NCBI GenBank assembly: GCA_041390465.1 | Contig: JAWKPW010000001.1 | Location: 26,225 to 90,224, forward strand | Length of the DNA: 64,000 nucleotides | Direction: 5' to 3' | Source: Desulfobacterales bacterium | GTDB taxonomy: Bacteria > Desulfobacterota > Desulfobacteria > Desulfobacterales > Desulfococcaceae | Part shown: positions 1 through 64,000 of the stretch, piece after piece | Numbering within the stretch: position 1 is the first letter of the stretch | Layout of the letters: every line of letters starts with the position of its first letter | Translations under genes and position numbers: made by a program | The notes under the pieces: model-generated | Told to the model about the DNA's origin: nothing | Database searches by the model: none | What the model saw: the letters and a program-made list of their open reading frames with translations, nothing else

Positions 1-652
1 CGAACAGTTCAGATTCCCACAGCTCTTTGGGGGTTGCCACACAGTTAAGTTTGACAAAGGGCTTGCCCGCTCTTTTGCTTTGTTTGTAAATGCTTGCGGA
101 AACCAGTTCTTTTCCGGTTCCGCTTTCTCCGGTGATGAGAACAGTGGAATCGGTTGGAGCAACTTTTGTGATTTGCCCCAGAACAGAGCGCATGGCCTCG
201 CTTTGCGCAATAATTTCAGGGAACAGCTTACGCGCATCCACCAGAGAGAGTACGGTTTTCACCTGTTTGAAGACATCCTTCCATACCTCTGCAGGCTCTT
301 TGGATTTGTCTTTGATATCCTGAGACCGGGGAAGCACCTGCTGTGCGCTTTTCATGAAATCCTGCAGAGGATCGATGATAACCCGGAAGACGAGCAGACC
401 GCAAAGAAAACCCACAAGACTGATGAGAAAAACAGGCCATATAAGAAATGAGCCCGGTTCCAACTGGTTTCTCAGAGAGTACTGGGTCAGCCGGTAGGTC
501 AGCACAGAGGAAAGTGCCGCATATCCGGCAAATATTCCCGGTATAATAATGTAATAACTGATATGGTAACGGGTATTTTTCATTCTCAGAAATTTTTTCA
601 GCAGGCTGAAATGATTCTTCAGGAGATTTGAAACAGTGCTTTCTTTTTGCAT
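1..652 (-). CDS. Sigma-54-dependent transcriptional activator (enhancer-binding protein), N-terminal part; ORF runs off the left edge of the window
   Basis: Manual minus-strand translation from ATG at 652: two N-terminal hydrophobic helices, then the AAA+ sigma-54 interaction domain with Walker A 'ITGESGTGKELVSASIYKQSKRAGKPFVKLNCVATPKELWESELF' (canonical GESGTGKE...ESELFG motif of EBPs). No stop before position 1. Not in the ORF track because it is open-ended. Confidence 0.7.
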   Translation of the reverse strand, partial: MQKESTVSNLLKNHFSLLKKFLRMKNTRYHISYYIIIPGIFAGYAALSSVLTYRLTQYSLRNQLEPGSFLIWPVFLISLVGFLCGLLVFRVIIDPLQDFMKSAQQVLPRSQDIKDKSKEPAEVWKDVFKQVKTVLSLVDARKLFPEIIAQSEAMRSVLGQITKVAPTDSTVLITGESGTGKELVSASIYKQSKRAGKPFVKLNCVATPKELWESELF

Positions 653-667
653 AGCAGACTCTCATTC

Positions 668-1891
668 TCAGCGAACAATTTTTGTCATATCCCACATGGG
701 CAGAAAAACGGCCAGGGCAAAAAATCCGACCACAAAAGCGATGCTGATGGTCAGCAGCGGGGTAATGGATTCCGTGACGCCTTTCATGGCGTATTCCACT
801 TCCGAATCATAATGTTTGGATATTTCTGACAGCATTTCATCCAGTTTCTCGGTTTTCTCACCGATGGCCACCATATTGATCACCATGGGGGGAAAATATC
901 TGGCTGAGCGAAGGGTTGAGGCAATGCTGCTCCCCTGTCGCAGGGCTGTCCTGATCCCCTCAAATTCCCTTGATATTGCCGTATTGCCAATGGTTCCCGA
1001 CAGAATGCCCATGGATTCCATAACCGAGACACCGCTGTACTGCAGAATGGAAAAAATGCTGGCAAAGCGGGACATGGAACTTTTGACAAACAGGGTGCCG
1101 AAAATTGGAATTTTGATAAACAGCAAATCCCTGACATATTTTCCCTGCCCGGTTTTCAGATACAGATACAGCACAGAACCGGCGAGGAGGAAACTGAAAA
1201 GAAAAATGGGCCACCAGTTTATGAAAATATTGTACAGCCACAGGCAGATGCGTGTGGGAAGGGGAAGAACCAGCCCATGGGTTTGAAATATCGTCACAAA
1301 TTTGGGGATGACAAATATCAGCAGCACAAAAAAGGCAACACAGAGAAAACCCGTCACATAGGCCGGATACCAGAGGGCAGCCTTGATGTCTGATTTTATT
1401 TTTTCTTCGTGCTCCATGATATAACCCAGACGATCCAGAACATTGGAAAGCGCACCGCTGCGTTCTCCTGCATGGAGGACACTGCAGTACAAAGGGGAAA
1501 ATATCCGGGGATGTTTTTTGAATGCCTCTGAAAGGCTGTATCCCTCCCGCATACTTGCGGATATGGAGGCAATGGCTGTTTTCAGCGTGAGATTCTCTGT
1601 CTGTTTTTCCAGAATCTGCAGCAGTTCCAGCATGGGCACACCTGTCCGGAACATGGTTCGGAACTGTTTGGTGAAAATAATCAGATCACGGGTTCTCACC
1701 GGGTGCAGAATTTTCCGGATATTTCGGACAGCAAAAAAGTCAGAGTGAAACCCCATGCTTTTGCTGATACCCGCAGGGATATGTCCCATCTTCAGCACCA
1801 AGTCATTGGCCGCTTCCGGAGAATCCGCCTCCACTGTGCCGAATATGTTTTTTCCCTGTTCATTGATGGCTCTGTAAATGTATTTTGCCAT
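668..1891 (-). CDS. Type II secretion / type IV pilus inner-membrane platform protein (GspF/PilC family; MshG-like by position)
   Basis: 407 aa, three predicted TM segments and two GspF-type cytoplasmic domains. Position directly after the GspE-family ATPase matches the MSHA operon order. Confidence 0.88.
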   Translation of the reverse strand: MAKYIYRAINEQGKNIFGTVEADSPEAANDLVLKMGHIPAGISKSMGFHSDFFAVRNIRKILHPVRTRDLIIFTKQFRTMFRTGVPMLELLQILEKQTENLTLKTAIASISASMREGYSLSEAFKKHPRIFSPLYCSVLHAGERSGALSNVLDRLGYIMEHEEKIKSDIKAALWYPAYVTGFLCVAFFVLLIFVIPKFVTIFQTHGLVLPLPTRICLWLYNIFINWWPIFLFSFLLAGSVLYLYLKTGQGKYVRDLLFIKIPIFGTLFVKSSMSRFASIFSILQYSGVSVMESMGILSGTIGNTAISREFEGIRTALRQGSSIASTLRSARYFPPMVINMVAIGEKTEKLDEMLSEISKHYDSEVEYAMKGVTESITPLLTISIAFVVGFFALAVFLPMWDMTKIVR

Positions 1892-1898
1892 CGTTTTC

Positions 1899-3601
1899 CT
1901 ACACCATCACCACGGAAGCCGCTTCCTCAAAGGAGGTGATTCCCATGCGCACTTTCTCCGCTGCATTTTCTTTCAGTATTCTCAGATTCCCCATTCGCTG
2001 AACTGCCAGACTGATATTGGTGGCAGACTGGGCGTTGAGTATCATTTCCCGGACCATCTCATCGACAGCCAGCACCTCGAAAACTCCGGTTCGATCCTTG
2101 TATCCGGTATTCATGCAGTTATGACATCCCTTTGCCTGAAAAAAACTGCTGCTTCCCATTTCTCTTATTCCCCAGTAGTTCAAAATGCTTTCCGGAGGAA
2201 CAAAGGGCTGTTTGCAGTTGCTGCACAGTTTGCGCACCAGACGCTGTGCGATCAGAAGAAGCAGCACAGAGGAAACCAGAAAGGGAGCGATCTTCATGTC
2301 AATAAAACGGGTGATGGCTCCCGCTGCATTGTTGGTATGGAGTGTGCTTAACACCCTGTGGCCGGTCAGCGAGGCCTGAATCGCGATTTCGGCTGTTTCC
2401 ATGTCCCGTATTTCCCCCACCAGAATCACATCCGGATCCTGTCTCAGAATGGAGCGGATGCCGCTGGCAAATGTCATGCCAGCCTTGTGGTTCAACTGGG
2501 TCTGGCGTATGCCTTCAATACGGTATTCCACCGGATCTTCCAAAGTGATGATATTGATATCCGGCTGGTTGATTTCCTTGAGCAGAGAATACAGGGTGGT
2601 GGTCTTGCCGCTTCCGGTCGGTCCCGTGCTCAGTATCATGCCATAGGGTTTTCCCATCACAGATTCGACTTTTTCCCTGTCCTCGCTGTTCATTCCCAGT
2701 TGTTCAAGAGAAAAAATTCCCGCGCTGGTGTCCAGCAGACGCAGCACCATGTTTTCTCCGTGTATGGTTGGCAGTGTGGAGGCGCGGATATTGATCTCCC
2801 GGTGATTTTTTTTGATGGTGAATCTGCCGTCCTGGGGCAGTCTCATGGTGGCAATGTCCATATTGGCCAAAATTTTGATGCGGAGATAATGGGCAGAAAC
2901 ATATGCCTGGGAGGAGGCGGCACGTCATGAAGTTTTCCATCCACCCGAAAACGCACCTGCACCCGTTTTTTTTCCGGGCTGATATGAATGTCGCTGGCTC
3001 TCTGGCTCGTGGCAGTATCCAGCAAAGTTTCCACGAGCTTGACGACCGGAGCATCTTCTGCCATGCCTTTGAGTTCCCGGCCGCTGATTTCCAGATCCTC
3101 AGACAGCTCATCTCCGCTGTCAAAGGGCAGTTCCCCGTCCGGCTGAATATTGCGTACCAGTTCGGAGATGCCGAAATTTGCCCCAAAGAGATTCTGCACC
3201 AGTTCATTGAATTCCTGCTCTGTGCAGATGACCGGTTTCACCTCCCTTTCCACAAGGGATTCAATGGTATCCAGCGCATCCATATCCAGAGGATCGGTCA
3301 TGGCAACCGTCAGCAGTCTCCCTCCGTTTTTTATGGGGACAGCCTGATATTTCTGAACAGTTTCCGGAGCCATGATTTCATTCAGTTTCGGATCCGGCAG
3401 ATAATTGCGGGGATGGTAGCGATCCAGATGCAACTGACTGCACAGGACATTGACCATCTGGGACTCGTCAATCATGTTTTCCCTTACAATGTATTGACCA
3501 AATCTCATATTGAGCTGTTTATGCCCAATCAGGGCTTCACGCACCTGGTCTTCTGTCAGCATTCCGGCTTCCAGCAGGATTTCTCCCATTTTTTTTCTCA
3601 A
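1899..3601 (-). CDS. GspE/PilB-family secretion ATPase (MshE-like) with an apparent single-base frameshift near 2880-2915
   Basis: Two overlapping ORFs (2843..3601, N-terminal T2SSE_N domain; 1899..2870, Walker A 'GPTGSGKTTTLYSLL' core). The downstream ORF's frame read upstream gives 'AYVSAHYLRIKILANMDIATMRLPQDGRF', which is the conserved GspE segment. This shows one gene split by a +/-1 shift. The N-terminus carries two tandem 24-residue MshEN-like motifs (KMGEILLEAGMLTEDQVREALIGH and RFGQYIVRENMIDESQMVNVLCSQ). Confidence 0.85.
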
Positions 3602-3662
3602 ATCCCTTCTCCTTCCTCATACTCCCCTGCAGTTTTTCCGGTTCAGATTCGATACCATCCAG

Positions 3663-5210
3663 TCAGTTGCCCTGTCCTGAAAAACTGGCACAAAAGACCG
3701 TATCCGGAGCCCATGAATCCGGAGTTCTGATTTTCGCTCCGAATTCCGGAGGCAGAGTGCTCATCCTCCGGATGGCTGAGGATTCATCAGAAAAATATTC
3801 ATCCAAAATGACAAGAAATTTCAGTTTCTCCTGTGAATTCCAGCAGGAAATCAGACGCAGAACCTCCCCCCGGGCCTGTGCATGGGTGCGCATCCTCTCC
3901 ATTGCCGACTCAAGATCAGGACAGGACTGTATTTCAATAAAATAACTGCGAACGGAACCGGGCTGTTCCCCGGAAATAATGACAGGAAAAACAATGTCCT
4001 GTCCCGCAGGAATACGGTGGAGATTTCCGATATGCGGGTTTTGGGCCAGGACGGTTTCCAGAATCCGGGGAGAAGTCCTGCCGTATACCATTCGGATCAG
4101 TTCCCCCAGGGTTTCCCCGGGTTTGAGGGAAAGCTGCCCCAGTCTGTCCGGGAAATCCTTTGTCCCTTTCTGTGTTTTCAAAGAGTTTGCAGGAGCCTGC
4201 TGCCATGCTGTTTTTTCCCTGTGCTGTGCATAAAATCCTCCTGCCCGGAAGATTTCCCGGATTTGCATTGCAAAACGGCCGTCAGCGATTCCGACAAGCA
4301 GCAGGCATGCAAAGATTCCTGAAAAAAAAAGCAGCATGTTTCCTGCCGGCCGGGCCACAGTTTCTTTCCGATCCGTTCCATACAGTCCCCTGAGGGCGCA
4401 TATCCGAATCAGAGACCATCGGATTCTGGAACGGTTCTGTATAATCATCATCAGCAGGCACTGATGACACAGGTTCACGATTTTTCTTGGATATCCCTTT
4501 GTCTCCCGGTATATTTTCCACAAAGCCGGACCGGTGAACAAATCTGCTGCTCCGGCTCCTGCACCGGACTGTTTCAGACGAAAGCGGATCATTTCTTTCA
4601 TCTCTGTGAAATTCAGAGGGGGGAGAACCTCATGCAGGCTGATCCGATCCGCAAAATTGGCATGGAGGGCAAGGCTTTCCCTGAATTCCCGCTGGGCAAA
4701 AATGACAATCTGCAGCAGTTTGTGCTCATTGGTTTCATAGTTGAGAAATTCTCTGAGGATTTCCATAAAGAATCCCGGAATTTTCTGGCCTTCATCAATA
4801 ATCAGGACAACGGTTTTGTTTTCTTCAACCCCCCTGCGGAAGAGAATCTGCTTGATGTTTTCTCTTGCATCACGCTCCGGAATATCAGGCTGGAAATGAT
4901 TTTTTTCTGTTTTGCCAAACAGTTGTGCCACTGCTGCCAGAGATTCCGAAGACGTTTTGAAAAAAGGGTCGAGGATGAGATGGATTTCCATATTCTTATC
5001 CTCTGCCAGTCTTCGGATAAGCTGCCGGCACAGGGTTGTTTTTCCTGTGCCCACATCTCCGATGACCACGCTGAGTCCTCTCCGCAGACGCAGAGAAAGC
5101 TCCAGTCTCTGCAGACAGCCCGCATGCTGGCGGGACTGAAAAAAAAGATCCGGATCCGGTGAATTGGAAAATGGTTCCTTTTTCAGATGCAGCAGATTGA
5201 AATATTCCAT
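3663..5210 (-). CDS. ExeA/GspA/MshM-like AAA ATPase with C-terminal periplasmic domain
   Basis: N-terminus 'MEYFNLLHLKKEPFSNSPDPDLFF' matches the canonical ExeA start. Walker A 'GDVGTGKTTLC', a central TM helix, and a C-terminal domain typical of ExeA peptidoglycan-binding partners. The ORF extends to 5273, but the internal Met at 5210 fits the family N-terminus. Confidence 0.8.
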   Translation of the reverse strand: MEYFNLLHLKKEPFSNSPDPDLFFQSRQHAGCLQRLELSLRLRRGLSVVIGDVGTGKTTLCRQLIRRLAEDKNMEIHLILDPFFKTSSESLAAVAQLFGKTEKNHFQPDIPERDARENIKQILFRRGVEENKTVVLIIDEGQKIPGFFMEILREFLNYETNEHKLLQIVIFAQREFRESLALHANFADRISLHEVLPPLNFTEMKEMIRFRLKQSGAGAGAADLFTGPALWKIYRETKGYPRKIVNLCHQCLLMMIIQNRSRIRWSLIRICALRGLYGTDRKETVARPAGNMLLFFSGIFACLLLVGIADGRFAMQIREIFRAGGFYAQHREKTAWQQAPANSLKTQKGTKDFPDRLGQLSLKPGETLGELIRMVYGRTSPRILETVLAQNPHIGNLHRIPAGQDIVFPVIISGEQPGSVRSYFIEIQSCPDLESAMERMRTHAQARGEVLRLISCWNSQEKLKFLVILDEYFSDESSAIRRMSTLPPEFGAKIRTPDSWAPDTVFCASFSGQGN

Positions 5211-5323
5211 TTTTTTATGTTTGCCGATCAAAGTGCCGGAGTGAAACTGACCTCCGGACTGTTCATCAGTCATTCGTCAATGCACCGGACTGAAGCCTGT
5301 GCCATTTTTTCTCTTTCCGATAT

Positions 5324-7081
5324 TTATTTCACAATGCGGGGCGTGATGAAAATCAGAATTTCTTCCTTGTCAAGGCTGCGGTATTCCTTTTTGAACAGAA
5401 TGCCAAGCAGGGGAATATCCTTGAGAACCGGAACACCGGACTGTCCTTTGTTTTCCGTTTCCTTCCGCAGACCGCCGATAACCATGGTCTGACCATCCCG
5501 CAAAAGCACATCGGTCTGGGCCTTTTTGGTGATGACTGTGGGATTGCCTTCCACCGGATTGCTGAAATCCAGTTCATCCTTTGCTGTGATGATTTTCATT
5601 TTCAGCAGATTGTCTTCAATCACATGGGGTGTGACCTCCAGGCTGAGTGCGGCCTTTTTGAATTCGATGTTCACTTCATCATCCTCCACAGTCTGATACG
5701 GCACCTCCCGGCCGCTTTCAATCAGGGCAGTGTGATTGTCAAGGGTGGAAATGGAAGGACTGGAAAGAATGCGGAGCTTTCCTTCTTTTTCAAGCGCGGA
5801 AAGCTGAAGGCCCAGAAGATATTTTCCCGCATCCTCTGCAAAGGCGCCGATAAGCAGTCCTGAATTTCCGGCCAGAGAGGATGGCAGTTTCTGCATCAGC
5901 AAAGAGCCTGATGTTTCGGCTGTGTCTGTTTCGGAAGATGCGGTGCTGTCTGAGATGCCGGTCTGGTCTCCTGCGGAATCAATCCCCGGAGTAACCCACA
6001 GTTTTTTGCCTCCGCCGATACTTCCGGAATAGTATCCGCCCCATTCAATGCCGAGTTCCCGGGCCGTATCCGCACTGGCTTCGACAATCTGTGCCTCGAT
6101 GCGCACCTGCCGCGTGGGTCTGTCCAGCTTTTTCGCAAGATTGCGCATTTCTCCGATCTCTTTTTCCCGGGCCTGCACGATGAGGGAATTGCTGTATTTG
6201 TCCACCATGACGCTCCCGCGTCTGGCATTTGCGCCTGCTTCAAGGAATTTTTCAAAAATCTCTTTCAGACTGTTGGCATCCGCGTAATCAATCCGGATGA
6301 CTGCGGTTGCAAAGGGCGCAGCCGTTTCTATGCCCCGCTTGTGCGCCTCCCGTTTCTGCTGCAGTTCCAGTTCTCTGACGTCATTGCCGATATCCTCCAC
6401 CGTCATAACACGGACAATATCCCCTTCCCATTCATGCATCAGGCCGTGTGTGCGCAAAAGACCGGTAAACACCTGATCCCAGGGTTTCTTCTGTATATCA
6501 ATGGTGGCTTTTCCCTTCACATTCTCACTGAGCATAATGCTGATGCCCGCAACCCGTGCCAGCCCCCGCAGCAGCAGGCGCAAATCCTCATTCTGAAACC
6601 GGAGCGTCATTTCTTTGGACGGAAGAGATTTTGCGCGGGGCTGCGGCATACCGCTTTCTTCCCGCAGCAGTTTTTTTCCCCGAGTTTTTCCGGCATCTGC
6701 CGAATCAGCCGCATTTCGGGAGGCATCACTGTGCGGAATACCTGCCTCATCCATGCGTGCAGAATCTTTTTTTTCCTCAGATATATTCAAATGCTGATGA
6801 AGCCTTAGATGATCTCCCCTCTGATCAGAGAGCGCAGATGACAGATCTTCAGCCCCTGCGCTGTCCTGCCCGGATGGCTTTGGGCTTTGCGCCACAGAAC
6901 GGTCTTCCGCTTTGGCCGATAAGACAGGATGCACATATTCATCCACCGTTTTCTGCGGTTCTGTGACACATCCGGAAAACAAAATGAAAAACAGCAGACA
7001 GAATGCCGGACAGAAGTTTGTCTTATGCGGAGAAAACAGGAAATCTGCCTTTTTTTTTTCAGTTTTTCCTTGCATTTTCAT
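5324..7081 (-). CDS. Secretin (GspD/PilQ/MshL family), probably a lipoprotein
   Basis: C-terminal secretin domain '...VLLRDGQTMVIGGLRKETENKGQSGVPVLKDIPLLGILFKKEYRSLDKEEILIFITPRIVK'. N-terminal signal with lipobox 'LFFILFSGC'. Start uncertain (Met codons at 7099/7081/7075; AAGG 6 nt before the 7081 ATG). Long Ser/Asp/Ala-rich low-complexity linker in the middle. Confidence 0.85.
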   Translation of the reverse strand: MKMQGKTEKKKADFLFSPHKTNFCPAFCLLFFILFSGCVTEPQKTVDEYVHPVLSAKAEDRSVAQSPKPSGQDSAGAEDLSSALSDQRGDHLRLHQHLNISEEKKDSARMDEAGIPHSDASRNAADSADAGKTRGKKLLREESGMPQPRAKSLPSKEMTLRFQNEDLRLLLRGLARVAGISIMLSENVKGKATIDIQKKPWDQVFTGLLRTHGLMHEWEGDIVRVMTVEDIGNDVRELELQQKREAHKRGIETAAPFATAVIRIDYADANSLKEIFEKFLEAGANARRGSVMVDKYSNSLIVQAREKEIGEMRNLAKKLDRPTRQVRIEAQIVEASADTARELGIEWGGYYSGSIGGGKKLWVTPGIDSAGDQTGISDSTASSETDTAETSGSLLMQKLPSSLAGNSGLLIGAFAEDAGKYLLGLQLSALEKEGKLRILSSPSISTLDNHTALIESGREVPYQTVEDDEVNIEFKKAALSLEVTPHVIEDNLLKMKIITAKDELDFSNPVEGNPTVITKKAQTDVLLRDGQTMVIGGLRKETENKGQSGVPVLKDIPLLGILFKKEYRSLDKEEILIFITPRIVK

Positions 7082-7586
7082 AAGGGCCTTCGGCTTCATT
7101 TGTGTAAATGGGTATGGGAAACAGTCTGTTTTTTTTGTTCCGGACAGTGATTTCCGCCGGGGAAATAAGGCACAGTTCATATCCGCTTTCCGGCAGAGTC
7201 TCTCCCACCTCATAATCCATCCCGTCTATAATGGCGATCATCCGGTCTTCCATCTGCAGGTATCCGGTATAAACCGGCAGTTTTGTTTTCTCAGATTCCT
7301 CCTGGAAGGCAGCCTCCGGTTCCGGTTTTGGCATGGGGTTGGGAATAAAAACATCTTCCCATTTCTTTTCGGTTTTTTCAATAAGATAATTTTCGGAAGA
7401 TGTCAGCGTGCTTTTATCCACCTCCTGACTGATCCGGCTAAGATGCAGCAGCAGATTTTCCTGATCTCCGGATGCTGTGCTCTGCACTGGCAGTTTGGCA
7501 TAATAAAAAATATATTCATATATACCGTAGAGCATGGCAACAGCGGCCAGAATGACGATGATTTTTTCCCGATTGGAAGTTGACAT
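7059..7586 (-). CDS. Pilus biogenesis protein, PilP/MshK-like (single N-terminal TM)
   Basis: 175 aa, N-terminal TM helix, sits between the PilO-like gene and the secretin as in MSHA/T4aP operons. Overlaps the secretin start. Confidence 0.6.
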   Translation of the reverse strand: MSTSNREKIIVILAAVAMLYGIYEYIFYYAKLPVQSTASGDQENLLLHLSRISQEVDKSTLTSSENYLIEKTEKKWEDVFIPNPMPKPEPEAAFQEESEKTKLPVYTGYLQMEDRMIAIIDGMDYEVGETLPESGYELCLISPAEITVRNKKNRLFPIPIYTNEAEGPYENARKN

Positions 7587-7596
7587 TTTTCTCCTT

Positions 7597-8145
7597 TCAT
7601 GTAGTTGGCCGATACAGACACAGGGTCAGGACAATTTTTTGTTCCGAACTTTTCCCGGAAGGGGAAATCTGAATCTGATCGATTCCCTCCAGACATGACA
7701 TCTTGCCAAAATCAATCAGCACATCCCGCAAGTTGCAAAACCTGCCCGTTATGGAACATGTCAGCAGAATTCGGTCAGGCGCAGGGGTTATGCCTGAATC
7801 TTTTCTGTCAAAGGAAAATCCATGCTCTTTGCAGATGTTTTCAATATCATCCCGCAGTTCGGACAGTATGCATTTTTCACTTCCAATGCTGACTGTAAAA
7901 TTGAAATAATTGATTTTATCAAGTTTTTCAATCTCAGCCATGTACATTGCATACTGGTCGTACAGCATGTTCTGGTCGTTGATTTTTTTCTCGAGCACTT
8001 CAATGTCGGATTCCGTCTGTCTGATTTTCCTGAAGTTCGGATAAAGAATCAGCATGGCAAAGCCCATCAGAATGCCTGCGTACAAAAGGTAATACATCAG
8101 CTTTCTGTGTGCCATATCCGACAATGTTCGCGGACTGAGTTTCAT
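7597..8145 (-). CDS. Pilus biogenesis protein, PilO/MshJ-like
   Basis: 182 aa, N-terminal TM plus a coiled-coil segment. Its start overlaps the stop of the upstream PilM/N gene by 4 nt (ATGA-type), consistent with translational coupling. Confidence 0.6.
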   Translation of the reverse strand: MKLSPRTLSDMAHRKLMYYLLYAGILMGFAMLILYPNFRKIRQTESDIEVLEKKINDQNMLYDQYAMYMAEIEKLDKINYFNFTVSIGSEKCILSELRDDIENICKEHGFSFDRKDSGITPAPDRILLTCSITGRFCNLRDVLIDFGKMSCLEGIDQIQISPSGKSSEQKIVLTLCLYRPTT

Positions 8146-10154
8146 TTCTGTGTTTCCATTTGGATTGCAAAATACAGGACAGATTTGCTGTCATAGACCT
8201 GCTCCTTTTTTTCCTGAAGAAGCGGCTCGCTGAAAACCGGTATGGCGCTGAGCGCTGTCTGATAGTCAAAAAGGAGAGCTTCCCGTTTCACCGCATCCCC
8301 GGCAGTGACAATTCCCTGAACAATGACAACAGAGATGTTCCCAGGAGATTTGTCCTGCAATTCTGTTTCTTTCTCTTTCGCTCCGTCTGCAATGCATTTC
8401 AGATCCGTCAGACGGATTTGGGGAGGCACTGTCACCTCACAGACAGCGCTGATAAGGGCAAGGTCTGTATAACGGCTGCTGAAATTCCGGGCCTGCTGCC
8501 TTCTTTTGATAACTCTGTTTGCCAGTTCCTCAATGGTGGCGCTGTCAAAAACCTTATGCTCATGACTGCGAATTCCGTCTTCATAAGTCCTGCGCAGGGT
8601 TTCAAATTTTCTGTCCTTTTCCCGGATGACACGATCCTGGGCAAAACAGATACCCAGGCAGACAACTGCAATTATAACAAAAGCTATGGTGACAAAATGA
8701 TCTGCACGCATGGAATTAAGATATTTCTGTTTGTCTTTGTGGGTGAAAAGAAAATTCGGGGTGAAAAAATTTTTCGAAAGAGCCATGCCCACCGCAGGAA
8801 CATAACTGCCTCTTTCAGCCGCATTGCCCGGAATTTCCATGTCCTTTGCAACAAAATCGAAGAAAAAGGGATCCATCTCTCTGGTTTCAACGGGCTTTTC
8901 CAGATATGTTCCGATATATTCAATCAGAGGTCGGCAACCGCTGATTTCACCGGAGATGAAAATCTTTCCCACCCCTTTGTCTCCGATGCAGGTCTGGCAT
9001 GACTCAATGGCTCTTTCCACGCGCCATATCAGGCGCTTAATGGATGGGATAAGCATTTCGAATATTTCTTTGGGGCTGATATCCAGTTGGTTTTCCGCCA
9101 GTACCGTTTCCAGTTCCGGAGAATTTTGGATCAAACCGAAAAAAATTTCCTCTGTCACGTTATCCGGAAGGGGATGCGGAATGCTGTCTGACAGTTGTAT
9201 CTGCTCATGCGGTTCCGGATTGCGCGGAAGAAGGTATTCATTTATTCCCTCCCGGAGTTCTTCGAGCATGCTGCTCATGCATGCCAGGATTCTGCTTGAC
9301 AGCACCAGATTTCCGTTTGAGAAAAAAATATCTATCCGGGACCAGTTCCTCCCCACATAAAGACAGCATACATTCTGTCCATCCGCCATAATATACTGGA
9401 ATCTGATAAGATTTTGGATGGCAAAGGGATAAAGGGATATCCCTGTCAAAGGAAAGCCGATCCCTGAAAAAAGGTTCCTGATTTTTTCGATTTCATGACG
9501 CGGAGCCGCATAGATCATGACTGCTTTTCTGTTTATGCCGTTTTGAAGATATTCTCCAATATATTCAAAATCAAAGATGTATTCTTCCTCATTCAGGGCT
9601 TTTGTTTTTTTGTATTCCCAGTAAACCGTGTTGGGAAGTTCCCTTTCGGAAACCATGGGAACAGTAAGAAAGCGGGTTTCCACATTTTCCAGGGGCATGA
9701 CAGCCCAGATATCCGTGCGGATGTCTGAATGGCAGAAGGTTTTCATCACGGATTTCAGAAATTCAGGACCGGGTTTTCCTGTTGACAGGTCCTTTTCAGC
9801 AGGAACAGTCATATAGGCTGTCAGTTTCCGTTTCTGCGATCCTGTGCTTCTGAATCTGGCCAGTTTCAGACAGCCGTTTCCAAAATCAATGCCAACAGTG
9901 ATTTTTTCCCGAAAAGAAAACAGGTTATGATAAAAGGGCCTGGAGATCCGGGACAGAATCACGCCCCTTGCGCCATGCAGAAACTCGGCTGGATCCGTTT
10001 CCATGCGATACAGCGATGCTGTTTCAGAAACTGTTCCGGTTCCTGTCTGATCCATGCGGAGAGACGGGGTTTCGACTGCCGGACCTGTGCCACTGTTTTC
10101 CCGTATCAGGTCAAGAAGTCTCTCTGTTGAAGAAATATCGTCACGTCTGACCAA
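8142..10154 (-). CDS. PilM-PilN fusion protein (MshI-like), actin-like ATPase fold plus TM/periplasmic PilN-like part
   Basis: 670 aa. 'KITVGIDFGNGCLKLARF' PilM-type actin-like N-domain, a central TM helix ('FVTIAFVIIAVVCLGICFA') and a PilN-like C-terminal region. Start codon TTG at 10154; internal Met alternatives exist. Confidence 0.7.
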   Translation of the reverse strand: MVRRDDISSTERLLDLIRENSGTGPAVETPSLRMDQTGTGTVSETASLYRMETDPAEFLHGARGVILSRISRPFYHNLFSFREKITVGIDFGNGCLKLARFRSTGSQKRKLTAYMTVPAEKDLSTGKPGPEFLKSVMKTFCHSDIRTDIWAVMPLENVETRFLTVPMVSERELPNTVYWEYKKTKALNEEEYIFDFEYIGEYLQNGINRKAVMIYAAPRHEIEKIRNLFSGIGFPLTGISLYPFAIQNLIRFQYIMADGQNVCCLYVGRNWSRIDIFFSNGNLVLSSRILACMSSMLEELREGINEYLLPRNPEPHEQIQLSDSIPHPLPDNVTEEIFFGLIQNSPELETVLAENQLDISPKEIFEMLIPSIKRLIWRVERAIESCQTCIGDKGVGKIFISGEISGCRPLIEYIGTYLEKPVETREMDPFFFDFVAKDMEIPGNAAERGSYVPAVGMALSKNFFTPNFLFTHKDKQKYLNSMRADHFVTIAFVIIAVVCLGICFAQDRVIREKDRKFETLRRTYEDGIRSHEHKVFDSATIEELANRVIKRRQQARNFSSRYTDLALISAVCEVTVPPQIRLTDLKCIADGAKEKETELQDKSPGNISVVIVQGIVTAGDAVKREALLFDYQTALSAIPVFSEPLLQEKKEQVYDSKSVLYFAIQMETQK

Positions 10155-10201
10155 ACAGTTCCCCCCTGTTTCATTGAATAATAGGAAAGATATTCAGGGA
10201 T

Positions 10202-10230
10202 AATTTAATTTATAAGAAGACATTCGTCAA
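10202..10230 (-). promoter_or_regulatory. Candidate sigma-70 promoter for the pilus operon (-35 TTGACG, 17-bp spacer, -10 TAAATT)
   Basis: Minus-strand reading gives TTGACG-N17-TAAATT about 45 nt upstream of the mshI-like start. No GG-N10-GC sigma-54 promoter was found here. Confidence 0.3.
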
Positions 10231-10337
10231 GAAATAACATCATTTCCTGATCTCAAACTCCTGTTCGAATCTGTCAGCCGGTTTTTTGGGCACTGCTTTC
10301 CCAACCCCCCATATCCTCCGCAAAATTCAGAGATGTT

Positions 10338-10841
10338 TCAGCGGAACGCTTTTGATTCCTTTTGCAGATGCAGACAAATTTCCTCCAAATACCGGGTGCC
10401 TGTCTGCAACTGCCGGAGCAGCCGCTCCGATCTTTTCCGTATCCGTTCGGATATGGCACTGATGACGGAAAAGAGCATTTCCGGTGATTTTTCACCAAGT
10501 TCTTCAAAATCCTCCCGGGTGATGGAAAGCAGCCGGACAGCGGTTTTTGCCAGAGCCGTGCTGTCTTCCCGGCATGTCTCAAAAAGTGCGCTTTCCGCAT
10601 AAATCTGAAAGGGCCGGTACACCTCGGTTCCCTTTTCTTCCGGATGCAGGTATTTTTGCCGGATTTCCATCTGTCCGTCAAGAAGAATAAAACAGCGGCC
10701 GCCCCTGTCCCCCTCAGAAAAAATAATGTCTCCCTGAGAAAATCTTTCTTCCCTGCACACATTCCGAATTGCGATAATATCATTTTCTGAAAGTTTTTTG
10801 AAGCAATACATTTTTTTGAGCACCTGAATACAGGGATCCAT
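10338..10841 (-). CDS. Standalone cyclic-nucleotide-binding (cNMP/CAP-effector) domain protein
   Basis: 167 aa from Met 'MDPCIQVLKKMYCFKKLSEND'. Core 'FSEGDRGGRCFILLDGQMEI' beta-roll signature of cNMP-binding domains. No DNA-binding HTH follows. Confidence 0.7.
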   Translation of the reverse strand: MDPCIQVLKKMYCFKKLSENDIIAIRNVCREERFSQGDIIFSEGDRGGRCFILLDGQMEIRQKYLHPEEKGTEVYRPFQIYAESALFETCREDSTALAKTAVRLLSITREDFEELGEKSPEMLFSVISAISERIRKRSERLLRQLQTGTRYLEEICLHLQKESKAFR

Positions 10842-10902
10842 CCTCACGACCTCCTTTTCAATCCACGTTATGACAGGGATTCTTCTCTGCTGAAAAAATG
10901 GC

Positions 10903-10935
10903 AAGTGCGGGTTTCGAACCCGTCCCCCGGAAAAC
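10903..10935 (-). other. tRNA 3'-end-like fragment (T-arm plus acceptor 3' strand), no complete cloverleaf
   Basis: The minus strand reads 'GGGGGACGGGTTCGAAACCCGCACTTGCCA'. This is a GGTTCGAA T-loop with flanking stem and a CCA-terminated 3' strand, but no matching acceptor 5' strand, D-arm or anticodon arm lies upstream. Confidence 0.3.
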
Positions 10936-11102
10936 TGTCAGCACATGCAGGCCGGCACCCGGCCCGCAGTCGACAGAGAACAATGAACATTATCCGAAGA
11001 TTTTAATCAATGGGGAGGATGGGGTATTTGCCGGTAGATTTCCCCTGCTTTGGGAATCAGAGAGAAGATTCCAAAATCCGGAATATTTTTCTCCAAGAGG
11101 AT

Positions 11103-11131
11103 TTGACACTTTGAGATTCATATCATATATA
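11103..11131 (+). promoter_or_regulatory. Near-consensus sigma-70 promoter (-35 TTGACA, 17-bp spacer, -10 TATATA)
   Basis: TTGACA at 11103-11108, 17-nt spacer, TATATA at 11126-11131, about 85 nt upstream of the 11216 start (RBS AGGAGAGGGG). Confidence 0.5.
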
Positions 11132-11215
11132 GTTTCTAAAAAAATTTGTCTGAAAAGCTCCCGGTGTCTGCCCGGAGTCTGAAGATGCGTGACTGTTTAT
11201 GCAAGGAGAGGGGTT

Positions 11216-12217
11216 ATGACAGAAAAACTCTTTACAAGAGATACCTGGAAGCCCAAAAGTTTTGACGAGGAGACCAGTTCTGTCCGGGTTGTGGCTGTGA
11301 CGGAAAATCCGGTCCGGGTATGGGACTGGAACAGCAGACAGTATATTGATGAGGTGCTGCTGGTGGACGGTTTTTCCCTGCCGCCCAGCGGGAAAATTCC
11401 ACTGCTGGACGCACACAACCGATCCAGTGTTGCCAGTGTGCTGGGAAGCGCAAGAAGATTCCATCCCAGCGGAAACACTCTGGAATGCGATGTGTTTTTT
11501 TCCGGTACGGATGTGGGCAGAAATGCTGCCCAGAATGTGAGGGAAGGCCATCTGACGGATTTTTCCGTGGGCTATTTTCCGGTCGAGTCCTATTATATCA
11601 GGGAAGGAGAGTCCAAAGACATTAACGGCAGGTTTTTCCGGGGCCCGATAAAAGTGACTGCCAGATGGAATCTGAGAGAACTTTCCCTGACACCCATAGG
11701 AGCGGATCAGTATGCAACAGCCCGTTCGGAAAACGGACTTATCTCCTCTCCTGAGGGGATGATTCCTTCTCCGCCTCAGATGCCAAATGCGCCTGCACAG
11801 GAACCCGGGTCTCCGGTGGCACAGACTCCGGAACAGCCCATGCCGCCTGTGCAGCAGAATGCTGCCCGGGCAGAGGTTCAGACTCCGGAGCCTGTTCAGC
11901 AGACTTCGGCTGATTTGCAGATGGAACCTTCCCGGCCCGCTGTGCAGACTCCGCCGCCCCAGGCTGTTTCACCTCCCGCGGAAGTTCCTCAGCCTGATAC
12001 CGCCCAGCGGGCTGTGCCCCAACAGGACAAAAAAACACCGCAGACAGGCCAGCAGAGTGCGGAGCACGTGTCTGAACGGCAGCGGCAGCAGTTGCCGCCC
12101 AAACCGATCCCTCTTGCGCCAAAATCCCGGCAGGCGGAAAGAGATTTTGTGGATATGATTTTTTACGCCTTTCTGGCCATAGCGGTTCTTTTCATTCTCA
12201 AAGGCATGTTTTTATAG
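11216..12217 (+). CDS. HK97-family phage prohead protease (Peptidase S78) homolog with Pro/Gln-rich linker and C-terminal TM anchor; orphan, no capsid or portal genes
   Basis: N-terminal ~190 aa aligns to the prohead protease fold with catalytic-type His ('LLDAHNRSS') and Ser ('LTDFSVGYFPVES') motifs and 'RELSLTPIGADQYA'. Then ~120 aa of PQ-rich low complexity and a terminal hydrophobic helix 'MIFYAFLAIAVLFILKGMFL'. Strong RBS. Confidence 0.65.
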   Translation: MTEKLFTRDTWKPKSFDEETSSVRVVAVTENPVRVWDWNSRQYIDEVLLVDGFSLPPSGKIPLLDAHNRSSVASVLGSARRFHPSGNTLECDVFFSGTDVGRNAAQNVREGHLTDFSVGYFPVESYYIREGESKDINGRFFRGPIKVTARWNLRELSLTPIGADQYATARSENGLISSPEGMIPSPPQMPNAPAQEPGSPVAQTPEQPMPPVQQNAARAEVQTPEPVQQTSADLQMEPSRPAVQTPPPQAVSPPAEVPQPDTAQRAVPQQDKKTPQTGQQSAEHVSERQRQQLPPKPIPLAPKSRQAERDFVDMIFYAFLAIAVLFILKGMFL

Positions 12218-12409
12218 GTGCGTCTTGCAAAAATGGAAGGCAACAAACTGTACATAAAAGGAGCGGATATGCCGGATGGCACCCCGCTTTTGGACATCAG
12301 GCCCTGTGTGCCGGAATTTGACAGGTGTGAGGTCCAAAAGACGGGGCGGTTTGCGGATGTTTCAGAAAAACCTGAAAAAGCAAAGGACAATGGCAGATTT
12401 TTCCGCTGA
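12218..12409 (+). pseudogene. C-terminal fragment of a TsaA/YaeB-like gene (tRNA m6t6A37 methyltransferase family), in frame directly after the preceding stop codon
   Basis: 'VRLAKMEGNKLYIKGADMPDGTPLLDIRPCVPEFD' matches the conserved '...VRLE.IEGN.L.V.GVDLLDGTPLLDIKPY' end of the TsaA domain. The ~110 N-terminal residues of the family are absent. Confidence 0.55.
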
Positions 12410-12412
12410 GGT

Positions 12413-12820
12413 TCAGGTTTTGCCTTTCACCTTTTTCAGCTTTTCTTCAATCCGGGCAAAAAGATTGCGCTGGTCTTCTTCTTTTCTGGCCTGAAAAGCT
12501 TCAATTTTTTCTTTAAAGTTTTTCTGCGTGCTCTGAAACTTTTCGATTTCCTCCCGGATAGTGGTTCCAGGTTCATGCCTGGGAATTTCCTCGATTTTCA
12601 GATGATCCCGGATAAAGAGGCGGGTTCCGTAAGGACCTTTGACCATCTCGACAATCTCCTGCTCATCGAGCCTTTTGCACAGGAGGTGCCCCAGTTCCAG
12701 AGACATGGACAGGGTTTCACAGATGGCATCCACAGAAGGAGGTTCACTGTGACCGTGCTCGTATATCCGTATGGCTGCCACCACAAGGTGGCTTTGGGTA
12801 TAAAAATCGTTTGCCTTCAT
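12413..12820 (-). CDS. Hypothetical protein (135 aa, coiled-coil C-terminus)
   Basis: ORF with GAGG RBS 8 nt upstream of the Met at 12820; no recognisable domain. Confidence 0.45.
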   Translation of the reverse strand: MKANDFYTQSHLVVAAIRIYEHGHSEPPSVDAICETLSMSLELGHLLCKRLDEQEIVEMVKGPYGTRLFIRDHLKIEEIPRHEPGTTIREEIEKFQSTQKNFKEKIEAFQARKEEDQRNLFARIEEKLKKVKGKT

Positions 12821-12931
12821 TTCTTTAACCTCGGTTTGACAAAGCCGCAACGCAGCAGATGTACAGACTTTCCTTTTTTTTCAAAGTATTGCAAAACAGA
12901 CGGCTGCCGCTTCTGCGCACTTTTGCCATGA

Positions 12932-14428
<1,497 letters not shown>

Positions 14429-14470
14429 CACATGGGAACTGTCTGTAAATATAGTTTTTCAGAAAATAAA

Positions 14471-14556
14471 TTTGGGGTTCTCCGCAGGTTGGGTTGAGGA
14501 ACGAAACCCAACAAACTCAGAGTGTTGGGTTTCACTTCGTTCAACCCAACCTGCTC
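14471..14556. repeat. REP-like imperfect inverted repeat (GGTTGGGTTGA...GAAACCCAAC arms), related to the element at 63609-63675
   Basis: Arms 'ggttgggttgaggaacgaaacccaac' and 'gttgggtttcacttcgttcaacccaacc' with a ~17-nt spacer. It shares the GGTTGGG(G/T)TGAAC...GAACCCCAAC architecture with the 3' end of the window. Confidence 0.6.
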
Positions 14557-14670
14557 CAAAATAATTATCTTAAAAGCTATAGAACAAACTTCCAGTTGGT
14601 TGTATGCACAAGCCGGAATCTGTGCTGCTTTTCAATGGCATCATGTTTTTGATTTTAAGAAAGGTATCTT

Positions 14671-17600
14671 ATGAAAACTGCATTGAAAATTGTGCTGCTG
14701 TCCGCGATGCTGAGTCTTCCGCTGTCTCTGTATGCCGAAAACAGCGGGGAGAATCCGCAGGGCAAATCCAAAGACACCCTTGTCATCAGCATGAGCAGAT
14801 TTTCTCCGCCCCTGACCTTCCTCAATGCAGAGGGAAATCCCGCAGGTCTGTTTGTGGACATATGGAAGCTGTGGGCAGAAAAAACCGGGCGGGAAATAGA
14901 ATTTCTTTCCTCCTCCTTCAGTGAAAGTCTGGAAAATCTGAAAAAGGGTTCCGCGGATATTCATTCCGGACTTGCCATTACCCCGGAACGGGAACAGTGG
15001 ATGGCATTTTCCCAGCCGTTTTATGAAAATCTGTCCTGTCTGTTTTTTCCTGTAAAACACGGGCAAATCCTGACTGTCGGAGAACTTGGGGGAAAAAAGG
15101 TCGGTGTTGTGAAAAATTCCTCACAGGAGGAGTATCTCAGAAAACATTATCCGGATATTGAATGCGTTCTGTTCAACAGCACGCAGGACGCCATTCTCAG
15201 CGCCAGAGACGGGAAGGTGCGTGCGGTGGCCTATTCCTGTATCACTGCATCCGCAGATATAATGAAACTGGGGCTTTCCGGCGAATTTGAATATGGCAGG
15301 GACATCCTTTACACAACAGGCGTTCATGCAGGCGTTGCAAAAGAAAACAAAGATCTGCTGGCTCTCATTGACAAAGGCTTTGATGCCATTTCCAACAGCG
15401 AACTGCATGAAATTGAAAAACGCTGGATACCGGATCCGGAAAAACGCCATTACCGGCCCGATGCAAAAATAATCCGGCTGACTGCCAAAGAAGAAGCCTG
15501 GCTAAAATCCCACAGAACTGTCCGGGTGGGGCTGGCCCCGGATTTCCCGCCGCTGCGGATTCACACCAAAGAAGGCATAAAGGGATTCACAATGGATTAT
15601 CTGGAACTGATAAGCCAAAGAGGCGGCATTCAGTTTCAGTATGTTCCTGTTGAACTTGCTGAAACAGATGCAAAACTGCAATCCCGCGAGATTGACATGT
15701 TTCATTCCTTTGCTGTTCCCAAACGTCTGGAGTATGCCCTTTTCACAAAGCCTTTCACAGAATTCAAAATCCTTATCATCACCCGCAGTGATGCGCCGTT
15801 CATGGACGGCATCAGCGCGCTGAGGGGCAGAAACGTGGCAGTGCTGAAAGGGATAGGGATTTACAATGAAATGGTAAGTCCGTATCCTGACATTGAAAGG
15901 ATTGAGATGGACAGAATGGAGGATCTGTTCAAAGCTGTATCTGAATCCGGAGTCTATGCCACCCTTTCCGCTCCCCTGTTTGCGGGATATCTGATGCAGA
16001 ATTATCCGAATCTGAAAATAGGCGGTGTTGCGGATCACGCCAATGTGCCTTTTCTGTATGCGGTTCGCGGGGACTGGCCGGAACTGGTCAGCATTGTCAA
16101 CAAGGTGCTTGCTTCCGTCACCCGTGAGGAGCAGGATGCCATTTTTCAGAAATGGTGCAGGGTTCAGGTGGAATACCGCGCGAACTGGTCTGAAATTCTG
16201 AAATGGATTTATACGGTTACAATCTTCTTTGTCCTTGTTCTGGGCATCTCGCTGTACTGGAACAGAAAACTGGCAAAAGAAATTTCAGAGCGCAGGCGCA
16301 CCGAGGAATCCCTGCGCCACAGCGAGGAACGCTTCCGGGCAATCTTTGAATATGCGGCCATTGGCATTGCACTGGTGGACGCTGATGCAGAACTGGTAAT
16401 GGCAAATTCCGCGATGGAATGCTTTACGGGATATACGGGTGAGGAACTGCGCAGGGCGGGAATTGCCGCGGCAACCCATCCGGATGACTGGACCCCGGAT
16501 ATTCAACTCTTCACAGAGCTGCGCGAAGGAAAACACAGCCATTATTCCATTGAAAAACGCTATGTCCGGAAAGACGGTCAGATCCTGTGGGGACGTCTCA
16601 CGGTTTCCGGCATCCGCGATGCAGCCGGAAATCTCACCCATGCCATCGGAATGGTGGAGGACATTACAGAACGCAGACAGACTGAGGAACTGCTCAGGGA
16701 AAAGGAGCGCCTGCTGTCAGACATTATCAACTTTCTGCCGGATGCCACGTTTGTGATTGACACACAGGGAAAGGTGCTTGCATGGAACCGGGCAATGGAA
16801 GTTATGTCCGGAAAAAACGCGGAGGAAATGCTGGGCAGAGGAAATTATGAATACGCGCTGCCCTTTTACGGGGAACGCAGAGCGGCTTTGATTGATCTCG
16901 CGCTTGCCTCCTCACCGAACATTGAAAAAACATATGCGCAGATGCAAAGAAGCGGGGAAACAATCATCGCGGAAGGCTGCTGTCCGAACCTTCCTGCCGG
17001 AATCCGATGGCTGTTCGGACATGCCCGTGTTCTCAGAAATCTGAAGGGAGAACTTGTGGGCGCCATTGAGTCTCTCCGTGATATTACAGACAGCAAAACC
17101 GCTGAAACAGAATTGAAAAAAGCCAAAGAGGCGGCAGAATCCGCGACCCGTGCCAAATCCGAATTTCTGGCAAACATGAGTCACGAAATCCGCACCCCCA
17201 TGAATGCTGTGGTCAACATGACCCGGCTGCTGCTGGATACGGACTTGAATCAGGAACAGCGGGAGTATGCGGAAACCGCGATGGCATCTTCCGAAATTCT
17301 GCTGTCCCTGATCAATGACATTCTGGATTTTTCCAAGATCGAGGCCGGAAAACTGGAACTGGAAAACAGGGATTTCCGTCTGAGAGATATTGTTGAACCG
17401 CTTGCTAAGATGATGAAACAGAAAACAGAGGAAAAAGGGCTTTGCCTGACATACGGCATTGAGCCGGATGTGCCCTCTTGGGTGAAAGGGGATCCTGTCC
17501 GGGTGCGTCAGATTCTGCTCAATTTTCTCAACAATGCGGTCAAATTCACAGACAGGGGCGGAATCACTGTCAGCATATCTTTGGAAAATCAGACAGACAC

Positions 17601-19065
17601 CCATGTCACGGTGAAATTTTGGGTGGAAGACACCGGGATCGGAATTCCTGAAGACCGCAGAAATCTGCTGTTTCAGTCCTTTTCACAGACCGATGCCTCT
17701 GTTTCCCGAAAATACGGGGGCACAGGGCTGGGACTGGCCATTTCAAAACAACTGGCTGAACTTATGGGCGGCCGGGTCGGTGCGGAAAGTGAGGAAGGCA
17801 TGGGATCAGCCTTCTGGTTTACCGCAGTTTTTGAAAAAAGTGCATCCAAAAACGGTGTCCTGCCGCCGATGCAGTCCGGGTTGGAAGAAAAAATCTGCGA
17901 TAGGGACAAAAGCAGCGTCCTGCCCGCCGATCAGACAAAACCCATCCGCATTCTTGTGGCCGAAGACAATATTCCCAATCAGAAAGTGATACTGGCAGTT
18001 CTGAAAAAATTCGGTCTTGGGGCTGATATTGCCGGCAATGGCAGGGAAGCGGTGGATGCCCTCCGGAACAAAGCCTATGATCTGGTTTTTATGGATATAC
18101 AGATGCCGGAGATGGATGGCATCGAAGCTGCCCGGCTGATCCGTGATCCGGGTTCCGGGGTTCTGAATCCGGATATTCCCATTGTGGCCATGACTGCAAC
18201 TGCCACAAAAGCGGATCGGCAGAAATGTTTTGACGCGGGAATGAATGACTATATTTCAAAACCGATTGATATGGACAAACTGCTGTCCGTAATCACCACG
18301 CAGTTGTCAGTGAGCAGCTGTCCGTTGCCGCCAGACAATAATTCCTTGAAAACAGAGAACTCTTTGCTGACAGCAGAAATTTTCAACTGTCAGAATTTTC
18401 TGAAACGCATGGGCGGCGATGAGCTTCTGCTGAAGGAAATGATTGCAGAGATTCCCGCACATTTTTCCGAGGTGATCGCAGAACTGAAAAATGCCGCAGA
18501 CAGAGGGGATACAGAGAAAATACGGCATCTGGCACATTTTCTCAGGGGAATCAGCGCCAATGTTTCCGCGGAGCGGATAAGGGATATTGCCTGTCAGATG
18601 GAAATTGCAGGGGAAAAAGGGGAAACCGGCATGGTGCGGTCCCTGACAGACAGGCTGGAACAGGAAGCCGATCGTTTCCGGTCGGAGATCGCGGCCATGT
18701 TTCCGGGAATCTTTCAGACCGTTGAGGAACCGAAAGCAGAGGAATCGGAAAGAATGCCGGAAGAGCCAAAGTCTCTGCCGCGGGAAGTGATCCGGATGCT
18801 GGAAGCGGATTTTCTCCCGAAATGGGAGAAATACACAGCGGCATTTTTCATTGAGGAAACAGAGAATCTTGCAGGCGAACTCAGGCGCATCGGAACCGAA
18901 TGGCAACTGGGTTTTCTGAACCGCTACAGTGAAAAAATGCTCAGGGCGGTGCAGCAGTACAATTTCAGCGAATGGGAAAAACTTGTGGCACAGTTTCCGG
19001 AAATCATGGACAGAATCAGGAAAATAGCGGAACAGGCAAAGCAGAACGGGCTTCCGGAAGCTTAA
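14671..19065 (+). CDS. Hybrid sensor histidine kinase: signal peptide, two periplasmic solute-binding (SBP_bac_3-like) domains, TM, PAS domains, HisKA-HATPase, REC, Hpt, plus conserved C-terminal domain of unknown function
   Basis: 1464 aa. H-box '[14 protein letters not shown]', G-boxes '[10 protein letters not shown]', receiver '[14 protein letters not shown]', Hpt 'HFLRGISANVSAE'. N-terminal signal peptide 'MKTALKIVLLSAMLSLPLSLYA'. Confidence 0.9.
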   Translation: MKTALKIVLLSAMLSLPLSLYAENSGENPQGKSKDTLVISMSRFSPPLTFLNAEGNPAGLFVDIWKLWAEKTGREIEFLSSSFSESLENLKKGSADIHSGLAITPEREQWMAFSQPFYENLSCLFFPVKHGQILTVGELGGKKVGVVKNSSQEEYLRKHYPDIECVLFNSTQDAILSARDGKVRAVAYSCITASADIMKLGLSGEFEYGRDILYTTGVHAGVAKENKDLLALIDKGFDAISNSELHEIEKRWIPDPEKRHYRPDAKIIRLTAKEEAWLKSHRTVRVGLAPDFPPLRIHTKEGIKGFTMDYLELISQRGGIQFQYVPVELAETDAKLQSREIDMFHSFAVPKRLEYALFTKPFTEFKILIITRSDAPFMDGISALRGRNVAVLKGIGIYNEMVSPYPDIERIEMDRMEDLFKAVSESGVYATLSAPLFAGYLMQNYPNLKIGGVADHANVPFLYAVRGDWPELVSIVNKVLASVTREEQDAIFQKWCRVQVEYRANWSEILKWIYTVTIFFVLVLGISLYWNRKLAKEISERRRTEESLRHSEERFRAIFEYAAIGIALVDADAELVMANSAMECFTGYTGEELRRAGIAAATHPDDWTPDIQLFTELREGKHSHYSIEKRYVRKDGQILWGRLTVSGIRDAAGNLTHAIGMVEDITERRQTEELLREKERLLSDIINFLPDATFVIDTQGKVLAWNRAMEVMSGKNAEEMLGRGNYEYALPFYGERRAALIDLALASSPNIEKTYAQMQRSGETIIAEGCCPNLPAGIRWLFGHARVLRNLKGELVGAIESLRDITDSKTAETELKKAKEAAESATRAKSEFLANMSHEIRTPMNAVVNMTRLLLDTDLNQEQREYAETAMASSEILLSLINDILDFSKIEAGKLELENRDFRLRDIVEPLAKMMKQKTEEKGLCLTYGIEPDVPSWVKGDPVRVRQILLNFLNNAVKFTDRGGITVSISLENQTDTHVTVKFWVEDTGIGIPEDRRNLLFQSFSQTDASVSRKYGGTGLGLAISKQLAELMGGRVGAESEEGMGSAFWFTAVFEKSASKNGVLPPMQSGLEEKICDRDKSSVLPADQTKPIRILVAEDNIPNQKVILAVLKKFGLGADIAGNGREAVDALRNKAYDLVFMDIQMPEMDGIEAARLIRDPGSGVLNPDIPIVAMTATATKADRQKCFDAGMNDYISKPIDMDKLLSVITTQLSVSSCPLPPDNNSLKTENSLLTAEIFNCQNFLKRMGGDELLLKEMIAEIPAHFSEVIAELKNAADRGDTEKIRHLAHFLRGISANVSAERIRDIACQMEIAGEKGETGMVRSLTDRLEQEADRFRSEIAAMFPGIFQTVEEPKAEESERMPEEPKSLPREVIRMLEADFLPKWEKYTAAFFIEETENLAGELRRIGTEWQLGFLNRYSEKMLRAVQQYNFSEWEKLVAQFPEIMDRIRKIAEQAKQNGLPEA

Positions 19066-19119
19066 GCCACTTTCAGGCCGGCAGTTTGAGCAGGTGCCGA
19101 AAGTTCAGGAGAAACGCCA

Positions 19120-22100
19120 ATGGAAATCTCCGTAAAAAATTATACGTTGTCAAAAAAACTTTATGAAAGTTCAAACTCACTGGTTTTCAGAGCCTTCCGG
19201 AATCAGGACGGAAAACCCGTCATTCTGAAAATGCTCAGGGAAGCCCGTCCCTCTCCCGAACGGATTGCATGGTTCAGGCGTGAATATGAAATAAACCGGA
19301 AGATGCGACTTTCGGGCATTCCTGATATTTATGAACTTAAAAACGAAGATAACCGCTGGATGATGGTAATGGAAGATTTTGGCGGAGATTCACTGCATGT
19401 TTTAAAGATTGCCGGAAACACGGATTTGCAGAATTTTCTTGCACTGGCCGTAAAAATTGCGGAAATTGTCGGCCAGATTCATCAACTGCATATCATTCAC
19501 AAAGACATCTGCCCGGCCAATATTGTGCTGAACCCTGCAGGCGGACAGGTCAAAATCATTGATTTCGGAATTTCCACAGTATTATCCCGTGAAAATCAGA
19601 CCTTCTGCAGCCCCGGCATTCTGCAGGGAAATCTGAATTATATTTCCCCGGAGCAGACCGGCCGCATGAACCGGGCAATGGATTATCGCACGGATTTTTA
19701 TTCGCTTGGCATAAGTTTTTATGAACTTCTCACAGGCCGCCTGCCTTTTCAGAGTGATGATCCCCTTGAACTGATTCACTGCCACCTTGCCAGACACGCG
19801 ACTGCTCCGTCTCTGCTTCTTTCATCAATGCCGGTCTTTCCCTTCCGCGAGGAACTGCGCCCTGTGCTTGACGCGGTTTCTTCCATCATTATGAAACTGA
19901 TGGCAAAGAACGCGCAGGATCGTTATCAGTCCGCCTGCGGCCTGATAACAGATTTGGAAAAATGCCTTTCCTTTGTTTCAGAACCCTTGTCCGCCATTGG
20001 TTTCACCCCCGGTTCCCAGGATGTTTCCGACCGATTCATGATTCCCCAGAAACTTTATGGCCGCAGCAGGGAAATTTCCCGTTTGCTTCAGTTGTTTGAT
20101 CAGACCTCCGCGGGAGAAAAGCATCTGATTCTGGTAAGCGGAGAACCGGGAGTTGGAAAATCTGCTTTGATTCAGGAGCTTTACAGACCAATCACTGAAA
20201 AACGGGCATATTTCCTTTCAGGCAAATTTGATCAGTATCAGCGCAATATCCCCTTTGTTGCATTCCGTCAGGCATTCCGCCAGTTCTGTGACCATCTGCT
20301 GACACAACGTTCGGAAGATCTTGCGGTCTGGAAAAAGAAAATTCTGGATGCAGTTGGTGACAGCGGGCAGGTTCTCATTGATGTGATTCCCCATCTTGAA
20401 TTTGTGATTGGAAAGCAGCCGGAGATTCCCCAAGTCGGTTTTCAGGAGTCCCAAAACCGCTTTTATCTGTATTTTCAGTATTTCATCAGAGCCATCTGCC
20501 AGCCGGAACATCCGCTGGTGATTTTTGCTGATGATTTGCAGTGGGCAGATGCTGCCTCGCTCCATCTCATCAAAGTGCTGATGTCAGATGCCCAAAGCAC
20601 AAATCTTATGATTATCGGTGCATTTCGTGACAATGAAGTTTTCCCAGGCCATCCTCTGATGATCATGCTGCAGGAAATGCAGGATTCCGCAATCACGGTT
20701 CACCGGATTCATGTTGAAAACCTCAGACCTGAAAATGTGCTGGAAATGACAGGGGACTGTCTGCACTCTGACGCGGAAAAAGTCAGACCTCTGGCGGATC
20801 TGATCTGTGAAAAAACTCTGGGCAATGCCTTTTTCCTGATTCAGTTTTTAAGCGGTCTTTATGATGACGGGCTTGTGAGATTTTCCCGCGAAGCAGGCTG
20901 GATCTGGGATGTGGAAAAGATCCGTTCAAGAGAAATCACAGACAATGCTGTTTCCTTTATGAGCGGAAAGATCCGGAAACTTCCCCCTGAGATTCAAAAC
21001 CTGCTGAAGCTGGCTTCCTGTCTGGGAAACCGTTTTGAGCTGAATGTCCTGTCCCATATCAGGGAAGGTTCACGGGAGGAGACAAATCTGCATATTTTTG
21101 AATGCGTCCGGGAAGGACTTCTGATTCCTCTGGATGATGCCTGCAAACTGATGCTGACCGCAGGAGAAAAAACCGGGGATGGCGGCTGGCTGCGCTTTGT
21201 TCATGATCGGGTCCAGCAGGCTGCATACATGCTGATGGATGAAAATCTGCGCAGGACAGCGCATTTGAAAATCGGCAGAGTGATGCTGAAAAACACGGAT
21301 CCGGCCCAACTGGAAAACCGGATTTTTGACATTGTCGGGCATCTGAATTTTCTTGCAGAAGACAGCTTCTCTGACAGCAGCCGGGAGGAAAAGACGGACA
21401 TCGCCCGGCTGAATCTGACAGCAGGCAAAAAAGCGATGGCCTCAGCAGCCTATGCTGCGGCACTCGGTTATCTGAAAACAGGGATCGGCCTGCTGGGGGA
21501 GAGCCGCTGGCAAACGCATTTTGATCTCGCGATGGAACTTTGCAGAGAAGCCGCGCAGGCTGCCTATCTTGCCGGAGATTATCCGGAAATGGAACAGCAT
21601 CTTGCAGATGCCGGGCATTATGCAAAGACAGTTGGGGACAAACTTCATGCCATTGAAATCCGCATTCTTGCGCTGCAGGCACAAAACAGACTGGAAGCGG
21701 CCATCCAAACCGGACTGTCCGGATTAAAGGAACTGGGATGTGAATTTCCGGAAAATCCGACACCTGAAAATATGGAAGAAACACTGCGTCATACCATGCA
21801 GCAGATATCCCAAAAGGGATTTGAAGGCATTGTCTCTCTTCCGGAAATGACGGACCCGCAGCAGTATGCTGTCAGTCAGCTTCTGGGAACCCTGACCACA
21901 CTGGCCATTATGGTGGCACACAGTCTGCTGCCCCTGATTGTGTGCAGACAGATCCGCATCTCCCTGACATACGGAACAAATCCGGCATCATCTTTCGGAT
22001 ATGTGACCTGCGGCATCATTCTGTGCAATATTGCCAATGACATTGCCTCCGGATACCGCATGGGCCGTGCGGGCCTGGCATTGGCACAGCGCGGGGAGAG

Positions 22101-25100
22101 CGGAACATATCTGCAAAAAACGAAATTTTATTTTCATACGTTTATCCAGCACTGGAAAGAGCATCTGGAGGAAACTGTCCGGCCCCTGCATGAAAACTTT
22201 CTCTCTGCAATGGAAGCCGGACTGCTGGATTTTGCCGCATATTCTGCCGCAAATTATGTTCTCAGCCTGTTTTTCACTGGCAGAGAGCTGACAGAGGTTG
22301 AAAAAAAGACAGAGAAATACGCGCAGGCAATCCAAAACATCCGCCAGATGAATGTCTATTACTGGGTCAAAGCCATGCACCAGGCAGTGCAGAATCTGCT
22401 GGGACAGTCCCCATGCCCCTGGCGGCTGGCAGGCAGAGCCTATGAGGAAGAAAAAATAAGCGCATTTCTGTCAGCCGGAGATGTTTCTCTGCAAACCCAG
22501 AGCAATATTTACAGATGCATGCTGTGCTATCTGTTTGGGCGGTATCAGCAGACTGTGGCGTATGCACGGGAAAGTGTTCCCAATGCCCAGCCCATCTTCG
22601 GACATCCGCTGCTTCCCCTGCTTTACTGGTATGAATCTCTGGGAAATCTTGCTCTCTTTCCAGAATGTTCCCCCGCAGAGCAGGTGCGGATGCTTGAGAC
22701 CGTGAACAGCAATCAGCAGAAGATGAAGCTTTGGGCTGATCATGCCCCCATGAATCATCTGCACAAATACTGTCTGGTGGAGGCTGAACTCTGCCGTGTC
22801 ACCGGAAAGCATGGAGATGCAAGGGAATATTATGACAAAGCCATAAAACTTGCCAAAGAAAATGAATATCTTCAGGAATATGCTCTGGCAAATGAGCTGG
22901 CCGGGAAATTTTGCATTGAAAAAGGACTTCCCAAAATCGCCAAAATCTATCTCAGAGAAGCCCATTATGCCTACCGGCTTTGGGGTGCAACTGCCAAAGT
23001 CAGTCATTTTGAAAAATCTTACAGATCTTTTTTAAAACCAAAAGAATCAGAGGAAAAGATTTCCTCCCTCACTTCCGTCACCGGAACAGACAGTGCGCAG
23101 ATTTCCTCTTTGCTGGATATTGCCAGCATTGTCAAGGCATCGCAGGCAATTTCAGAAAAAATCATCCTCAATGATTTGCTGAGGAAACTCATGTCTGTCA
23201 TGATGGAAAATGCCGGAGCGCAAAAAGGTTTTTTGCTGCTGGAACGGGGCGGTCATCTGCATATTGAAGCCGAGTCCGGCAGAGAAGAGCAGCCCCTGAA
23301 AGGACTGACTCCTGAAGAGGCCGGAGAGCATCTGAGCCAGGCCATTGTGAATTTTGCATTTCGCACGCATTCGAGCGTGGTATTGAATGATGCAGCCAAT
23401 GAAGGGGAGTATATGACAGACTGGCATGTAAGCAGATACCGTCCCAAATCTGTTTTGTGCATGCCCATTGTCGGACGCGGCCACTGTCTTGGGGTTTTGT
23501 ATCTGGAGAACAGTCTGAGCACACACGGTTTTCCAAAAGAACGGCTGGAAATTCTGGGCATTCTGGCAGTGCAGGCCGCCATCTCCATTGAAAACGCACG
23601 CCTGTATGCCAGTCTGGAACAGCGCGTAACAGAACGCACAGTCCAATTGGAAAAAGCCAATCAAAAACTGGAAGAAAGCCGGGAAATGTTTTCCACTTTC
23701 ATGGATTATCTGCCTGCGCCTGCCTTTGTCAAGGATGATGAATCAAGAACCCTGTATGTGAACCGGTATTTCAAAGATTTGTTCGGGAATGAATGGGAAG
23801 GAAAATCTGTGATGGAACTTTTTCCCGAACCGGTTGCCAAAGCCATGATGGAAGATGATCGCAGGGCACTGGCACAGGGCATGGTTCAGAATATTGAAAC
23901 CGTTCCGGACAGATATGGGGGAAACAGGATTTTTCAGACCCTGAAATTCCGTCTGGGAAATTCCAGCAGGATCGGGGGGTTCGGCATTGATGTCACAGAG
24001 CTGAAGCAGGCAAAGGAAGCCGCGGAAATCGCAAATCGCGCCAAATCCGAATTCCTGGCCAATATGAGCCATGAAATCCGCACCCCCATGAATGCGCTTG
24101 TGAACATGACCCGTCTGCTGCTGGATACAGAACTGGATGGGGAACAGCGGGATTATGCAGAAACCGCAGTCATGTCATCGGAAATCCTGCTTTCCCTGAT
24201 CAATGACATTCTGGATTTTTCCAAAATTGAGGCAGGGAAACTGGATCTGGAGAAAAGTGATTTCAGCCTCAGGGATATCCTTGAATCTGCTGTCAGGATT
24301 CTCAGGCCCAAAGCAGAGGAAAAAGGGCTGCGCGTGACACACCGTCTTGATCCCAATCTTCCTTCCCATGTTTCAGGCGATCCGGTGCGGGTGCGCCAGA
24401 TTCTGCTGAATTTTCTGAACAATGCAGTCAAATTCACAAAAAAGGGAGACATAGCTGTCCGTGTGCTTGCAGAGGATCAGACAGAGACACACTGCACCGT
24501 GAGATTTGAAGTGGCAGACACAGGTGCGGGGATTCCCGAAAAGCTCAGAAACCGCATGTTTCAGCCCTTTTCCCAGGCTGACAGCTCAACCACGCGGAAA
24601 TACGGGGGCACAGGACTTGGGCTGGCCATTTCCAGACAGATCGCGGAACTTATGGGAGGCACAGTCAGTTTTGAAAGTGAGGAGGGCCGGGGATCAACGT
24701 TCCGGTTCACCGCAAGAATGCGGAAGGCGGAAAGAAAAATGTCTGATGATGAATGCAGAACACCCAGGGAAGCAGACCGCTTCTCCATCCACGGTGCGCA
24801 GTCAGACACTCATCCGCCATTGCACATTCTTGTGGCCGAAGACAATGTCTTCAACCAGAAGGTGGTATCGGCAATTCTGAAAAAATTCGATCTTGCGGCC
24901 GACATTGCCGAAAATGGAAGGGAAACAGTGGATGCGCTTCGCAGCAGGCCCTATGATCTGGTTTTCATGGATATACAGATGCCGGAAATGGACGGACTCA
25001 CGGCTGCCCGAACCATCCGCGATCCGGATTCCGGGGTTCTCAATCCCTGTATTCCCATCATTGCCATGACTGCAAATGCAACAAAGGAAGACAGACGGAA

Positions 25101-25932
25101 ATGCCTTGAAGCCGGAATGAATGACTATATTCCAAAACCCATTGATCCGGAAAAACTGATTTCCGTTATCCGGGAACAGTTGTCAGTGAAAACAGAGCCG
25201 TGCCTGTCAAAAAGAGATTCCCTGAAAACAGAGACCTGCTCCCTGAGCGCTGAAATTTTCAACCGCGCGGATTTCCTGAGGAGACTGGGCGGAGACGAGG
25301 GGATTATGCGGAGAATTTTGTCAGGCATACCGGAAAATCTGGCAGGAGGGATCAGGAAACTGAGATCCGCGGCAGAAGAAAATGATGCGGAAAAAATACA
25401 GTTTTATGCACACAGCATCAGGGGGATCAGTGCCAATATCTCGGCAGAAAGAATAAGGGATGCTGCCTGTGAAATTGAAAATGCAGGGAAAAAGGGTGAA
25501 ACAGACACGGTGCGCGCGCTGACGGACCGGCTGGAACGGGAAGCGGATGCGTTCCGGTCAGTGATTTCAGCCATGTTTCCGGAACTTTTTCAGGCCATTG
25601 AAAAATCTGAACATGCGCAGGAATCTGAAATGATCTCGGAACAGACAGGGCTCCGCATACCGGAACTGATCCGGATGCTGGAAAATAATCTGCTTCCGGA
25701 ATGGGAAAAATGCAAGGATATATTTTTTATTGATGAAACCGAAAAATTTGCTGCGCAGTTGAAGTGCATCGGAACAGAATATCAGCTCGGCTTTCTGATC
25801 CGCTACAGCCGGGAGCTGCATGCGGCTGTGCAGAATTACAATTTCACCCAATGGGAAAAACGTATGTCTGAATTTCCGCAGATTGTCAGCAGAATCAGGA
25901 AACTGGCAGAAAACGGGCCCATCTCCGGCTGA
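19120..25932 (+). CDS. Giant multi-domain signalling protein: Ser/Thr protein kinase, AAA/NACHT-like ATPase, TPR-like region, GAF, PAS, HisKA-HATPase, REC, Hpt, plus the same C-terminal unknown domain
   Basis: 2270 aa. STK motifs '[11 protein letters not shown]', 'DFGIS'. P-loop '[10 protein letters not shown]'. GAF and PAS in the middle. HK/REC/Hpt module about 80% identical in protein to the C-terminus of the upstream kinase. Confidence 0.9.
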
Positions 25933-26249
25933 TCTGTTTTGCGCATGTTCAAGAGGAAATGTGCAATAAAAATATCCCGAAGAGTTTACATCCGGCCCCC
26001 AAAATTGTATGAATTGTCCGTTTTCACCGGTTTTTCAGAGATTCCCGGAATCACAGCCGTGATCCGGAACCTCTCACGCGATTCAGACGCAGGATAACGG
26101 AAACGGCAATGGCGGATTTCAGCGGAAATTTTATGGAATCACTGACATGGCGGAAACATGGCACAGATTGCGGATAAGCGGCTCAAAAGGGAACCCGGTT
26201 CCTCTTTGGAGGAATCTTTATTTTGGGATAAAAAAACAAAGGAATTCAG

Positions 26250-28816
26250 ATGAATACGGAAATGATTGCCGGTCTTTCACAGACCGGGGCAGCAGCGCGT
26301 CTGGCGGAAGAGGGATACAATGAACTGCCTGCTGCGAGGAAACGGCAGATCTGGCAGATTGCATTGGAAATCGTGCGGGAGCCCATGTTCCTGCTTCTGC
26401 TGTCCTGCGGCCTTCTGTATCTGCTGTCCGGAGAGATTCAGGAAGCCGTGATGCTGCTGGGCTTTGTCTTTGCGGTCATGGGCATCACCTTTTATCAGGA
26501 GCGCAAAAGCGAGCGTGCGCTGGAGGCTCTGCGGGAGTTGGCCAGTCCCTTGGCACGGGTAATCCGGGATGGGGAAAAAATGCGCATTCCGGGCCGGGAA
26601 GTGGTGCGCGAAGATATTCTTCTGCTCAGTGAGGGAGACCGGGTTCCGGCTGATGCGCGAATTCTTGACTGCCTGAATCTGTCTGCGGATGAATCCCTGC
26701 TTACCGGTGAATCCGTGCCGGTGCGCAAAGTCCGTTTTGCAGAAAACAGCCGTCATTCAGCAGCACCGGCAGCAGCACCGGGCGGAGATGATCAGCCCTT
26801 TGTCTATTCCGGTTCCCTGATTGTAAGCGGACAGGGCATTGCGCAGGTCATGCGCACGGGCGCGGAAACGGAAATCGGCAAAATCGGCAAAGCCCTTCAC
26901 GGTCTGGACCCGGAAGACACGCCTTTGCAGCAGCAGACTGCAAAACTGGTGCGCAATCTGGCTGTCATGGGACTGATGCTCTGCATTTTTGTGGTCATTG
27001 TATTCGGTCTCACGCGGGGAGACTGGCTCCACGCATTTCTGGCCGGGCTGTCTTTGGCAATGGCCATGCTGCCGGAAGAATTTCCTGTTGTCCTGACCAT
27101 TTTTCTGGCCATCGGAGCCTGGCGCATTTCCCGGCACAATGTGCTGACGCGGCGGGTTCCTGCTGTGGAAACTCTGGGTTCGGCCACTGTGCTGTGTGTG
27201 GACAAAACCGGAACCCTGACCCAAAACCGCATGACTGTCAGTGATTTGTATGCCAATGGCCGGTTCATGGAAATCGGTTCCGGTCTCAGCTCTCTGCCCG
27301 AGGAATTTCATGAAGTGGTGGAATACAGTCTGCTGGCCAGTCCGTCCGATCCCTTTGATCCCATGGAAAAAGCCATGAAGGAACTGGGAACGGCAACTCT
27401 GGCACATACCGAGCATCTGCACAAAGACCGGATTCTGGAGCGGGAATATCCTCTTTCGCAGGAACTGCTGGCCATGTCCCGCGTCTGGCGATCCCCCGAG
27501 GGAAAGGATTATATCATTGCGGCCAAAGGCGCACCCGAGGCCATTGCGGATCTCTGCCATTTCAGCCCGGAGCAGAATCGGGACCTGTGCAAGGCCATTG
27601 CGGAACTCAGCAGCAGGGGACGCCGCGTCATCGGGGTGGCCAGCGCGCGTTTTCGCAAAAGCCGACTGCCCGGAGAGCAGCACGCGTTCCATTTCACCTT
27701 TGAGGGGCTGCTGGGACTCACAGATCCGCTCCGTCCGGGTGTGCGTGAAGCCATTGCCGAATGCTACCGTGCCGGTATCCGCACCATCATGATTACCGGA
27801 GATTATCCCGGCACAGCCCGCAACATTGCCCGCCAGCTTGGTCTGAAAAATCCCGATGAGTACCTCACCGGTCCGGAACTTGCGGAAATGGAGGAAGAAG
27901 AACTGGCCCGGCGTGCGCGGGAGGTGAACATCTTTGCCCGAATGGTTCCGGAACAGAAACTGGGGCTGGTGGAGGCTTTGAAGAAAAACAGGGAGGTGGT
28001 GGCCATGACCGGAGACGGCGTAAATGACGCGCCCGCGCTCAAAGCCGCGCATATCGGCATTGCCATGGGCGGCAGAGGAACCGATGTCGCTCGCGAAGCT
28101 GCTTCTCTGGTTTTGCTGGATGATGATTTTTCTTCCATTGTGAAAGCCGTGAAAATGGGGCGCAGAATTTTTGCCAATCTCCGCAAGGCCATGCGCTATA
28201 TCTTTTCCGTGCACGTCCCCATTGCGGGCATGTCCCTGATGCCGGTGCTGTTTCACTGGCCTTTGGCCCTGTTTCCGGTTCACATTGTGTTTCTGGAACT
28301 GATCATAGATCCGGCCTGCTCCATTGTGTTTGAGGCAGAGGAAGCGGAAAAAGACTGCATGGATCAGCCGCCCCGTGATCCCGGAGAGCCTTTGTTCGGA
28401 AAGCAGGCCGTGCTCATCAGTCTGATGCAGGGGCTGGTCATTCTCTGTGCCGTGCTGATTATTTACGGATGGGCTTTGACCGTTCACGGAGAGCAATCCG
28501 CGCGTGCGCTGGCTTTCATGACTCTGGTGATTTCCAATCTGGCCCTGATTTTTGCCAACCGCTCCGAAACCCGCTCCATCCCTGGCAGCCATCGTGGACC
28601 CAACGAGGCACTGTGGTGGATCAACGGCGCAACCATGCTCATGTGATTCTGGTCATGACTCTTCCCTTTTTTCATGCCCTGTTTCAGTTCTGTTATGTGA
28701 GGCCCGCTGATATTGCTTACTGCCTGCTCGCGGGATTTGGCTGCATTCTCCTTCTGGAAGCACTGAAAACCCGGTTCATGCGAAAGATACTGGGAGGAAA
28801 CAGGGAAATGGCGTGA
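26250..28816 (+). CDS. P-type cation-transporting ATPase (P2-type, Ca2+/Mg2+-like) with a frameshift near 28640
   Basis: 'DKTGTLT' phosphorylation motif, 'TGDGVNDAPAL' hinge. ORF 26250..28646 ends after TM9. The last TM ('VILVMTLPFFHALFQF...LEALKTRF') continues in ORF 28469..28816 in another frame. A 1-nt indel at 'ATGCTCATGTGATTCTG' restores one ~855-aa protein. Confidence 0.85.
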
Positions 28817-28965
28817 AGTTGCAGGCTGGTCATGAAAACCTGCATTCCGTCATGGTGCTGCATAACCACCTTGAATTTTGGATAATCAGCGCAGGTCTGA
28901 TTAGCGTGAGCATACTCCGGCACGGTGATTTTGATAAGTAACCGTTCATATATTTTCGACTGTTA

Positions 28966-29000
28966 TAAACCCTGAGGGTTTTGAAAACCCTCAGGGTTTC
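28966..29000. terminator. Perfect hairpin (AACCCTGAGGGTTTT / AAAACCCTCAGGGTT) downstream of the P-type ATPase
   Basis: 15-bp perfect stem with a 2-nt loop; no strong T-tract on the plus side. Confidence 0.35.
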
Positions 29001-29021
29001 AGAATTTAACTTATACCAATT

Positions 29022-29150
29022 CTCTGCTGAAACCATACGCTGCGGAAGGCAAAGCCGGTTCTCCGCAAATTTTGACAGTGCTGTCTTTTTTTGTGTCCTT
29101 TGCGGTAAAAAAAAGCATGGTTTCAAAGGAGAATCGGTATTATAAGCGGT
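29022..29150. repeat. Copies of dispersed intergenic repeat modules A (reverse orientation) and B
   Basis: 29022-29068 is the reverse complement of the module 'GCGGAGAA(C/T)CGGCTTTGCCTTC..GTATGGTTTCA(A/G)CAGAG' seen at 57887-57949. 29112-29149 'AAGCATGGTTTCAAAGGAGAATCGGTATTATAAGCGG' recurs at 45467, 59875 and 57921. Confidence 0.7.
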
Positions 29151-29241
29151 TGCTTAATATAAAAACTGACGTGATCATGCAGTACTGCAAAAATCGTCAG
29201 AGGGCAAAAAGGGGAGATATGCTGCCTGCTTCATCGCAGCA

Positions 29242-30042
29242 TCAGGCAAGCTTTCTGCTTTCATTCGCGCGGGTATATTTGTCGTGGAGCAAAATCAAAT
29301 CGTTTGCATTGTCACTTCCAACGGTTGCAGCATATCGGCAAACACTGTAATTTTTTGATTTTTCCCAATATCCCCTTTCCCATGACGCGATTTCCTCTTT
29401 GAACTGTGCATCTGCGGGAACTTTTATTTTTATGGTTCTGTACTTTATTCTGTAAGGCTTGGGGGTCAATCGCGCGCGGTAGCAATTCTGTTTTTTGCAC
29501 AAGTGCCAGTACAGGGGATCTGCATTCAGTTTCCGGCTTATCCTGTCTGCAAGCGCTTCTTTCGGCACAATGGCCTGACCGGTAACGATTACCCGGAAGC
29601 CTTTGCAGGTCTGATAAATGCGAAAGCCCAGCGATGGCTGGCCAAGGCTGATGTGCAGTTTTTCTGTGACCTTTTTCAGCTTCTTCAGTTTCCATTCTGC
29701 TGATCTTCTGGCAAAAAGATCAAAAAATGACACGGGCGGCTCATCCACATCCAGTATCATCTGCTTTTCTGTGTTCAGCACATGCGCGCCATAGCGGTTC
29801 CTTGTTATGACCGCAGATTCATCAATTTCCTCAATCAGCTCCTCCCTGATTTCCGCTTCGTAACTTTCAAATTCATTTTTATGTCCGCTGATTCGGCGCT
29901 GGACAGATTCAAATTTTCGGATGGCAGTGTTTCTCGCGTCCTCTTCGGAGCTGTTGGAACCACCCAGAAAAGCGGCTTTTCTTTCCACACCGTCAACAAG
30001 GAGAAAGCCTTCAAATTTTGCCCAGTATCTGAATGTTTTCAT
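29242..30042 (-). CDS. Hypothetical protein (267 aa, basic C-terminal half), isolated between repeat-rich non-coding stretches
   Basis: ORF from 'MKTFRYWAKFEG'. No confident family assignment. One H-x-S-x element ('LHISLG') is noted but is not enough to call a 2H phosphoesterase. Confidence 0.5.
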   Translation of the reverse strand: MKTFRYWAKFEGFLLVDGVERKAAFLGGSNSSEEDARNTAIRKFESVQRRISGHKNEFESYEAEIREELIEEIDESAVITRNRYGAHVLNTEKQMILDVDEPPVSFFDLFARRSAEWKLKKLKKVTEKLHISLGQPSLGFRIYQTCKGFRVIVTGQAIVPKEALADRISRKLNADPLYWHLCKKQNCYRARLTPKPYRIKYRTIKIKVPADAQFKEEIASWERGYWEKSKNYSVCRYAATVGSDNANDLILLHDKYTRANESRKLA

Positions 30043-30289
30043 ATCATCTCTTTCATTGGCCGCCTGAGAGTCAGCAGATTCCATCCTCTGCCTGCGGCAG
30101 TAACGTGATTGCCGCAGAGGCATGCTCCCGCCCCTGCTTCTTCAGTACTCACCTGTTTGCCAAAGTCCGTCAGATTCGCAGGCTTTCTTTGCCGGAGTGC
30201 CTGCGTTCAATCTTTGCCGGGAGAAAAGGACTGTCTGCCGGCTGAGTCTGCCGATTTCCCTTTTCCGATTTTCTTTTGCAGAAAAAATG

Positions 30290-30318
30290 TTGATAACGCG
30301 GATATTTTTCTGTACAAT
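30290..30318 (+). promoter_or_regulatory. Strong sigma-70-like promoter (-35 TTGATA, 17 bp, -10 TACAAT) with no annotated gene immediately downstream
   Basis: TTGATA 30290-30295, 17-nt spacer, TACAAT 30313-30318. The nearest convincing coding start on this strand is about 380 nt downstream (30705). Confidence 0.4.
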
Positions 30319-30704
30319 GCCATATGATTCCCAGCGTTTTTTTCATTGATTCCGTTGTGCTCTTTGAAAGAATATCGGGAATGAGCACAACCCTCTGTCG
30401 CAGATTGTGTATCTGTTGCAAAGCAGCATGCAGGGGGAAAAATATTTTCCGGCTTTCCGGAAATGAAAAATTGTGCCGCAGATATTCTGATAAAATGTTC
30501 CAAAAAAATGACAGCATCTTCTGCCGGTTTTTTTTCTGTATTTTTGAGACAATTGCTGTATAATTATGACAGAGAATCAGTATTGCAGAGAAGGAACCCT
30601 TTTCAAAAATCCGGACTTGCAACGGATGAGGGGGAGCGGTTCGCTGTCTGAGCAGAATTTTGAAAACAGGATAACAGCAACTTCAGCAATTCAGGGAGAA
30701 AAAA

Positions 30705-30902
30705 ATGAAAAACACTGTAATGTACAGCGGACTTGCTTTGCCATTGCCCATGTTCTGGTTCCCGATGGCTTTTTTCTGGCCTCTGCGCTATGCGGAAGCC
30801 CTGATGGACAGTCTGTGGCCCAGAGATGTCTCCATGCGGAATTCGCCGGATCGGGGCTATCACTGCCATGACGGGAGCGGAAGTGAGTACTGGCTGTGGT
30901 AA
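30705..30902 (+). CDS. Possible small hydrophobic protein (65 aa)
   Basis: Good RBS 'GGGAGAAAAAAATG'. Sequence 'MKNTVMYSGLALPLPMFWFPMAFFWPLRY...' has one aromatic-rich hydrophobic helix. No homology inferable. Confidence 0.3.
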   Translation: MKNTVMYSGLALPLPMFWFPMAFFWPLRYAEALMDSLWPRDVSMRNSPDRGYHCHDGSGSEYWLW

Positions 30903-31000
30903 CTGCCTGCCGCTCATCGTTAAAACACGCGGAGAAAATTTGTGCATACCAAGGTTCGGTGTCAGGAAGTCCATGCCTCCCTGACCCCTGAAATCCTGTT

Positions 31001-33001
31001 TCACGGATTCTTCTGGCCAGGCTTTTCATCCTGCCCCAGCAGTTTGTTGATATTGAAAAAATTCAGCATGTCCATGGTATTGTGATACCGGATCGGGCCT
31101 GTGCCATCTCCTTTTCCTCCTCCAAAAAGAGTTTCCAGGGGAAGCAGTTTTGCACCCTGCATCACTTCAGCCAGTTTGGAGGCCACAATATACTGCGCGC
31201 CTGCACCGCTCCAGGCATCCACCATGGCTTTCTGTCCTCTGGCCTCGGCCAGGAGTTTGGCCTCAATGCCTTCCGCTCCCTTCTGCGCGGCATACAGCAC
31301 GGCATCAGCGTCAATTTTTTTCTTGGCCGCATCCCCTTCGGCCTCAAATTTCTTTTGGGCCATGAGAATCTCGGCCTCATCCCTTTTCTGTTCTGCCGCG
31401 ATCACGGCCTGTATCTTGATGGTCTCCGCCTTGACCTTTTCTGATTCAAACACAACCAGTTGCTTTTGACGGGAAAGTTCCGCGTTGGCTTTCTGGGTGT
31501 TCTGCTCCTGTTTGTACTGATCTTCCAGTTTGAACGCGATGACTTTCTGGGTGATGGGGCTGCGCAGTTCGGCAGGCACCTCAAAATGCCGCACCAGGGT
31601 CTGGTTGATGATGATTCTGCTTTCTTCGCATTCCTTCTTTATGGCATTGTGCAGATCTGTCTGAAATTTTTCACGGGTCAGACCGTGAATGAATTCCTCT
31701 CCCTTGTTTTTGGAACCGATGATCCGGGCAAAGGCCCGCGCGGAAGGCCGGATCTTTTTGTCCCGCACCGTATTGATATCCCGTCCCACTGTGGCCACAA
31801 TCATGGGGGCATTCTCGGCTTTCACATGATATACAAGTGTCAGGTCAAACTGGATCATGAAACCGTCATCCGAAAGAAAATGAATGGCGTCATCCCCGGC
31901 AGTGTCTCCCTCATTCTGCACCTGGGTCATTTCATAACGCTGTTCCCGTGTGTCAAACGCAATGACTTCATACTCAAACGGATTGACATAATACATGCCG
32001 GGCGGCAGGGTTTCCTCCAGAATGCCGCGTTCCCCCGGTTTTGCCAGCAGTTGTGAGGCGGATTTGGCTTTGCCGGTTTTGGCAACCTGCACCCCCACAG
32101 AACCGTCCGGCACAATCACAGCAGGGACAACCTTCACCTCTTTGTCGTAAGGGTTGATATAATACATGCCGGGCTGCATCACTTCCCGCTGAATGCCCTG
32201 AAATTCGTCATCCCGGCTGACCAGAATGGTCCCGGCCGGGGGCACCTTTCCCACCTTTTTTGTGACAATGCCCACCTGTCCTTTTTCGATGATCGTGGCC
32301 GACACCTGTTCCACCTTCACGGCCAATGGGTTGAAATAATAGGTTCCGGGCGGAATGATTTCCTGCTGGATGCCGCGGTAACTGCTGTCTCTGGGAACCA
32401 GCACCATATTATCCGGCGGCTGATCCCCGGTTTTCCGTATGACCACCCCGATTTTGCCTTCGGGAATCACCACAGCCGGATATTTTGTGACTTTCAGATA
32501 TTTCGGGTTGATGGGATGGAGACCCGGTTTCAGCACTTCGCGGCGGGGACCTTTTCCGCCCATATGAAATACCTCTTTGTCATCAATGACATCTTCATCC
32601 GCAAGGATTTGACCGGGCGGCATGGGGGTTCCGTCCAGAGCCTCCACCAGTCCGATCTGCTGGGATTCTATGGATATCATGGGTTCCTCCGTGATATCAT
32701 ATTTCCAGAGGCATTCCGCGAGCCAGAAAAAATGTCTTCCGGGCAGCAGCACTTCCCGCCAGTACCCCTTTTCCCCCTTTTCCACAATGAAGCGGCCTTC
32801 CACAGCAGGGGTTCTGCCAAATTTGGAAAAAACCACCCCCACATGGCCCGGATCAATGGAAAACATGACTGCCGAGAGGAAAACATAACCTGTCAGAAGA
32901 AAGACAATAGCAAAAACAACCGGTTTCATGGTGAAAAAACTGCCAATGCCTTTGATGGCGCGTTTTTTCACTTCATCTGTTATGACACTTTTCTCTGTCA
33001 T
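31001..33001 (-). CDS. Flotillin/SPFH (band-7) family protein with N-terminal tandem repeat modules
   Basis: 666 aa from the second Met (RBS AAAGGAGGAG). One TM. Five ~45-60-aa repeats each containing 'PG(M/T)YY(V/I/F)NP'-type SPFH N-terminal hairpins, then an SPFH core and a flotillin-type Ala/Glu/Lys-rich coiled coil ('AEAEGDAAKKK...'). Confidence 0.85.
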   Translation of the reverse strand: MTEKSVITDEVKKRAIKGIGSFFTMKPVVFAIVFLLTGYVFLSAVMFSIDPGHVGVVFSKFGRTPAVEGRFIVEKGEKGYWREVLLPGRHFFWLAECLWKYDITEEPMISIESQQIGLVEALDGTPMPPGQILADEDVIDDKEVFHMGGKGPRREVLKPGLHPINPKYLKVTKYPAVVIPEGKIGVVIRKTGDQPPDNMVLVPRDSSYRGIQQEIIPPGTYYFNPLAVKVEQVSATIIEKGQVGIVTKKVGKVPPAGTILVSRDDEFQGIQREVMQPGMYYINPYDKEVKVVPAVIVPDGSVGVQVAKTGKAKSASQLLAKPGERGILEETLPPGMYYVNPFEYEVIAFDTREQRYEMTQVQNEGDTAGDDAIHFLSDDGFMIQFDLTLVYHVKAENAPMIVATVGRDINTVRDKKIRPSARAFARIIGSKNKGEEFIHGLTREKFQTDLHNAIKKECEESRIIINQTLVRHFEVPAELRSPITQKVIAFKLEDQYKQEQNTQKANAELSRQKQLVVFESEKVKAETIKIQAVIAAEQKRDEAEILMAQKKFEAEGDAAKKKIDADAVLYAAQKGAEGIEAKLLAEARGQKAMVDAWSGAGAQYIVASKLAEVMQGAKLLPLETLFGGGKGDGTGPIRYHNTMDMLNFFNINKLLGQDEKPGQKNP

Positions 33002-33510
33002 GGGCTCCTCCTTTCTTGCATGGGTTGGGGGCAGGGGCGGCGGTTCTGTTTGCAGCGGTTCCTTTTCTGTCATGCATACGCACTTTCTGTCATCAGTTTC
33101 AGGCAGGTTTCAGCACATATTCCCCTTTCTGCGGCATAAGGTTTATCTGACTGACATCATTCCTGAATTTTTCAAAGAGAGCAGAAGGCGTTCACAGAGG
33201 TGGCAGAGTTTTTTCTGTGATCTCTGTGGAAACACTGTCTGCACCGGGATACTGTGTGCTGCAACTGCTTTTTTTCTGCAGACAGACAGGCTCGGCAGGC
33301 AGGATGCTGCCCAAAGATTTTTTTCCCGGCAGCTTCGCTTTTTTGAGTTGCTTTGTCTGTAGGCATATATTACAGATAGAAAAGCTGCAGCGTCAACAGA
33401 AAAGAATTCCGGAGGGAAATATCCGCCGAATGCGGGATATTTCTTTCAATATTTTGAAGTTATAATTTTAAAAACTGAAAAGCAGGTTTTGGTCTTTGGG
33501 GAAGACAGTT

Positions 33511-34374
33511 ATGAAACATGAGACAGTGGGAGATGTTTATTTTGTCTGCCATGAACTTCGTTCATGCGGAGATACGGAAATATTTGACCGGATTGGGCCG
33601 GGAGCCATTTATGAGGTGATCAAGCTCATTGAGGGCATTCCGCTTTTTTTTGAGGCCCACATGGACAGGCTGAAACGCTCTGCCGACCTTGCCGGGGAGC
33701 GTGTGGAAAAAAATGAGGCAGAGATATGGGATGAAATACATACTCTGGTGGAAAAAAACCGGAAAGAGCATATCAATGTCAAACTGATCTGCTGCCGGGA
33801 AAAGAAAGGGGAACTTTTTCTCACCTATTTCATCCGCTCTGAATATCCGGGGCCGGACGTGTATGCAAAGGGAATCCGGACAGTCCTTTACGGCGGGGAA
33901 CGGGAAATGCCCAATATCAAAACCCTCAGAGACTCTTTTCGGGCCAGGGTTGAGGGAATGCGGGAAAAAACCGGGGCATATGAGGCGCTGCTGGTGGATC
34001 AGAACGGATATGTCACGGAAGGGAGCCGATCAAACATTTTTTTTGTGAAGCAGGGGGAAATCTTCACGCCTCCGGCCGGAACTGTCCTGCTGGGTGTGAC
34101 ACGTCAGCACGTGGTGAAAATCTGCAAAAGCCTGGGGCTGAATTTCCGTGAACATCCCCTGCACAGATCAGAACTTGGGAAAATTGACGGGGCCTTTATC
34201 ACAGGGACCACGGTGGATGTGCTCCCGGTTTCCCATGTGGATGAGATTTCCCTTTCCTCAGTTTCCCATCCGCTTGTCCAAAAAATTGTTGAGGCATTTG
34301 CAAAGGAGATCAGCTCGTATATCAGGGAAAGGAAAACGCGGCGGGAATCCGGAACCTCCGGAGGCAGCCGCTGA
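33511..34374 (+). CDS. Class IV (D-amino acid / branched-chain / aminodeoxychorismate lyase-type) aminotransferase
   Basis: 287 aa. 'EGSRSNIFFVKQGEIFTPP...GVTR' fold-type IV signature. Confidence 0.8.
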   Translation: MKHETVGDVYFVCHELRSCGDTEIFDRIGPGAIYEVIKLIEGIPLFFEAHMDRLKRSADLAGERVEKNEAEIWDEIHTLVEKNRKEHINVKLICCREKKGELFLTYFIRSEYPGPDVYAKGIRTVLYGGEREMPNIKTLRDSFRARVEGMREKTGAYEALLVDQNGYVTEGSRSNIFFVKQGEIFTPPAGTVLLGVTRQHVVKICKSLGLNFREHPLHRSELGKIDGAFITGTTVDVLPVSHVDEISLSSVSHPLVQKIVEAFAKEISSYIRERKTRRESGTSGGSR

Positions 34375-34513
34375 CCGGGTGCGGGGAGCGAAATGCGGGA
34401 GGGGAGAGCCGGAATCATTTTTTTGTTTGCCATAATGTTTAAAAAAATATAAACAGTATACATTTTGAAATTTGGTTCAGACTTCCGGTTTCGGGAGCAG
34501 CGGGAGCCTCCAA

Positions 34514-35425
34514 ATGAATAAACATTCTGAAGACGGAAAGACATTCCGAATCTTTTTTCCGATAGTGCTGCTGGGCGGCATACTGCTGAGCGGATGCAGT
34601 CCCGGTCCGTATCTGTCAGGTCAGTTGCTCAGCCGCAGCGTGATGCAGGGGGATTTTCCCCGTTCCGTGGCAGTGCTTCCCTTCCGGGATCTGACCGGAA
34701 CCGAGGGGATTGCCCCACTGGTGCGGGTCAGTTTTTACAATCATCTGAGTTCCCTGCCTTACCGGGACGTGGAACTGCAGATGGTGGATCTGCGGCTCCG
34801 GGAAAAGCGGCTGGAGAGCCACAATGCCATTGCAGAGGTATCGGTAAAGGAACTGGGGAAAATACTGGGATGTGATGCAGTGGTTTTCGGAACTGTGTAT
34901 GAGTTTCAGCGAATTTTCGCCGGCTTTTACTCCTCCATGAATGTGGGCGCATCGATAAACATCTGGGATACCCGGACCGGAAACAAAATCTGGAGTGACC
35001 GTTATACGGCACGGAGTCACGAAGGAGGAATTCCCATCACCCTGCTCGATATTCCCCTGATCACGGTCCGCTCCGGACTGAACCTGACCGATGAGGTGAA
35101 ACTGCAGGCTGTCGAAGAACTGAGCCGGTACCTGAGCAGCAACATTCCCAGACCCGGGGTTTTCCGTATCAGCCGGCACCGCCCGATGGCATATGAGCTG
35201 CAGGCCGGAGCCTTTTTTGAGCCGGAACGGGCAGCCCGTTTTCAGGAAGCCCTGCAGGTCAGGGGCTTTCCGGCTTTCATCCGCAGAAACACCGATGCGC
35301 GGGGGGAACTCTGGCACCGGGTTTTTGTGGGCCCCTATCCGGACAGGGATCAGGCCCTTCAGGTTAAAAAAGAGGTGGATCATGCCTTTGGGGCAGACTG
35401 CTTCATTTCCCGGCAGAGCTCCTGA
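34514..35425 (+). CDS. Lipoprotein with LpoB/CsgG-like N-terminal domain and C-terminal SPOR (septal peptidoglycan-binding) domain
   Basis: Signal plus lipobox 'LLSGCS'. 'AVLPFRDLTG...' N-domain pattern. C-terminal 'YELQAGAFFEPERAARFQEALQVRGFPAFIRRN...WHRVFVGPY' SPOR fold pattern. Confidence 0.7.
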   Translation: MNKHSEDGKTFRIFFPIVLLGGILLSGCSPGPYLSGQLLSRSVMQGDFPRSVAVLPFRDLTGTEGIAPLVRVSFYNHLSSLPYRDVELQMVDLRLREKRLESHNAIAEVSVKELGKILGCDAVVFGTVYEFQRIFAGFYSSMNVGASINIWDTRTGNKIWSDRYTARSHEGGIPITLLDIPLITVRSGLNLTDEVKLQAVEELSRYLSSNIPRPGVFRISRHRPMAYELQAGAFFEPERAARFQEALQVRGFPAFIRRNTDARGELWHRVFVGPYPDRDQALQVKKEVDHAFGADCFISRQSS

Positions 35426-35515
35426 AAACAGACAGGGGAAAGCGGATGCCCTTCGGGGCTGCCAGCAGGAACCTGCGTTGACTTTCCTTAAACACACGGA
35501 TAAGATAACATTATT

Positions 35516-37522
35516 ATGGCACCAGGAAACATTGTGGAATATATAGATCGGCAGAAGATTGTGTGTGCTGCCGTGCTGGAGATAAAAAACGAGCGGCTTC
35601 GTCTTCTCACGGAAAACAACCGTGAGGTCAAACTTTCGGTATCCCGGCTTTCCCACAGGGGGAAAATGAGCCTCAGTCTCGCATCAGGCAGGGACAGGGT
35701 TGCAGAGTCTCTGAAGGAGCGGGCAAGGCAGAGGAAAATTCTGGCTGAAGGCATTGACATCCGTGAACTGTGGGAAGTGCTGAGTCCGGAGCAGGAATGG
35801 ATTGATCTGCAGACCATGACTGCCTTCTGCTTTCCGGATTCCCCCGCAGACGATCAGGAATCTGCCGTAATTCGGGCTCTGTTTGCCGACCGGCTGTATT
35901 TCCGCTTCAACCATGATCAGTTTTTTCCCCATACAGAGGAACAGGTCGAACAGATAAGGGCCAAAGCCAGGGAGGAGGCACGGAAACAGCGGATTACGGA
36001 AAGCGGGGGAGACTGGGTCAGGAGCATTCTGTCCGATCCGGGCACAGATTCCCGCACTCTCGTGCCCCGGCTTACGGATGAGCAGCAGGAGTGGATCAGA
36101 ATTCTGCAGTCCTGCTATCTGTCTGAAAAGGAGAGTCCGCACTGGGAACTGGGCAGAGCCATGCTGACAAGAGCCGGCATCACTGAGATGGAAAACCTCT
36201 TCCGTTTTTTTGTCAAAGTCGGCATCTGGAATCCGGATGAAAACATTGATCTCTACCGCTACGGCGTTCCCACCGATTTTCCGGAAAAAATCATGGAATG
36301 CACAGCATCCCGGACACCTTTTTTCAGCCCTTCATCCGCAGACAGCAGACGCAGAGATCTGACCGGACTTCCCATCATCACCATTGACGGTCAGGCCACT
36401 CTGGATTTTGATGATGCCCTGAGCCTGGAAAAAAAAGAGGATCATTATGTGCTCGGCGTCCATATCGCGGATGTGGGGCATTTTGTGGAAAAGGGAAGTC
36501 CTCTGGATCAGGAGGCAGTGCAGAGGGGCAGTTCCATCTATATGCCGGACAGGAAAATTTCCATGCTTCCCCAGTGTCTGGCTGAAGATCAGTGCAGTCT
36601 GAAAGCCGGGGAACTCCGTCCGGCCACCAGCACCCTCATCCGGCTGCGGCCCTCAGGGGATATTATCAGTTCCGAGGTGTGTTCCAGTATAATCCGGGTG
36701 GCACGGCAGCTTACCTATCATGAAGTGAACTGCATGGTGGAAGAGGACGGGGAACTTGCCATTCTCCATGACATTGCCCGTCAGTTCCGGAAGAAGAGGC
36801 TGGCAGACGGAGCCGTGCAGATATCCCTGCCGGAAATCAATGTCTGGATGGATGAACGCGGAGAACTGACTGTGACCCGGATCAACCGGGAAAGTCCGGG
36901 CAGAATGCTGGTCGCGGAGCTTATGATCATGGCCAACTGGCTCAATGCAGGATTTCTTGCACAAAACCGCATGCCCGCGATTTTCCGGTCTCAGCCCGCG
37001 CCGAGGGAGCGCCTGTACAAAGAGGATGAAGGCTCGCTTTTTCAGAACTGGATGCAGCGCAAACTGCTCAGCCGCTTTGTCCTGAGCACAGAGCCGGAGC
37101 CCCATTCGGGACTGGGGCTCGATGCCTATGTCACAGTCACCTCTCCCATCCGGAAATATTCGGATCTGATTACCCAGAGGCAGATCCGCGCAGTGTTCGG
37201 CCTGGACAGCCCCTATTCCGCCGAGGAGGTTCAGCAGACCATCCAGGCCCTGGAACTGCCCATGAGTTATGTCTCAAAACTGCAGAACCGCCGGAAACAC
37301 TATTGGCTGCTGAAATATCTGGAAGGGAAAACCGGTCAGAAAGAAGAGGCCATTGTTCTGGGAAAACGGAGAAACACCTATCAGGTGCTGATGACCGAAT
37401 ATATGATTGAGTGCACCATCCCCGCATCCGGCGGCATAAACCTGAAACCTGAAGATGTGATACAGGTGACCATACAGCATGTGGATGCCAGAAAAGAAAT
37501 ACTGAACATATTCATGGGGTGA
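35516..37522 (+). CDS. RNase II / RNase R family 3'-5' exoribonuclease (RNB domain)
   Basis: 668 aa. 'ITIDGQATLDFDDALSLEK...HIADVGHFVEKGSPLDQEA...SIYMPDRKISMLP' RNB catalytic-region signatures. Confidence 0.85.
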   Translation: MAPGNIVEYIDRQKIVCAAVLEIKNERLRLLTENNREVKLSVSRLSHRGKMSLSLASGRDRVAESLKERARQRKILAEGIDIRELWEVLSPEQEWIDLQTMTAFCFPDSPADDQESAVIRALFADRLYFRFNHDQFFPHTEEQVEQIRAKAREEARKQRITESGGDWVRSILSDPGTDSRTLVPRLTDEQQEWIRILQSCYLSEKESPHWELGRAMLTRAGITEMENLFRFFVKVGIWNPDENIDLYRYGVPTDFPEKIMECTASRTPFFSPSSADSRRRDLTGLPIITIDGQATLDFDDALSLEKKEDHYVLGVHIADVGHFVEKGSPLDQEAVQRGSSIYMPDRKISMLPQCLAEDQCSLKAGELRPATSTLIRLRPSGDIISSEVCSSIIRVARQLTYHEVNCMVEEDGELAILHDIARQFRKKRLADGAVQISLPEINVWMDERGELTVTRINRESPGRMLVAELMIMANWLNAGFLAQNRMPAIFRSQPAPRERLYKEDEGSLFQNWMQRKLLSRFVLSTEPEPHSGLGLDAYVTVTSPIRKYSDLITQRQIRAVFGLDSPYSAEEVQQTIQALELPMSYVSKLQNRRKHYWLLKYLEGKTGQKEEAIVLGKRRNTYQVLMTEYMIECTIPASGGINLKPEDVIQVTIQHVDARKEILNIFMG

Positions 37523-37628
37523 ATCCGGAGAACAGCGCACAGTCCGCAGCAGAAATCAGGCGGTGAGGGCAATCAGGAAAACATGGGGAGACTGTTTGGG
37601 ATATCACGGTTCACTGACAGAGGAACAC

Positions 37629-39398
37629 ATGTTTGCTTCCGTTCTTTTCAGAAGAATTTTTCCAGCCTTTGCGCTGATCAGTGTGGGCCTGCATCTGCTG
37701 CTGATTTGGCATTGCACATGGCTGACAGAACAGTATGTTCGGGAAGCAGGGCATGCTGCCCCCATCCGGGATATGAGGGTGATCGAACAACTGCTCTGTG
37801 CGCGAAGCGCTGAAAAAATTTCCGGAGAAATCCTGTCTCCGGAACTCCGTCACCTGCTGTCAGAAAAAAAAATTGGGAACACAGGGTATGTCTTCCTTTT
37901 TGACAGGGACCTGCATCTGATCTTCCATCCGGACCCGGATGTGAAAAAAATCCCGCTCCATGACACTGCCCGGATACAGTCTCGTCCGGAGCAGATGAAA
38001 AAGGAGGACTCCGCAATCCGCTGTTTTTCTGACAGGGGGAAAACGGTTTGGACAAAATATGTAAAAGAACGCGGATGGTATGCCGCCATCATCATGGATG
38101 CCGATGAGGCGGAACACAGCGGCAGAGAATTCCGAAACCGCATTCTCTTCTCCTTTTTTGCAGTACAAATTCTGTTTCTGCTGCTGCTGGCTTTCCTGCT
38201 GCACGCTTTTTTCAGGCCCCTGCAATATCTTCAGGATATGGCAGCGGAATTTATCCGTACCGGCAGTGTTTCCCAAAAGCCTTTTGTGGCAGACAGCGGG
38301 GAAATCGGCTTTCTGTCCTGGACTCTGCATCGCATGACAGCGCAGCTTGGGGAAAACATGCGGAAAATCAAATCCCTTGAGCGTGAACATGCAAATCTGA
38401 TCCGCGCCAGTGACCGGGCCAGAGCGCGCGCCTATGATCTGGACAAAGCCAGGGAAAAACTGGAATGGGAAGTGCAGACGTACCGGGAAGCCGAGGTTTC
38501 CCTCCGGCAGAGTGAGGAACGGTACCGATCCATGCTGGAAAATATAGAAGAATGCTTTTATGAAGCGGATCTGCTGGGCAATCTGGTTTTTTTCAATGAC
38601 GCGCTCTGCCGCATGCTGGGATACAGCAAGGAAGAACTCCTGGCCATGAATTACCGGGATTTTATGGATGAAGCCACTGCGGAAAAGGCGGAAAAAACCT
38701 TCACAAGGGCATTTGAGACCGGGATTCCGGCCAAAGGATTTGAATGGACCCTTATCTGCAAGGACGGCTCCCCCTGCTATGTGGAACTCTCTGTTTTCCT
38801 TATAAAGGATGAACAAGATGAAATTCTTGGGTTTCGGGGCGTTGCCCGCAATATCAGTGATCTGCTCTACCTGATTTACCATGATTCTCTCACCGGTCTT
38901 TACAACCGCAAGGCTTTTTTTCAGCGTCTGAAGGAAACACTGGCCTATGCCCGCCGGGACAATAATGAGAAAAACATTTTTTACATGGATCTGGACAGAT
39001 TCAAGCAGGTCAATGATGCTTACGGGCATGATGTGGGCGATGAAATTCTCAAAGAAGTGGCAGCACGCCTGAAAAGCACATTGCGGGAAACCGATCATAT
39101 CTGCCGGCTGGGCGGAGATGAATTTACCGTGATTCTGAACAATGCAGGCAGTGCCAACCCCGCGGAAGCAGCACGGCGGATTCTTGAAAGTCTTTCCCAT
39201 CCTTACATTGTAAAGGAACATCTGATTGATTTCATCACGCCCAGTATCGGCATCAGTTCCTATCCCAGGGATGCCGCAGATGTGGAAACTCTGGTAAAAT
39301 GTGCCGACATTGCCATGTATGCCTCCAAAAAGCACAGGGGCTGTTTCACCTTCTACGACAAATCCCTGGAAGAGAGGGATGAACCGCAAAAGGAATAG
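37629..39398 (+). CDS. Sensor diguanylate cyclase (periplasmic sensor, HAMP, PAS, GGDEF)
   Basis: Two TM helices flank a ~150-aa periplasmic region. PAS ('EERYRSMLENIEECFYEADL'). GGDEF with intact 'RLGGDEFTVIL'. RBS AGAGGAA. Confidence 0.85.
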   Translation: MFASVLFRRIFPAFALISVGLHLLLIWHCTWLTEQYVREAGHAAPIRDMRVIEQLLCARSAEKISGEILSPELRHLLSEKKIGNTGYVFLFDRDLHLIFHPDPDVKKIPLHDTARIQSRPEQMKKEDSAIRCFSDRGKTVWTKYVKERGWYAAIIMDADEAEHSGREFRNRILFSFFAVQILFLLLLAFLLHAFFRPLQYLQDMAAEFIRTGSVSQKPFVADSGEIGFLSWTLHRMTAQLGENMRKIKSLEREHANLIRASDRARARAYDLDKAREKLEWEVQTYREAEVSLRQSEERYRSMLENIEECFYEADLLGNLVFFNDALCRMLGYSKEELLAMNYRDFMDEATAEKAEKTFTRAFETGIPAKGFEWTLICKDGSPCYVELSVFLIKDEQDEILGFRGVARNISDLLYLIYHDSLTGLYNRKAFFQRLKETLAYARRDNNEKNIFYMDLDRFKQVNDAYGHDVGDEILKEVAARLKSTLRETDHICRLGGDEFTVILNNAGSANPAEAARRILESLSHPYIVKEHLIDFITPSIGISSYPRDAADVETLVKCADIAMYASKKHRGCFTFYDKSLEERDEPQKE

Positions 39399-39652
39399 CG
39401 AACAATATTTATGATGTTATTGACTTTTTCTGATTTCTGTGGAATGAATAAACAGACGTATTGTCATACTGCCGGCACAAAGGGCTCCTTTTTGTTTTTT
39501 TGTGCATAATCATCTTGGGTGATTTCCGGAAAGGAACATTCCCCGGATTTGACAGCTTTTCCATATGTTGTCAAATCTTTCAGGTGACTGAACCGGGACA
39601 TTCATTTTCAGAACGCACCTGAACAACAGCAAATTTTTTGGGAGATTCAAAA

Positions 39653-40153
39653 ATGGCGGAATTTGAGCATCCTCATCATGAAGACATCAGCGAAGAAATG
39701 TGGCACAAAATTGACAGCATTATTGCGGAACATGCGGGACTGCCCGGTTCCATCATCGCGGTGCTGCGGAAAAGCCAGAATGTTGTCGGCTATCTGCCGA
39801 CAGAACTGATGGATTATATCAGTCTGGGCATGAATCTGCCCCGCAGCGATGTCTTCGGGGTGGCATCCTTTTATGCCCTTTTTTCCATGAAACCCAAGGG
39901 CAGGAACACGGTCAGGGTTTGCACGGGGACAGCCTGCTATGTGAAAGGCATCAAGGAGGTAATCAGCCGCATCAGCAACAAATATGACATGGCTGAGGGA
40001 TGCACCACAGCGGATCGCTGTTTTTCTCTGGAATCGGTCAGATGTCTGGGTGCGTGCGGTCTGGCTCCGGTAATGGTCATCGGAGAGGATGTTTACGGCG
40101 CTGTCAAACCGGATACCGTACTGGACATCCTGGCCCGGTATGAAACCCCATAA
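39653..40153 (+). CDS. NuoE/HndA-like thioredoxin-fold [2Fe-2S] protein (24-kDa subunit family)
   Basis: 166 aa. Four Cys in 'CTGTACYVKG...CLGACGLAPV' spacing typical of NuoE/HydC. Confidence 0.8.
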   Translation: MAEFEHPHHEDISEEMWHKIDSIIAEHAGLPGSIIAVLRKSQNVVGYLPTELMDYISLGMNLPRSDVFGVASFYALFSMKPKGRNTVRVCTGTACYVKGIKEVISRISNKYDMAEGCTTADRCFSLESVRCLGACGLAPVMVIGEDVYGAVKPDTVLDILARYETP

Positions 40154-40174
40154 TCTGAAAACTGGCAGTATCTT

Positions 40175-40528
40175 ATGAAACTATCTGAGGTTAGGGATAT
40201 TTTGCGTGCGGAAGTCCTGACAGGGGAGGAACTCATGGACAGATCCGTTTTTGGCGGAGGCGGCGCGGATCTGATGGAAGATATTCTGGCAACCGTGGCA
40301 AAAGGGGCCGCCCTGCTGACCGGTGTGACCACAGAACAGGTCATCCGCACCGCCAGAATTGCCGAAGTCGGAGCGGTCATATTTGTCAGGGGAAAAAAAC
40401 CCGGGCAGAAAGTCATTGATATGGCAAAATCCTATAACCTGCCGGTAATGCTGACAGAGTATTCCATGTTCGTGGCAAGCGGACGCCTGTACATGAACGG
40501 TCTCAGGGGACTGGACGGTTCATGGTAG
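40175..40528 (+). CDS. DRTGG domain protein
   Basis: 117 aa, paralogous to the next gene. DRTGG-type fold is commonly encoded in [FeFe]-hydrogenase regulatory gene clusters. Confidence 0.65.
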   Translation: MKLSEVRDILRAEVLTGEELMDRSVFGGGGADLMEDILATVAKGAALLTGVTTEQVIRTARIAEVGAVIFVRGKKPGQKVIDMAKSYNLPVMLTEYSMFVASGRLYMNGLRGLDGSW

Positions 40529-40609
40529 TTCAGGCCCCGGCTGCGGAACCTTGCGTTTTTTTTGCTTCCCGGCATACCTGAATCCGGAATTCCTTACATG
40601 GCATAAACG

Positions 40610-40963
40610 ATGAAATTATATGAAATACAGCAGGCTGTGGATGCCTGTGTTCTGAGCGGGGAAGAACAGTTGGACAGGGACATCCGCACTGCGGGTGCCA
40701 GTGATCTGATGAGTGACATTCTGGCCGGAGTTGCAGAAGGATGTGTGTTCCTTACCGGGCTTGCCACTGTGCAGACCATCCGCACAGCAGTGGTATCGGG
40801 CGTGAGCGCAGTGGTTTTTGTGCGCAACAAAATCCCCCCGCAGGAAGTCATTGACATGGCAAAAGCGGAAGGCATTCCGCTTTTATCCAGTCCCTGTTCC
40901 ATGTTTGTCTCCTGCGGCAGGCTTCATGCTTTGGGACTGACCGGATTGAACGGAGCCAGATGA
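40610..40963 (+). CDS. DRTGG domain protein (paralog)
   Basis: 117 aa, ~45% identical to the 40175 product. Confidence 0.65.
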   Translation: MKLYEIQQAVDACVLSGEEQLDRDIRTAGASDLMSDILAGVAEGCVFLTGLATVQTIRTAVVSGVSAVVFVRNKIPPQEVIDMAKAEGIPLLSSPCSMFVSCGRLHALGLTGLNGAR

Positions 40964-40964
40964 T

Positions 40965-41405
40965 ATGGGTGAGGCAATCCTGCACAAAGTTTTTCCCATC
41001 AACAAAAAAGATTTTGTCCACGCGGGCGAGGCCTCCATCCATGCCAAAAATCTGCTCAAAGCCCTGAATATGGATCCCGGACTGATCCGCCGCTCTGCCA
41101 TCTGCGGTTATGAGGGCGAAATGAATGTGGTCATGCACGGCGGAGAGGGGGTTCTGGCCATCCGCATTGAGAAAGATCGGATTGTTTTGGAACTTTCAGA
41201 CAATGGGCCGGGCATTCCGGATATTGAACTTGCCCTGCAGGAAGGATATTCCACAGCATCCGATGAATTCCGGGAAATGGGCTTTGGCGCGGGCATGGGA
41301 CTGCCGAACATGAAAAAAAATGCGGATGAATTTGAACTTTCCTCCCGTGTGGGAGAAGGAACACAGGTGCGCATGGCATTTTTCCTGAAAAGCAAAGGAG
41401 GATAA
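40965..41405 (+). CDS. Histidine-kinase-like ATPase (anti-sigma-factor/RsbW-type HATPase_c_2)
   Basis: 146 aa. 'LELSDNGPGIPD...GFGAGMGLPN' Bergerat-fold G-boxes without a HisKA domain. Confidence 0.7.
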   Translation: MGEAILHKVFPINKKDFVHAGEASIHAKNLLKALNMDPGLIRRSAICGYEGEMNVVMHGGEGVLAIRIEKDRIVLELSDNGPGIPDIELALQEGYSTASDEFREMGFGAGMGLPNMKKNADEFELSSRVGEGTQVRMAFFLKSKGG

Positions 41406-41407
41406 AG

Positions 41408-42724
41408 GTGGACAATCTCACGGCTCCCCGGTATGTGCGTTTTGATGACAATCTCTGCACAGCCTGCTGTGACTGTGTGCGGATATGTCCCACCCATGCG
41501 CTGCGCATACGGAAAGGCCGGCCGGTTCTCATGCCTGATCAGTGCATTGGGTGCGGGGAATGCATCCGAATCTGTTCCGCGGGCGCTGTGTCCGCATCCA
41601 CCTGTGAACTGAAACCCTTTGCTGATGATCAGATTTCTGTTGCCATGGTTTCTCCGGTTCTCTATTCCCAGTTTCCCGGAGTTCCGCCTGAAACTGTGCT
41701 GCAGGGCATCCGGCGGCTGGGATTTACGCATACGGTGGATATGTCCTATTTTCTGGAAATGTTCCAGTTTGCCACTGAAGACTTCATCCGGCGCAACCGC
41801 AAAGAGGAAAAGGCCCCCTGGCCGCTCATTTCTCCGATCTGTCCGGTGGTGGTGCGGCTGATTGCCTATAAATATCCAAGCCTTCTTTCCCATGTCCTTC
41901 CGGTTTCCAGACCCGTTACCCTCATGGCCGGAGAAATCAACCGTCTGCTTACGCAGCGGTATGAAACAGCCCGGCATCCCTTTCATCTCTATTATATTGT
42001 TCCCTGTCCCACAAAAATGGAACCCAGCCGGGTGTCTTTTCTCAAAAACCGTTCCTATGCGGTCAGGGCTCTGGGCTTCAATGATATTTTCGGGGAACTG
42101 ACCCGGGAAATCCAGAAAGGAGGACAGCCCCCCCTTCCCCCCGATCTTTTTGACAGTTACGGAGCCACCGTAAGCAGTCTGATCTGGGGAATCTCCGGAG
42201 GGGAGATCGCGGATCTCCAGATTGATCACACCCTGGCTGTTTCCGGTCTGAAGGAAACCATGTCCTATCTGGAAAAAATTGAAATGGGAATGTTCCGGGA
42301 CATGGAATACATTGAATTCAGAACCTGCCGCGAGGGATGCGTGGGCGGCATTCTGACAGCCATTGACCGGTATCTGGCCAAAAGGGATGTGCAGAAAACC
42401 ATTCTTCAGAACGGCATTGAAAGACGGGTTTCCCGCAGTGAGTTTCTGCGTTTTTATCAGGAAGGCTGTTTTGTCAAAAAGGCCAGTCCAGCGGCCATGC
42501 GACAGATTTTCGGAATTCACCGGGAACCCCTGTCTTTGGAAAAAATGGCGGAAATCTACACCATCATGAGCCATATCAGGGGAAAAAACTGTGCTGCCTG
42601 CGGCGCACCGGACTGCCGGACCTTTGCCGAGGATGTGGTCAGGGGAAAGGCTTCTTTGGAAGACTGTCTGGAACTGCGCGCGCGCGGGGAAAAATTTTCC
42701 CCTCCTTCTGCTGACGCACTCTGA
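41408..42724 (+). CDS. Putative sensory [FeFe]-hydrogenase-like protein (HydS-like): 2x[4Fe-4S] ferredoxin domain, divergent H-cluster domain, C-terminal Cx2Cx4Cx16C motif
   Basis: GTG start with RBS AAAGGAGGA. N-terminal 'CTACCDCVRICP...CIGCGECIRIC'. H-domain motifs degenerate relative to catalytic HydA: L1 'SPICPVV' (single Cys instead of TSCCP), L2 'VPCPTKME', L3 'EFRTCREGCVGG'. C-terminus 'CAACGAPDCRTFAEDVVRGKASLEDC' = Cx2Cx4Cx16C. Confidence 0.7.
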   Translation: MDNLTAPRYVRFDDNLCTACCDCVRICPTHALRIRKGRPVLMPDQCIGCGECIRICSAGAVSASTCELKPFADDQISVAMVSPVLYSQFPGVPPETVLQGIRRLGFTHTVDMSYFLEMFQFATEDFIRRNRKEEKAPWPLISPICPVVVRLIAYKYPSLLSHVLPVSRPVTLMAGEINRLLTQRYETARHPFHLYYIVPCPTKMEPSRVSFLKNRSYAVRALGFNDIFGELTREIQKGGQPPLPPDLFDSYGATVSSLIWGISGGEIADLQIDHTLAVSGLKETMSYLEKIEMGMFRDMEYIEFRTCREGCVGGILTAIDRYLAKRDVQKTILQNGIERRVSRSEFLRFYQEGCFVKKASPAAMRQIFGIHREPLSLEKMAEIYTIMSHIRGKNCAACGAPDCRTFAEDVVRGKASLEDCLELRARGEKFSPPSADAL

Positions 42725-42787
42725 AAAAACGGCAGATATGAAACGCATTCTCACCTGCGGAAACTCTTCAGGAGAACAGAATCAGCA

Positions 42788-43207
42788 ATGAGCCCTTCTT
42801 TAAATCACAGTTATCTTTGCAAACGAATCATTGTGGAGATGGAACGGTCAGGAAAATGGGAAGCATGGCCGGAGCTTACTCTGGATATTGAGGGCGGGCT
42901 TGTGCCGGATATAGCGATCTATGAAAGCGGTGTGCTGAAACCGGATTTCAGACAGGACAGAATCCGGTGTGAAACTCTTCCTTTGGCAGTTGTGGAAATT
43001 GTGTCCCCCGGTCAGTCCATACATGATCTGATGATCAAAGCGGACAAATTTATCCGCGCGGGAATTCCCGCAGTCTGGACAGTGGAACCTTACGGCGCTG
43101 TCATCTATGTTTCCGAAAAAGAAGAAAGAAGGATCGTTGTGGCAGATGTGGTGAAAACCGGGGATATTGAACTGGATTTTTCAAAAATCTTCCCCCGGAG
43201 GCAATGA
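42788..43207 (+). CDS. Uma2-family (DUF820) putative endonuclease
   Basis: 139 aa. 'PDIAIYE...VVEIVSPGQ...' PD-(D/E)xK-like Uma2 pattern. Alternative start at 42836. Confidence 0.6.
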   Translation: MSPSLNHSYLCKRIIVEMERSGKWEAWPELTLDIEGGLVPDIAIYESGVLKPDFRQDRIRCETLPLAVVEIVSPGQSIHDLMIKADKFIRAGIPAVWTVEPYGAVIYVSEKEERRIVVADVVKTGDIELDFSKIFPRRQ

Positions 43208-43230
43208 CCGGAAGCAGTCATCTGATGCGT

Positions 43231-45228
43231 TCAGATTCGCAAGTCCCGCACCTGTGAACGAAACTGCCGCAGCATCTCCCGGTTTCCTTCTTCTCCGTAG
43301 CGCATCCGGATATACAGCCCAGTAATATCCGAAATTTCCTTTTTCAGATCCGGCAGTGCTGCCATTGCAGTCTTCGCATAATCAGCCGGCCCCATTTCCG
43401 GCCTCCGGGGAACACCTTTTCTTTCCAGTTTTCTGCAAAATTCTGCATACACATCCCGTACAGGGTCTCTTTTGGGAGCGGCTTTGTGCCGCATACGCAG
43501 GAAAAACAGAAAAAACACCACAGCAATAAGTCCCGTAATCAGCAGAGCGGTTTTGAGAATCCACTTCCCCCCCTCCACCCGGATGCCCAGTTTCGCGAGC
43601 AGACCGGTCTGATCCTGAAGGGAGTAGGCCATAATCCACAGATTCCAGTAAGCATTCACCATATCCCAGCCAAATCTCATATTGGTCAGAAGACTTCCCA
43701 TCCACCCGGTTTTGGGCATGGAAAAGAAACGGAAAAGATCATTGGCGGAAAGAGCATCCTCCAGGCGTCCTTCCACTCTCTCCGGAGCGACAACGGCTGT
43801 GGGATCTGTGCGTGTCCATCCTTTTCCGGAAAACCAGACCTCTGCCCAGGCATGGGCATGGGCCTGACGGACAATCAGATACCCCCCATAGGGATTGATT
43901 TCACCGCCCTGATATCCGGCCACCACACGCGCGGGTATGCCTGCGGCACGCATGAGAAAGACAAAAGCCGAGGCATAATGTTCACAGTAGCCTCTGCGGG
44001 TTTCGAAAAGAAAATCATCCACCGGCTGCGTGCCCAGCAGAGGCGGTTCCAGGGTGTAAACAAATCCCTTTTCCCGGAAATGCCGAAGCGCTGTTTTCAC
44101 GATTTCTTCCGGTCCCATGCCGGATGCTGCCCAGGTTTGGGCCATTGCTGCGGATCGGGGATTGCTTCCCGGAGGCAGTTCCGCAACCCGTCTTTCCCAT
44201 TTTTCCATAGGGCCCGTATCATAGGAAGTATAGGAAGTCATTTGGTAAAGTTTCCGCTCCCCCACAGGACGGTGCGCCATGAGGGTGAAATCACTGAGCA
44301 TATATCCTCCTGCCGGTTTTGTGCCCGGCATATCCAGAGCAAAGAGCCAGCGGTCATTGTGGGGTTCCAGCGTGAGGGTGTAATTCACAGGATTTTCCGC
44401 TCGGAGCAGGGAACTGCTCGCAGGAAGTCTGATTCCTCTTGTCCATTCCCGGCCATCAAAGAGCGTGAAAACAATGCCCCGCCAGTAAAGCTGGTCCTGG
44501 GGAGGAACCGGGCCCTCAAATGTGACCCGGAACGCAATGGCATCATTTTGTGCCAGAGAGGAAAGTCTTCCGGGGGACATTTTGTCTGAAAAACCGGATC
44601 TGCCGGTGCGCTGGGCAATCCCCAGAATATTCCCCTGTATGCGGGGAAAGAGGAAGAAAAGGATGAGCATCACCGGAATGGCCTGCAGCATGATCACAGA
44701 AGCCAGACGGAATTTCTGTTTAACGGAACCCGCAGGATGCTGGAGATGAATCAGCACCGCAGTGGTAAGCAGAACTGATCCGAACATATAAAGGGTCATC
44801 CCCAGTTCATCGCTGTAGAAAAGGTTGGTGATGACCATGAAATAGGCCAGAAACAGGCTGATCATGTAATCCCGGTAACAGCGGGACTCCAGAGGCTTGA
44901 GTCCTGCCATGACCGAAAGAAGGGCCACATACGCGTCCGTGTGCAGCGCTCCTCCGAAGGAAAGCAGGGCTCCGCCGAATCCGGCAATGGCCAGAAAAGC
45001 GGTGAAATAGGTGTTCAGGACAGGCCGCGCTTTTCCGGATGCCCTCCAGATGAAGCCCCAGAGTCCGAGACACCAGAAAATGACCCACAGATGCAGGTTG
45101 TTCACATGGGGAATGGTTGCTGCGAACAGAGCCAGAAGAATGGGACGAAGCTGTCTGCCATAGATTGGGGATTTTTTCTTTTCTGCCAGATTTGTGTTCA
45201 GTATCTGCTCCTTTTCCGGCATATGCAA
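43231..45228 (-). CDS. Transglutaminase-like membrane protein (TgpA-type: N-terminal multi-TM, transglutaminase core, DUF4129-like tail)
   Basis: 665 aa. Six N-terminal TM helices. Core 'RRGYCEHYASAFVFLMRAAGIPARVVAGY...' with Cys-His-Asp triad residues. Confidence 0.8.
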   Translation of the reverse strand: MHMPEKEQILNTNLAEKKKSPIYGRQLRPILLALFAATIPHVNNLHLWVIFWCLGLWGFIWRASGKARPVLNTYFTAFLAIAGFGGALLSFGGALHTDAYVALLSVMAGLKPLESRCYRDYMISLFLAYFMVITNLFYSDELGMTLYMFGSVLLTTAVLIHLQHPAGSVKQKFRLASVIMLQAIPVMLILFFLFPRIQGNILGIAQRTGRSGFSDKMSPGRLSSLAQNDAIAFRVTFEGPVPPQDQLYWRGIVFTLFDGREWTRGIRLPASSSLLRAENPVNYTLTLEPHNDRWLFALDMPGTKPAGGYMLSDFTLMAHRPVGERKLYQMTSYTSYDTGPMEKWERRVAELPPGSNPRSAAMAQTWAASGMGPEEIVKTALRHFREKGFVYTLEPPLLGTQPVDDFLFETRRGYCEHYASAFVFLMRAAGIPARVVAGYQGGEINPYGGYLIVRQAHAHAWAEVWFSGKGWTRTDPTAVVAPERVEGRLEDALSANDLFRFFSMPKTGWMGSLLTNMRFGWDMVNAYWNLWIMAYSLQDQTGLLAKLGIRVEGGKWILKTALLITGLIAVVFFLFFLRMRHKAAPKRDPVRDVYAEFCRKLERKGVPRRPEMGPADYAKTAMAALPDLKKEISDITGLYIRMRYGEEGNREMLRQFRSQVRDLRI

Positions 45229-45411
45229 TGCCAGCCGCCATTAAAACCATGCTTTTGAAAAAAACAGTTTTCTGCAATCAGACAGAAAAAAGTGACGGCA
45301 TTGCACAGGGTCAATGGGGAGTTGCATCACACACAGATCATGGGACAAAACATGGGCCGGATAATCTCATACCGATTCACCGTTGATTTTATGCCGCAGG
45401 TGCTCGTCAGT

Positions 45412-45501
45412 TTTTTTGTGACCTTTGTGCCCTCTCTGTGTCTCGGCGGTAAAACAAACCTGACAGAAAGCATGGTTTCAATGGGGAATCGGTATTATAT
45501 C
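45412..45501. repeat. Dispersed intergenic repeat: module C (TGTGACCTTTGTGCCCTCT) plus module B (AAGCATGGTTTCAA-GGGAATCGGTATTAT)
   Basis: Near-identical C+B arrangement recurs at 59822-59907. Module C occurs in reverse at 57835-57866 and 46130-46168/46320-46375. Confidence 0.7.
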
Positions 45502-46067
45502 CCCAATTCCTCTGCGATTTCAGACATGGCTGCCAGACTCAGGTTTACAAATTCATTCAGGGGAAGGCCGATTTTCTCGCATTCCATGATCCGCTCCCGG
45601 CTTACGGCTCTGGCAAAATGCGGGGTTTTCATCCGCTTGGTAACGGATTTGGTCTGAACACTTGCAATTTTTTTGTCCGGATATACGAGGAGCCGTGGCC
45701 ACAATCAGGCCGAGATGCTTCCTGCGCAGGTAAGCGCATGCCCGTGTAAGTGTGGTGCTGTCCTTCCAGCCCCAGCCCTTCGGCATTGTGCTTGCGAATC
45801 GCGTTGAGGATTTCCGGGCAGATGCCTTTTTCCTCCAGCAGTTTTGCGCCCACCTCGCCGTGCTGTGCGGAATCCTCGCCCGTAATTTCATAATCAATGT
45901 CATGGAGCAGACCCGAAAGTCCCCATATGTCCGGATTTTCTCCAAAATGCCCGGCCAGTTTTCGCATAATGGCCTCGGAAGCCAGACATGTGCCACCAGT
46001 CTTTCGTTTTTCAGATGTTCTTCAGCAGCTTTCAGAGATCCTCCCGGTTGATTCGATGTGCGCTCAT
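45495..46067 (-). pseudogene. HD-domain (HDIG/YqeK-like) phosphohydrolase gene disrupted by at least three frameshifts
   Basis: The reading frame must switch at least three times to follow 'MSAHRINREDL | KAAEEHLKNERLVAHV | LASEAIMRKLAGHFGENPDIWGLSGLLHDIDYEITG...HNAEGLGLEG | ...VTKRMKTPHFARAVSRERIMECEKIGLPLNEF'. The 'LLHDIDY' HD motif is intact. Confidence 0.6.
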
Positions 46068-46129
46068 GAAGAATCTTGCTGTTTTATGTTTTTTTAACGT
46101 ATTGTTTTATGAAGTTTATTCTGATGGAT

Positions 46130-46460
46130 TTTAACCACAAAGGGCACAAAAAAACTGTATCCGTCAGTTTTATTTGACAAAGCAGCAGTGCTTTGTCAAC
46201 TTTGATTTTATGTGCCGAAGTGCAGAAAAAAACCGGATTTTTTGAAAAAATCCGGTTTTTTCAGCTCACAGATTCAGGACTGACAAAACAGCAGTGCTTT
46301 GTCAAATTTTTTCTCACGGATTTCAACCACAAAGGGCACAAACACGGCACAAAGGGCACAAAAAACTGTATCCGTCAGTTCTTTTTGACAAAGCAGCAGA
46401 TCAACAGAACTTTTCAGAAAAAACCGGATTTTTTGAAATAATCCGGTTTTTCTGTTCATC
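46130..46460. repeat. Composite repeat region: two copies of module C (reverse) plus 'TTGACAAAGCAGCAGTGCTTTGTCAA' palindromes and two copies of a 35-bp perfect AT-flanked palindrome
   Basis: 46130-46168 and 46320-46375 share 'AACCACAAAGGGCACAAA..ACTGTATCCGTCAG'. Palindromes at 46174-46199 and 46278-46310. 'AAAAAACCGGATTTTTTGAAA(A/T)AATCCGGTTTTT' at 46225-46260 and 46417-46452. Confidence 0.7.
46417..46452 (-). terminator. Probable carA terminator (perfect palindrome AAAAAACCGGATTTTTT / AAAAAATCCGGTTTTT)
   Basis: About 40 nt downstream of the carA stop; T-tract follows on the minus strand. Confidence 0.5.
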
Positions 46461-46492
46461 CCAACACATAAAATCAAAGTTTGCGGAAAACC

Positions 46493-47647
46493 CTATGCAG
46501 CAGCCCGGAGCCGCCTTTCCCGCATCATTCGGGTAAAATCGTCAAACAGATACCGCGCATCGTGGGGGCCGGGCGAGGCTTCCGGATGATACTGCACGGA
46601 ACACAGGGGATATTTTTTGTGCCGAAGTCCTTCCAGGGTTCTGTCATTGAGATTCATGTGGGTCACTTCAATGTCATTCATGTTCAGGCTGTCTGTGTCC
46701 ACAGAAAAACCGTGATTCTGGGAGGTGATTTCAATCCGGCCGCTCCTCATGTTCTTCACCGGCTGATTCACGCCCCGGTGTCCGAATTTGAGTTTGTAGG
46801 TTTTTCCGCCCAAAGCAAGTCCCAGAATCTGCTGTCCCAGACAGATGCCGAACATGGGGCGGTAATCCAGCAGATTCCGTATGGTTTCAACAGCATAAGT
46901 GACAGGTTCCGGATCTCCGGGGCCGTTGGACAGAAAAATGCCTTCCGGGTCCATTGCCTTTGCCGCTTCCGCTGAGGTTCGGGCCGGTACGACAATGATT
47001 TCGCATCCCGCATTTGCCAGAGAGCGCAGGATATTGTATTTGATGCCAAAATCAAAGGCCAGAACAGAGAATTTCTCGCCCCGGTGCTTCCAACTGTTCT
47101 GATCCACTGGCCTTCCCGCCTCAAAATACACGGGTTTGTTTCCATCCCACCAATAGGCTCTTTCTGTTGTCACAGACTGCACCAGATCCTGACCTGCCAT
47201 GCCCGGAGTTTCCTTCACCCTTCTGAGAAGCGATGCCGGATCAAGGTCCTGTGTGGACATAAGCCCCCGCATAGCGCCAACATTTCTCAGATGCCGGGTC
47301 AGTGCACGGGTGTCGAGTTCCTCAATGCCCATCACACCGTAGCGTTTCAGATAATCGGCAAGGGTGGACACGGATCGGTAATTGCTGGGAAAAGGCTGAT
47401 ATTCCCGGATGATGAAGGCAGCCACCTGCACCCGGTCCGATTCCACATCTTCGGGATTGACCCCGTAATTTCCGATCAGAGGATAGGTCATGGTCACCAT
47501 CTGTCCCCGGTAGGAAGGATCCGTAAGCACTTCCTGATAACCGGTCATGCCGGTGTTGAACACCACCTCGCCCCAGGCTTCCCCGGGGCCGGTGAAGGAT
47601 TTGCAGGGAAAGATTCTTCCGTCTTCAAGTGCAAGCAATGCTTTCAT
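46493..47647 (-). CDS. carA: Carbamoyl-phosphate synthase small (glutamine amidotransferase) subunit
   Basis: 384 aa. CPSase small-chain N-domain, and GATase catalytic Cys in 'GICLGQQIL' plus the 'HGF' His-Glu motif. Confidence 0.95.
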   Translation of the reverse strand: MKALLALEDGRIFPCKSFTGPGEAWGEVVFNTGMTGYQEVLTDPSYRGQMVTMTYPLIGNYGVNPEDVESDRVQVAAFIIREYQPFPSNYRSVSTLADYLKRYGVMGIEELDTRALTRHLRNVGAMRGLMSTQDLDPASLLRRVKETPGMAGQDLVQSVTTERAYWWDGNKPVYFEAGRPVDQNSWKHRGEKFSVLAFDFGIKYNILRSLANAGCEIIVVPARTSAEAAKAMDPEGIFLSNGPGDPEPVTYAVETIRNLLDYRPMFGICLGQQILGLALGGKTYKLKFGHRGVNQPVKNMRSGRIEITSQNHGFSVDTDSLNMNDIEVTHMNLNDRTLEGLRHKKYPLCSVQYHPEASPGPHDARYLFDDFTRMMRERRLRAAA

Positions 47648-47890
47648 AATATTTTAATGCCTCTTTTCAGTTTTCAGTTGTCAGTCAATGCCGTTTCTTT
47701 AAGAAAATTATGGAGTGCCGAACTGAAAGTTTGGCAGTTTTTCCCCAATTGTTTCATCTCCCAAACTTTCAGTTTGGGACTCCCCCACCCTTAAAAAAAA
47801 CATCATTGAGTTGTCAGTTATCAGTGAGTTCCGTATCTGTTTTCCTGACATCTGAACACTGACACCTGTTCACTGATAACTGATAACTGT

Positions 47891-48256
47891 TCACTGACCA
47901 TACTGCATGATTTTTTCATATACCAAATCAGCAATTTTTTTTTCCAGATTCCGGCTGACCTGATAAAAGCGCCGGGCAATTTTCTCTTTGGAAAAAAAGC
48001 CGTCACTGATGAGAATTGGTGTGGCCTTGTATTTGCCTGGCCTGCCTTCTCCGTCATCCACACGGCTGTGCTGATAACCGGATTCTCTCTGCCAGGTCAG
48101 CGCATGCTGATTTTTGAGTCTGTCATAGCACAGTTGGAAACCGGATATTTCATTCCTGTCATCCATCCAGACAATCAGATCAAAATATTCATCCACAAAC
48201 CAGCGGCGAAAGGGTTCTCCCTCAATCTGCCTGACATTCAGTATTTCATATAACAT
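47891..48256 (-). CDS. Hypothetical protein (121 aa)
   Basis: Compact ORF with plausible globular composition; no family recognised. Confidence 0.45.
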   Translation of the reverse strand: MLYEILNVRQIEGEPFRRWFVDEYFDLIVWMDDRNEISGFQLCYDRLKNQHALTWQRESGYQHSRVDDGEGRPGKYKATPILISDGFFSKEKIARRFYQVSRNLEKKIADLVYEKIMQYGQ

Positions 48257-48440
48257 GTGCGGATAACCTTTGCCTGTTTTACTGTCTCACTTTGCGCACA
48301 GCGGTCATTCCGGCAAAAGCCGGTATCCAGCGCATCCTGATTTCACTGGATTCCGACTTATGCCGGAATGACGGTGAAGGAATATAATTTTTTGATTTAT
48401 TTAAAATTTGTATAAAATGAGTTACTGTATGTCCCAAATT

Positions 48441-49082
48441 TCATTCCCAGGGGGCAGCCGATATTTCCGATGCCAGTGATTTCATTGCTGCATCAAGCTG
48501 CTGCATAAATTCCCAACGGCTGCCGGACCGGTAAAGGGCTTCACCCACAGCAGCATCGCAGAAAAACGGAACCGGCAGCCATTCGCCTTTGGGCAGTGCT
48601 TTTCCAAGCCCGTGCATGAATACGGGAATCACAGGAATGTCCGGATGCTTTTCCGCAAGACGGGCAATTCCCGATTTGAAAGATGCCATGCGTTCCGGTT
48701 CTCCGCGTGTCCCTTCCGGAAAAAATATCAGAATATGGCCCTGTGCAAGGGCTTCCGAGCAGGGGGCCAGAACATCTTCCCCTTTGTCAGAAACTCTGCG
48801 TTTTATCGGGACAATCCCAATGATTTTCAGGGCAAACCATGCGAGACACCTGTTTTTCAGAAAATAGTCGCTGGCAGCAACAGGCCGGATTTTTTTCAAA
48901 AATTGCAAAGGAAACAGCGTCATCAGCACCATGGTGTCCAAATGGCTGTTGTGATTGGCAACAACAATGGAAGGCATCCCGGCCAAAAGTCTGTCCGGGT
49001 GTCTGACATTTATGCCCAGGATGATCAGAATAACCGGCCTGACAATCAGAACAAAGAACAGGTATCGGAGAAAATGATTCAT
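48441..49082 (-). CDS. plsC: 1-acyl-sn-glycerol-3-phosphate acyltransferase family (PlsC-type)
   Basis: 213 aa. H(X)4D motif 'NHNSHLD' and 'FPEGTR' motif. N-terminal TM. Confidence 0.8.
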   Translation of the reverse strand: MNHFLRYLFFVLIVRPVILIILGINVRHPDRLLAGMPSIVVANHNSHLDTMVLMTLFPLQFLKKIRPVAASDYFLKNRCLAWFALKIIGIVPIKRRVSDKGEDVLAPCSEALAQGHILIFFPEGTRGEPERMASFKSGIARLAEKHPDIPVIPVFMHGLGKALPKGEWLPVPFFCDAAVGEALYRSGSRWEFMQQLDAAMKSLASEISAAPWE

Positions 49083-49085
49083 GGT

Positions 49086-50027
49086 TCAGAAATACAAATA
49101 CCTGACAAAGTGGAGAAACAGCGGGGCAGTGCAGGTCAGACTGTCAACCCGGTCAAGAATCCCGCCGTGACCGGGCAGCATACTGCTGCTGTCTTTGATT
49201 TTCAAATCCCTTTTCAATGCGGATACAGTAATATCCCCCATGAATCCGCCAAGTCCGATGATAATGCCCGCCATAAGAGCGTGTCTGTGATTCATTGGTG
49301 TAAGATACGGGGCGGTTAAGACTGCAAGCAGGGTTGTTGTTGCCACACCGCCGATCAGACCTTCCCAGGTTTTGTTCGGACTGACCACAGGAACGACTTT
49401 GTGACGACCGAAACTTTTTCCCCAGACATACTGGGCAACATCATTGAGTTCTGTAAGGCAGACAAGATACAGCACAAGTCCGGCTCCGCCTGCCGCGGGA
49501 TTTCCCTCTTTTGGCAAAACCAGCAGGAAAGCCGCATGGCTGAGACTGAAAACCGTGGTCATCATTCCCCAGTGAAGGGTTCCGGCAGCACGCAGAAATC
49601 CATCTGTTTGGCCTTTTAATACCATCCGCATGGGAAGATACAGAAACATGTAGACCGGAATGAAAATGATGAACATGCCGTACCATTCCGTATATACCCA
49701 CCAGTACTGAACCGGAATGGCAAGATAAGCCCAGAACAGAACCCGGCGATCCGCTCTCCGGGTCGGGATCAGGGACAGGTATTCCTTGAGCGCCAGAAAG
49801 GAAATAAAGGCAAAGAAAGCCAGTGCCATTCCTTTGCTCAGGACAAGAACGCCCGCAAACAGGGCCGTAATCAGCCACCATGTCCGTATCCGGCTGTCCA
49901 GTTCCCGGTAATTCCGATCCGGATGTGATTTTTTCAAAACAATGACAGCGATGGTGGCAATCACCAGAACACCAATGATGACAGTCACAGCATATTGCAC
50001 ATTTGGCGGAGGAGGCTGCCATTTCAT
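49086..50027 (-). CDS. cdsA: Phosphatidate cytidylyltransferase (CDP-diacylglycerol synthase)
   Basis: 313 aa, multi-TM. C-terminal signature 'KRDLKIKDSSSMLPGHGGILDRVDSL'. Confidence 0.85.
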   Translation of the reverse strand: MKWQPPPPNVQYAVTVIIGVLVIATIAVIVLKKSHPDRNYRELDSRIRTWWLITALFAGVLVLSKGMALAFFAFISFLALKEYLSLIPTRRADRRVLFWAYLAIPVQYWWVYTEWYGMFIIFIPVYMFLYLPMRMVLKGQTDGFLRAAGTLHWGMMTTVFSLSHAAFLLVLPKEGNPAAGGAGLVLYLVCLTELNDVAQYVWGKSFGRHKVVPVVSPNKTWEGLIGGVATTTLLAVLTAPYLTPMNHRHALMAGIIIGLGGFMGDITVSALKRDLKIKDSSSMLPGHGGILDRVDSLTCTAPLFLHFVRYLYF

Positions 50028-50659
50028 GATCCGATCTCCTTCAGTGCCTGACGCGCCCGGTTGACAGTCGTCAGCACGGACAGCAGCAGTACGATGAACA
50101 GAACCGCATTCAGCCAGAAACCCGCAGGAACACCCATTGCCACAAGCAGGGCGATCACGCCGAATACAAAAGCACGGTCACTTTTGCCCATGGGACCGTC
50201 ATAGCCTCGGCCTGCCCCGATCATCACAGCGATCACACCGGTCATTTCACTGATAATTGCCGCTATGACCAGCAATGTCACCAGACAGGGTGAAAAGCCC
50301 GGAATCAGAGCAAAGGGAAGATACAGCACCGTATCGGAAACCACATCGCCCAGTTCATTTAAAATGGCGCCCAAAGGCGTTTTCATCTGATGTTCACGGG
50401 CAAGCATTCCGTCAATAGCATTCAAAGCCATACGGACAAAGAGCACAGCCGGAATCAGAAACAAGATTTGCCTTATCCTGCCAAAAGTCAATACAGTCAT
50501 TCCGGCAAAAAACGAAAGCAGAAGAGCGGAAAGCGTTATATGATTTGGGCGTATGCTGTTTTTTGCCATCCAAAGGCATACAGGGCGAAGGAAATTCTGA
50601 AACAGGGGCTTCAGATCATAGATTGTCATAATTTTTTCACCTTTTGCCGGAACCGTCAT
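50024..50659 (-). CDS. CDP-alcohol phosphatidyltransferase family enzyme (PgsA/PIS-like; head-group specificity unknown)
   Basis: 'NHITLSALLLSFFAG...DGMLAREHQMKTPLGAILNELGDVVSD' CDP-OH_P_transf signature (variant: N for the first Asp of the D-x3-D pair). Start ATG at 50659 overlaps the stop of the upstream gene (ATGA). Its own stop overlaps the cdsA start. Confidence 0.75.
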   Translation of the reverse strand: MTVPAKGEKIMTIYDLKPLFQNFLRPVCLWMAKNSIRPNHITLSALLLSFFAGMTVLTFGRIRQILFLIPAVLFVRMALNAIDGMLAREHQMKTPLGAILNELGDVVSDTVLYLPFALIPGFSPCLVTLLVIAAIISEMTGVIAVMIGAGRGYDGPMGKSDRAFVFGVIALLVAMGVPAGFWLNAVLFIVLLLSVLTTVNRARQALKEIGS

Positions 50660-52059
50660 TTTCTTAACCGGCAAAAAAATTCCCCCTCCACAGTGCTTCC
50701 CTTCCGAATGACAGCCTGACGATCAGACAGGTTCCGGATATGCACATCTCCCAAGAGTTTCACACCGGCCTCAAAATGCACATCCCCTTCAATGGCAAGG
50801 GATTCACATTCTGCCAGAGAGGGAACCCCATCGGGAAAACGGGCGTCAAAGTCATCAATTTTTCCGTAATAACGATCATCCAGAGTGATTTTCAGGGTAT
50901 CGGATCTCCGGTGGGGATTGAGAATCAGGTTTCTTTTTTCTGTGAAAAGAAAATAATCCGAGCGCACCAGCAGCAGATCACTGCATTTTTTGACCGGAAA
51001 AAAGCGGGTGCGGGGAACACAGACTGCGCCTGCGCCTGCAAAAAGGGAAATGGCCGCGCCCATGGCACTTTCCACCTGAAACACGGTAGGACTTTCCCTG
51101 TCTCTGGGATCAAGGGATTTGGGATTGAGAATCATGGGCAGACGGACAGTCTTTTCCTTTTGGATCAGATTTTTCAGAAAATTCAGATTGACCCACAGAT
51201 TGTTGGTATTGAAGAAATGATAACGCTCAATATCCCGGAAGGCATCCAGTTCCTCTTCCGGACACTGGGCAGATTCCCGCAGCAGCAGGTATCCGTTCCT
51301 GTGCCGTGCCAGATGACCGCCCTTGACATCAGCCGGGGTTCTCTGTGCGACTTCCATCATAAAGGGGAAATTCCTTTCTGCAAAATACCCCAGCAGAGCC
51401 ATATCCGTTGTTGCGCCCAGATTGTCGGAATTGGAAATAAAGGCATGGCAGATGCCCTTTGCCAGCAGTTGATCCAGAAGTCCCGAAGTGCTCAAAGCCG
51501 TGTAAATATCCCCGTGGCCGGGCGGATTCCATTCCAGAGAGGGATCAGCAGGCCAGAGAGCCGGGGCAAGGTTTTCCCGCAGAATTTTGGGGAATTTGTG
51601 CTGCAGAAAACAGACAGGCATTTGGGCAGGCCGGATTTTTTCCAGTGCGGACAGAGTCTCGGCATGGGTGCTGAAGCTGTTCATCAGGGCCAGTTCCATG
51701 CGATATTCCGAAGACTGAAGCAGCAGAATTTCCAGAAAAGACAGGCCGTTTCTTACTTCCAGCAGGGATTTGGGGCCGGTCAGGCCCATACTCGTTCCCA
51801 GACCTCCGTTGAGAATGATGCGCACAGCATGGGGAAGATATTTCTCCCCTTTTTCCGCATACCCTGACAGTTCTTCCATATGCGCAATATCCTCAGGACG
51901 CACCGGGAATATCTCCCTGTCAGAAATCAGACCGCTTTCGCCGCTGACAATTTTTTTGTAATAATGGGAAAATGTTTCCGTCACAATGTCCGGAAGTCCT
52001 TCTTTTTCCATTTTTGAAACAAATGCCCGCAGGTATTTCGGTGGTTCCGGCTGTGCCAT
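50656..52059 (-). CDS. UDPGP-family nucleotide-sugar pyrophosphorylase (UTP--glucose-1-phosphate uridylyltransferase / UDP-GlcNAc pyrophosphorylase type)
   Basis: 467 aa. 'VRIILNGGLGTSMGLTGPKSLLEV' nucleotide-binding loop characteristic of the eukaryotic-type UGPase/UAP family, plus a C-terminal left-handed helix region. Confidence 0.8.
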   Translation of the reverse strand: MAQPEPPKYLRAFVSKMEKEGLPDIVTETFSHYYKKIVSGESGLISDREIFPVRPEDIAHMEELSGYAEKGEKYLPHAVRIILNGGLGTSMGLTGPKSLLEVRNGLSFLEILLLQSSEYRMELALMNSFSTHAETLSALEKIRPAQMPVCFLQHKFPKILRENLAPALWPADPSLEWNPPGHGDIYTALSTSGLLDQLLAKGICHAFISNSDNLGATTDMALLGYFAERNFPFMMEVAQRTPADVKGGHLARHRNGYLLLRESAQCPEEELDAFRDIERYHFFNTNNLWVNLNFLKNLIQKEKTVRLPMILNPKSLDPRDRESPTVFQVESAMGAAISLFAGAGAVCVPRTRFFPVKKCSDLLLVRSDYFLFTEKRNLILNPHRRSDTLKITLDDRYYGKIDDFDARFPDGVPSLAECESLAIEGDVHFEAGVKLLGDVHIRNLSDRQAVIRKGSTVEGEFFCRLRK

Positions 52060-52216
52060 CTTTTCTCCTTTCCGGATATGATGTTAAGGACAGTGTTGTG
52101 CCAAGTTTGACTTTGTGATTTCATCTGTGCACAATAATCTGATTTGTTTGGGAAGAATCAGATTGTTTTTTGCAGATCGAAGATTCAAAACTGACAAAGC
52201 AGCGGGAATGAATATG

Positions 52217-52249
52217 AAAAAACCAGGTTTGACAGCACCTGGTTTTTTT
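52217..52249. terminator. Bidirectional rho-independent terminator (AAAAAACCAGGT-TTGACAGC-ACCTGGTTTTTTT) after ilvE
   Basis: 8-bp GC-containing stem flanked by an A-run and a T-run, 8 nt downstream of the ilvE stop. Confidence 0.6.
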
Positions 52250-52256
52250 GATTCCA

Positions 52257-53321
52257 TCAGCAGACTTTTTCAATCCATCCCAGAGGATCTTCTGATCTTC
52301 CGTACTGAATGTCGGTCAGAGCCTGATAGAATTTCAGGGTCATGGGGCCGACTTCGTTGTTGCCGATGGTGACCACATCTTCATTGAATTTGATGGTTCC
52401 CACCGGAGAAATGACCGCAGCCGTTCCGCTGCCGAAAATTTCCACTTTTCTTCCGGATTTCTGGGCATCAATCACCTCATGGATGGAGATGCGCCGCTCT
52501 GTGCAGGGAATATTCCAGAGCCGGGCCAGGGCAATGACGGAATCACGGGTTACGCCCGGAAGAATGCTGCCGTTGAGAACCGGCGTGATGAGTTCGCCGT
52601 CAATGACAAAAAAGATGTTCATGGAACCCACTTCTTCCACATACTGCTGCTCCACGCCGTCAAGCCACAGCACCTGGGTGAATCCCTGCTCATGCGCTTT
52701 TTCAGCAGCATACAGACTGGCCGCATAATTGCCCGGAGTTTTGGCTTCTCCGATGCCGCCGCGCACCGCGCGCACATGGCGTTTTGTCACCCAGATTTTG
52801 ACCGGATTGAATCCTTCCGCGTAATAGGCGCCGACCGGAGAGAGAATGATAAAAAAGCGGTAGGTATGAGCCGCGCGCACGCCCAGAAAGACATCTGTGG
52901 CAATGATGGTGGGCCGGATGTACAGAGAGGTGCCCGGGGCCGATGGAACCCAGTCTTTTTCCACTTTGATGAGTTCTTTGAGCGCGTGCAGGGCAAAATG
53001 CTCGTCAATGGCCGGAATGCACAGCAGCCGGTTGGATGTGTTGGCTCTGTGAAAATTGACCTGGGGCCGGAAAAGCTGAATTTCGCCTTTGGGTGTCCGG
53101 TATGCCTTGAGCCCTTCAAAAATGGCCTGCCCGTAGTGCAGCACCATGGTGGCAGGATCCATGGTGAAAGGGGCATAGGGTTCAATGCGCGGATTGTGCC
53201 AGCCCTTTTCCACGCTGTAATCCATATTGAACATATGGTCTGTAAAAATTTTGCCAAAACCCAGTTTGCTTTCATCGGGTTTGGGTTTCAACTGCTGGGC
53301 TTTTCTGATGGTGATTTCCAT
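52257..53321 (-). CDS. ilvE: Branched-chain amino acid aminotransferase (type II BCAT)
   Basis: 354 aa from 'MEITIRKAQQLKPKPDESKLGFGKIFTDHMF', the characteristic BCAT-II N-terminus; fold-type IV core. Confidence 0.9.
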   Translation of the reverse strand: MEITIRKAQQLKPKPDESKLGFGKIFTDHMFNMDYSVEKGWHNPRIEPYAPFTMDPATMVLHYGQAIFEGLKAYRTPKGEIQLFRPQVNFHRANTSNRLLCIPAIDEHFALHALKELIKVEKDWVPSAPGTSLYIRPTIIATDVFLGVRAAHTYRFFIILSPVGAYYAEGFNPVKIWVTKRHVRAVRGGIGEAKTPGNYAASLYAAEKAHEQGFTQVLWLDGVEQQYVEEVGSMNIFFVIDGELITPVLNGSILPGVTRDSVIALARLWNIPCTERRISIHEVIDAQKSGRKVEIFGSGTAAVISPVGTIKFNEDVVTIGNNEVGPMTLKFYQALTDIQYGRSEDPLGWIEKVC

Positions 53322-53588
53322 GAAAGAATCTCCTCCTTGCTGTTTCACATCGAAATTTTTTGCATTGGCTTCTTTCCGATTTCTGTGTCCGTCCGTTTGC
53401 AGGTGTCCGGCTGCAGGGGCATCCTTTCCACATTATCGGCAACGAAAAACTATAGCAGGTTTATTTCTGAAATCAAGTATTATGTGCAAAGGTTCCGGGC
53501 ATGAGATGATGGAAAGTATGATTTTTTTCCGATGCCGGAAAGATTTTGGGACAGATTGCTTTTGGCACAGCCTCAGACAGATGCGGCT

Positions 53589-54458
53589 TCATTTCCCCTG
53601 CAGTGTGACAAGAAGGGTTCCGGCAAACATGAGAACCGCACCGCTGAGACGGAAACTTGTGTTCTCCTCCTTAAACAGGAAACGGCCATACAGAACACTG
53701 ATGACCACGCTGAGACGTTTGACGGAAATCATGTACGCGGCCTGAACCAGGGAAATGGCCCAGCCGTGAAACAGGCCGTGCAGAAAGAGCAGAACCCCTG
53801 CTGCCAGACCTTTTGCTGCATCGTTCCGGAATGCTGTCAGCCGGATTCTTCCGCTCATGCGGAAAAACAGAATCATGAGAAGGTTGAAGACCATGTAGAA
53901 GAGCATGGTAAAAAACAGGGGAGAGGAATTCAGAATGGCTTTTTTGCCGATGACCGAGGTGAGACTGTAAACAAATGCAACAAAGAGCATGATTCGCGAT
54001 CCTTTTTCCCGGAAAAGCGACTGCAGGGGCGCAAGGAGATGCCAATGACCGGGATCGATATGGAGAACATATCCGCCCGCGCAGATGAGCACAATGCCGC
54101 AAAAGCCTCCGATGCCCGGAATTTCATCCAGAAACAGATAGCCGCTCAGCACCACAAAAACCGGTGTGAAAGCCAGACAGGGAATGGCCAGAGAAAGAGG
54201 CGATATTTTTATGGCCTTCATATATAAAACAAAGGTGAAACCATTGAGGGGAATGCTGATGAGAAAACTCCACAGAAAATCCGGGCCGATGGGGGGTACC
54301 GGAACCAGAAGGGCGCTCAGGGTGAAAAGCGGGAGACTGTACATCAGGGGATAAACAGACATCTCGACAGGCGAGAGACCGGAAAAGAATTTCCTGATGC
54401 ACGCGTCCTGGGAGGAAACCGCCACTGCTGTGAGCAGGGACAAAATCAGCCATTGCAT
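53589..54458 (-). CDS. EamA-family (DMT superfamily) transporter
   Basis: 289 aa, 10 predicted TM helices in two EamA repeats. Confidence 0.75.
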   Translation of the reverse strand: MQWLILSLLTAVAVSSQDACIRKFFSGLSPVEMSVYPLMYSLPLFTLSALLVPVPPIGPDFLWSFLISIPLNGFTFVLYMKAIKISPLSLAIPCLAFTPVFVVLSGYLFLDEIPGIGGFCGIVLICAGGYVLHIDPGHWHLLAPLQSLFREKGSRIMLFVAFVYSLTSVIGKKAILNSSPLFFTMLFYMVFNLLMILFFRMSGRIRLTAFRNDAAKGLAAGVLLFLHGLFHGWAISLVQAAYMISVKRLSVVISVLYGRFLFKEENTSFRLSGAVLMFAGTLLVTLQGK

Positions 54459-54654
54459 GGAAAGAGATTTCTCAGGGGCATATCAGAAAATTCCCGCAGT
54501 CCGGTCCGGCTCCGATCGGCATGACGATCCGGCACCATATCAGGCCGTAACAGAAAATCTGAAAAATAACAGCACATGGATACTTCCCGAAACTTTGTGT
54601 TTTTGCCTCGTCGCTGCAGACCAATGCATAAACATGTTGAATTTTGCAAAATCA

Positions 54655-54687
54655 AAAACTGAATTTTTTCAAAAAATTCAGTTTTTT
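54655..54687. terminator. Perfect AT-flanked palindrome (AAAAACTGAATTTTTT C AAAAAATTCAGTTTTT)
   Basis: Same architecture as the 46225/46417/55688 palindromes; lies in the divergent intergenic region between the EamA and NUDIX genes. Confidence 0.35.
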
Positions 54688-55107
54688 CATTCCCTGTTTC
54701 ATCCTGTAAAAACTGAATTGGTCAGGTACTGAAAGCAGCCGGAATGCGAAATTGGTTTTGCTGAAATCTTTTTCAGATTTCATGTTATTTCTCCAAAAAG
54801 ACGGTCGCAGCATACCGGGTTCCCCCTGTGCTGCCTGCACAGAAATTTTGCAATGCGTAACATGTATGCAGAAAGATGTCAAGATTGGCCGGAGGCATGG
54901 GACAGGATTTGCACACTGTCTTGAATTTGCTTTTTTTTCACAGTTCCCTTTCAGAAAACCTGCCGGAGCCGCGTCCGGATCACCTCATGGGGCAGTGTTT
55001 TCCCAATACGGTACAAAGGCCGGAGGAAAAAAGCTGCTTTCTTTTGCACAGACCTTGTGGTAAAAGTCCGGCAGAAAACACAACAGGATTGCTTCAGGGA
55101 GAAGAAA

Positions 55108-55656
55108 ATGTCTGTCATCGTAAACCGCAGTGAGGAAATTTATAGGGGGCGGGTTTTTCACATGATCCGGGAGAACATCACCCTTGACAATGGTGTAAGC
55201 GTGAACATTGACACCATCCGGCACCCCGGCGCATCGGCCATTGTGCCTGTGCAGAGCAATGGAAATCTGATTCTCATCCGCCAGTACCGGCATTCGGTCC
55301 GAGGATATATCTGGGAAATTCCTGCTGGAACCCTGGGCCCGGGTGAGGAGCCCCTGGCATGTGCAAAAAGAGAACTCATTGAAGAAACCGGATTTTCCGC
55401 ACAAACCTGGGAAAAACTGGGGGAAATCGTTCCGGTTCCCGGTTATTCGGACGAGCGGATTCATATCTTCAAAGCCCAAGACCTGATCCCGGCTGTGCAG
55501 AACATGGACGAGGATGAGGTGCTGGACGTGCATGAAATCCCCCCGGGGCAGGTGCTGCGCATGGCCGGTGAGGGGGAAATTCAGGACAGCAAAAGCCTTT
55601 CTGCCCTGTTTCTGCTGCTGGCAAGGATGAACCGTATTGCCCAAGGTGATTTCTGA
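55108..55656 (+). CDS. NUDIX hydrolase (ADP-ribose pyrophosphatase-like)
   Basis: 182 aa. Nudix box 'GTLGPGEEPLACAKRELIEETGF'. RBS GGGAGAAG. Confidence 0.85.
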   Translation: MSVIVNRSEEIYRGRVFHMIRENITLDNGVSVNIDTIRHPGASAIVPVQSNGNLILIRQYRHSVRGYIWEIPAGTLGPGEEPLACAKRELIEETGFSAQTWEKLGEIVPVPGYSDERIHIFKAQDLIPAVQNMDEDEVLDVHEIPPGQVLRMAGEGEIQDSKSLSALFLLLARMNRIAQGDF

Positions 55657-55687
55657 AAATGAATATTCCTGTTCAGCCATCTGAAAG

Positions 55688-55716
55688 ATTTGACAATTTT
55701 TGAAAAATTGTCAAAT
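55688..55716. terminator. Convergent bidirectional terminator / perfect palindrome ATTTGACAATTTTT-GA-AAAATTGTCAAAT
   Basis: 14-bp perfect arms between the NUDIX gene (+) and the AI-2E transporter gene (-). Confidence 0.45.
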
Positions 55717-55744
55717 CCGGGGGATGTTCTTTTCCGGAAATCGC

Positions 55745-56842
55745 CTAACCGCTTTGCTTTGTTTTTCTGTCTTCTTCGGCAGACTGCCCCGATGCCTTCT
55801 GCCATGCCTTGATGACCGCATGGAAGAGTGTGGCAAGGGGAATGGCAAAGAAAAGACCCCACAGTCCCCAGAGACCGCCAAAGAGAAGCACAGCCACGAT
55901 AATGGCCACCGGATGGATATTCACCACACCGGACAGCAGCAGGGGAACGAGCAGATTGCCGTCCAAAGCCTGAATGATGGAAATGGCAATCATCACATAG
56001 GCAAACTGCGCGCCCCATCCCCATTCAAAAAACGCGATCAGTCCCACAGGCAGAAACATGACGGTCGCGCCGATATAGGGAATCAGCACCGACAGTCCCA
56101 CAAAAAAGGACAGGAGCATGGCAAAGGGGACAGAAAGCAGCGCAAAAGTGACATAGGTGACTGCCCAGACAATGATGATTTCCCATATCTTTCCCCGGAC
56201 ATAATTTCCAATCTGCAGATTGACCTCCTGCCAGACCTCGGTTGTCAGGCTGCGATCCGAAGGCAGAAAACTTTTGAACCAGTCCAGGATCAGTTTTTTG
56301 TCTTTGAGGAAAAAGAAAACCATGAGCGGAACCAGAATCGAATAGACCAGAAATGTGATGATTCCCCGTACCGAACTCAGGGAGATGGAAACAGCATACT
56401 GGCCCATACGGGTAAGTTCTGTGGTAAGATAGCCCATAATCTGACGGATTTGAGCTTTCGAGATGAATTCCGGATAGCGTTCCGGAAGGAGCATCAGTTC
56501 TTTCTGGCCTTTGGACACCATGGCAGGCAGATCCTGCAGCAACTCGACAATCTGCCGCGACAGCATGGGGAGCAGCCAGATAATCATAATCAGAACAGAG
56601 GTCAGGAAGAGAATGAATACCAGCAGCACGGCGGCCAGCCGCGGCATCTTCTGTTTTTCCAGATAGATTACCGTGCCTTCCAGCAGATAGGCAATGATAA
56701 TGCTGATAAACACCGGGGTCAGCATATCCCCCAGCGTGAAGATCAGGATAAAACCCGCAAGAAGCAGAAAAGCGAGGATCACGACCTGGGGATCGGAAAA
56801 ATAACGTCTGAACCATGTCCGGAAAATGTCAATCATAGACAA
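55745..56842 (-). CDS. AI-2E family transporter (PerM/YhhT-like, UPF0118)
   Basis: 365 aa, 8 TM helices with the family topology. Confidence 0.8.
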   Translation of the reverse strand: MSMIDIFRTWFRRYFSDPQVVILAFLLLAGFILIFTLGDMLTPVFISIIIAYLLEGTVIYLEKQKMPRLAAVLLVFILFLTSVLIMIIWLLPMLSRQIVELLQDLPAMVSKGQKELMLLPERYPEFISKAQIRQIMGYLTTELTRMGQYAVSISLSSVRGIITFLVYSILVPLMVFFFLKDKKLILDWFKSFLPSDRSLTTEVWQEVNLQIGNYVRGKIWEIIIVWAVTYVTFALLSVPFAMLLSFFVGLSVLIPYIGATVMFLPVGLIAFFEWGWGAQFAYVMIAISIIQALDGNLLVPLLLSGVVNIHPVAIIVAVLLFGGLWGLWGLFFAIPLATLFHAVIKAWQKASGQSAEEDRKTKQSG

Positions 56843-56882
56843 CTCTCTTAAAAACAGGAGATTTCATTCACCACTTATGCTC

Positions 56883-57626
56883 TCAGTCGCCCTTCATGGG
56901 AAAGAAAACATGCCGCATCCACCCAAGAAGCGTATTTCCCTCCAGCACTTCCCTGTCCCAGCGGTCAAATTCTCCGGACAGTTTCACCGGATCAGAGAGC
57001 CACTGGGATCGTTTGACCATTTTTTCATTGGGATCAAGCTGTTTTACCACACGAGCGGGATTTCCGGCTGCCACACTGTCGGCCGGAACGGATTTTGTCA
57101 CCACAGAACCTGCACCGACAATGCTGTTGTCTCCGATTTCCACGCCTTTGCACACAATGGCCTGATCCCCGATCCAGACATTTTCTCCAATGTGCACCGG
57201 TTCCGCTGTTCCCATGGAAACCCGGTTGTAAATGCCGTGCCAGTCCGAATCTGTGATATAGGCTCCGCTGGCAATCATGCAGTTGTCACCGATGCGGACT
57301 TCCCTTGCCGCGCCAATGCGCACACCCGGACAGATCAGGCAGTAGTTTCCCACCCGGATAACACCGCTCTCATTGAGTTCTGACCACACGGCAAAACGCA
57401 CCTTCCGATCCGGAGCAGCAATCACCGTGGCATAACTGCCCAGTTCCACAGAGGCCCCGAAAACCTCCACATGCCAAGGTTTCATAAACACAGCCCCTTT
57501 TCCCAGATGATCAAACTGGGGCCGAAGGAAATGGCGGACATAGAATTTTTCAAATTTCCGGTACAGTTTTTTCACAAAATAGGGCCGGTGATCTCTGCGC
57601 AAAATTCCTCCTGAAGCCTCAATCAC
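56883..57626 (-). CDS. Left-handed beta-helix (hexapeptide-repeat) acetyltransferase
   Basis: 247 aa. Repeated '[LIV]G.N..I' hexapeptides ('IGDNCMIASGAYITDSDWHGIY...IGENVWIGDQAIVCKGVEIGDNSIVGAGSVV'). Confidence 0.8.
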   Translation of the reverse strand: MIEASGGILRRDHRPYFVKKLYRKFEKFYVRHFLRPQFDHLGKGAVFMKPWHVEVFGASVELGSYATVIAAPDRKVRFAVWSELNESGVIRVGNYCLICPGVRIGAAREVRIGDNCMIASGAYITDSDWHGIYNRVSMGTAEPVHIGENVWIGDQAIVCKGVEIGDNSIVGAGSVVTKSVPADSVAAGNPARVVKQLDPNEKMVKRSQWLSDPVKLSGEFDRWDREVLEGNTLLGWMRHVFFPMKGD

Positions 57627-57787
57627 ATTTTTTACACTTTTTCTCAGAAAGGATTTGATATTTTCAAACCGCTGACTTTCATACCATCAGACATAATACC
57701 GAATCGCCATTGGTTTGATCCTGTCTCCAACGGTATAAGATTTTTGCAACTTTTGGAAAGTTGTCAAATCTGAGCAGAGCAGATCAA

Positions 57788-57950
57788 TGGAGAATCAGTA
57801 TCATACCGATTCTCCTTTGAAATTTTAACCATTAAGGACACAAAGAAGGCACAAAGGACACAAAAAACGGACAGCACCGTGCAACATCTGCGGAGAATCG
57901 GCTTTGCCTTCTGAAACGTATGGTTTCAACAGAGAATTGCTATAAGCAGT
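57788..57950. repeat. Composite dispersed repeat (B-like palindrome GGAGAATCAGTATCATACCGATTCTCC, module C reversed, module A)
   Basis: 57835-57866 'GGACACAAAGAAGGCACAAAGGACACAAAAAA' is the reverse complement of the TTTGTGTCCTTTGTGCC module. 57887-57949 matches 29022-29068 in reverse at ~85%. Confidence 0.65.
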
Positions 57951-58260
57951 CAGCCGGAAAAAGAGGTGTGAGACGGTATTTTTCTGGCTGGCTGAGTGAT
58001 TTTTTGGCCGCATAAGCATCTTAAATAATCACAAAAGATTATTCTGAGATTTGCAATTCATCCCACGAATCCGGGTATTCATCCTCTTTTCCGGTTATCT
58101 CAACAAAAACGCAGCCATACTCTGTTTTAATTTCCACCGTTCCCACTGATCCAGTTCCGTTTCCCCAAATCGCTTTGATAAAGAGAAAAACAATTTGTAA
58201 TCACTGTCAGAAAATCCCTGCTGAGCCATTATGGAAATCCTTTGCTGCAACGCTCCGTCA

Positions 58261-59366
58261 TCATTCCCCAATCCCGGTCTTTTTCCATGACCTGTGGCAG
58301 AAAAGCCGGCTGGCCGGTGTCAGGTCATAAATGGCATCTGCGGCCATCAGCACAACCGCATTGGTCCAGGCAATTCTGTCTTCGGGCCAGATGGTCATGT
58401 CCGGCCAGGTATAACCGCACCAGTAGGAACCGTCCTCATATTTCTTGTCACTGATCCAGTTGAAGACAATCTCAGCCTGTCCGGTTTTTCCCATTGCAGC
58501 CAATGCCAGGCAGAATTCCGAGCTTTCCGCGACCGTCACCCAGGGCCGGTCTGACACACACCGCACGCCATGAGAATTGATGACAAATTTTTTCCAGTAT
58601 CGGTCAATGCGCTTGTGCGCGGCTTCTCCGCTTATTGCTCCGGACAGCACCGGATAGAACCAGTCCATGGAATAACGGGATTTGGTCATATTGAACAGAT
58701 GGGGACAGCAGCGGATGGCATGTCCGAGCCGCTGAAGCGATTCTTCCCATTCGGGCCGTTCATATCCCAGTATCCGCTGTGGCCAGTCCGCATTTGAGAC
58801 TCAGATACACGGAACTTGATGCCGTGAGGCAGGGCCATGGGATCCGGTTTTCCTTCAGGACTCACCGCCCAGTGGATTTCCCCGGTTTTGGCCTGCAGAC
58901 CTGTGGCAAATCCCAGAGCAGCATCCACTGCGGGCCACATGTTTTTGAGAAATTTTTCATCTCTGTGAATCAGATAATAATGATACACGCCCACAGCAAT
59001 GTAGGCAGCCATATGGCTTTCACGGGTTCTGTTTTCCGGTTCTCCCTGCCGGTAGGCCGAATACCAACTGCCGTCCGGCAACTGGTTTTCTGCCAGCCAG
59101 GCAAATGCCCGTCCGGCTTCTGCTGCATATCCGCCAATGCTCAGCCCCATGGCAGATTCCACATGATCCCAGGGATCGGTTTTATCTCCCCGGAACCAGG
59201 GAATTTCTCCGCTTCTGTACTGCGTATCCGCAATCTGTCCCGCAACTGTCTCCACATCCAGCCCAGCATAACTGTGCTGCACACTTTCGCAAATATACTG
59301 CCTCATCTGCCGGATAGCACCTTTCTCAACTCGGTATGAATTTTCAGATTTCCTGTAAACTGCCAT
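58261..59366 (-). CDS. Alpha/alpha-toroid repeat protein (prenyltransferase / squalene-cyclase-like 'DGSW' repeats), single frameshift near 58785-58805
   Basis: ORFs 58686..59366 and 58261..58689 belong together. Reading the downstream ORF's frame upstream gives 'ADWPQRILGYERPEWEESLQRLGHAIRCCPHLFNMTKS...' until a stop, so the true shift is near 'GTATCTGAGTCTCAAATGCGGACTGG'. Repeats 'QLPDGSWYSAY' and 'YEDGSYWCGYTWPD'. Confidence 0.6.
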
Positions 59367-59821
59367 GTACCGCAGACAGGCGTGAACAGGCCGTTTCCGC
59401 TGCAGCTATGATCAAACTTTCATGGCAAATAAAAAACTGATTTCATACCGTGAAAAAAAAATATGTGCAAGAGAAAAACATCCGGATTTTCTTTTCTGCA
59501 TTTCTTTTCACCCCTGAAAATCCTTCCCCTCTCTTTAAAAGGCTGAAACCTCATGAAAAACCCGACAGCATTTCTCTCAGGGGAGACAGTTTTTCTGCAT
59601 CATCAGGGGGGAGATCCGCTGTTCCCAAAAAAACAGATTTGCAGGGAAAATCTCTTTTTCGCAACGCAGTAATATCCCGCGAAAAAACAGGCAAAAAATC
59701 AATATCCGGCCGGAAATGATTCCCTGTCATGCCAATTCGCCATTGAAAATATGCTTTATGAAAAGCAGTTTTTGCGGAAGACAATGCCGGTTTGCCGTCG
59801 ATTCTGCAAAGTCCTGTCAGT

Positions 59822-59907
59822 TTTCTGTGACCTTTGTGCCCTCTGTGTGTCCTTTGCGGGCAAGGGGTAATGGAAAGCATGGTTTTAAAGGCGAATCGGT
59901 ATTACGC
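59822..59907. repeat. Dispersed intergenic repeat, modules C+B (second copy of the 45412-45501 element)
   Basis: 'TGTGACCTTTGTGCCCTCTGTGTGTCC' and 'AAGCATGGTTTTAAAGGCGAATCGGTATTACGC'. Confidence 0.7.
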
Positions 59908-59979
59908 TGAAGTCCGGAACATACAGAAAAAAACACTGGATTCCGCTTTTGCCGGAATGACAGCAGAACCGGGGCCCAT

Positions 59980-60250
59980 CTTTCCGGGCCCGCTTCGCTC
60001 ACTCCGAAAGGTGGAGCGCTCGCTGCCCACTACGGAAAATTCTCCATCAAGCTGAAAAGAATTAGAGCGCTCGCTTCTGCCCACCTGCAGAAAATTTCAT
60101 CAAGTAGTAGTAGGGTGGGCCCATGCTTTTCCGTGCCCACCTTCCGCATCGACTCTGCGCTGAAAAGGTGGGCAGCTCTGCACTTCTGCCCACCCTACGG
60201 AAAATTCTCATCAAAATTCCGGCTGCAAGGGCCAGTTGCATGGCAGCCAC
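59980..60250. repeat. Array of 4-5 degenerate REP-like hairpins (GGTGGGCAG...CTGCCCACC stems with 'CTACGGAAAATTCTCATCAA' tails)
   Basis: Units at about 60018, 60065, 60115, 60172 with 45-60-bp spacing. Each has inverted GGTGGGC/GCCCACC arms. Units are imperfect copies and there are no unique spacers. Confidence 0.65.
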
Positions 60251-60257
60251 CCGGTAA

Positions 60258-61574
60258 TCATGAACCGCTCGCAGATGGTTTGTCCGGGCCTTGCTGCAAT
60301 GCGGTTTCCGCATCCAGCAGATCTGTAATGGTGAACAGACCGGCATTGTAGCGGTTCTGCACAATGCGCAGGGATTCCCCGGCCTGCCCGGTTGCGGCCT
60401 GGGCTACCTTTATTCGCTCCCATGCGCTTTGAGCATTGAAAAACGCCTGCCGTGTCTCACCGCAGACCTGCTGCTCTGCAGCCCGGATCATGGCCTGCAC
60501 CTCTTCCAAACCTGCCTGCGCCTCCCGGATTCCAGCGGAAATCCGCCCGCCTGAATACAGGTTGAGGGAAACCAGCGCACCGATATTGTAATTGTCTGCA
60601 AAATCATCCCCTTTTTCGGAATTCAGTTCATAATTCCCTTCCAGACTTACCGAGGGATAATGCGCAGCCCGGGCTTTGGCCACTTCTTTTCCTGCAATGT
60701 TTTCCTGCAGTTTCAGGTGGGTAAGATCAGGCCGTGCGGAAAGAGCCCTGGCAATCCAGGCATCCAGGCTGTCACCAAGTCCTTTGCCTTTTTCCAGAGG
60801 ACTTGTGAGTTCATAAAGCATATTCCCGTCCACGCCCATAGCCACGTTGAGCATGCACCGGGCAATGTCGGTCTGGCTCCGGGCCTGGAGCAGTTGCTGT
60901 TCCAGATCCGCAATATGCACCTGCGCGCGCAGCAGATCACTTTTGACCACGAATCCTCCTTTGAACCGGGATTCCACCATGCGGAAATGGGTGCGCGCGG
61001 TTTCCAGGGACTGTTCCACCACTTTCAGGTTTTCAAGGGAAAGCAGCACGCCCGCATAAGCCGTGACGGTGCGGGCAATCACCTGCTGCCGGGCCCAGTC
61101 TGTCATGAAATTCACGGCCTCATGGCTGAGCCGGGCCTGCTGTCTGCCGTACCAGGTTCTGCCGCTGTCATACACAGGCCAGGATACGGAAACAGACGTG
61201 GCAAAATTGTCAATGGCATCCGGATGATTGAGGCGGCCGGGATCAAAATCCGCAGCAGTGATCTGCTCCTGATTGAGTTTGGTTCCGAAAGCCCACATGG
61301 GATTGGTGGTATGACTGTACCGCTGGCTCACCTGAACCTGCGGCATAAGACCAGCGTCCGCCTGTGTGATTCTTTCCTCTGCCGCGCGGATGCGTTTCTG
61401 CGCTGCCTCCAGGCCCGGATTGTGCGTGAGTGCGGTTTCCACTGCCTGGGAAATGCTCAGTTGCGGATTTTCAGCCGCCAAAGAAACACAGGAGAAAAGT
61501 ATGCCCATTCCCATAACAAGGGCAGGCCCGGAAAACAGGTTGCAAAACAGGGTTTGGTCAATGATGCGCCGCAT
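60258..61574 (-). CDS. TolC-family outer membrane efflux protein, C-terminus frameshifted near 60295 and running into the REP array
   Basis: Signal peptide, then two OEP repeats. The conserved C-terminal 'ALQQARTNHLRAVHDYRVAAMQLALAAGIL' is split between frames (ORF ends 'TALQQGPDKPSASGS*'; +1 frame continues 'ARTNHLRAVHDYRVAAMQLALAAGIL...' to 60062). An indel sits in 'CAAGGCCCGG'. Confidence 0.8.
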   Translation of the reverse strand: MRRIIDQTLFCNLFSGPALVMGMGILFSCVSLAAENPQLSISQAVETALTHNPGLEAAQKRIRAAEERITQADAGLMPQVQVSQRYSHTTNPMWAFGTKLNQEQITAADFDPGRLNHPDAIDNFATSVSVSWPVYDSGRTWYGRQQARLSHEAVNFMTDWARQQVIARTVTAYAGVLLSLENLKVVEQSLETARTHFRMVESRFKGGFVVKSDLLRAQVHIADLEQQLLQARSQTDIARCMLNVAMGVDGNMLYELTSPLEKGKGLGDSLDAWIARALSARPDLTHLKLQENIAGKEVAKARAAHYPSVSLEGNYELNSEKGDDFADNYNIGALVSLNLYSGGRISAGIREAQAGLEEVQAMIRAAEQQVCGETRQAFFNAQSAWERIKVAQAATGQAGESLRIVQNRYNAGLFTITDLLDAETALQQGPDKPSASGS

Positions 61575-61662
61575 TTTTCCCCCTTTTCTGGTTTTGATAA
61601 AACATCTGTGAGCAACTGACCATAAACAAAGCATGAAATGCGGGTGCGTAAAACCGGCTCCC

Positions 61663-62055
61663 TCATTTTACCGTGACCACAGGACATCGGGCTTCCATAA
61701 TCACATAACGGGCAGTGGAGCCGAAAATGATTTTGCCCACCCGTGAGCGCCGTTTCACACCCACAATGATTTCCTCTATATCATTTTCATTGGCAAATGT
61801 GACAATGTCCTCACCGGGCTCCAGTCCCCGAATCAGCAGACGGACATCGCAGAACACCCTGTTTTCCCTGCACAGGGTTTCTGCATAGGACAGATCCCTT
61901 TGGGCATTTTCAATTTTTTCCATATCCTCAGCCGCACCGCTTCCCAAAGAGCGGATAATGAAAAGCCTGCCGCCAAAAGCCTGGACATGCCTGATTCCCA
62001 GACGCAGGGCATCCCTTCCGGCATTTGATCCGTCATATCCCACCAGAATATTCAT
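61663..62055 (-). CDS. Universal stress protein (UspA family)
   Basis: 130 aa. 'ILVGYDGS...' N-terminus and C-terminal 'GVKRRSRVGKIIFGSTARYVIMEARCPVVTV' ATP-binding-type motif. Confidence 0.85.
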   Translation of the reverse strand: MNILVGYDGSNAGRDALRLGIRHVQAFGGRLFIIRSLGSGAAEDMEKIENAQRDLSYAETLCRENRVFCDVRLLIRGLEPGEDIVTFANENDIEEIIVGVKRRSRVGKIIFGSTARYVIMEARCPVVTVK

Positions 62056-62212
62056 AGAGTCCTCCTGAATGTTTTTTCATTGTCAGCAACTTACTGACAA
62101 GTCTTTGTCTGTAACCGGAACAAAGAATCTGCACATTGAAAGCTTTCCGGAGGGATTGCAAAAACACAGTTTTTGCAATCCGGAAACCGGTTCCGGAAGG
62201 GAAAAATCCCTG

Positions 62213-63568
62213 TCACTGTTTTTTGACAATGAGAAGATACATTTCCTTTTTTGCAAAAAAATGCTCCAGTTCATACTCGGAACCCGGAACCACGTCAAAA
62301 ACAACCCTGAAATCGGACAAGTATTCCCCATGAAGACCGGTACGGACAGTCTGGATCAGATTCCCCTTCACTTCGGTTTTCTGCCCAATTCCCTTTCCCG
62401 GACGTGTATTGCTGAAATCGCAGACAATCCGGGGAGAACCGGCTTTGATGAAAAAAATGTTCGGCGGTTTTGGCCCTTTGTACAGAAAATACACTTTTTC
62501 CTCATTTTCCTCCCCTTTTTCAATGCGGATTCCCTCCATTTTGTGCACAGGTGCAGGTGTCCGTTTTGCAAAAAGTTTTTTGTGGGCCCATCCGTCCCGG
62601 CCATCAGTCAGTTGCACCTGATACCATTCTTCTCCGCTTTCCTTTATGAGCACCTTTTCTCCTTTTTTCACAACAGCAAGAATCTCGGAGGCAAGATCAG
62701 GAGATTTCCGAATATTCCCGTTTGCGGTAAGGGCAATACGGCCTGCTGGGCTTATGTCCTTTTCCCTGAGTGTTTTTTCCCCCAGCGTGCTTCCGTGCAC
62801 CCATCCATGTTCCCCGTCATCCAACTGAATATGATACCATTCATCCTTTACCTCGATAACGCGAACAGCCTGCCCTTTTTTCAACTGTGCATTGATCTTT
62901 GCGCCCAGTGAGGCATCCTTCCGCACATTGGCTTTGTTCACCTGCACGGAAAGGGTTTTGGAGGAGACGGGAGACTCCTGGAATTTTTTGTCTTCTGAAG
63001 TATCGGTTTTATCCTCAGAAACCAATGTGTTTTTTTCGTCCCCGCTTTCCGGAGCATGGGATTTTTCAGGAGAAACCGCTGTTTCTTTCTCTTCCGCATC
63101 TTCCGGAGCATGGGATTTTTCAGGAGAAACCGCTGTTTCTTTTTCTTCTGCATCTTCCGGAGCATGGGATTTTTCAGGGGAAACCGCTGTTTCTTTTTCT
63201 TCCGCATCTTCCGGAGCATGGGATTTTTCAGGAGAAACCGCTGTTTCTTTTTTTTCCGCATCTTCCGGAGCATGGGATTTTTCAGGGGAAACTGCTGTGT
63301 TTTTCTCGTCCCCGCTTTCCGGAGCCTGGGTTTCCTCAGGGGAAACTGCTTCCGCCCTGTTTGCATTTTCAGATTCAGCAGATGCCGGAATCTCTTTGAT
63401 TTCAGAATCATTCACTGTTTTGCCCGTATGGGATGCAGGAACATCTGCCTTTGCTGCGGAAGCACTGCTTTCCCGCTGAGAATCTTCCTGCTGGGCAAAC
63501 CCTGTGGGGCCAAACATCGTTGCTGTTATGAAAACCATTGAAAAAAAGATAAATTTGACACATTTCAT
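62213..63568 (-). CDS. Secreted protein: signal peptide, acidic 18-aa tandem repeats (AVSPEKSHAPEDAEEKET x5-6), two bacterial SH3 domains, C-terminal AMIN domain
   Basis: 451 aa. SH3b-like 'GQAVRVIEVKDEWYHIQLDDGEHGWVH' and 'GEKVLIKESGEEWYQVQLTDGRDGWAH'. AMIN-like 'PRIVCDFSNTRPGKG...VRTGLHGEYLSDFRVVFDVVPGSEYELE'. Confidence 0.8.
   Translation of the reverse strand: MKCVKFIFFSMVFITATMFGPTGFAQQEDSQRESSASAAKADVPASHTGKTVNDSEIKEIPASAESENANRAEAVSPEETQAPESGDEKNTAVSPEKSHAPEDAEKKETAVSPEKSHAPEDAEEKETAVSPEKSHAPEDAEEKETAVSPEKSHAPEDAEEKETAVSPEKSHAPESGDEKNTLVSEDKTDTSEDKKFQESPVSSKTLSVQVNKANVRKDASLGAKINAQLKKGQAVRVIEVKDEWYHIQLDDGEHGWVHGSTLGEKTLREKDISPAGRIALTANGNIRKSPDLASEILAVVKKGEKVLIKESGEEWYQVQLTDGRDGWAHKKLFAKRTPAPVHKMEGIRIEKGEENEEKVYFLYKGPKPPNIFFIKAGSPRIVCDFSNTRPGKGIGQKTEVKGNLIQTVRTGLHGEYLSDFRVVFDVVPGSEYELEHFFAKKEMYLLIVKKQ
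63040..63345. repeat. Coding tandem repeat, 54-bp period, about 5.5 copies (inside the SH3b-AMIN gene)
   Basis: 'CCGGAGCATGGGATTTTTCAGGAGAAACCGCTGTTTCTTT(C/T)TCTTCCGCATCTT' repeated head-to-tail with more than 95% identity. Confidence 0.9.
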
Positions 63569-63608
63569 CTGAACATTCCTCCTTTCACAGAGACTGCATT
63601 GATCAGTA

Positions 63609-63675
63609 GGTTGGGGTGAACGCAGTGAACCCCAACAAATTCAAATTTTTGGGGTTCACTGCGTTCACCCCGGCC
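63609..63675. repeat. REP-like perfect 21-bp inverted repeat (GGGGTGAACGCAGTGAACCCC / GGGGTTCACTGCGTTCACCCC) with 17-nt AT-rich spacer
   Basis: Downstream of the SH3b-AMIN gene; same family as 14471-14556. Confidence 0.7.
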
Positions 63676-64000
63676 TGCCCCCAAATTATTGTCTTGAACA
63701 CTGTAAAAACCCTTCATCCGGTTTTATGACAATACCCGGACAGTGATGCATATCTGTATTCATCTTATGTCAAGCATTTCCTGTGATCAATATAAAAATG
63801 ACCAAAGCGTGTCTGAAAAACTGAGACAGTGAAAAAAAGGTCTTTTCGCATCCCTGCATCTCACGTTTTCCAGATTTCCTTTCATGCAGGGGACACATTC
63901 TGCAATGTCCCTCCAGGTTTCTTCAATCCGCATTCTTTGTTTCCATGACTGCCTGTTTCAGATGAAAAAAACCTTTTCTTATGGACAATTCAATGGTAAA

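Follow-up and report, generated by a model that had tools for sequence, protein, structure and literature searches.

A putative tail-anchored host protease of Desulfobacterales, probably exapted from a phage capsid-maturation enzyme

To our knowledge, the HK97/assemblin-fold proteases that mature capsids are seen as enzymes working only inside the virion. As free monomers, prohead proteases and assemblins have little activity, and it is crowding or oligomerisation that brings them into action. Those of gene transfer agents have been domesticated, within a full head-tail cluster, and still mature capsids. In protease/major capsid fusions (NF045541, PHROG 4523), the protease is the N-terminal module of a longer protein; the fusions found here as relatives are 590-810 aa long, with a Phage_capsid_4 domain as well as a scaffold region that is charged and helical, and their ORFs come immediately after genes for the large terminase and a lambda-type portal. 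In the literature searched, no prohead protease is described as membrane-anchored or as domesticated by a host.

The gene considered here lies in a 64-kb stretch of Desulfobacterales DNA that was analysed as a whole (the window). In our judgement its product is probably a phage capsid-maturation serine protease that was exapted long ago and is now host-owned, tail-anchored and cytoplasmic.

The gene and its protease domain

The gene, its expression signals and the catalytic part of its product are placed as follows (window coordinates):

11100..11132, + strand: putative sigma-70-type promoter block, from sequence reading, with a presumed function
11203..11208, + strand: Shine-Dalgarno sequence AAGGAG, 7 nt 5′ of the ATG
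11216..12217, + strand: protease-homolog coding sequence, 333 aa plus a TAG stop, read from the sequence
11246..11731, + strand: protease domain, residues 11-172, HK97/T4 prohead protease - herpesvirus assemblin fold
11414-11416, + strand: codon of catalytic-type His67, invariant among 62 homologs
11564-11566, + strand: codon of catalytic-type Ser117, invariant among 62 homologs

An initial annotation, made from the window's letters alone, had proposed a protein-coding gene here with a strong ribosome-binding site and a near-consensus promoter. The gene is real: the start is shared by the homologs, all of which have MTEKLFTRD as their common N-terminus; an identical protein (P0001) is annotated in a Desulfobacterales MAG; and the gene was independently assembled from two sequencing runs (L001, L002). 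The ribosome-binding site likewise stands, and is kept in two related loci (L008, L009). The promoter fares less evenly. Its -35 hexamer (TTGACA, 11103-11108) is a perfect match, and the block has just two variable positions in the syntenic L008 and L009, despite indels in its flanks; but the -10 candidate (TATATA, 11126-11131, after a 17-nt spacer) matches at only 4 of 6 positions, with TATAGT at 11128-11133 as an alternative, and a consensus promoter scan did not call the block.

The protein has the prohead protease/assemblin fold and the catalytic-type His and Ser of the S78/HK97 family. Ser117 aligns with S114 of HK97 gp4, where H65 and S114 are presumably the catalytic residues. His67, Ser117 and five other polar residues (D65, H112, D115, E155, and S157) show no variation across the tail-anchored proteins and their phage relatives, a set of about 60 sequences with identities down to 31%.

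The homology to prohead proteases claimed in the initial annotation is borne out by matches to NCBIfam NF045541 (E 5.5e-33), PHROG 4523 (E 1.5e-26), and viral prohead-protease models in BFVD (E 5.9e-16), as well as by the invariant His67 and Ser117; the curated Pfam and TIGR cut-offs are not reached. The NF045541 match pairs residues 16-236 with model positions 1-200 of 634, that is, with the N-terminal protease module, and its score of 114.5 falls far short of the cut-off of 525 for the model. PF04586 (S78) gives 15.4 bits (cut-off 21) and the HK97-family model TIGR01543 gives 19.8 (cut-off 59); some homologs do carry a precomputed PF04586 hit. Sequence searches of the PDB, with the single protein or with a 62-sequence profile, gave no relevant match, and Foldseek against the PDB reached only E~0.1.

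A domain of this kind need not have kept its activity. It might have been retained as a binding or scaffold module, for example as a membrane adaptor using the old substrate groove; the tail helix described below is highly conserved, suggesting specific intramembrane contacts, and no partner gene emerged from the neighbour clustering, both of which would suit such a role. The invariance of the seven polar residues, His67 and Ser117 among them, makes it an improbable one: pseudo-enzymes normally lose catalytic-site residues of this sort.

Linker, tail anchor and family history

Two further parts of the protein follow the protease domain:

11732..12130, + strand: disordered Pro/Gln-rich linker, residues 173-305 (39% P+Q; pLDDT 44-64)
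12131..12214, + strand: conserved C-terminal tail anchor, residues 306-333, ...VDMIFYAFLAIAVLFILKGMFL (hydrophobicity, AF2 helix)

Both had been noted before, as a Pro/Gln-rich linker and a C-terminal TM helix, and both hold up. The linker is 22.6% Pro and 16.5% Gln, and ranges from about 20 to 250 aa in length among homologs. Over the final 19 residues the Kyte-Doolittle mean is 2.41, and AF2 predicts a helix at 308-332 with pLDDT >90; its Asp313 is conserved in at least 90% of homologs. In the homologs, the hydrophobic helix is followed by 0-6 residues. The N-terminus (MTEKLFTRDTWKPKSFDEE) is hydrophilic, with no signal peptide. The protein thus has the layout of a tail-anchored protein: most of the chain precedes its only TM helix, which lies at the extreme C-terminus, and a signal peptide is lacking. 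Since there is no signal peptide, and at most six residues lie beyond the single helix, it is probably inserted post-translationally as a tail anchor, with a cytoplasmic N-terminus and the protease domain in the cytoplasm.

Relatives in the Desulfobacterales share this linker-TM architecture. Of 78 protein hits, about 62 combine the domain, a variable linker, and a TM helix at the extreme C-terminus, and so do about 27 genome loci; the genomic relatives are the best 80 of 219 matches, and most of the genomes are MAGs. At 50% identity the architecture forms about 30 clusters, in which every named organism belongs to the Desulfobacterales. When 1.84 billion proteins were searched exhaustively, about 30 of the 150 top-ranking representatives showed it; a TM tail is absent from all 94 long proteins (at least 460 aa, mostly of fusion length).

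In a simple neighbor-joining tree of 160 columns, whose deeper nodes are weak, the tail-anchored proteins are monophyletic (bootstrap 88/100) and stand apart from the phage protease-capsid fusions. Within them are two paralog subclades (bootstraps 82 and 95), and eight genomes have one member in each. As read from these sequences, the tail-anchored clade is made up of two old paralog lineages, usually with one of each per genome. The parts of the protein differ in dN/dS: it is lowest in the protease domain (0.05-0.08), higher in the tail (0.09-0.23), and highest in the linker (0.37-0.64); the protease domains of close species are 95-97% identical.

A history of capture can be proposed to go with this. 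An ancestor of Desulfococcaceae/Desulfonema/Desulfobacteraceae would have taken up the protease module from the N-terminal end of a phage protease-scaffold-major-capsid fusion; the capsid part would have been lost and a C-terminal transmembrane helix gained, and one later duplication would have given the two vertically inherited paralog lineages.

Genomic setting, the trmO remnant and the hairpin

Four features near the gene bear on its origin:

12218..12409, + strand: trmO/tsaA pseudogene remnant, its final 63 codons, adjoining the protease TAG stop in the same frame
12413..12820, - strand: syntenic 135-aa gene with weak IscR/Rrf2-like similarity, convergent with the protease gene and present in L006, L008, L009, and L011
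10877..10972, no strand assigned: lineage-specific intergenic insert of about 96 nt, absent from the syntenic L009 and L008
10899-10935, - strand: T-arm-like hairpin within that insert, reading ACGGGTTCGAAACCCGC-ACTTGCC-A-TTTTTT

The initial annotation saw in this arrangement a decayed prophage or integrative element, inserted at a tRNA-derived att site and disrupting tsaA, with the protease as its last survivor. Several things could suggest as much: the protein is of phage origin, a truncated trmO abuts its gene, and a hairpin about 300 nt upstream resembles a T-arm, with an acceptor end like that of tRNA-Tyr.

The surroundings speak against it. No portal, capsid, terminase, integrase, or other phage genes were found from position 1 of the window to about 33 kb, and the protease is an orphan, as had been described. 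Of the earlier statement that such genes are absent within 20 kb on either side, the part concerning the right flank is upheld; the left flank is also clear, but only 11 kb of it lie in the window. Capsid remnants, sought by tblastn with the C-terminal parts of 23 fusion proteins, were detected neither in the 64-kb window nor at 27 tail-anchored loci, while the positive control worked. A head-morphogenesis module (portal - protease - capsid) is likewise missing from the window and from the related tail-anchored loci. None of about 25 such loci has a prophage setting, nor does the gene lie inside a complete prophage at any of them.

The setting is instead that of a resident gene. The order protease - trmO - 135-aa gene - enolase is found in five genomes, and orthologs keep the same locus position in genomes that have diverged to dS > 1; other family members are found after RNase G, near dnaA/era, and in similar housekeeping places. 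All-vs-all clustering of neighbours at 25 loci identified no conserved operon partner, only lineage-specific synteny groups. Radical-SAM genes do occur upstream in three groups; they belong to different families, and were rejected as coincidence. Sensor-kinase neighbours were considered as partners and set aside, as they match at the domain level only. The 135-aa gene is a marker of context, with nothing that ties it to protease function. FloA/NfeD/Band-7 genes are present some kb off in three genomes, at differing distances and in differing arrangements.

The in-frame TsaA-like C-terminal piece described after the stop codon is there: its 63 codons match Pfam TrmO_N (E 3.5e-8) over model positions 83-116 of 116, the end of the domain and not the whole of it, and are 51% identical to residues 108-170 of the intact 170-aa TrmO in L006. 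The search for an intact tsaA-like gene at the syntenic locus was successful in both L006 and L009. Against L009, the junction of a deletion of roughly 430 bp in trmO can be seen, and this deletion is common to L008. Judging from these comparisons, the trmO piece is debris of a local deletion in which the stop codon was kept by chance; it has no tie to a mobile element, and does not mark one as had been supposed. Programmed read-through into the remnant was also considered and rejected: the family C-terminus, ...KG(L/M)F(L), is the same everywhere; the downstream trmO of L009 and L006 is a separate gene in another frame; and in L008 the remnant has a scrambled N-terminal part.

Nor does the hairpin stand as a tRNA 3′ end or att remnant. 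It is on the minus strand, ARAGORN finds no tRNA gene in the whole 64 kb, and Rfam gives no tRNA hit for 10899-10935, either at its gathering score or with the limit relaxed to E<=10. Shuffled sequences lead one to expect 2.2 T-arm-like hairpins of equal quality per window, where one is seen. Its exact 21-mer had no hits in metagenomes. A degenerate pattern made from it matches mostly tRNA-Tyr, and a tRNA-Tyr nhmmer profile aligned over only 24 nt, a test that is circular because the hairpin itself supplied the pattern by which the profile was chosen. L008 and L009 already have the protease gene but not the 96-nt insert, so the hairpin cannot mark the gene's arrival; on this sequence comparison, the insert has no part in the history of the gene.

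With orthologs at the same locus beside an intact trmO in L006 and L009, a monophyletic host clade, and strong purifying selection, a decayed prophage is an extremely improbable source of the present arrangement. That selection of this strength has acted across a bacterial order indicates that a phage gene was captured long ago, and that this is no leftover of a dead prophage. What the initial annotation had raised as a possibility, domestication as a tail-anchored membrane protein, is supported by the conserved architecture, the host clade, and the purifying selection.

Possible roles and comparison with known systems

As an anciently captured host protease, the protein would hold a domain predicted to be catalytically competent (His67/Ser117) on a flexible tether at the inner face of the membrane. 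The tether may drift freely in sequence and length, like the P/Q tether of ZipA. The conserved tail helix might crowd the enzyme in two dimensions, by confinement or oligomerisation, and so allow cleavage of membrane-proximal cytoplasmic substrates.

As a second possibility, the family could act against phages. A membrane-tethered head protease might abort capsid assembly of phages with protease-capsid fusions, either through premature cleavage of scaffold or capsid precursors, or through co-assembly that ties nascent procapsids to the membrane. The closest relatives of the protease domain (35-54% identity) are indeed fusions of phages or prophages from the same phylum, including those of Desulfobacterales and Desulfobulbales; the catalytic residues are kept; there are paralogs, and the linkers evolve fast; and the gene of D. 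limicola adjoins mobile DNA and RmuC. A link between phage prohead proteases and bacterial immunity is already known, since they are triggers of CBASS (PMC12991175). One argument against an anti-phage role is that searches of PADLOC-DB found no family at E<=0.1 for the protease, and only generic cNMP-binding and AAA domains among its neighbours. The gene lies outside defence islands, its neighbours being enolase, trmO, RNase G, and dnaA/era; the distribution appears vertical and core-like; and the low dN/dS and high identity of the protease domain are unlike those of arms-race genes. We hold such a role unlikely, though conceivable. Rather unlikely too is its broader form, in which the tail-anchored homologs would be a single-gene, order-wide antiviral or particle-control factor, giving immunity through mimicry of a virion-assembly enzyme. 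If that were true, the leashed protease would act early on the precursors of infecting or resident phages, or capture nascent procapsids.

A core-like, vertical distribution, slow evolution, and housekeeping neighbourhoods point to a physiological protease of the host rather than a classical defence gene. We commit, on this reading of the sequences, to a regulatory or quality-control host protease as its putative role. Either outcome would be informative, the host role as a new class of protease working close to the membrane, the anti-phage role as a new form of interference with phage head assembly. The case is tractable, since two species in culture, Desulfonema limicola and D. magnum, have the gene. 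For prophage callers and annotators there is a caution: the label "HK97 family phage prohead protease" is not a prophage marker here. The family would be a clean natural example of a virus assembly enzyme that was exapted, shed its capsid partner, acquired a membrane tail anchor on a flexible tether, was duplicated, and has been under strong selection order-wide.

Among described systems, the nearest sequence relatives of the window protein are the protease/major capsid fusions. It is 35-54% identical to metagenomic prophage fusions and 28% identical to gp8 of Stenotrophomonas phage S1, the 'major head and protease protein' of that phage. Unlike these, at 333 aa it has no scaffold, lacks the C-terminal HK97-fold capsid domain, has no phage neighbours, and ends in a membrane anchor. 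With the HK97-family prohead proteases (MEROPS S78, PF04586, HK97 gp4) it shares its fold class, and in both it and the gp4 type the His...Ser pair is spaced by about 50 residues. It differs from that family in falling below the curated cut-offs and in not lying beside portal or capsid genes; in having a disordered linker and a transmembrane tail in place of a capsid-targeting C-terminus; and in being host-encoded and vertically inherited, with paralogs. T4 gp21 and the herpesvirus assemblins (5JBL, 1FL1, 8J3S, 1VZV) are 8-16% identical to it; they act inside procapsids, and none is membrane-anchored as the window protein is predicted to be.

Outside the capsid proteases, ZipA is a bitopic, N-terminally anchored protein with a P/Q-rich tether; it binds FtsZ and is not a protease. 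By analogy, both proteins would present a globular cytoplasmic domain on one TM helix through a long, disordered P/Q-rich tether; the polarity is opposite, and there is no homology between them. The proteases of gene transfer agents offer a different likeness: there too a host has kept a phage head protease and put it to use. The window protease differs from them in standing alone and being membrane-anchored.

The protein and its upstream region

The gene and one upstream element are:

11216-12217, + strand: tail-anchored protease ORF, 333 aa, with its ATG 7 nt past an AAGGAG
11103-11108, + strand: candidate -35 hexamer TTGACA, a perfect consensus

The initial annotation described a prohead-protease domain with catalytic-type His and Ser, a Pro/Gln-rich linker, and a C-terminal transmembrane (TM) helix, and profile and structure searches agree with it. 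The proposed Pfam check did find Peptidase_S78, but below threshold (15.4 bits; cut-off 21); support for the fold beyond Pfam is strong. Residues 16-236 match positions 1-200 of NCBIfam NF045541 (prohead protease/major capsid fusion; E 5.5e-33), and a second match, at E 1.5e-26, is to PHROG 4523 (“major head and protease protein”). An AlphaFold model (62 homologs) has pLDDT >90 at residues ~11-170, low confidence at 173-300, and a confidently predicted helix spanning 308-332; against viral models, Foldseek gave 99 matches at E<=0.001 (best 5.9e-16), with nearly every named match in the top 50 being a prohead protease or protease-capsid fusion. His67, Ser117 (aligned with HK97 gp4 Ser114), D65, H112, D115, E155, and S157 are invariant in 62 of 62 aligned sequences. 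The linker (173-305) is 39% Pro+Gln, and the tail helix, with a Kyte-Doolittle mean of 2.41 over the final 19 residues, has a conserved pattern (Asp313 and FY...LKG). An identical protein, annotated as hypothetical, is present in a Desulfobacterales MAG, and the gene's DNA, including its junction with the downstream trmO remnant, was recovered by independent assembly from two sequencing runs.

The near-consensus promoter claimed for this gene stands in part. The stretch 11100-11132 is nearly invariant in L008 and L009 (related loci syntenic with this region), whose flanking DNA has indels, which supports a real regulatory block, putatively a promoter; the candidate -10 hexamer (TATATA, spacer 17 nt), however, was not called by a consensus scan.

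Relatives and descent

A word-indexed search with the protease found 78 homologs, ~62 of which share its plan: protease domain, linker of ~20-250 aa, and hydrophobic helix 0-6 residues from the C-terminus. Their linkers are unrelated to one another in sequence, and the named sources are Desulfobacterales throughout (Desulfonema limicola, D. magnum, Desulfococcaceae). A genomic scan, with one genome per species, gave 219 relatives, the best 80 of which divide cleanly into ~27 tail-anchored ORFs (176-433 aa, Desulfobacterales only) and ORFs of 590-810 aa across many phyla. The second group consists of phage head genes: two examples contain Phage_capsid_4 and lie directly 3' of a large terminase and a lambda-type portal. 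When 1.84 billion representatives were searched exhaustively with an HMM, 6412 matched, the top ~30 being tail-anchored proteins, followed mainly by fusions (protease, scaffold, and major capsid in one ORF) of 620-760 aa; among the top 150, none of the 94 proteins of at least 460 aa has a TM tail. Cultured phage proteins are only ~28% identical to the protease.

A neighbor-joining analysis (160 columns, 100 bootstraps) compared the protease domains of 25 tail-anchored and 23 fusion proteins. All of the tail-anchored ones group in a single clade, with a bootstrap of 88, which divides into two subclades (82 and 95), and 8 genomes supply one member to each; this pattern fits a single capture, then one old duplication and vertical descent.

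Two observations concern paralog B. The member at L040 (Desulfobacterales HSG16, 9953-10471) ends directly past the protease domain (176 codons stop-to-stop), without linker or TM tail, and represents a truncated copy or else a soluble variant. Some paralog-B linkers (L023/P0040) are Glu/Lys-rich and coiled-coil-like (EKTKELLKTAGEKQEKIKEVLEKQEMLKTLLEKKE), resembling the charged scaffold segment 3' of the protease in phage fusions; they may be a remnant of an ancestral scaffold.

The gene had been read as a relic of a decayed prophage or integrative element, a reading opposed by several lines of evidence. The order protease - trmO - 135-aa gene - enolase is shared by the window and four other genomes; other tail-anchored subgroups lie 3' of an RNase G/radical-SAM pair, in a cluster near dnaA/era, or in other such places. 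None of the related tail-anchored loci sits within a prophage, the alternative that the initial annotation had considered for related genomes. Against four orthologs, dN/dS is 0.05-0.08 in the protease domain, 0.09-0.23 in the tail (three comparisons where computable), and, wherever it could be calculated, 0.37-0.64 in the linker; these are the values of a working host gene rather than of debris. No capsid similarity was found across the whole 64 kb.

Flanking DNA

The left flank, only 11 kb, carries a type IV pilus/MSH-type cluster (T2SS F and E proteins, secretin, PilM-like protein) and a cNMP-binding protein; to the right are the trmO remnant, the conserved 135-aa gene, enolase, two giant sensor kinases, a P-type ATPase, and a Band-7 protein. 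A PHROG search of unannotated neighbor genes gave zero matches, and no tRNA genes or Rfam families were found in the window. The MshE/PilB-type secretion ATPase (1899-3601, - strand) is split into two overlapping ORFs, which points to a frameshift or sequencing error:

2843-3601, - strand: pilus ATPase ORF with MshEN and the first ~60 T2SSE positions
1899-2870, - strand: pilus ATPase ORF with the remainder

Also within the pilus cluster (3663-5273, - strand) is a 536-aa AAA_22/STAND-like ATPase with a Phage_tail_X (LysM-like) domain; it is weakly matched by PADLOC models of candidate defence ATPases. An unusually large signalling protein (2270 aa; 19120-25932, + strand) combines Ser/Thr kinase, AAA_16 ATPase, GAF/PAS, histidine kinase, receiver, and Hpt domains.

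The TsaA-like remnant noticed in frame past the protease stop is borne out: 63 trmO codons remain open, and an intact 170-aa TrmO gene lies 3' of the protease in L006 and L009. The window and L008, whose protease is 81% identical, lack the DNA from just past the protease stop to ~codon 108 of trmO. At the junction, TTTTTATA is joined to GGTGCG; the protease stop therefore survives the deletion (TAG in the window, TAA in L008). Remnant and protease happen to be in the same frame, and there is no sign of a protease-TrmO fusion product. The relative L011 lost trmO independently: there (~8600-9300), DNA with a ~70-nt direct repeat (TTATACAATGCGGAATGCAA...GCGGAGCGGTTTTCTGCA), possibly a small repeat element, stands in place of the gene's 5' part.

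Upstream, the supposed tRNA 3'-end att remnant is a minus-strand T-arm-like hairpin (ACGGG-TTCGAAA-CCCGC, then ACTTGCC-A and a T-run). A degenerate pattern of it retrieves mostly tRNA-Tyr genes, and a profile from these, not independent of the query, aligns just 24 nt. Neither ARAGORN nor Rfam (even at E<=10) recognises it, its exact 21-mer has zero matches in metagenomes, and shuffles predict 2.2 such hairpins per window by the same loose definition, against 1 observed. It lies in a ~96-nt segment (~10877-10972), single-copy within the window, between the cNMP-binding and protease genes, which folds into a GC-rich hairpin and the T-arm-like one, then the T-run. Since L008 and L009 have the protease without this segment, the hairpin cannot have served as att site for an element that brought the gene in.

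Possible role and novelty

Because the protease has a C-terminal anchor and no signal peptide, its catalytic domain would be cytoplasmic, tethered to the membrane's inner face; the retained catalytic residues imply that it may be active. Conservation of the tail helix suggests specific intramembrane contacts. From HK97 and assemblin enzymology, this protease class needs crowding or oligomerisation, which such contacts could provide.

With its core-like, vertical and slowly evolving pattern, the protease more likely serves host physiology. A less likely though attractive possibility is that it acts against viruses, namely phages with related protease-capsid fusions; PADLOC has zero matches to the protease, and the genomic context is not a defence island.

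In each of the two Desulfonema genomes, a flotillin-like FloA is encoded 4-6 kb away from the tail-anchored protease (D. limicola L003, 14699-15868; D. magnum L004, 14987-18014), with NfeD membrane-protease genes beside it only in D. magnum; in the window the Band-7 protein (31001-33073) is 19 kb away. Though these have membrane-microdomain or protease functions, their proximity is probably coincidence. In L003 (665-2988), a few kb upstream of the protease, a pair of 79-aa and 89-aa genes without Pfam matches occurs in three tandem copies, with a DDE transposase and group II intron/HNH fragments nearby.

The literature searched holds no description of a membrane-anchored or host-exapted prohead protease, and databases label some tail-anchored members “HK97 family phage prohead protease.” We rate the protease family as already known, and this architecture and ecology as new.

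Follow-up and report, generated by a model that had tools for sequence, protein, structure and literature searches.

What are the short repeats that recur in the non-coding gaps of this 64,000-nt stretch of DNA (the window)? The host is an uncultured relative of sulfate-reducers, and the repeats are scattered between ordinary genes. The earlier note described them as three modules, A, B and C, shuffled among five loci. All five loci hold these sequences, far above chance: in the window, the B core with at most 3 mismatches gave 4 matches versus 0.00 expected, and TTTGTGNCCTTTG with at most 1 mismatch gave 10 versus 0.69 expected, 9 of the 10 inside the reported loci. Matches between loci (blastn-short) are 87-100% identical, and full copies share 79-91% identity over aligned blocks, close to the 80-95% proposed. 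It is the independence of the modules that does not hold. We found that A and B form the ends of a single 127-174 nt element as its terminal inverted repeats (TIRs), one ~30-nt box present in opposite orientations (common core ATGGTTTCAAnGGAGAATyGGTAT), and that C consists of TTTGTGnCC units in a row, directly inward of the B end. A type-1 unit reads A' TIR, small-hairpin linker, T-run, 2-4 TTTGTGnCC units (spaced at 9/11/9 nt) and B TIR, and the variants of this A'-linker-C-B unit are deletion forms. Its conserved part is the outer 16-30 nt at both ends, (GC/GT)ATGGTTTCAAnGGAGAATyGGTAT. Three full copies align end to end, and so do 5 in alignment A1.

A PWM of the outer 16 nt gave 10 window matches of at least 18 bits, which form five inverted pairs 106-174 nt apart, and a profile HMM recovered 4 full window copies (E=1e-18 to 1e-49). 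By count, the family comprises 4 complete type-1 copies and one 106-nt same-ended element in the 64-kb window, plus relics. All copies are intergenic and non-coding, they occur in both orientations, and the flanks of the window copies show no mutual similarity outside the ends. The features are as follows:

29013-29140, plus strand: W1, type-1 element of 128 nt (nhmmer E=5e-45, 16-mer end scan), with A' TIR ~29013-29042, linker ~29043-29085, C run 29086-29106 and B TIR 29112-29140
30568-30583, plus strand: candidate end, either solo or decayed, reading GACAGAGAATCAGTAT (a weak match of 15.9 bits)
45229-45336, minus strand: probable third, decayed TIR-bounded element, boundaries approximate (weak HMM matches and sequence reading)
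45369-45495, plus strand: W2, type-1 element of 127 nt (profile HMM E=1.7e-18, end scan, fold)
46126-46481, minus strand: locus 3, a relic that holds C repeats and is found upstream of the HD gene
57696-57801, plus strand: type-2 element of 106 nt (16-mer end scan; fold z=-3.9)
57803-57943, minus strand (inverted relative to W1): W4, type-1 element of 141 nt (profile HMM E=1.7e-49)
59729-59902, plus strand: W5, type-1 element of 174 nt (profile HMM E=7.3e-30, HMM positions 8-166)

The positions given previously for the loci stand, but two loci reach further left, to 45369 and 59729 by the 16-mer end PWM; in the profile HMM alignment, 45370-45499 and 59727-59909 correspond to the element as a whole. 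W1 has a shortened C run and a TTA at either side; a P-type ATPase gene and a 293-aa ORF converge on it with their 3' ends. W2, whose linker carries an internal deletion, sits in the gap that separates the stop of the HD gene from the start of TgpA. On the plus strand W4 reads B'-C'-linker-A; its B end has a 10-nt deletion, a repeat match there spans 65 nt at 88% identity, and it stands upstream of a hexapeptide-transferase gene. W5, with a split ORF (58261-59366) to one side and the stop of TolC to the other, has a decayed A' end and an insertion in the linker. The type-2 element combines type-1 16-mer ends with an unrelated interior that holds a central palindrome, TTGCAACTTTTGGAAAGTTGTCAA, and abuts W4 via GGTA-TCA-TACC. 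The sequence GGAGAATC...GATTCTCC (57788-57818), formerly taken for a palindrome internal to the repeats, is the junction of two abutting elements. The minus-strand ends of the decayed element at 45229-45336 are ATGCAACTCCCCATTGAC and GCATGGTTTTAATGGCGGCTGGCAT, and a blastn-short match to the B box (45236-45256) falls inside it. The end match at 30568-30583 may be due to chance. Locus 3, which had been counted as a modular locus at 46130-46375, holds C-type repeats only, no A or B, and across 46126-46481 it has no recognisable A or B ends. Its minus strand carries TTTGTGnCC runs at 46129-46157 and 46321-46368, a hairpin TTGACAAAGCAGCAGTGCTTTGTCAA and two copies of a terminator-like hairpin AAAAAACCGGATTTTTTGAAAAAATCCGGTTTTT; the locus is an old relic.

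The repeats extend well beyond this region. Four related assemblies (Desulfococcaceae/Desulfobacterales) contain the element, or other interiors inside the same 16-mer ends, at sites that are not orthologous, so that confinement to the window, which was to indicate local duplication, does not apply. Copies lie beside unrelated genes on the other-species contigs L002, L007, L009, L014, L016, L018 and L036. A full type-1 copy at 5200-5335 of L009 (MAG GCA_050180235.1, another species) is 87-89% identical to the window copies. W1 and this copy, both on contigs with the ATPase gene, were considered as orthologues and rejected as such, the L009 copy being outside locus L016, a 21.7-kb part of the same contig that spans the ATPase and TolC orthologues. 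Genome-contig scanning returned 10 loci, only 3 of them real (L002, L007, L009); the 2 matches among metagenome contigs and the 13 among viral contigs were all chance, and blastn against plasmids gave no match. The outer-16-nt PWM gave 0 matches of at least 14 bits when run over 42 kb from Desulfonema ishimotonii and D. limicola. All told, element sizes range from 106 to 398 nt, below the limit of about 500 bp used for MITEs. Other interiors occur within the same ends at:

57696-57801 of the window (the type-2 element)
1103-1228 of L002
11207-11344 of L014
4862-4994, 20225-20622 and 21220-21334 of L018
3924-4061 of L036

Locus L013, from the closest relative (ERZ17914329/GCA_964505535.1), is syntenic with 35.5-57.6 kb of the window at 86-93% nucleotide identity and reveals one insertion polymorphism. 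Where the window has 258 nt (45238-45496, holding the 45369-45495 copy), L013 has 39 nt; this is a single polymorphic site in diverged intergenic DNA, and the exact insertion point is not reconstructible. The probable decayed element at 45229-45336 would account for the remaining extra window DNA relative to L013. At locus 3 the window is ~190 nt longer than L013, which has a single copy of the unit. The ~49 kb of non-redundant sequence covered for this relative (L013, L018 and the non-overlapping part of L020) yielded no full type-1 copy.

Every flank examined reads T-N-A (22 of 22, from 11 elements), set beside TACC...GGTA, a pattern compatible with duplication of either TNA or TA. The triplet is the same on both sides in 5 of the 11 elements and different in 6. 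The 5 elements with two free flanks carry the same triplet on both sides, under a 'free flank' rule set post hoc, and the outer triplets of the composite formed by the type-2 element and W4 are also the same. In all 6 mismatched elements one side is TCA, and in 4 of these 6 the TCA side adjoins another end or its remnant. A target-site duplication, possibly a 3-bp TNA, may thus be present, but TA, TNA and no duplication fit these triplets alike.

The elements have no coding capacity. The B box does contain an ATG (peptides MVSKENRYY, MVSMGNRYY and MVLKANRYY); a coding reading was rejected, since similarity ends with the repeat and no ORF is kept across copies. A B-like box at 45250 was likewise rejected as the TgpA start, its ATG being out of frame with the TgpA ORF (45228 downward); the TgpA start called in L013 (12022) is ATGCCGGAAAAGGAG, kept in the window at 45222-45220. 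The Shine-Dalgarno-like AAGGAGA that the earlier note saw in B is present in only 2 B/A ends, the others having AATGGGGA, AAAGGCGA or AACAGAGA, and no conserved ORF follows the ends. Across copies we found no consistent promoter, terminator or Shine-Dalgarno signal. Rfam gave 0 matches at gathering thresholds over the whole window and, at permissive thresholds, only generic hairpins (miRNA precursor models) far below threshold; no tRNA was found. A sigma-54 promoter in B was dismissed, GG and GC not being 10 nt apart. On a reading of the sequence, DnaA boxes, CsrA GGA motifs and IHF sites in C or B appear excluded by a variable base at a required fixed position. The ends, TACCRATTC...GAATYGGTA, do not match integron attC sites with their GTTRRRY R''/R' cores, and, in contrast to attC arrays, copies lie in both orientations between housekeeping genes. 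RNA structure prediction, which had been suggested as a check, showed that the TIRs pair into a long stem in 5 of 6 folded elements (z=-3 to -4.8); in W1 the ends pair with z=-4.0.

Overall, we consider it likely that the loci represent a non-autonomous DNA transposon (MITE) that depends on a transposase acting in trans. A single transposase, with its gene at another place in the genome, would recognise the ends and move any DNA between them; the same ends on unrelated interiors of 106-398 nt are what is expected if this is so. The insertions are seen in intergenic DNA only, between T-N-A flanks, and often directly against a resident end (GGTA-TCA-TACC). The C repeats might act as accessory protein-binding sites, and copies may affect neighbouring genes. 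Several results weigh against this reading, among them the missing full type-1 copy in the ~49 kb of the closest relative. A scan of roughly 250 kb revealed neither a transposase nor an autonomous IS whose ends match, and the large window ORFs scanned encode ordinary chromosomal domains. An IS630-type IS on L018/L020, the only IS examined, was rejected as a partner, its TIRs being unrelated.

The main competing readings treat the repeats as something other than a transposon. They could be a functional cassette spread by duplication, that is, an sRNA or cis-regulatory RNA gene, or a promoter (B) with a transcription-factor array (C). The predicted folds are stable, the C run upstream of the HD gene is kept in the window and in L013, where TTGAAA-17-TATAAA then follows, and four TTTGYG units at 9/11/9 nt place alternate units about two helical turns apart; W4 even holds TTAAAA-17-TATGAT directed at the hexapeptide-transferase gene. 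However, what lies ahead of the B end in W1, W2 and W5 is the 3' end of a gene, either convergent or upstream, the TTTCAA-14-TATAAG spacing in B of normal copies is too short for a sigma-70 promoter, scans yield promoter- and terminator-like sites no more often than in shuffles, and no Rfam match comes near any gathering score. Different interiors within the same ends mean that the ends, not the cargo, are conserved, which argues against a cassette, and we regard this reading as distinctly unlikely. Local segmental duplication or recombination debris limited to this region is compatible with the ~190-nt duplication in locus 3 relative to L013 and with the position of W1 and W5, 200-300 nt from synteny breakpoints; the copies beside unrelated genes in other species contradict it, as do the dissimilar flanks of the window copies, and its probability is close to negligible.

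REP/BIME-type host repeats, short palindromes bound by a host protein or moved by a RAYT (Y1) and building mosaic clusters, would also lie between genes and in either orientation. Palindromes that read GGAGAATCGGTA-TCA-TACCGATTCTCC do occur at 57788-57818 of the window, 21203-21235 of L018 and 1086-1118 of L002, and the same genome has several further small repeat families. Yet such palindromes are confined to places where two ends meet, unrelated DNA borders most ends, and a single end has no self-complementarity that is evident by eye. Conservation covers the full 127-174 nt from one inverted end to the other; the unit lacks a GTAG-type 5' tetranucleotide, which is a REP feature, and the gene tables examined contain no Y1_Tnp gene. 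A REP origin thus seems highly unlikely. The initial description of the repeats as MITE/REP-like is borne out in its MITE half, by small size, absence of coding, TIRs, dispersal and a polymorphic copy, and is not supported in its REP half, a single end showing no evident palindrome.

Returning to the MITE reading, a wider version of it can be envisaged, which we think unlikely as a whole. The shared 16-30-nt end would define a superfamily of short elements with cis-acting cargos, moved by a transposase that prefers resident ends, with one cargo recruited to serve the HD gene as its promoter region and with copies marking the breakpoints of the TolC/ATPase rearrangement. All of this would have happened in one uncultured Desulfococcaceae clade, with insertion favoured at GGTA-TCA-TACC. 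Putative cargos are the TTTGTGnCC protein-binding array, a bidirectional terminator hairpin and a TTGACA-N-TGTCAA operator-like palindrome. If true, the elements would not be inert debris: they would act as a mobile set of regulatory tools and would drive rearrangement.

The repeats are an ordinary kind of feature, in a family that appears undescribed: a full-text literature search with the end sequences and for Desulfonema MITEs found no description. MITEs are common, so the finding as it stands is routine and mainly an annotation matter. The elements do explain puzzling intergenic similarity and indels between close relatives, and probably, in MAGs of this Desulfococcaceae lineage with its large and repeat-rich genomes, some of the contig breaks and local rearrangements. 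Should the partner transposase be found, the series of shared ends with different cargos would lend itself well to work on how terminators and operator-like sites are picked up by MITEs and spread.

Several known systems resemble this family. IS5-family (IS1031-type) and PIF/Harbinger-type elements and their MITEs duplicate TNA, whereas IS630/Tc1-mariner MITEs duplicate TA; the T-N-A at every flank here fits either and offers a lead, but a transposase from one of these families that bears such ends was not found. REP/BIME and REPIN-RAYT repeats of proteobacteria are likewise short, intergenic, in both orientations and at times in head-to-head clusters, whereas the unit here is a TIR-bounded segment of 106-398 nt rather than a self-complementary 20-40-mer, and no RAYT was seen. 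BOX elements of Streptococcus pneumoniae have the form boxA-boxB(n)-boxC with a 45-nt middle box. Both systems look modular, with two terminal modules that can pair and a middle module in variable copy number, which is the pattern that the earlier note picked up; here, in contrast, the variable middle unit is a 9-nt motif and the terminals are true inverted copies of one sequence, and the two are not similar in sequence. In Neisseria, the Correia elements (NEMIS) are MITEs with a proven TA duplication and an IHF site. They differ in sequence and belong to an unrelated host lineage; here a duplication, perhaps of TNA, is no more than possible, and the interior has a one-sided TTTGTGnCC run. Nevertheless, both families consist of ~100-155-bp non-coding, intergenic elements with TIRs of roughly 26-30 nt and TATA in their ends, and both have long and short variants formed by internal deletion, a long hairpin and occasional promoter-like hexamers at junctions.

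The earlier note had described three short modules, A, B and C, recurring in non-coding gaps, and we found the quoted repeat sequences at all five loci it named. In the window, the B core (≤3 mismatches) was observed 4 times versus 0.00 expected, and TTTGTGNCCTTTG (≤1 mismatch) 10 times versus 0.69 expected, with 9 of the 10 within the reported loci; matches of 87–100% identity connect these loci (blastn-short). However, the modules are not three separate entities. A and B turn out to be inverted versions of a single box, (GC/GT)ATGGTTTCAAnrGAGAATyGGTAT, and aligning 29005–29150, the reverse complement of 57780–57952 and a copy from a related genome (L009) reveals a single unit. This unit runs from the A' end (left terminal inverted repeat, TIR) through a linker, GCGGAAGGCAAAGCCG..., containing a small hairpin, a T-run, TTTGTGnCC units (module C; two to four per element, spaced 9/11/9 nt in complete copies) and TTTGCGGTTAAAA to the B end (right TIR).

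A profile HMM trained on the same three sequences (n = 3) matches four full copies in the window, at 57951–57795 (minus strand), 29008–29149, 59727–59909 and 45370–45499 (E-values 1.7e–49 to 1.7e–18), with C-only matches also within 46129–46368. Full copies are 79–91% identical. Loci 45412–45501 and 59822–59907 do carry the C+B arrangement previously assigned to them, but since the profile matches full copies at both, they are in fact complete elements with decayed or partly deleted left ends. Scanning the window with a PWM of the outer 16 nt of the element ends, AATGGAGAATTGGTAT, gives 10 matches scoring 18 bits or more, which form five inverted pairs 106–174 nt apart. The interior of one pair (57696–57801, "type 2") is unrelated to that of the other elements (type 1). 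It adjoins a type-1 copy at 57803, and this abutment makes the palindrome GGAGAATCAGTA-TCA-TACCGATTCTCC, which had been taken as internal to the repeats. Element ends are predicted to form a long stem (z –3.0 to –4.8 in five of six elements folded, –1.7 in the sixth). Every element is intergenic:

29013–29140, plus strand: type-1 copy W1, between convergent 3' ends
45369–45495, plus strand: type-1 copy W2, lying between the stop of HD and the start of TgpA
57696–57943: type 2 followed by type-1 copy W4 (57803–57943, minus strand), upstream of the hexapeptide-transferase gene
59729–59902, plus strand: type-1 copy W5, with a split ORF on one side and the TolC stop on the other

By gene content the window is ordinary chromosome (P-type ATPase, TgpA, carA, hexapeptide transferase, TolC, enolase, sensor kinases, secretin, RNase II), with no transposase among the ORFs scanned and no tRNA. 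Two adjoining, very large hybrid sensor kinases (14671–19065, 1464 aa; 19120–25932, 2270 aa, with an N-terminal Ser/Thr kinase domain and AAA_16) share 73–80% DNA identity over their C-terminal HisKA-HATPase-REC-Hpt parts. An SH3/AMIN-domain protein gene (62213–63568, minus strand) holds six tandem 54-nt repeats (62937–63368), presumably an 18-residue coding repeat. Three element-adjacent genes look disrupted and are either pseudogenes or assembly errors: the HD-domain gene (45495–45988; orthologue in the closest relative matched across two frames), the P-type ATPase (C-terminus, 28595–28807, in another frame; 798 aa versus 849 aa in relatives) and an ORF without Pfam match (58261–59366, split in two). 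Synteny with two related loci (L016, L018) breaks at 28807 and 60200, where homology stops 200–300 nt from W1 and W5; TolC and P-type ATPase genes lie on the same strand 1–4 kb apart in relatives and are convergent and 31 kb apart in the window.

Exact-pattern scanning across genomes, one per species, turned up 10 loci, three of them real:

L009: full type-1 copy, Desulfococcaceae MAG GCA_050180235.1
L007: A end, same MAG
L002: C+B, then a type-2-like element, Desulfobacterales MAG

Relatives' contigs, obtained via carA, TolC and ATPase homologues, contain further TIR-bounded elements that have the same 16-mer ends but different interiors:

L014, 11207–11344
L018, 4862–4994, 20225–20622 and 21220–21334
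L036, 3924–4061

Solo ends also occur there, including one that L016 and L036 share at an equivalent position. Searches of metagenome, viral and plasmid sequences produced chance matches only, and ~42 kb of DNA from cultured Desulfonema ishimotonii and D. limicola contained no element, though this negative is weak. No window copy is orthologous to that in L009, which lies outside L016, a 21.7-kb locus on the same contig spanning the ATPase and TolC orthologues. Because copies exist in other genomes, the repeats are not confined to this region and local duplication as their source is excluded.

We compared the window with L013, from the closest relative, which is syntenic with 35.5–57.6 kb (86–93% nucleotide identity). 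The interval from HD stop to TgpA start is 39 nt in L013 versus 258 nt in the window, where the extra stretch holds W2 and another decayed TIR-bounded piece. Upstream of the HD gene, a C-bearing region is single in L013, with ~190 nt more of like material in the window; in L013, TTGAAA-17-TATAAA and the HD start codon come after the region. To us it looks like an old relative of the element that has decayed, and we conjecture a promoter role for it. A ~510-nt segment (42710–43221) with a Uma2-family (putative restriction endonuclease-like) gene (42788–43207) is also missing from L013.

Other repeats accompany these elements. A second MITE-like family (39515–39620, plus; 55644–55748, minus; ~106 nt, 83–87% identical) has inverted ends GG(T/C)GATTTC(C/T)G(G/A)AAA and a central palindrome TTGACA-N13/14-TGTCAA; neither copy is present at the orthologous L013 sites, and GGTGTCAGG-type tandem repeats stand at L013 ~2000–2100 where the window has this family. 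In L014, too, corresponding intergenic positions hold simple tandem repeats, of GTGAACAGTTATCAGT type, around carA (9340–9460, 9905–9990). A bidirectional terminator-like hairpin, AAAAAACCGGATTTTTTGAAAAAATCCGGTTTTT, occurs at 46227–46260 and 46418–46451 (variant, 54653–54688), and the L018 element at 4862–4994 carries a near-identical hairpin as its cargo. The short repeat GTCATTCCGGCAAAAGCCGGTATCCAG, an inverted pair at 48304–48372 with a single copy at ~59938–59962 near W5, looks REP-like.

All element flanks are T-N-A beside TACC...GGTA, and in 5 of 11 elements both sides carry the same triplet. The six mismatching elements all have TCA on one side, which in four adjoins another end or end remnant; the type 2–W4 composite is flanked by TAA...TAA. 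The pattern could reflect a 3-bp TNA duplication combined with preferential insertion against ends already resident, a rule formulated post hoc.

Overall, the MITE-like character proposed earlier is supported: the elements fit a MITE moved in trans, being small and noncoding, with TIRs, shared ends on different cargos, non-orthologous dispersal across species and an insertion polymorphism. One set of ends on different cargos would point to movement by a partner transposase. No such transposase was found; the sole insertion sequence inspected (IS630 family; L020 ~2668–3826, also L018 ~85–1240) has unrelated TIRs (~GGACATTTTGTCAATTCG), and its transposase (HTH_23/28/29/32 and the start of DDE_3) is frameshifted. 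Were the elements REP/BIME sequences instead, this would sit poorly with single ends lacking evident self-complementarity (by inspection) and with no RAYT gene in the gene tables examined. As RNA genes, they give nothing at Rfam gathering thresholds and generic hairpin matches only at permissive ones; as promoter cassettes, they contain no more promoter-like or terminator-like sites than shuffled sequences do. Both of these readings are also at odds with inconsistent orientation relative to neighbouring genes and with the SD-like AAGGAGA, suggested earlier as a regulatory signal, which is not conserved among copies.

Full-text literature yielded nothing on the end sequences or on Desulfonema MITEs. 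The architecture of these MITE-like elements is similar to that of the Correia/NEMIS elements of Neisseria and bears a superficial likeness to that of pneumococcal BOX elements, which are also modular, with no sequence relationship to either.

Follow-up and report, generated by a model that had tools for sequence, protein, structure and literature searches.

TamHydS from Thermoanaerobacter mathranii is a putative sensory [FeFe]-hydrogenase of group D (M2e), in which a Cx2Cx4Cx16C motif binds an extra [4Fe-4S] cluster (PMC8163306, PMC13104023). Group D genes are often located with the operon of a group A (bifurcating) hydrogenase, and the exchange of M353 for a hydroxyl donor (Ser/Thr) has been described as well conserved in M2e (PMC8163306). 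In Thermoanaerobacter and Caldicellulosiruptor (C. bescii), the gene belongs to a cassette with the order DRTGG-ATPase-HydS-DRTGG-PHP-NuoE-ATPase-HydD-NuoF-HydA.

We analyzed a stretch of 64 kb of DNA from a Desulfobacterales bacterium of the sulfate-reducer type (the window), in which five closely packed genes occupy positions 39653–42724 of the + strand in the order NuoE, DRTGG, DRTGG, GHKL ATPase, and HydS-like, with gaps of 21, 81, 1, and 2 nt between successive genes. The open reading frame positions and domain matches agreed with the preliminary description of this locus, which had reported five co-directional, tightly spaced genes flanked by a GGDEF cyclase and a Uma2 nuclease. The order DRTGG, small GHKL ATPase, HydS matches the core of the cassette in Thermoanaerobacter, C. 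bescii, and Desulfonema limicola. A promoter-like element upstream of the first gene was nearly identical in five orthologous loci and still recognisable in D. limicola; it was not scored as a sigma-70 site in a consensus scan, and it may be the promoter of the cluster. An HD-domain gene near the cluster carries a frameshift in the window.

Table. Features of the five-gene cluster and its flanks (positions in the window)
Feature	Position	Strand	Details
Cache-PAS-GGDEF gene	37563–39398	+	240 bp upstream of cluster
Conserved promoter-like element	39416–39449	+	TTGACT at 39420–39425, then TGTGGAATGAAT
NuoE / BfuC (HydC)-type thioredoxin-like [2Fe-2S] protein, 166 aa	39653–40153	+	PF01257 2Fe-2S_thioredx, E 6e-45
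DRTGG-domain protein a, 117 aa	40175–40528	+	DRTGG PF07085, E 9e-9
DRTGG-domain protein b, 117 aa	40610–40963	+	Paralog of a, 52% identity
GHKL-type ATPase, 146 aa	40965–41405	+	HATPase_c, E 7e-11; HATPase_c_2, E 9e-7
HydS-like group D (M2e)-type [FeFe]-hydrogenase homolog, 438 aa	41408–42724	+	GTG start; Fe_hyd_lg_C, E 3.4e-18
Two CxxCxxCxxxC(P/S) [4Fe-4S] motifs, N-terminal ferredoxin domain	41456–41578	+	Fer4 matches and translation
First [4Fe-4S] motif, CTACCDCVRICP	41456–41491	+	Translation
Second [4Fe-4S] motif, CIGCGECIRICS	41543–41578	+	Translation
L1 motif SPICP	41831–41845	+	Ile at CpI C299 (proton-transfer) position; Cys145 at C300 ligand position
L2 motif VPCPTK	41999–42016	+	Val at M353 position; Cys200 ligand; Lys203 at K358 position
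L3 motif EFRTCREGCVGG	42314–42349	+	Arg305 at M497 position; Cys307 and Cys311 at C499 and C503 positions
C-terminal Cx2Cx4Cx16C, CAACGAPDC-x16-C	42590–42667	+	PF04060 and translation
Uma2 gene	42788–43207		Downstream flank of cluster

The HydS-like protein was collinear end to end with TamHydS (28% identity, E 6e-61) and matched group A structures at E about 1e-17, and its scores with the NCBIfam group A and B1 models (62–64 bits) were far under the cut-offs of 406–450. In a tree of M2e-type sequences (TamHydS-like proteins among them) and group A3 HydA, the protein grouped with the M2e-type sequences apart from group A3 HydA with a bootstrap of 100 and fell inside a Desulfobacterales clade of its own (bootstrap 99–100), the deep branching not being resolved. 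Pfam found two Fer4 motifs, Fe_hyd_lg_C, and PF04060 ‘FeS’ (E 6.8e-11), and none of the PAS, Fe_hyd_SSU, Fer2, or NADH-G_4Fe-4S_3 domains. A catalytic group A enzyme (HydA/HndD) was rejected as a candidate, since L1 reads SPICP instead of TSCCP and Fe_hyd_SSU, Fer2, and NADH-G_4Fe-4S_3 are absent. The sequence comparisons thus support the prediction that the last gene encodes a HydS-type (M2e/group D-like) [FeFe]-hydrogenase homolog and not a group A enzyme. The same assignment had been made in the preliminary description, and the separation of the H-domain protein from catalytic group A3 HydA in the phylogeny is in line with it. The missing PAS domain, which had been presented there as an oddity, is in fact normal for group D (PMC8163306).

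The protein shares with group D the H-domain Cys ligands, the C-terminal motif, the absence of PAS, and the lack of conservation of the Cys at C299. The M2e exchange of M353 for Ser/Thr was absent (Val in the window, Asn or Val in the clade of 121 sequences), as was a neighboring group A bifurcating operon, no HydA being present in the window or at 82 Desulfobacterales loci. Altogether 199 cluster representatives matched the protein at E ≤ 1e-30; the best 150 of these were almost all equal in length and matched across nearly the whole length. The AF2 model (pLDDT 87.4, pTM 0.88) had only [FeFe]-hydrogenases as its top structural matches, with TM about 0.6.

Translation verified the degenerate H-cluster motifs, the SPICP motif without the proton-transfer Cys, and the C-terminal four-Cys motif noted earlier. 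All eight Cys of the N-terminal [4Fe-4S] motifs are present in the window protein; the second motif does not vary across the 121 family members, and the second Cys of the first motif occurs in only 64 of them. In L1, Val or Ile occupies the C299 position in 118/121 sequences and Cys the C300 position in all of them, and in L2 the Cys is kept in 120 and the Lys in 114. The M353 position holds Asn in 108 and Val in 12 of the 121, Val being specific to the sub-clade of the window. The Arg and both Cys of L3 are invariant (121/121), as is the C-terminal Cx2Cx4Cx16C (121/121); Arg at the M497 position is also common to many other M2e-type representatives. Thus, the four H-cluster Cys (C145, C200, C307, and C311) are retained in 120–121 of the 121 relatives. 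The lining of the H-cluster pocket is invariant across these 121 sequences.

Among solved structures, the NuoE protein was closest to the HydC/BfuC subunits of bifurcating enzymes (E 2e-40 to 3e-37), followed by NfnC (8e-34), and its translation contains the Cx4C...Cx3C ligands. Its gene has an alternative TTG start at 39638, ortholog calls beginning at the ATG, and is the most conserved of the cluster (79% identity to the D. limicola ortholog, dN/dS 0.05–0.09). DRTGG protein a (dN/dS 0.06–0.09) has orthologs located between NuoE and NuoF in ten related loci; protein b scored 25.0 bits in Pfam, slightly below the cut-off of 25.2. The ATPase contains the N, G1 (DNGPGIPD), and G2 (GFGAGMGL) boxes, and the domain search found no HisKA/DHp (His-phosphotransfer) domain in it. 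Its only solved relatives found were SpoIIAB, with a weak match of 26 bits. The ATPase and the DRTGG proteins were taken as partners of HydS because fusions of each to HydS occur elsewhere: an ATPase-HydS fusion in P0148 and N-terminal DRTGG-HydS fusions in P0136 and P0192. HydS-DRTGG fusions also exist, and 24 of the 120 closest HydS homologs are at least 520 aa long, leaving room for a fused C-terminal DRTGG.

Gene order in the relatives likewise supported the companionship of DRTGG, histidine kinase-like ATPase, and HydS that had been proposed from the sequence. Across 82 Desulfobacterales loci, HydS is directly preceded by the ATPase in 66/67 informative loci and has a DRTGG gene upstream in 64/67 and PHP downstream in 51/57, with NuoF within 10 kb in 21/31. 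Most of these loci retain the accessory genes. A HydA with an H-domain was beside none of the 82; the partner usually consists of NuoE-NuoF and a third subunit that is either RnfB/GltD-like (635–696 aa) or NuoG-like (356–382 aa). The usual partner of the cassette in Desulfobacterales is thus not a hydrogenase, and the view that HydS is encoded beside HydABC holds for Firmicutes and not for this order. In most relatives NuoE is paired with NuoF in a divergently transcribed operon of its own, apart from HydS. Within the window itself, Pfam scans of large open reading frames and tblastn found no NuoF, HydA, PHP, HydD-like, or GltD-like gene in the 64 kb, with HydA and NuoF absent by tblastn over 39 kb upstream and 21 kb downstream of the cluster. 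The earlier statement that no NuoF (HydB) or catalytic HydA is nearby therefore stands, and ‘without a catalytic hydrogenase’ is correct for the locus, to which the claim is limited.

In D. limicola (CP061799), eleven genes run in one direction: NuoE-DRTGG-DRTGG-ATPase-HydS-DRTGG-PHP-ATPase185-HydD-NuoF-(RnfB/GltD-like oxidoreductase). This species is sister to the sub-clade of the window (bootstrap 97), whose five species (70–94% identity) have only the first five genes of such an operon. Loci L002/L007, L008, L009, and L010 carry the same set of five genes, directly followed in L002/L007 and L010 by a convergent TgpA gene. By tblastn, PHP and the HydD-like gene were absent from the whole window, the third-DRTGG query hit nothing beyond the cluster's own two DRTGG genes, and the sole match to the 185-aa ATPase was the HATPase domain of a 2270-aa kinase; the downstream DRTGG-PHP-ATPase185-HydD genes are likewise missing in L002, L008, L009, and L010. 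These comparisons show that D. limicola preserves the ancestral 11-gene arrangement and that the loss or relocation of the last six genes in the sub-clade took place before the split of its five known species. The cluster therefore makes up the 5′ half of a conserved cassette that is longer, DRTGG-PHP-ATPase185-HydD-NuoF-oxidoreductase being missing, and is not a self-contained design. With dN/dS values of 0.03–0.18 (dS from 0.3 up to 2), all five genes are under purifying selection.

The explanation that we favor, with a probability of roughly 0.55, is that the cluster represents the conserved sensory core of the regulatory cassette found alongside NuoEF-based (Bfu-type) electron-bifurcating enzymes. 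This core would comprise a DRTGG protein, the small GHKL ATPase, and the group D-type HydS, to which a BfuC-type NuoE and a second DRTGG protein are added here. HydS would hold a putative H-cluster through the four invariant Cys and the Lys358 equivalent, and, being devoid of the proton-relay Cys, might turn over slowly by analogy with TamHydS. It could report H2 or the ferredoxin/NADH redox state via its two N-terminal clusters and possibly also NuoE. A conformational change in HydS might then control a bound ATPase, which could phosphorylate the DRTGG proteins or bind them in a nucleotide-dependent manner, and they would relay the signal to a target. This target would be the adjacent Bfu enzyme in complete cassettes; here it would be encoded elsewhere, most likely as a NuoF-containing enzyme that still needs the NuoE of the cluster. 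As PHP, ATPase185, and HydD are missing, the pathway may not work in the way it does with the complete cassette. Several facts speak against this explanation: the clade has Asn or Val at M353 and an Arg that never varies at S323 and at M497, the C-terminal cluster of TamHydS does not respond to H2 (PMC13104023), the ATPase resembles SpoIIAB only weakly, and neither a STAS partner nor a sigma factor or DNA-binding protein is encoded in the cluster.

The possibility exists that the HydS-like protein is an iron-sulfur redox sensor devoid of the [2Fe] subcluster, its H-domain holding a [4Fe-4S] cubane only, as in Narf/Nar1-type proteins. The Desulfobacterales would then be without HydEFG, and the protein, together with NuoE and the remaining clusters, would sense the redox state of ferredoxin/NADH and not H2. 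The partner enzyme in Desulfobacterales not being a hydrogenase fits with this, as does the absence of Desulfobacterota among the 70 group D enzymes listed in the literature. The pocket also differs from that of TamHydS at five positions (window/TamHydS: Ile/Ala at C299, Val/Ser at M353, Arg/Leu at M497, Arg/Ser at S323, and Val/Ser at S232), with an invariant Arg at S323 and M497 and a branched Val or Ile at C299. However, Arg at M497 is shared with the other M2e-type representatives mentioned above, and this position is poorly conserved across groups C and D in general (PMC8163306). No variation is seen at the bridging Cys (C503 equivalent) and little at the CN-binding Lys (K358 equivalent), and we consider a cubane-only sensor rather unlikely, if less so than the other alternatives. 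It is improbable that HydS and NuoE form a minimal, slow hydrogenase that makes or consumes H2, with the ATPase and DRTGG proteins merely modulating it. TamHydS does reversibly interconvert H+ and H2 at low rates (PMC8163306), and the strong conservation of NuoE would suit a catalytic role, but the proton-transfer Cys is missing clade-wide and NuoE is mostly encoded with NuoF in the divergent operon, not with HydS. The NuoG-like N-terminal domain of HydA is its joint to HydBC in the HydABC structures, and HydS is devoid of this domain, Pfam finding no Fer2 or NADH-G.

Signaling to neighboring genes, as proposed in the preliminary description, is very improbable, whether through c-di-GMP from the upstream Cache-PAS-GGDEF cyclase or through the multi-domain kinases further upstream. 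The GGDEF gene is close to the cluster on the same strand and keeps its position in L002, L003, L007, L008, and L009, yet this synteny is confined to relatives of at least 83% identity: the gene is not adjacent anywhere else among the 82 loci, L010 (70% identity) and D. limicola included, and the conserved promoter-like element lies between it and the cluster. The multi-kinases are 15–25 kb away with unrelated genes in between, and Uma2 is a window-specific insertion absent from a 94%-identical relative. No functional link of the GGDEF and Uma2 neighbors to the cluster is seen. The least credible alternative is that a deleted operon left these five genes behind as a non-functional remnant that is drifting to loss. 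Six of the 11 ancestral genes are gone, and the nearby HD-domain gene is frameshifted; yet all cluster ligands are retained, the five genes are intact in five species, the truncation is older than the divergence of the sub-clade, and the low dN/dS at dS of 0.3 to more than 1 contradicts such decay.

Like the SpoIIAB/RsbW anti-sigma serine kinases, the ATPase consists of a single GHKL domain (about 146 aa), has the N, G1, and G2 boxes, and is devoid of a His-phosphotransfer domain. Its companions are DRTGG proteins and HydS, however, and a partner-switching kinase of this type was rejected, as the best NCBIfam match (SpoIIAB, TIGR01925) reached only 48.9 bits against a cut-off of 135 and no STAS antagonist or sigma factor gene is present in or beside the cluster. 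The HndABCD NADP-reducing hydrogenase likewise combines a NuoE-like gene with an Fe-hydrogenase-domain gene, but the window protein has no TSCCP, NuoG-like N-terminus, or small-subunit domain, and HndC (NuoF) is absent from the window. HndABCD is the label that pathway pipelines would likely give such genes; ‘hndABCD’ has been reported in all Desulfobacterales studied in a paper on related genomes (PMC11920609), and these calls may refer to the HydS cassette.

TmHydS and other sensory [FeFe]-hydrogenases of group C (M2f) resemble the window protein in their N-terminal clusters, in an H-domain that lacks the proton-transfer Cys, and in the four-Cys cluster at the C-terminus (PMC8163306). Group C, compared here by description, has a C-terminal PAS domain, whereas none was found in the window HydS or in ten long relatives scanned. 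With the Bfu family (HydABC and NfnABC/Stn; PMC9304861, PMC7483475), the window shares the BfuC/HydC-type NuoE as first gene, and in the relatives the cassette lies beside NuoE-NuoF and a third redox subunit; BfuB (NuoF) and BfuA are missing from the window, and the third subunit in Desulfobacterales is neither HydA nor StnC (1,070–1,240 aa). The Thermoanaerobacter cassette runs on after HydS with DRTGG-PHP-NuoE-ATPase-HydD-NuoF-HydA, whereas the window cluster ends at HydS, and the window protein falls in a distinct Desulfobacterales clade with good support. TamHydS, for its part, has in common with the window protein two [4Fe-4S] clusters, the H-domain, the Cx2Cx4Cx16C motif, and the absence of both PAS and the proton-transfer Cys, and its locus, like the window, has flanking DRTGG and small GHKL ATPase genes.

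The region 39653-42724 contains five plus-strand ORFs separated by gaps of 21, 81, 1, and 2 nt. The second DRTGG protein scored 25.0 bits, under the 25.2 cut-off, yet its identity to the first is 52%. In the translated ATPase146 the N, G1, and G2 boxes are all intact. Direct translation of HydS gave the motifs SPICP, VPCPTK, EFRTCREGCVGG, and CAACGAPDC-x16-C, as had been read earlier, and neither a PAS domain nor a small-subunit domain was detected in its 438 residues with Pfam and NCBIfam. When the remaining large ORFs were searched with Pfam, and the 64-kb window by tblastn with a set of reference proteins, no NuoF, HydA, PHP, HydD-like, or GltD-like gene was revealed. The domain assignments, the motifs, and the lack of these genes therefore confirm the earlier observation of a module that is an orphan at this locus.

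A consensus scan of 39300-43400 gave no sigma-70 match, and its terminator-like matches, no more frequent than background, fell within coding regions, making the scan uninformative. Upstream of NuoE, a 30-nt element that includes the hexamer TTGACT was conserved in all six loci aligned, including that of Desulfonema limicola, suggesting that the five genes form a single transcription unit under a promoter of their own. The operon leader of the window also contains a stretch with two perfect inverted repeats that is missing from three related loci.

Features of the window and of related loci (L numbers); positions without an L number are those of the window.
Feature	Position	Strand	Size	Description
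NuoE, first ORF of the cluster		+		thioredoxin-like [2Fe-2S], PF01257, E 6e-45 (Pfam)
Two DRTGG proteins, second and third ORFs		+	117 aa each	
ATPase146, fourth ORF		+	146 aa	HATPase_c / HATPase_c_2, no HisKA domain (Pfam/NCBIfam)
HydS, fifth ORF	41408-42724	+	438 aa	two Fer4 motifs; Fe_hyd_lg_C, E 3.4e-18; PF04060 'FeS', E 6.8e-11
ORF opposite HydS	41108-42754	antisense	548 aa	taken as a shadow ORF
Leader stretch	39500-39620		~110 bp	missing from L002, L008, L009
Inverted repeat in leader stretch	39546-39577			GATTTGACA-N14-TGTCAAATC
Inverted repeat in leader stretch	39579-39623			TTCAGGTG-N29-CACCTGAA
Segment holding the Uma2 gene	42725-43230		~490 bp	absent from the 94%-identical relative
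Uma2 gene	42788-43207			
HD-domain gene	45500-46060	-		over three reading frames
Intact HD-domain ortholog	L002 13386-13958		190 aa	
Sensor kinase	14671-19065	+	1464 aa	SBP_bac_3-PAS-HisKA-HATPase-REC-Hpt
Adjoining kinase	19120-25932	+	2270 aa	Ser/Thr kinase-AAA_16-GAF-PAS-HisKA-HATPase-REC-Hpt
Type II secretion / type IV pilus-like set	668-10154	-		T2SSF, T2SSE ATPase, AAA_22, secretin, PilM-like
Tandem duplicate HydS-like genes	L072 2420-5115; L073 9977-12645; L074 9977-12644; L085 8572-11284			each copy 43-48% identical to window HydS
NuoG-like proteins	L057 5087-6157; L064 4987-6066; L059 4979-6124; L004 15341-16474; others		356-382 aa	
Nucleoside genes	L005 3349-8845, 13795-14907			PNP_UDP_1 nucleoside phosphorylase, amidohydrolase, adenine deaminase, IF-2B family (PF01008)
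cNMP-binding protein of D. magnum	L004 14462-15211		249 aa	also matches the 122-aa thioredoxin-like [2Fe-2S] protein

When HydS was compared with solved structures, group A enzymes matched weakly (E about 1e-17). For a query from the characterised group D (M2e) enzyme, we rebuilt TamHydS of Thermoanaerobacter mathranii from the coding sequence in the supplement of PMC13104023, a text with machine-reading errors that had to be stitched across reading frames; the product was 99% identical to a database protein. The window HydS aligned to it over residues 10-421 without rearrangement (28% identity, E 6e-61). It shows the traits listed for M2e/group D in PMC8163306, namely two N-terminal [4Fe-4S] motifs, an H-domain without C299, a C-terminal Cx2Cx4Cx16C motif, and no PAS domain, and the HydS-type identification of the preliminary description is thereby upheld. 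The missing PAS domain, remarked on there, is the rule for group D. Group C identity was rejected because no PAS domain was present in HydS or in the long relatives scanned. A catalytic group A or Hnd-type hydrogenase was ruled out by the Pfam, NCBIfam, and motif readings, and a Narf-like alignment of the Cys motifs, raised earlier as a possible objection, was unsupported, as the motifs pair one to one with those of TamHydS, C-terminal domain included.

An exhaustive HMMER search found 199 cluster representatives matching HydS at E <= 1e-30, and among the best 150 of the 199 almost all were 410-460 aa long and aligned nearly end to end. The AlphaFold2 model was confident (pLDDT 87.4, pTM 0.88), and its top PDB matches were all [FeFe]-hydrogenases (TM about 0.6). 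Neighbour joining with 100 bootstrap replicates placed the window HydS in a Desulfobacterales-type clade (bootstrap 99-100). In this tree, which covered M2e-type and group A3 sequences, the M2e-type sequences, TamHydS-like proteins included, were split from group A3 HydA (bootstrap 100), and the deep M2e branch order was poorly supported. None of the 70 group D enzymes listed in the literature belongs to Desulfobacterota.

Judging from an alignment of 121 family sequences (CpI numbering), the Desulfobacterales clade is distinguished by a predicted pocket signature of its own: Pro at S298 (120/121), Val or Ile at C299 (118/121), Arg at S323 (120/121) and at M497 (all 121), and Asn at M353 in 108 sequences, with Val, the residue of the window's sub-clade, in 12. 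The sole M2e trait that the clade lacks is Ser/Thr at M353. The four H-cluster Cys are kept in 120-121 sequences. In the first [4Fe-4S] motif, the second Cys (residue C20 in the numbering of the window HydS) was found in 64 of the 121 members, with His in 25 and Tyr in 14, and the distal cluster is probably altered in many relatives. The window HydS has all eight Cys of its N-terminal motifs. Four related loci contain HydS-like genes as tandem duplicates.

We surveyed one genome per species and found 542 HydS relatives; among the best 80, examined for their labels, almost all were assigned to Desulfobacterales or families thereof, three MAGs being otherwise labelled. ORFs were called at the related loci, which extended up to 10 kb to either side, and compared with a reference set from the window and D. 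limicola. The usual Desulfobacterales layout consists of a regulatory operon (DRTGG, ATPase146, HydS, DRTGG sometimes fused to HydS, PHP, ATPase185, and a 122-aa [2Fe-2S] protein) and a nearby, often divergent, enzyme operon (NuoE, sometimes DRTGG, NuoF, and a 635-696 aa protein joining an RnfB-like Fe-S N-terminus to a GltD/NfnB-like flavoprotein part). The ATPase directly preceded HydS in 66 of 67 informative loci and a DRTGG gene preceded HydS in 64; PHP followed HydS in 51 of 57 loci, and NuoF was present in 21 of the 31 loci with long flanks. No HydA with an H-domain occurred at any Desulfobacterales locus compared, the long HydA matches being only the HydS-like proteins themselves (22-23% identity). 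The expectation that HydABC is the normal partner thus fails in Desulfobacterales.

Several loci encode 356-382 aa proteins whose match to HydA (40-45% identity) is confined to its NuoG-like N-terminal 210 residues; their genes adjoin NuoF or stand downstream of the cassette, and their make-up suggests BfuA-like subunits that lack the H-domain. Nucleoside genes, which we read as nucleoside/adenine salvage, recur in 19-28 Desulfobacterales loci between or after the enzyme and HydS operons. Proteins similar to the 249-aa cNMP-binding protein of D. magnum (~250 aa) follow the cassette in about 19 loci and could be redox-responsive regulators.

In D. limicola, all eleven genes run in one direction, and the first five have the order of the window and are 63-79% identical to it. 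This species is the sister (bootstrap 97) of the window's sub-clade, which comprises L002/L007 (94%), L008 (89%), L009 (83%), and L010 (70%), and every member has the five genes only. A convergent TgpA gene directly follows HydS in L002/L007 and L010. The simplest reading of these sequences is that the last six genes were lost or relocated once, before the sub-clade species diverged; the cluster, in a change from the preliminary description, is a truncated cassette. We put the probability of this evolutionary account and the identity of the cluster, taken jointly, at about 0.85.

The five genes are intact, with dN/dS of 0.03-0.18 at dS from 0.3 to above 1, and HydS retains every cluster ligand. 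Decay into pseudogenes is contradicted by these dN/dS values. The GGDEF, Uma2, and kinase neighbours, to which the earlier description pointed, are incidental: coupling to c-di-GMP or Uma2 was rejected on the evidence of the relatives' loci, and signalling from the cluster to its GGDEF neighbour gained no support from the comparison. In the 94%-identical relative, HydS is followed by 19 bp and then the convergent TgpA. Farther along, the HD-domain gene is split relative to its L002 ortholog, through either frameshifting into a pseudogene or misassembly. Elsewhere the window encodes two adjoining multidomain kinases and a secretion/pilus-like gene set.

The DRTGG-ATPase-HydS triad is the invariant core across the loci. 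Fusions between its members occur among the long relatives as HATPase+HydS (P0148), DRTGG+HydS (P0136, P0192), and HydS+DRTGG (P0124, P0140, P0171, P0216, P0247), and 24 of the 120 closest homologs are at least 520 aa long, the length of the DRTGG-fused forms. These fusions are strong evidence that DRTGG, ATPase, and HydS act together. HydS would report H2 or the redox state of a low-potential pool, the ATPase would respond by acting on the DRTGG proteins in a nucleotide-dependent way, and these would act on a Bfu-type enzyme, which in the case of the window would have to be encoded elsewhere. Because NuoE is strongly constrained (dN/dS 0.05-0.09), it seems to have kept a NuoF with which it pairs. 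As a whole, we regard this mechanism as tentative, with the odds somewhat against it.

The serious rival is that HydS is an FeS-only redox sensor whose H-domain lacks the [2Fe] subcluster. The pocket is unlike that of TamHydS and the partner enzyme in Desulfobacterales is not a hydrogenase, both of which favor such a sensor, whereas the invariant bridging Cys and a CN-binding Lys (K358) present in 114 of the 121 sequences speak against it. It is unlikely that HydS and NuoE form a slow catalytic hydrogenase, since HydS has neither the proton relay nor a NuoG-like docking domain and NuoE is encoded with NuoF in most relatives. On a wider reading, which we consider rather improbable, the hydrogenase-derived sensor of Desulfobacterales would have been uncoupled from hydrogenases, the triad would control NuoEF NAD(P)H/ferredoxin oxidoreductases, and the window lineage would keep a lone H2/redox sensor in a host that may have no catalytic [FeFe]-hydrogenase, with either maturases kept solely for the sensor or an H-domain working without the [2Fe] subcluster.

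The label 'sensory' for group D [FeFe]-hydrogenases is based on indirect evidence. The most recent work on the one characterised member singles out the identification of interaction partners as the crucial step still to be taken (PMC13104023). The small GHKL ATPase and DRTGG proteins, adjacent in nearly every locus and fused to HydS in some lineages, are concrete partner candidates. Putative sensory hydrogenases of group D with a histidine-kinase-like ATPase encoded close by are already a known kind (PMC8163306). Literature searches on DRTGG with hydrogenase, HydEFG/HydG in Desulfobacterales/Desulfobacteraceae, and group D in Desulfobacter returned nothing relevant, and in the literature searched the clade with its own pocket signature, the association with non-hydrogenase NuoEF enzymes, and the five-gene minimal form appear to be undescribed. 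The cassette is not hydrogenase-specific, standing beside non-hydrogenase NuoEF enzymes across the sulfate-reducing order Desulfobacterales and alone under selection in the window lineage, and the question shifts from the sensing of hydrogenase expression to what a hydrogenase-like sensor tells redox-balancing enzymes. If the wider reading above is true, the five-gene cluster would be a natural minimal system for group D 'sensory' signalling. One paper called 'hndABCD' in all its Desulfobacterales genomes (PMC11920609); we suspect that this cassette underlies those calls, and automated 'Hnd hydrogenase' calls in Desulfobacterales that rest on these genes could overstate H2 metabolism.

The sole solved relatives of ATPase146 are SpoIIAB anti-sigma kinases, which it matches weakly, and the nearest solved relatives of NuoE are the HydC/BfuC subunits found in bifurcating enzymes. 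Thermoanaerobacter and Caldicellulosiruptor bescii have the same accessory genes in the same order (DRTGG, ATPase, HydS, DRTGG, PHP, NuoE, an ATPase of ~183 aa, and a 121-129 aa protein), ending in NuoF-HydA, and the cassette is therefore common to Firmicutes and Desulfobacterales. Judged by gene content, the difference between them is the enzyme predicted beside the cassette, which in Desulfobacterales is similar to Bfu-family enzymes of the Nfn/Stn branch (PMC9304861, PMC7483475), with a third subunit much shorter than StnC.
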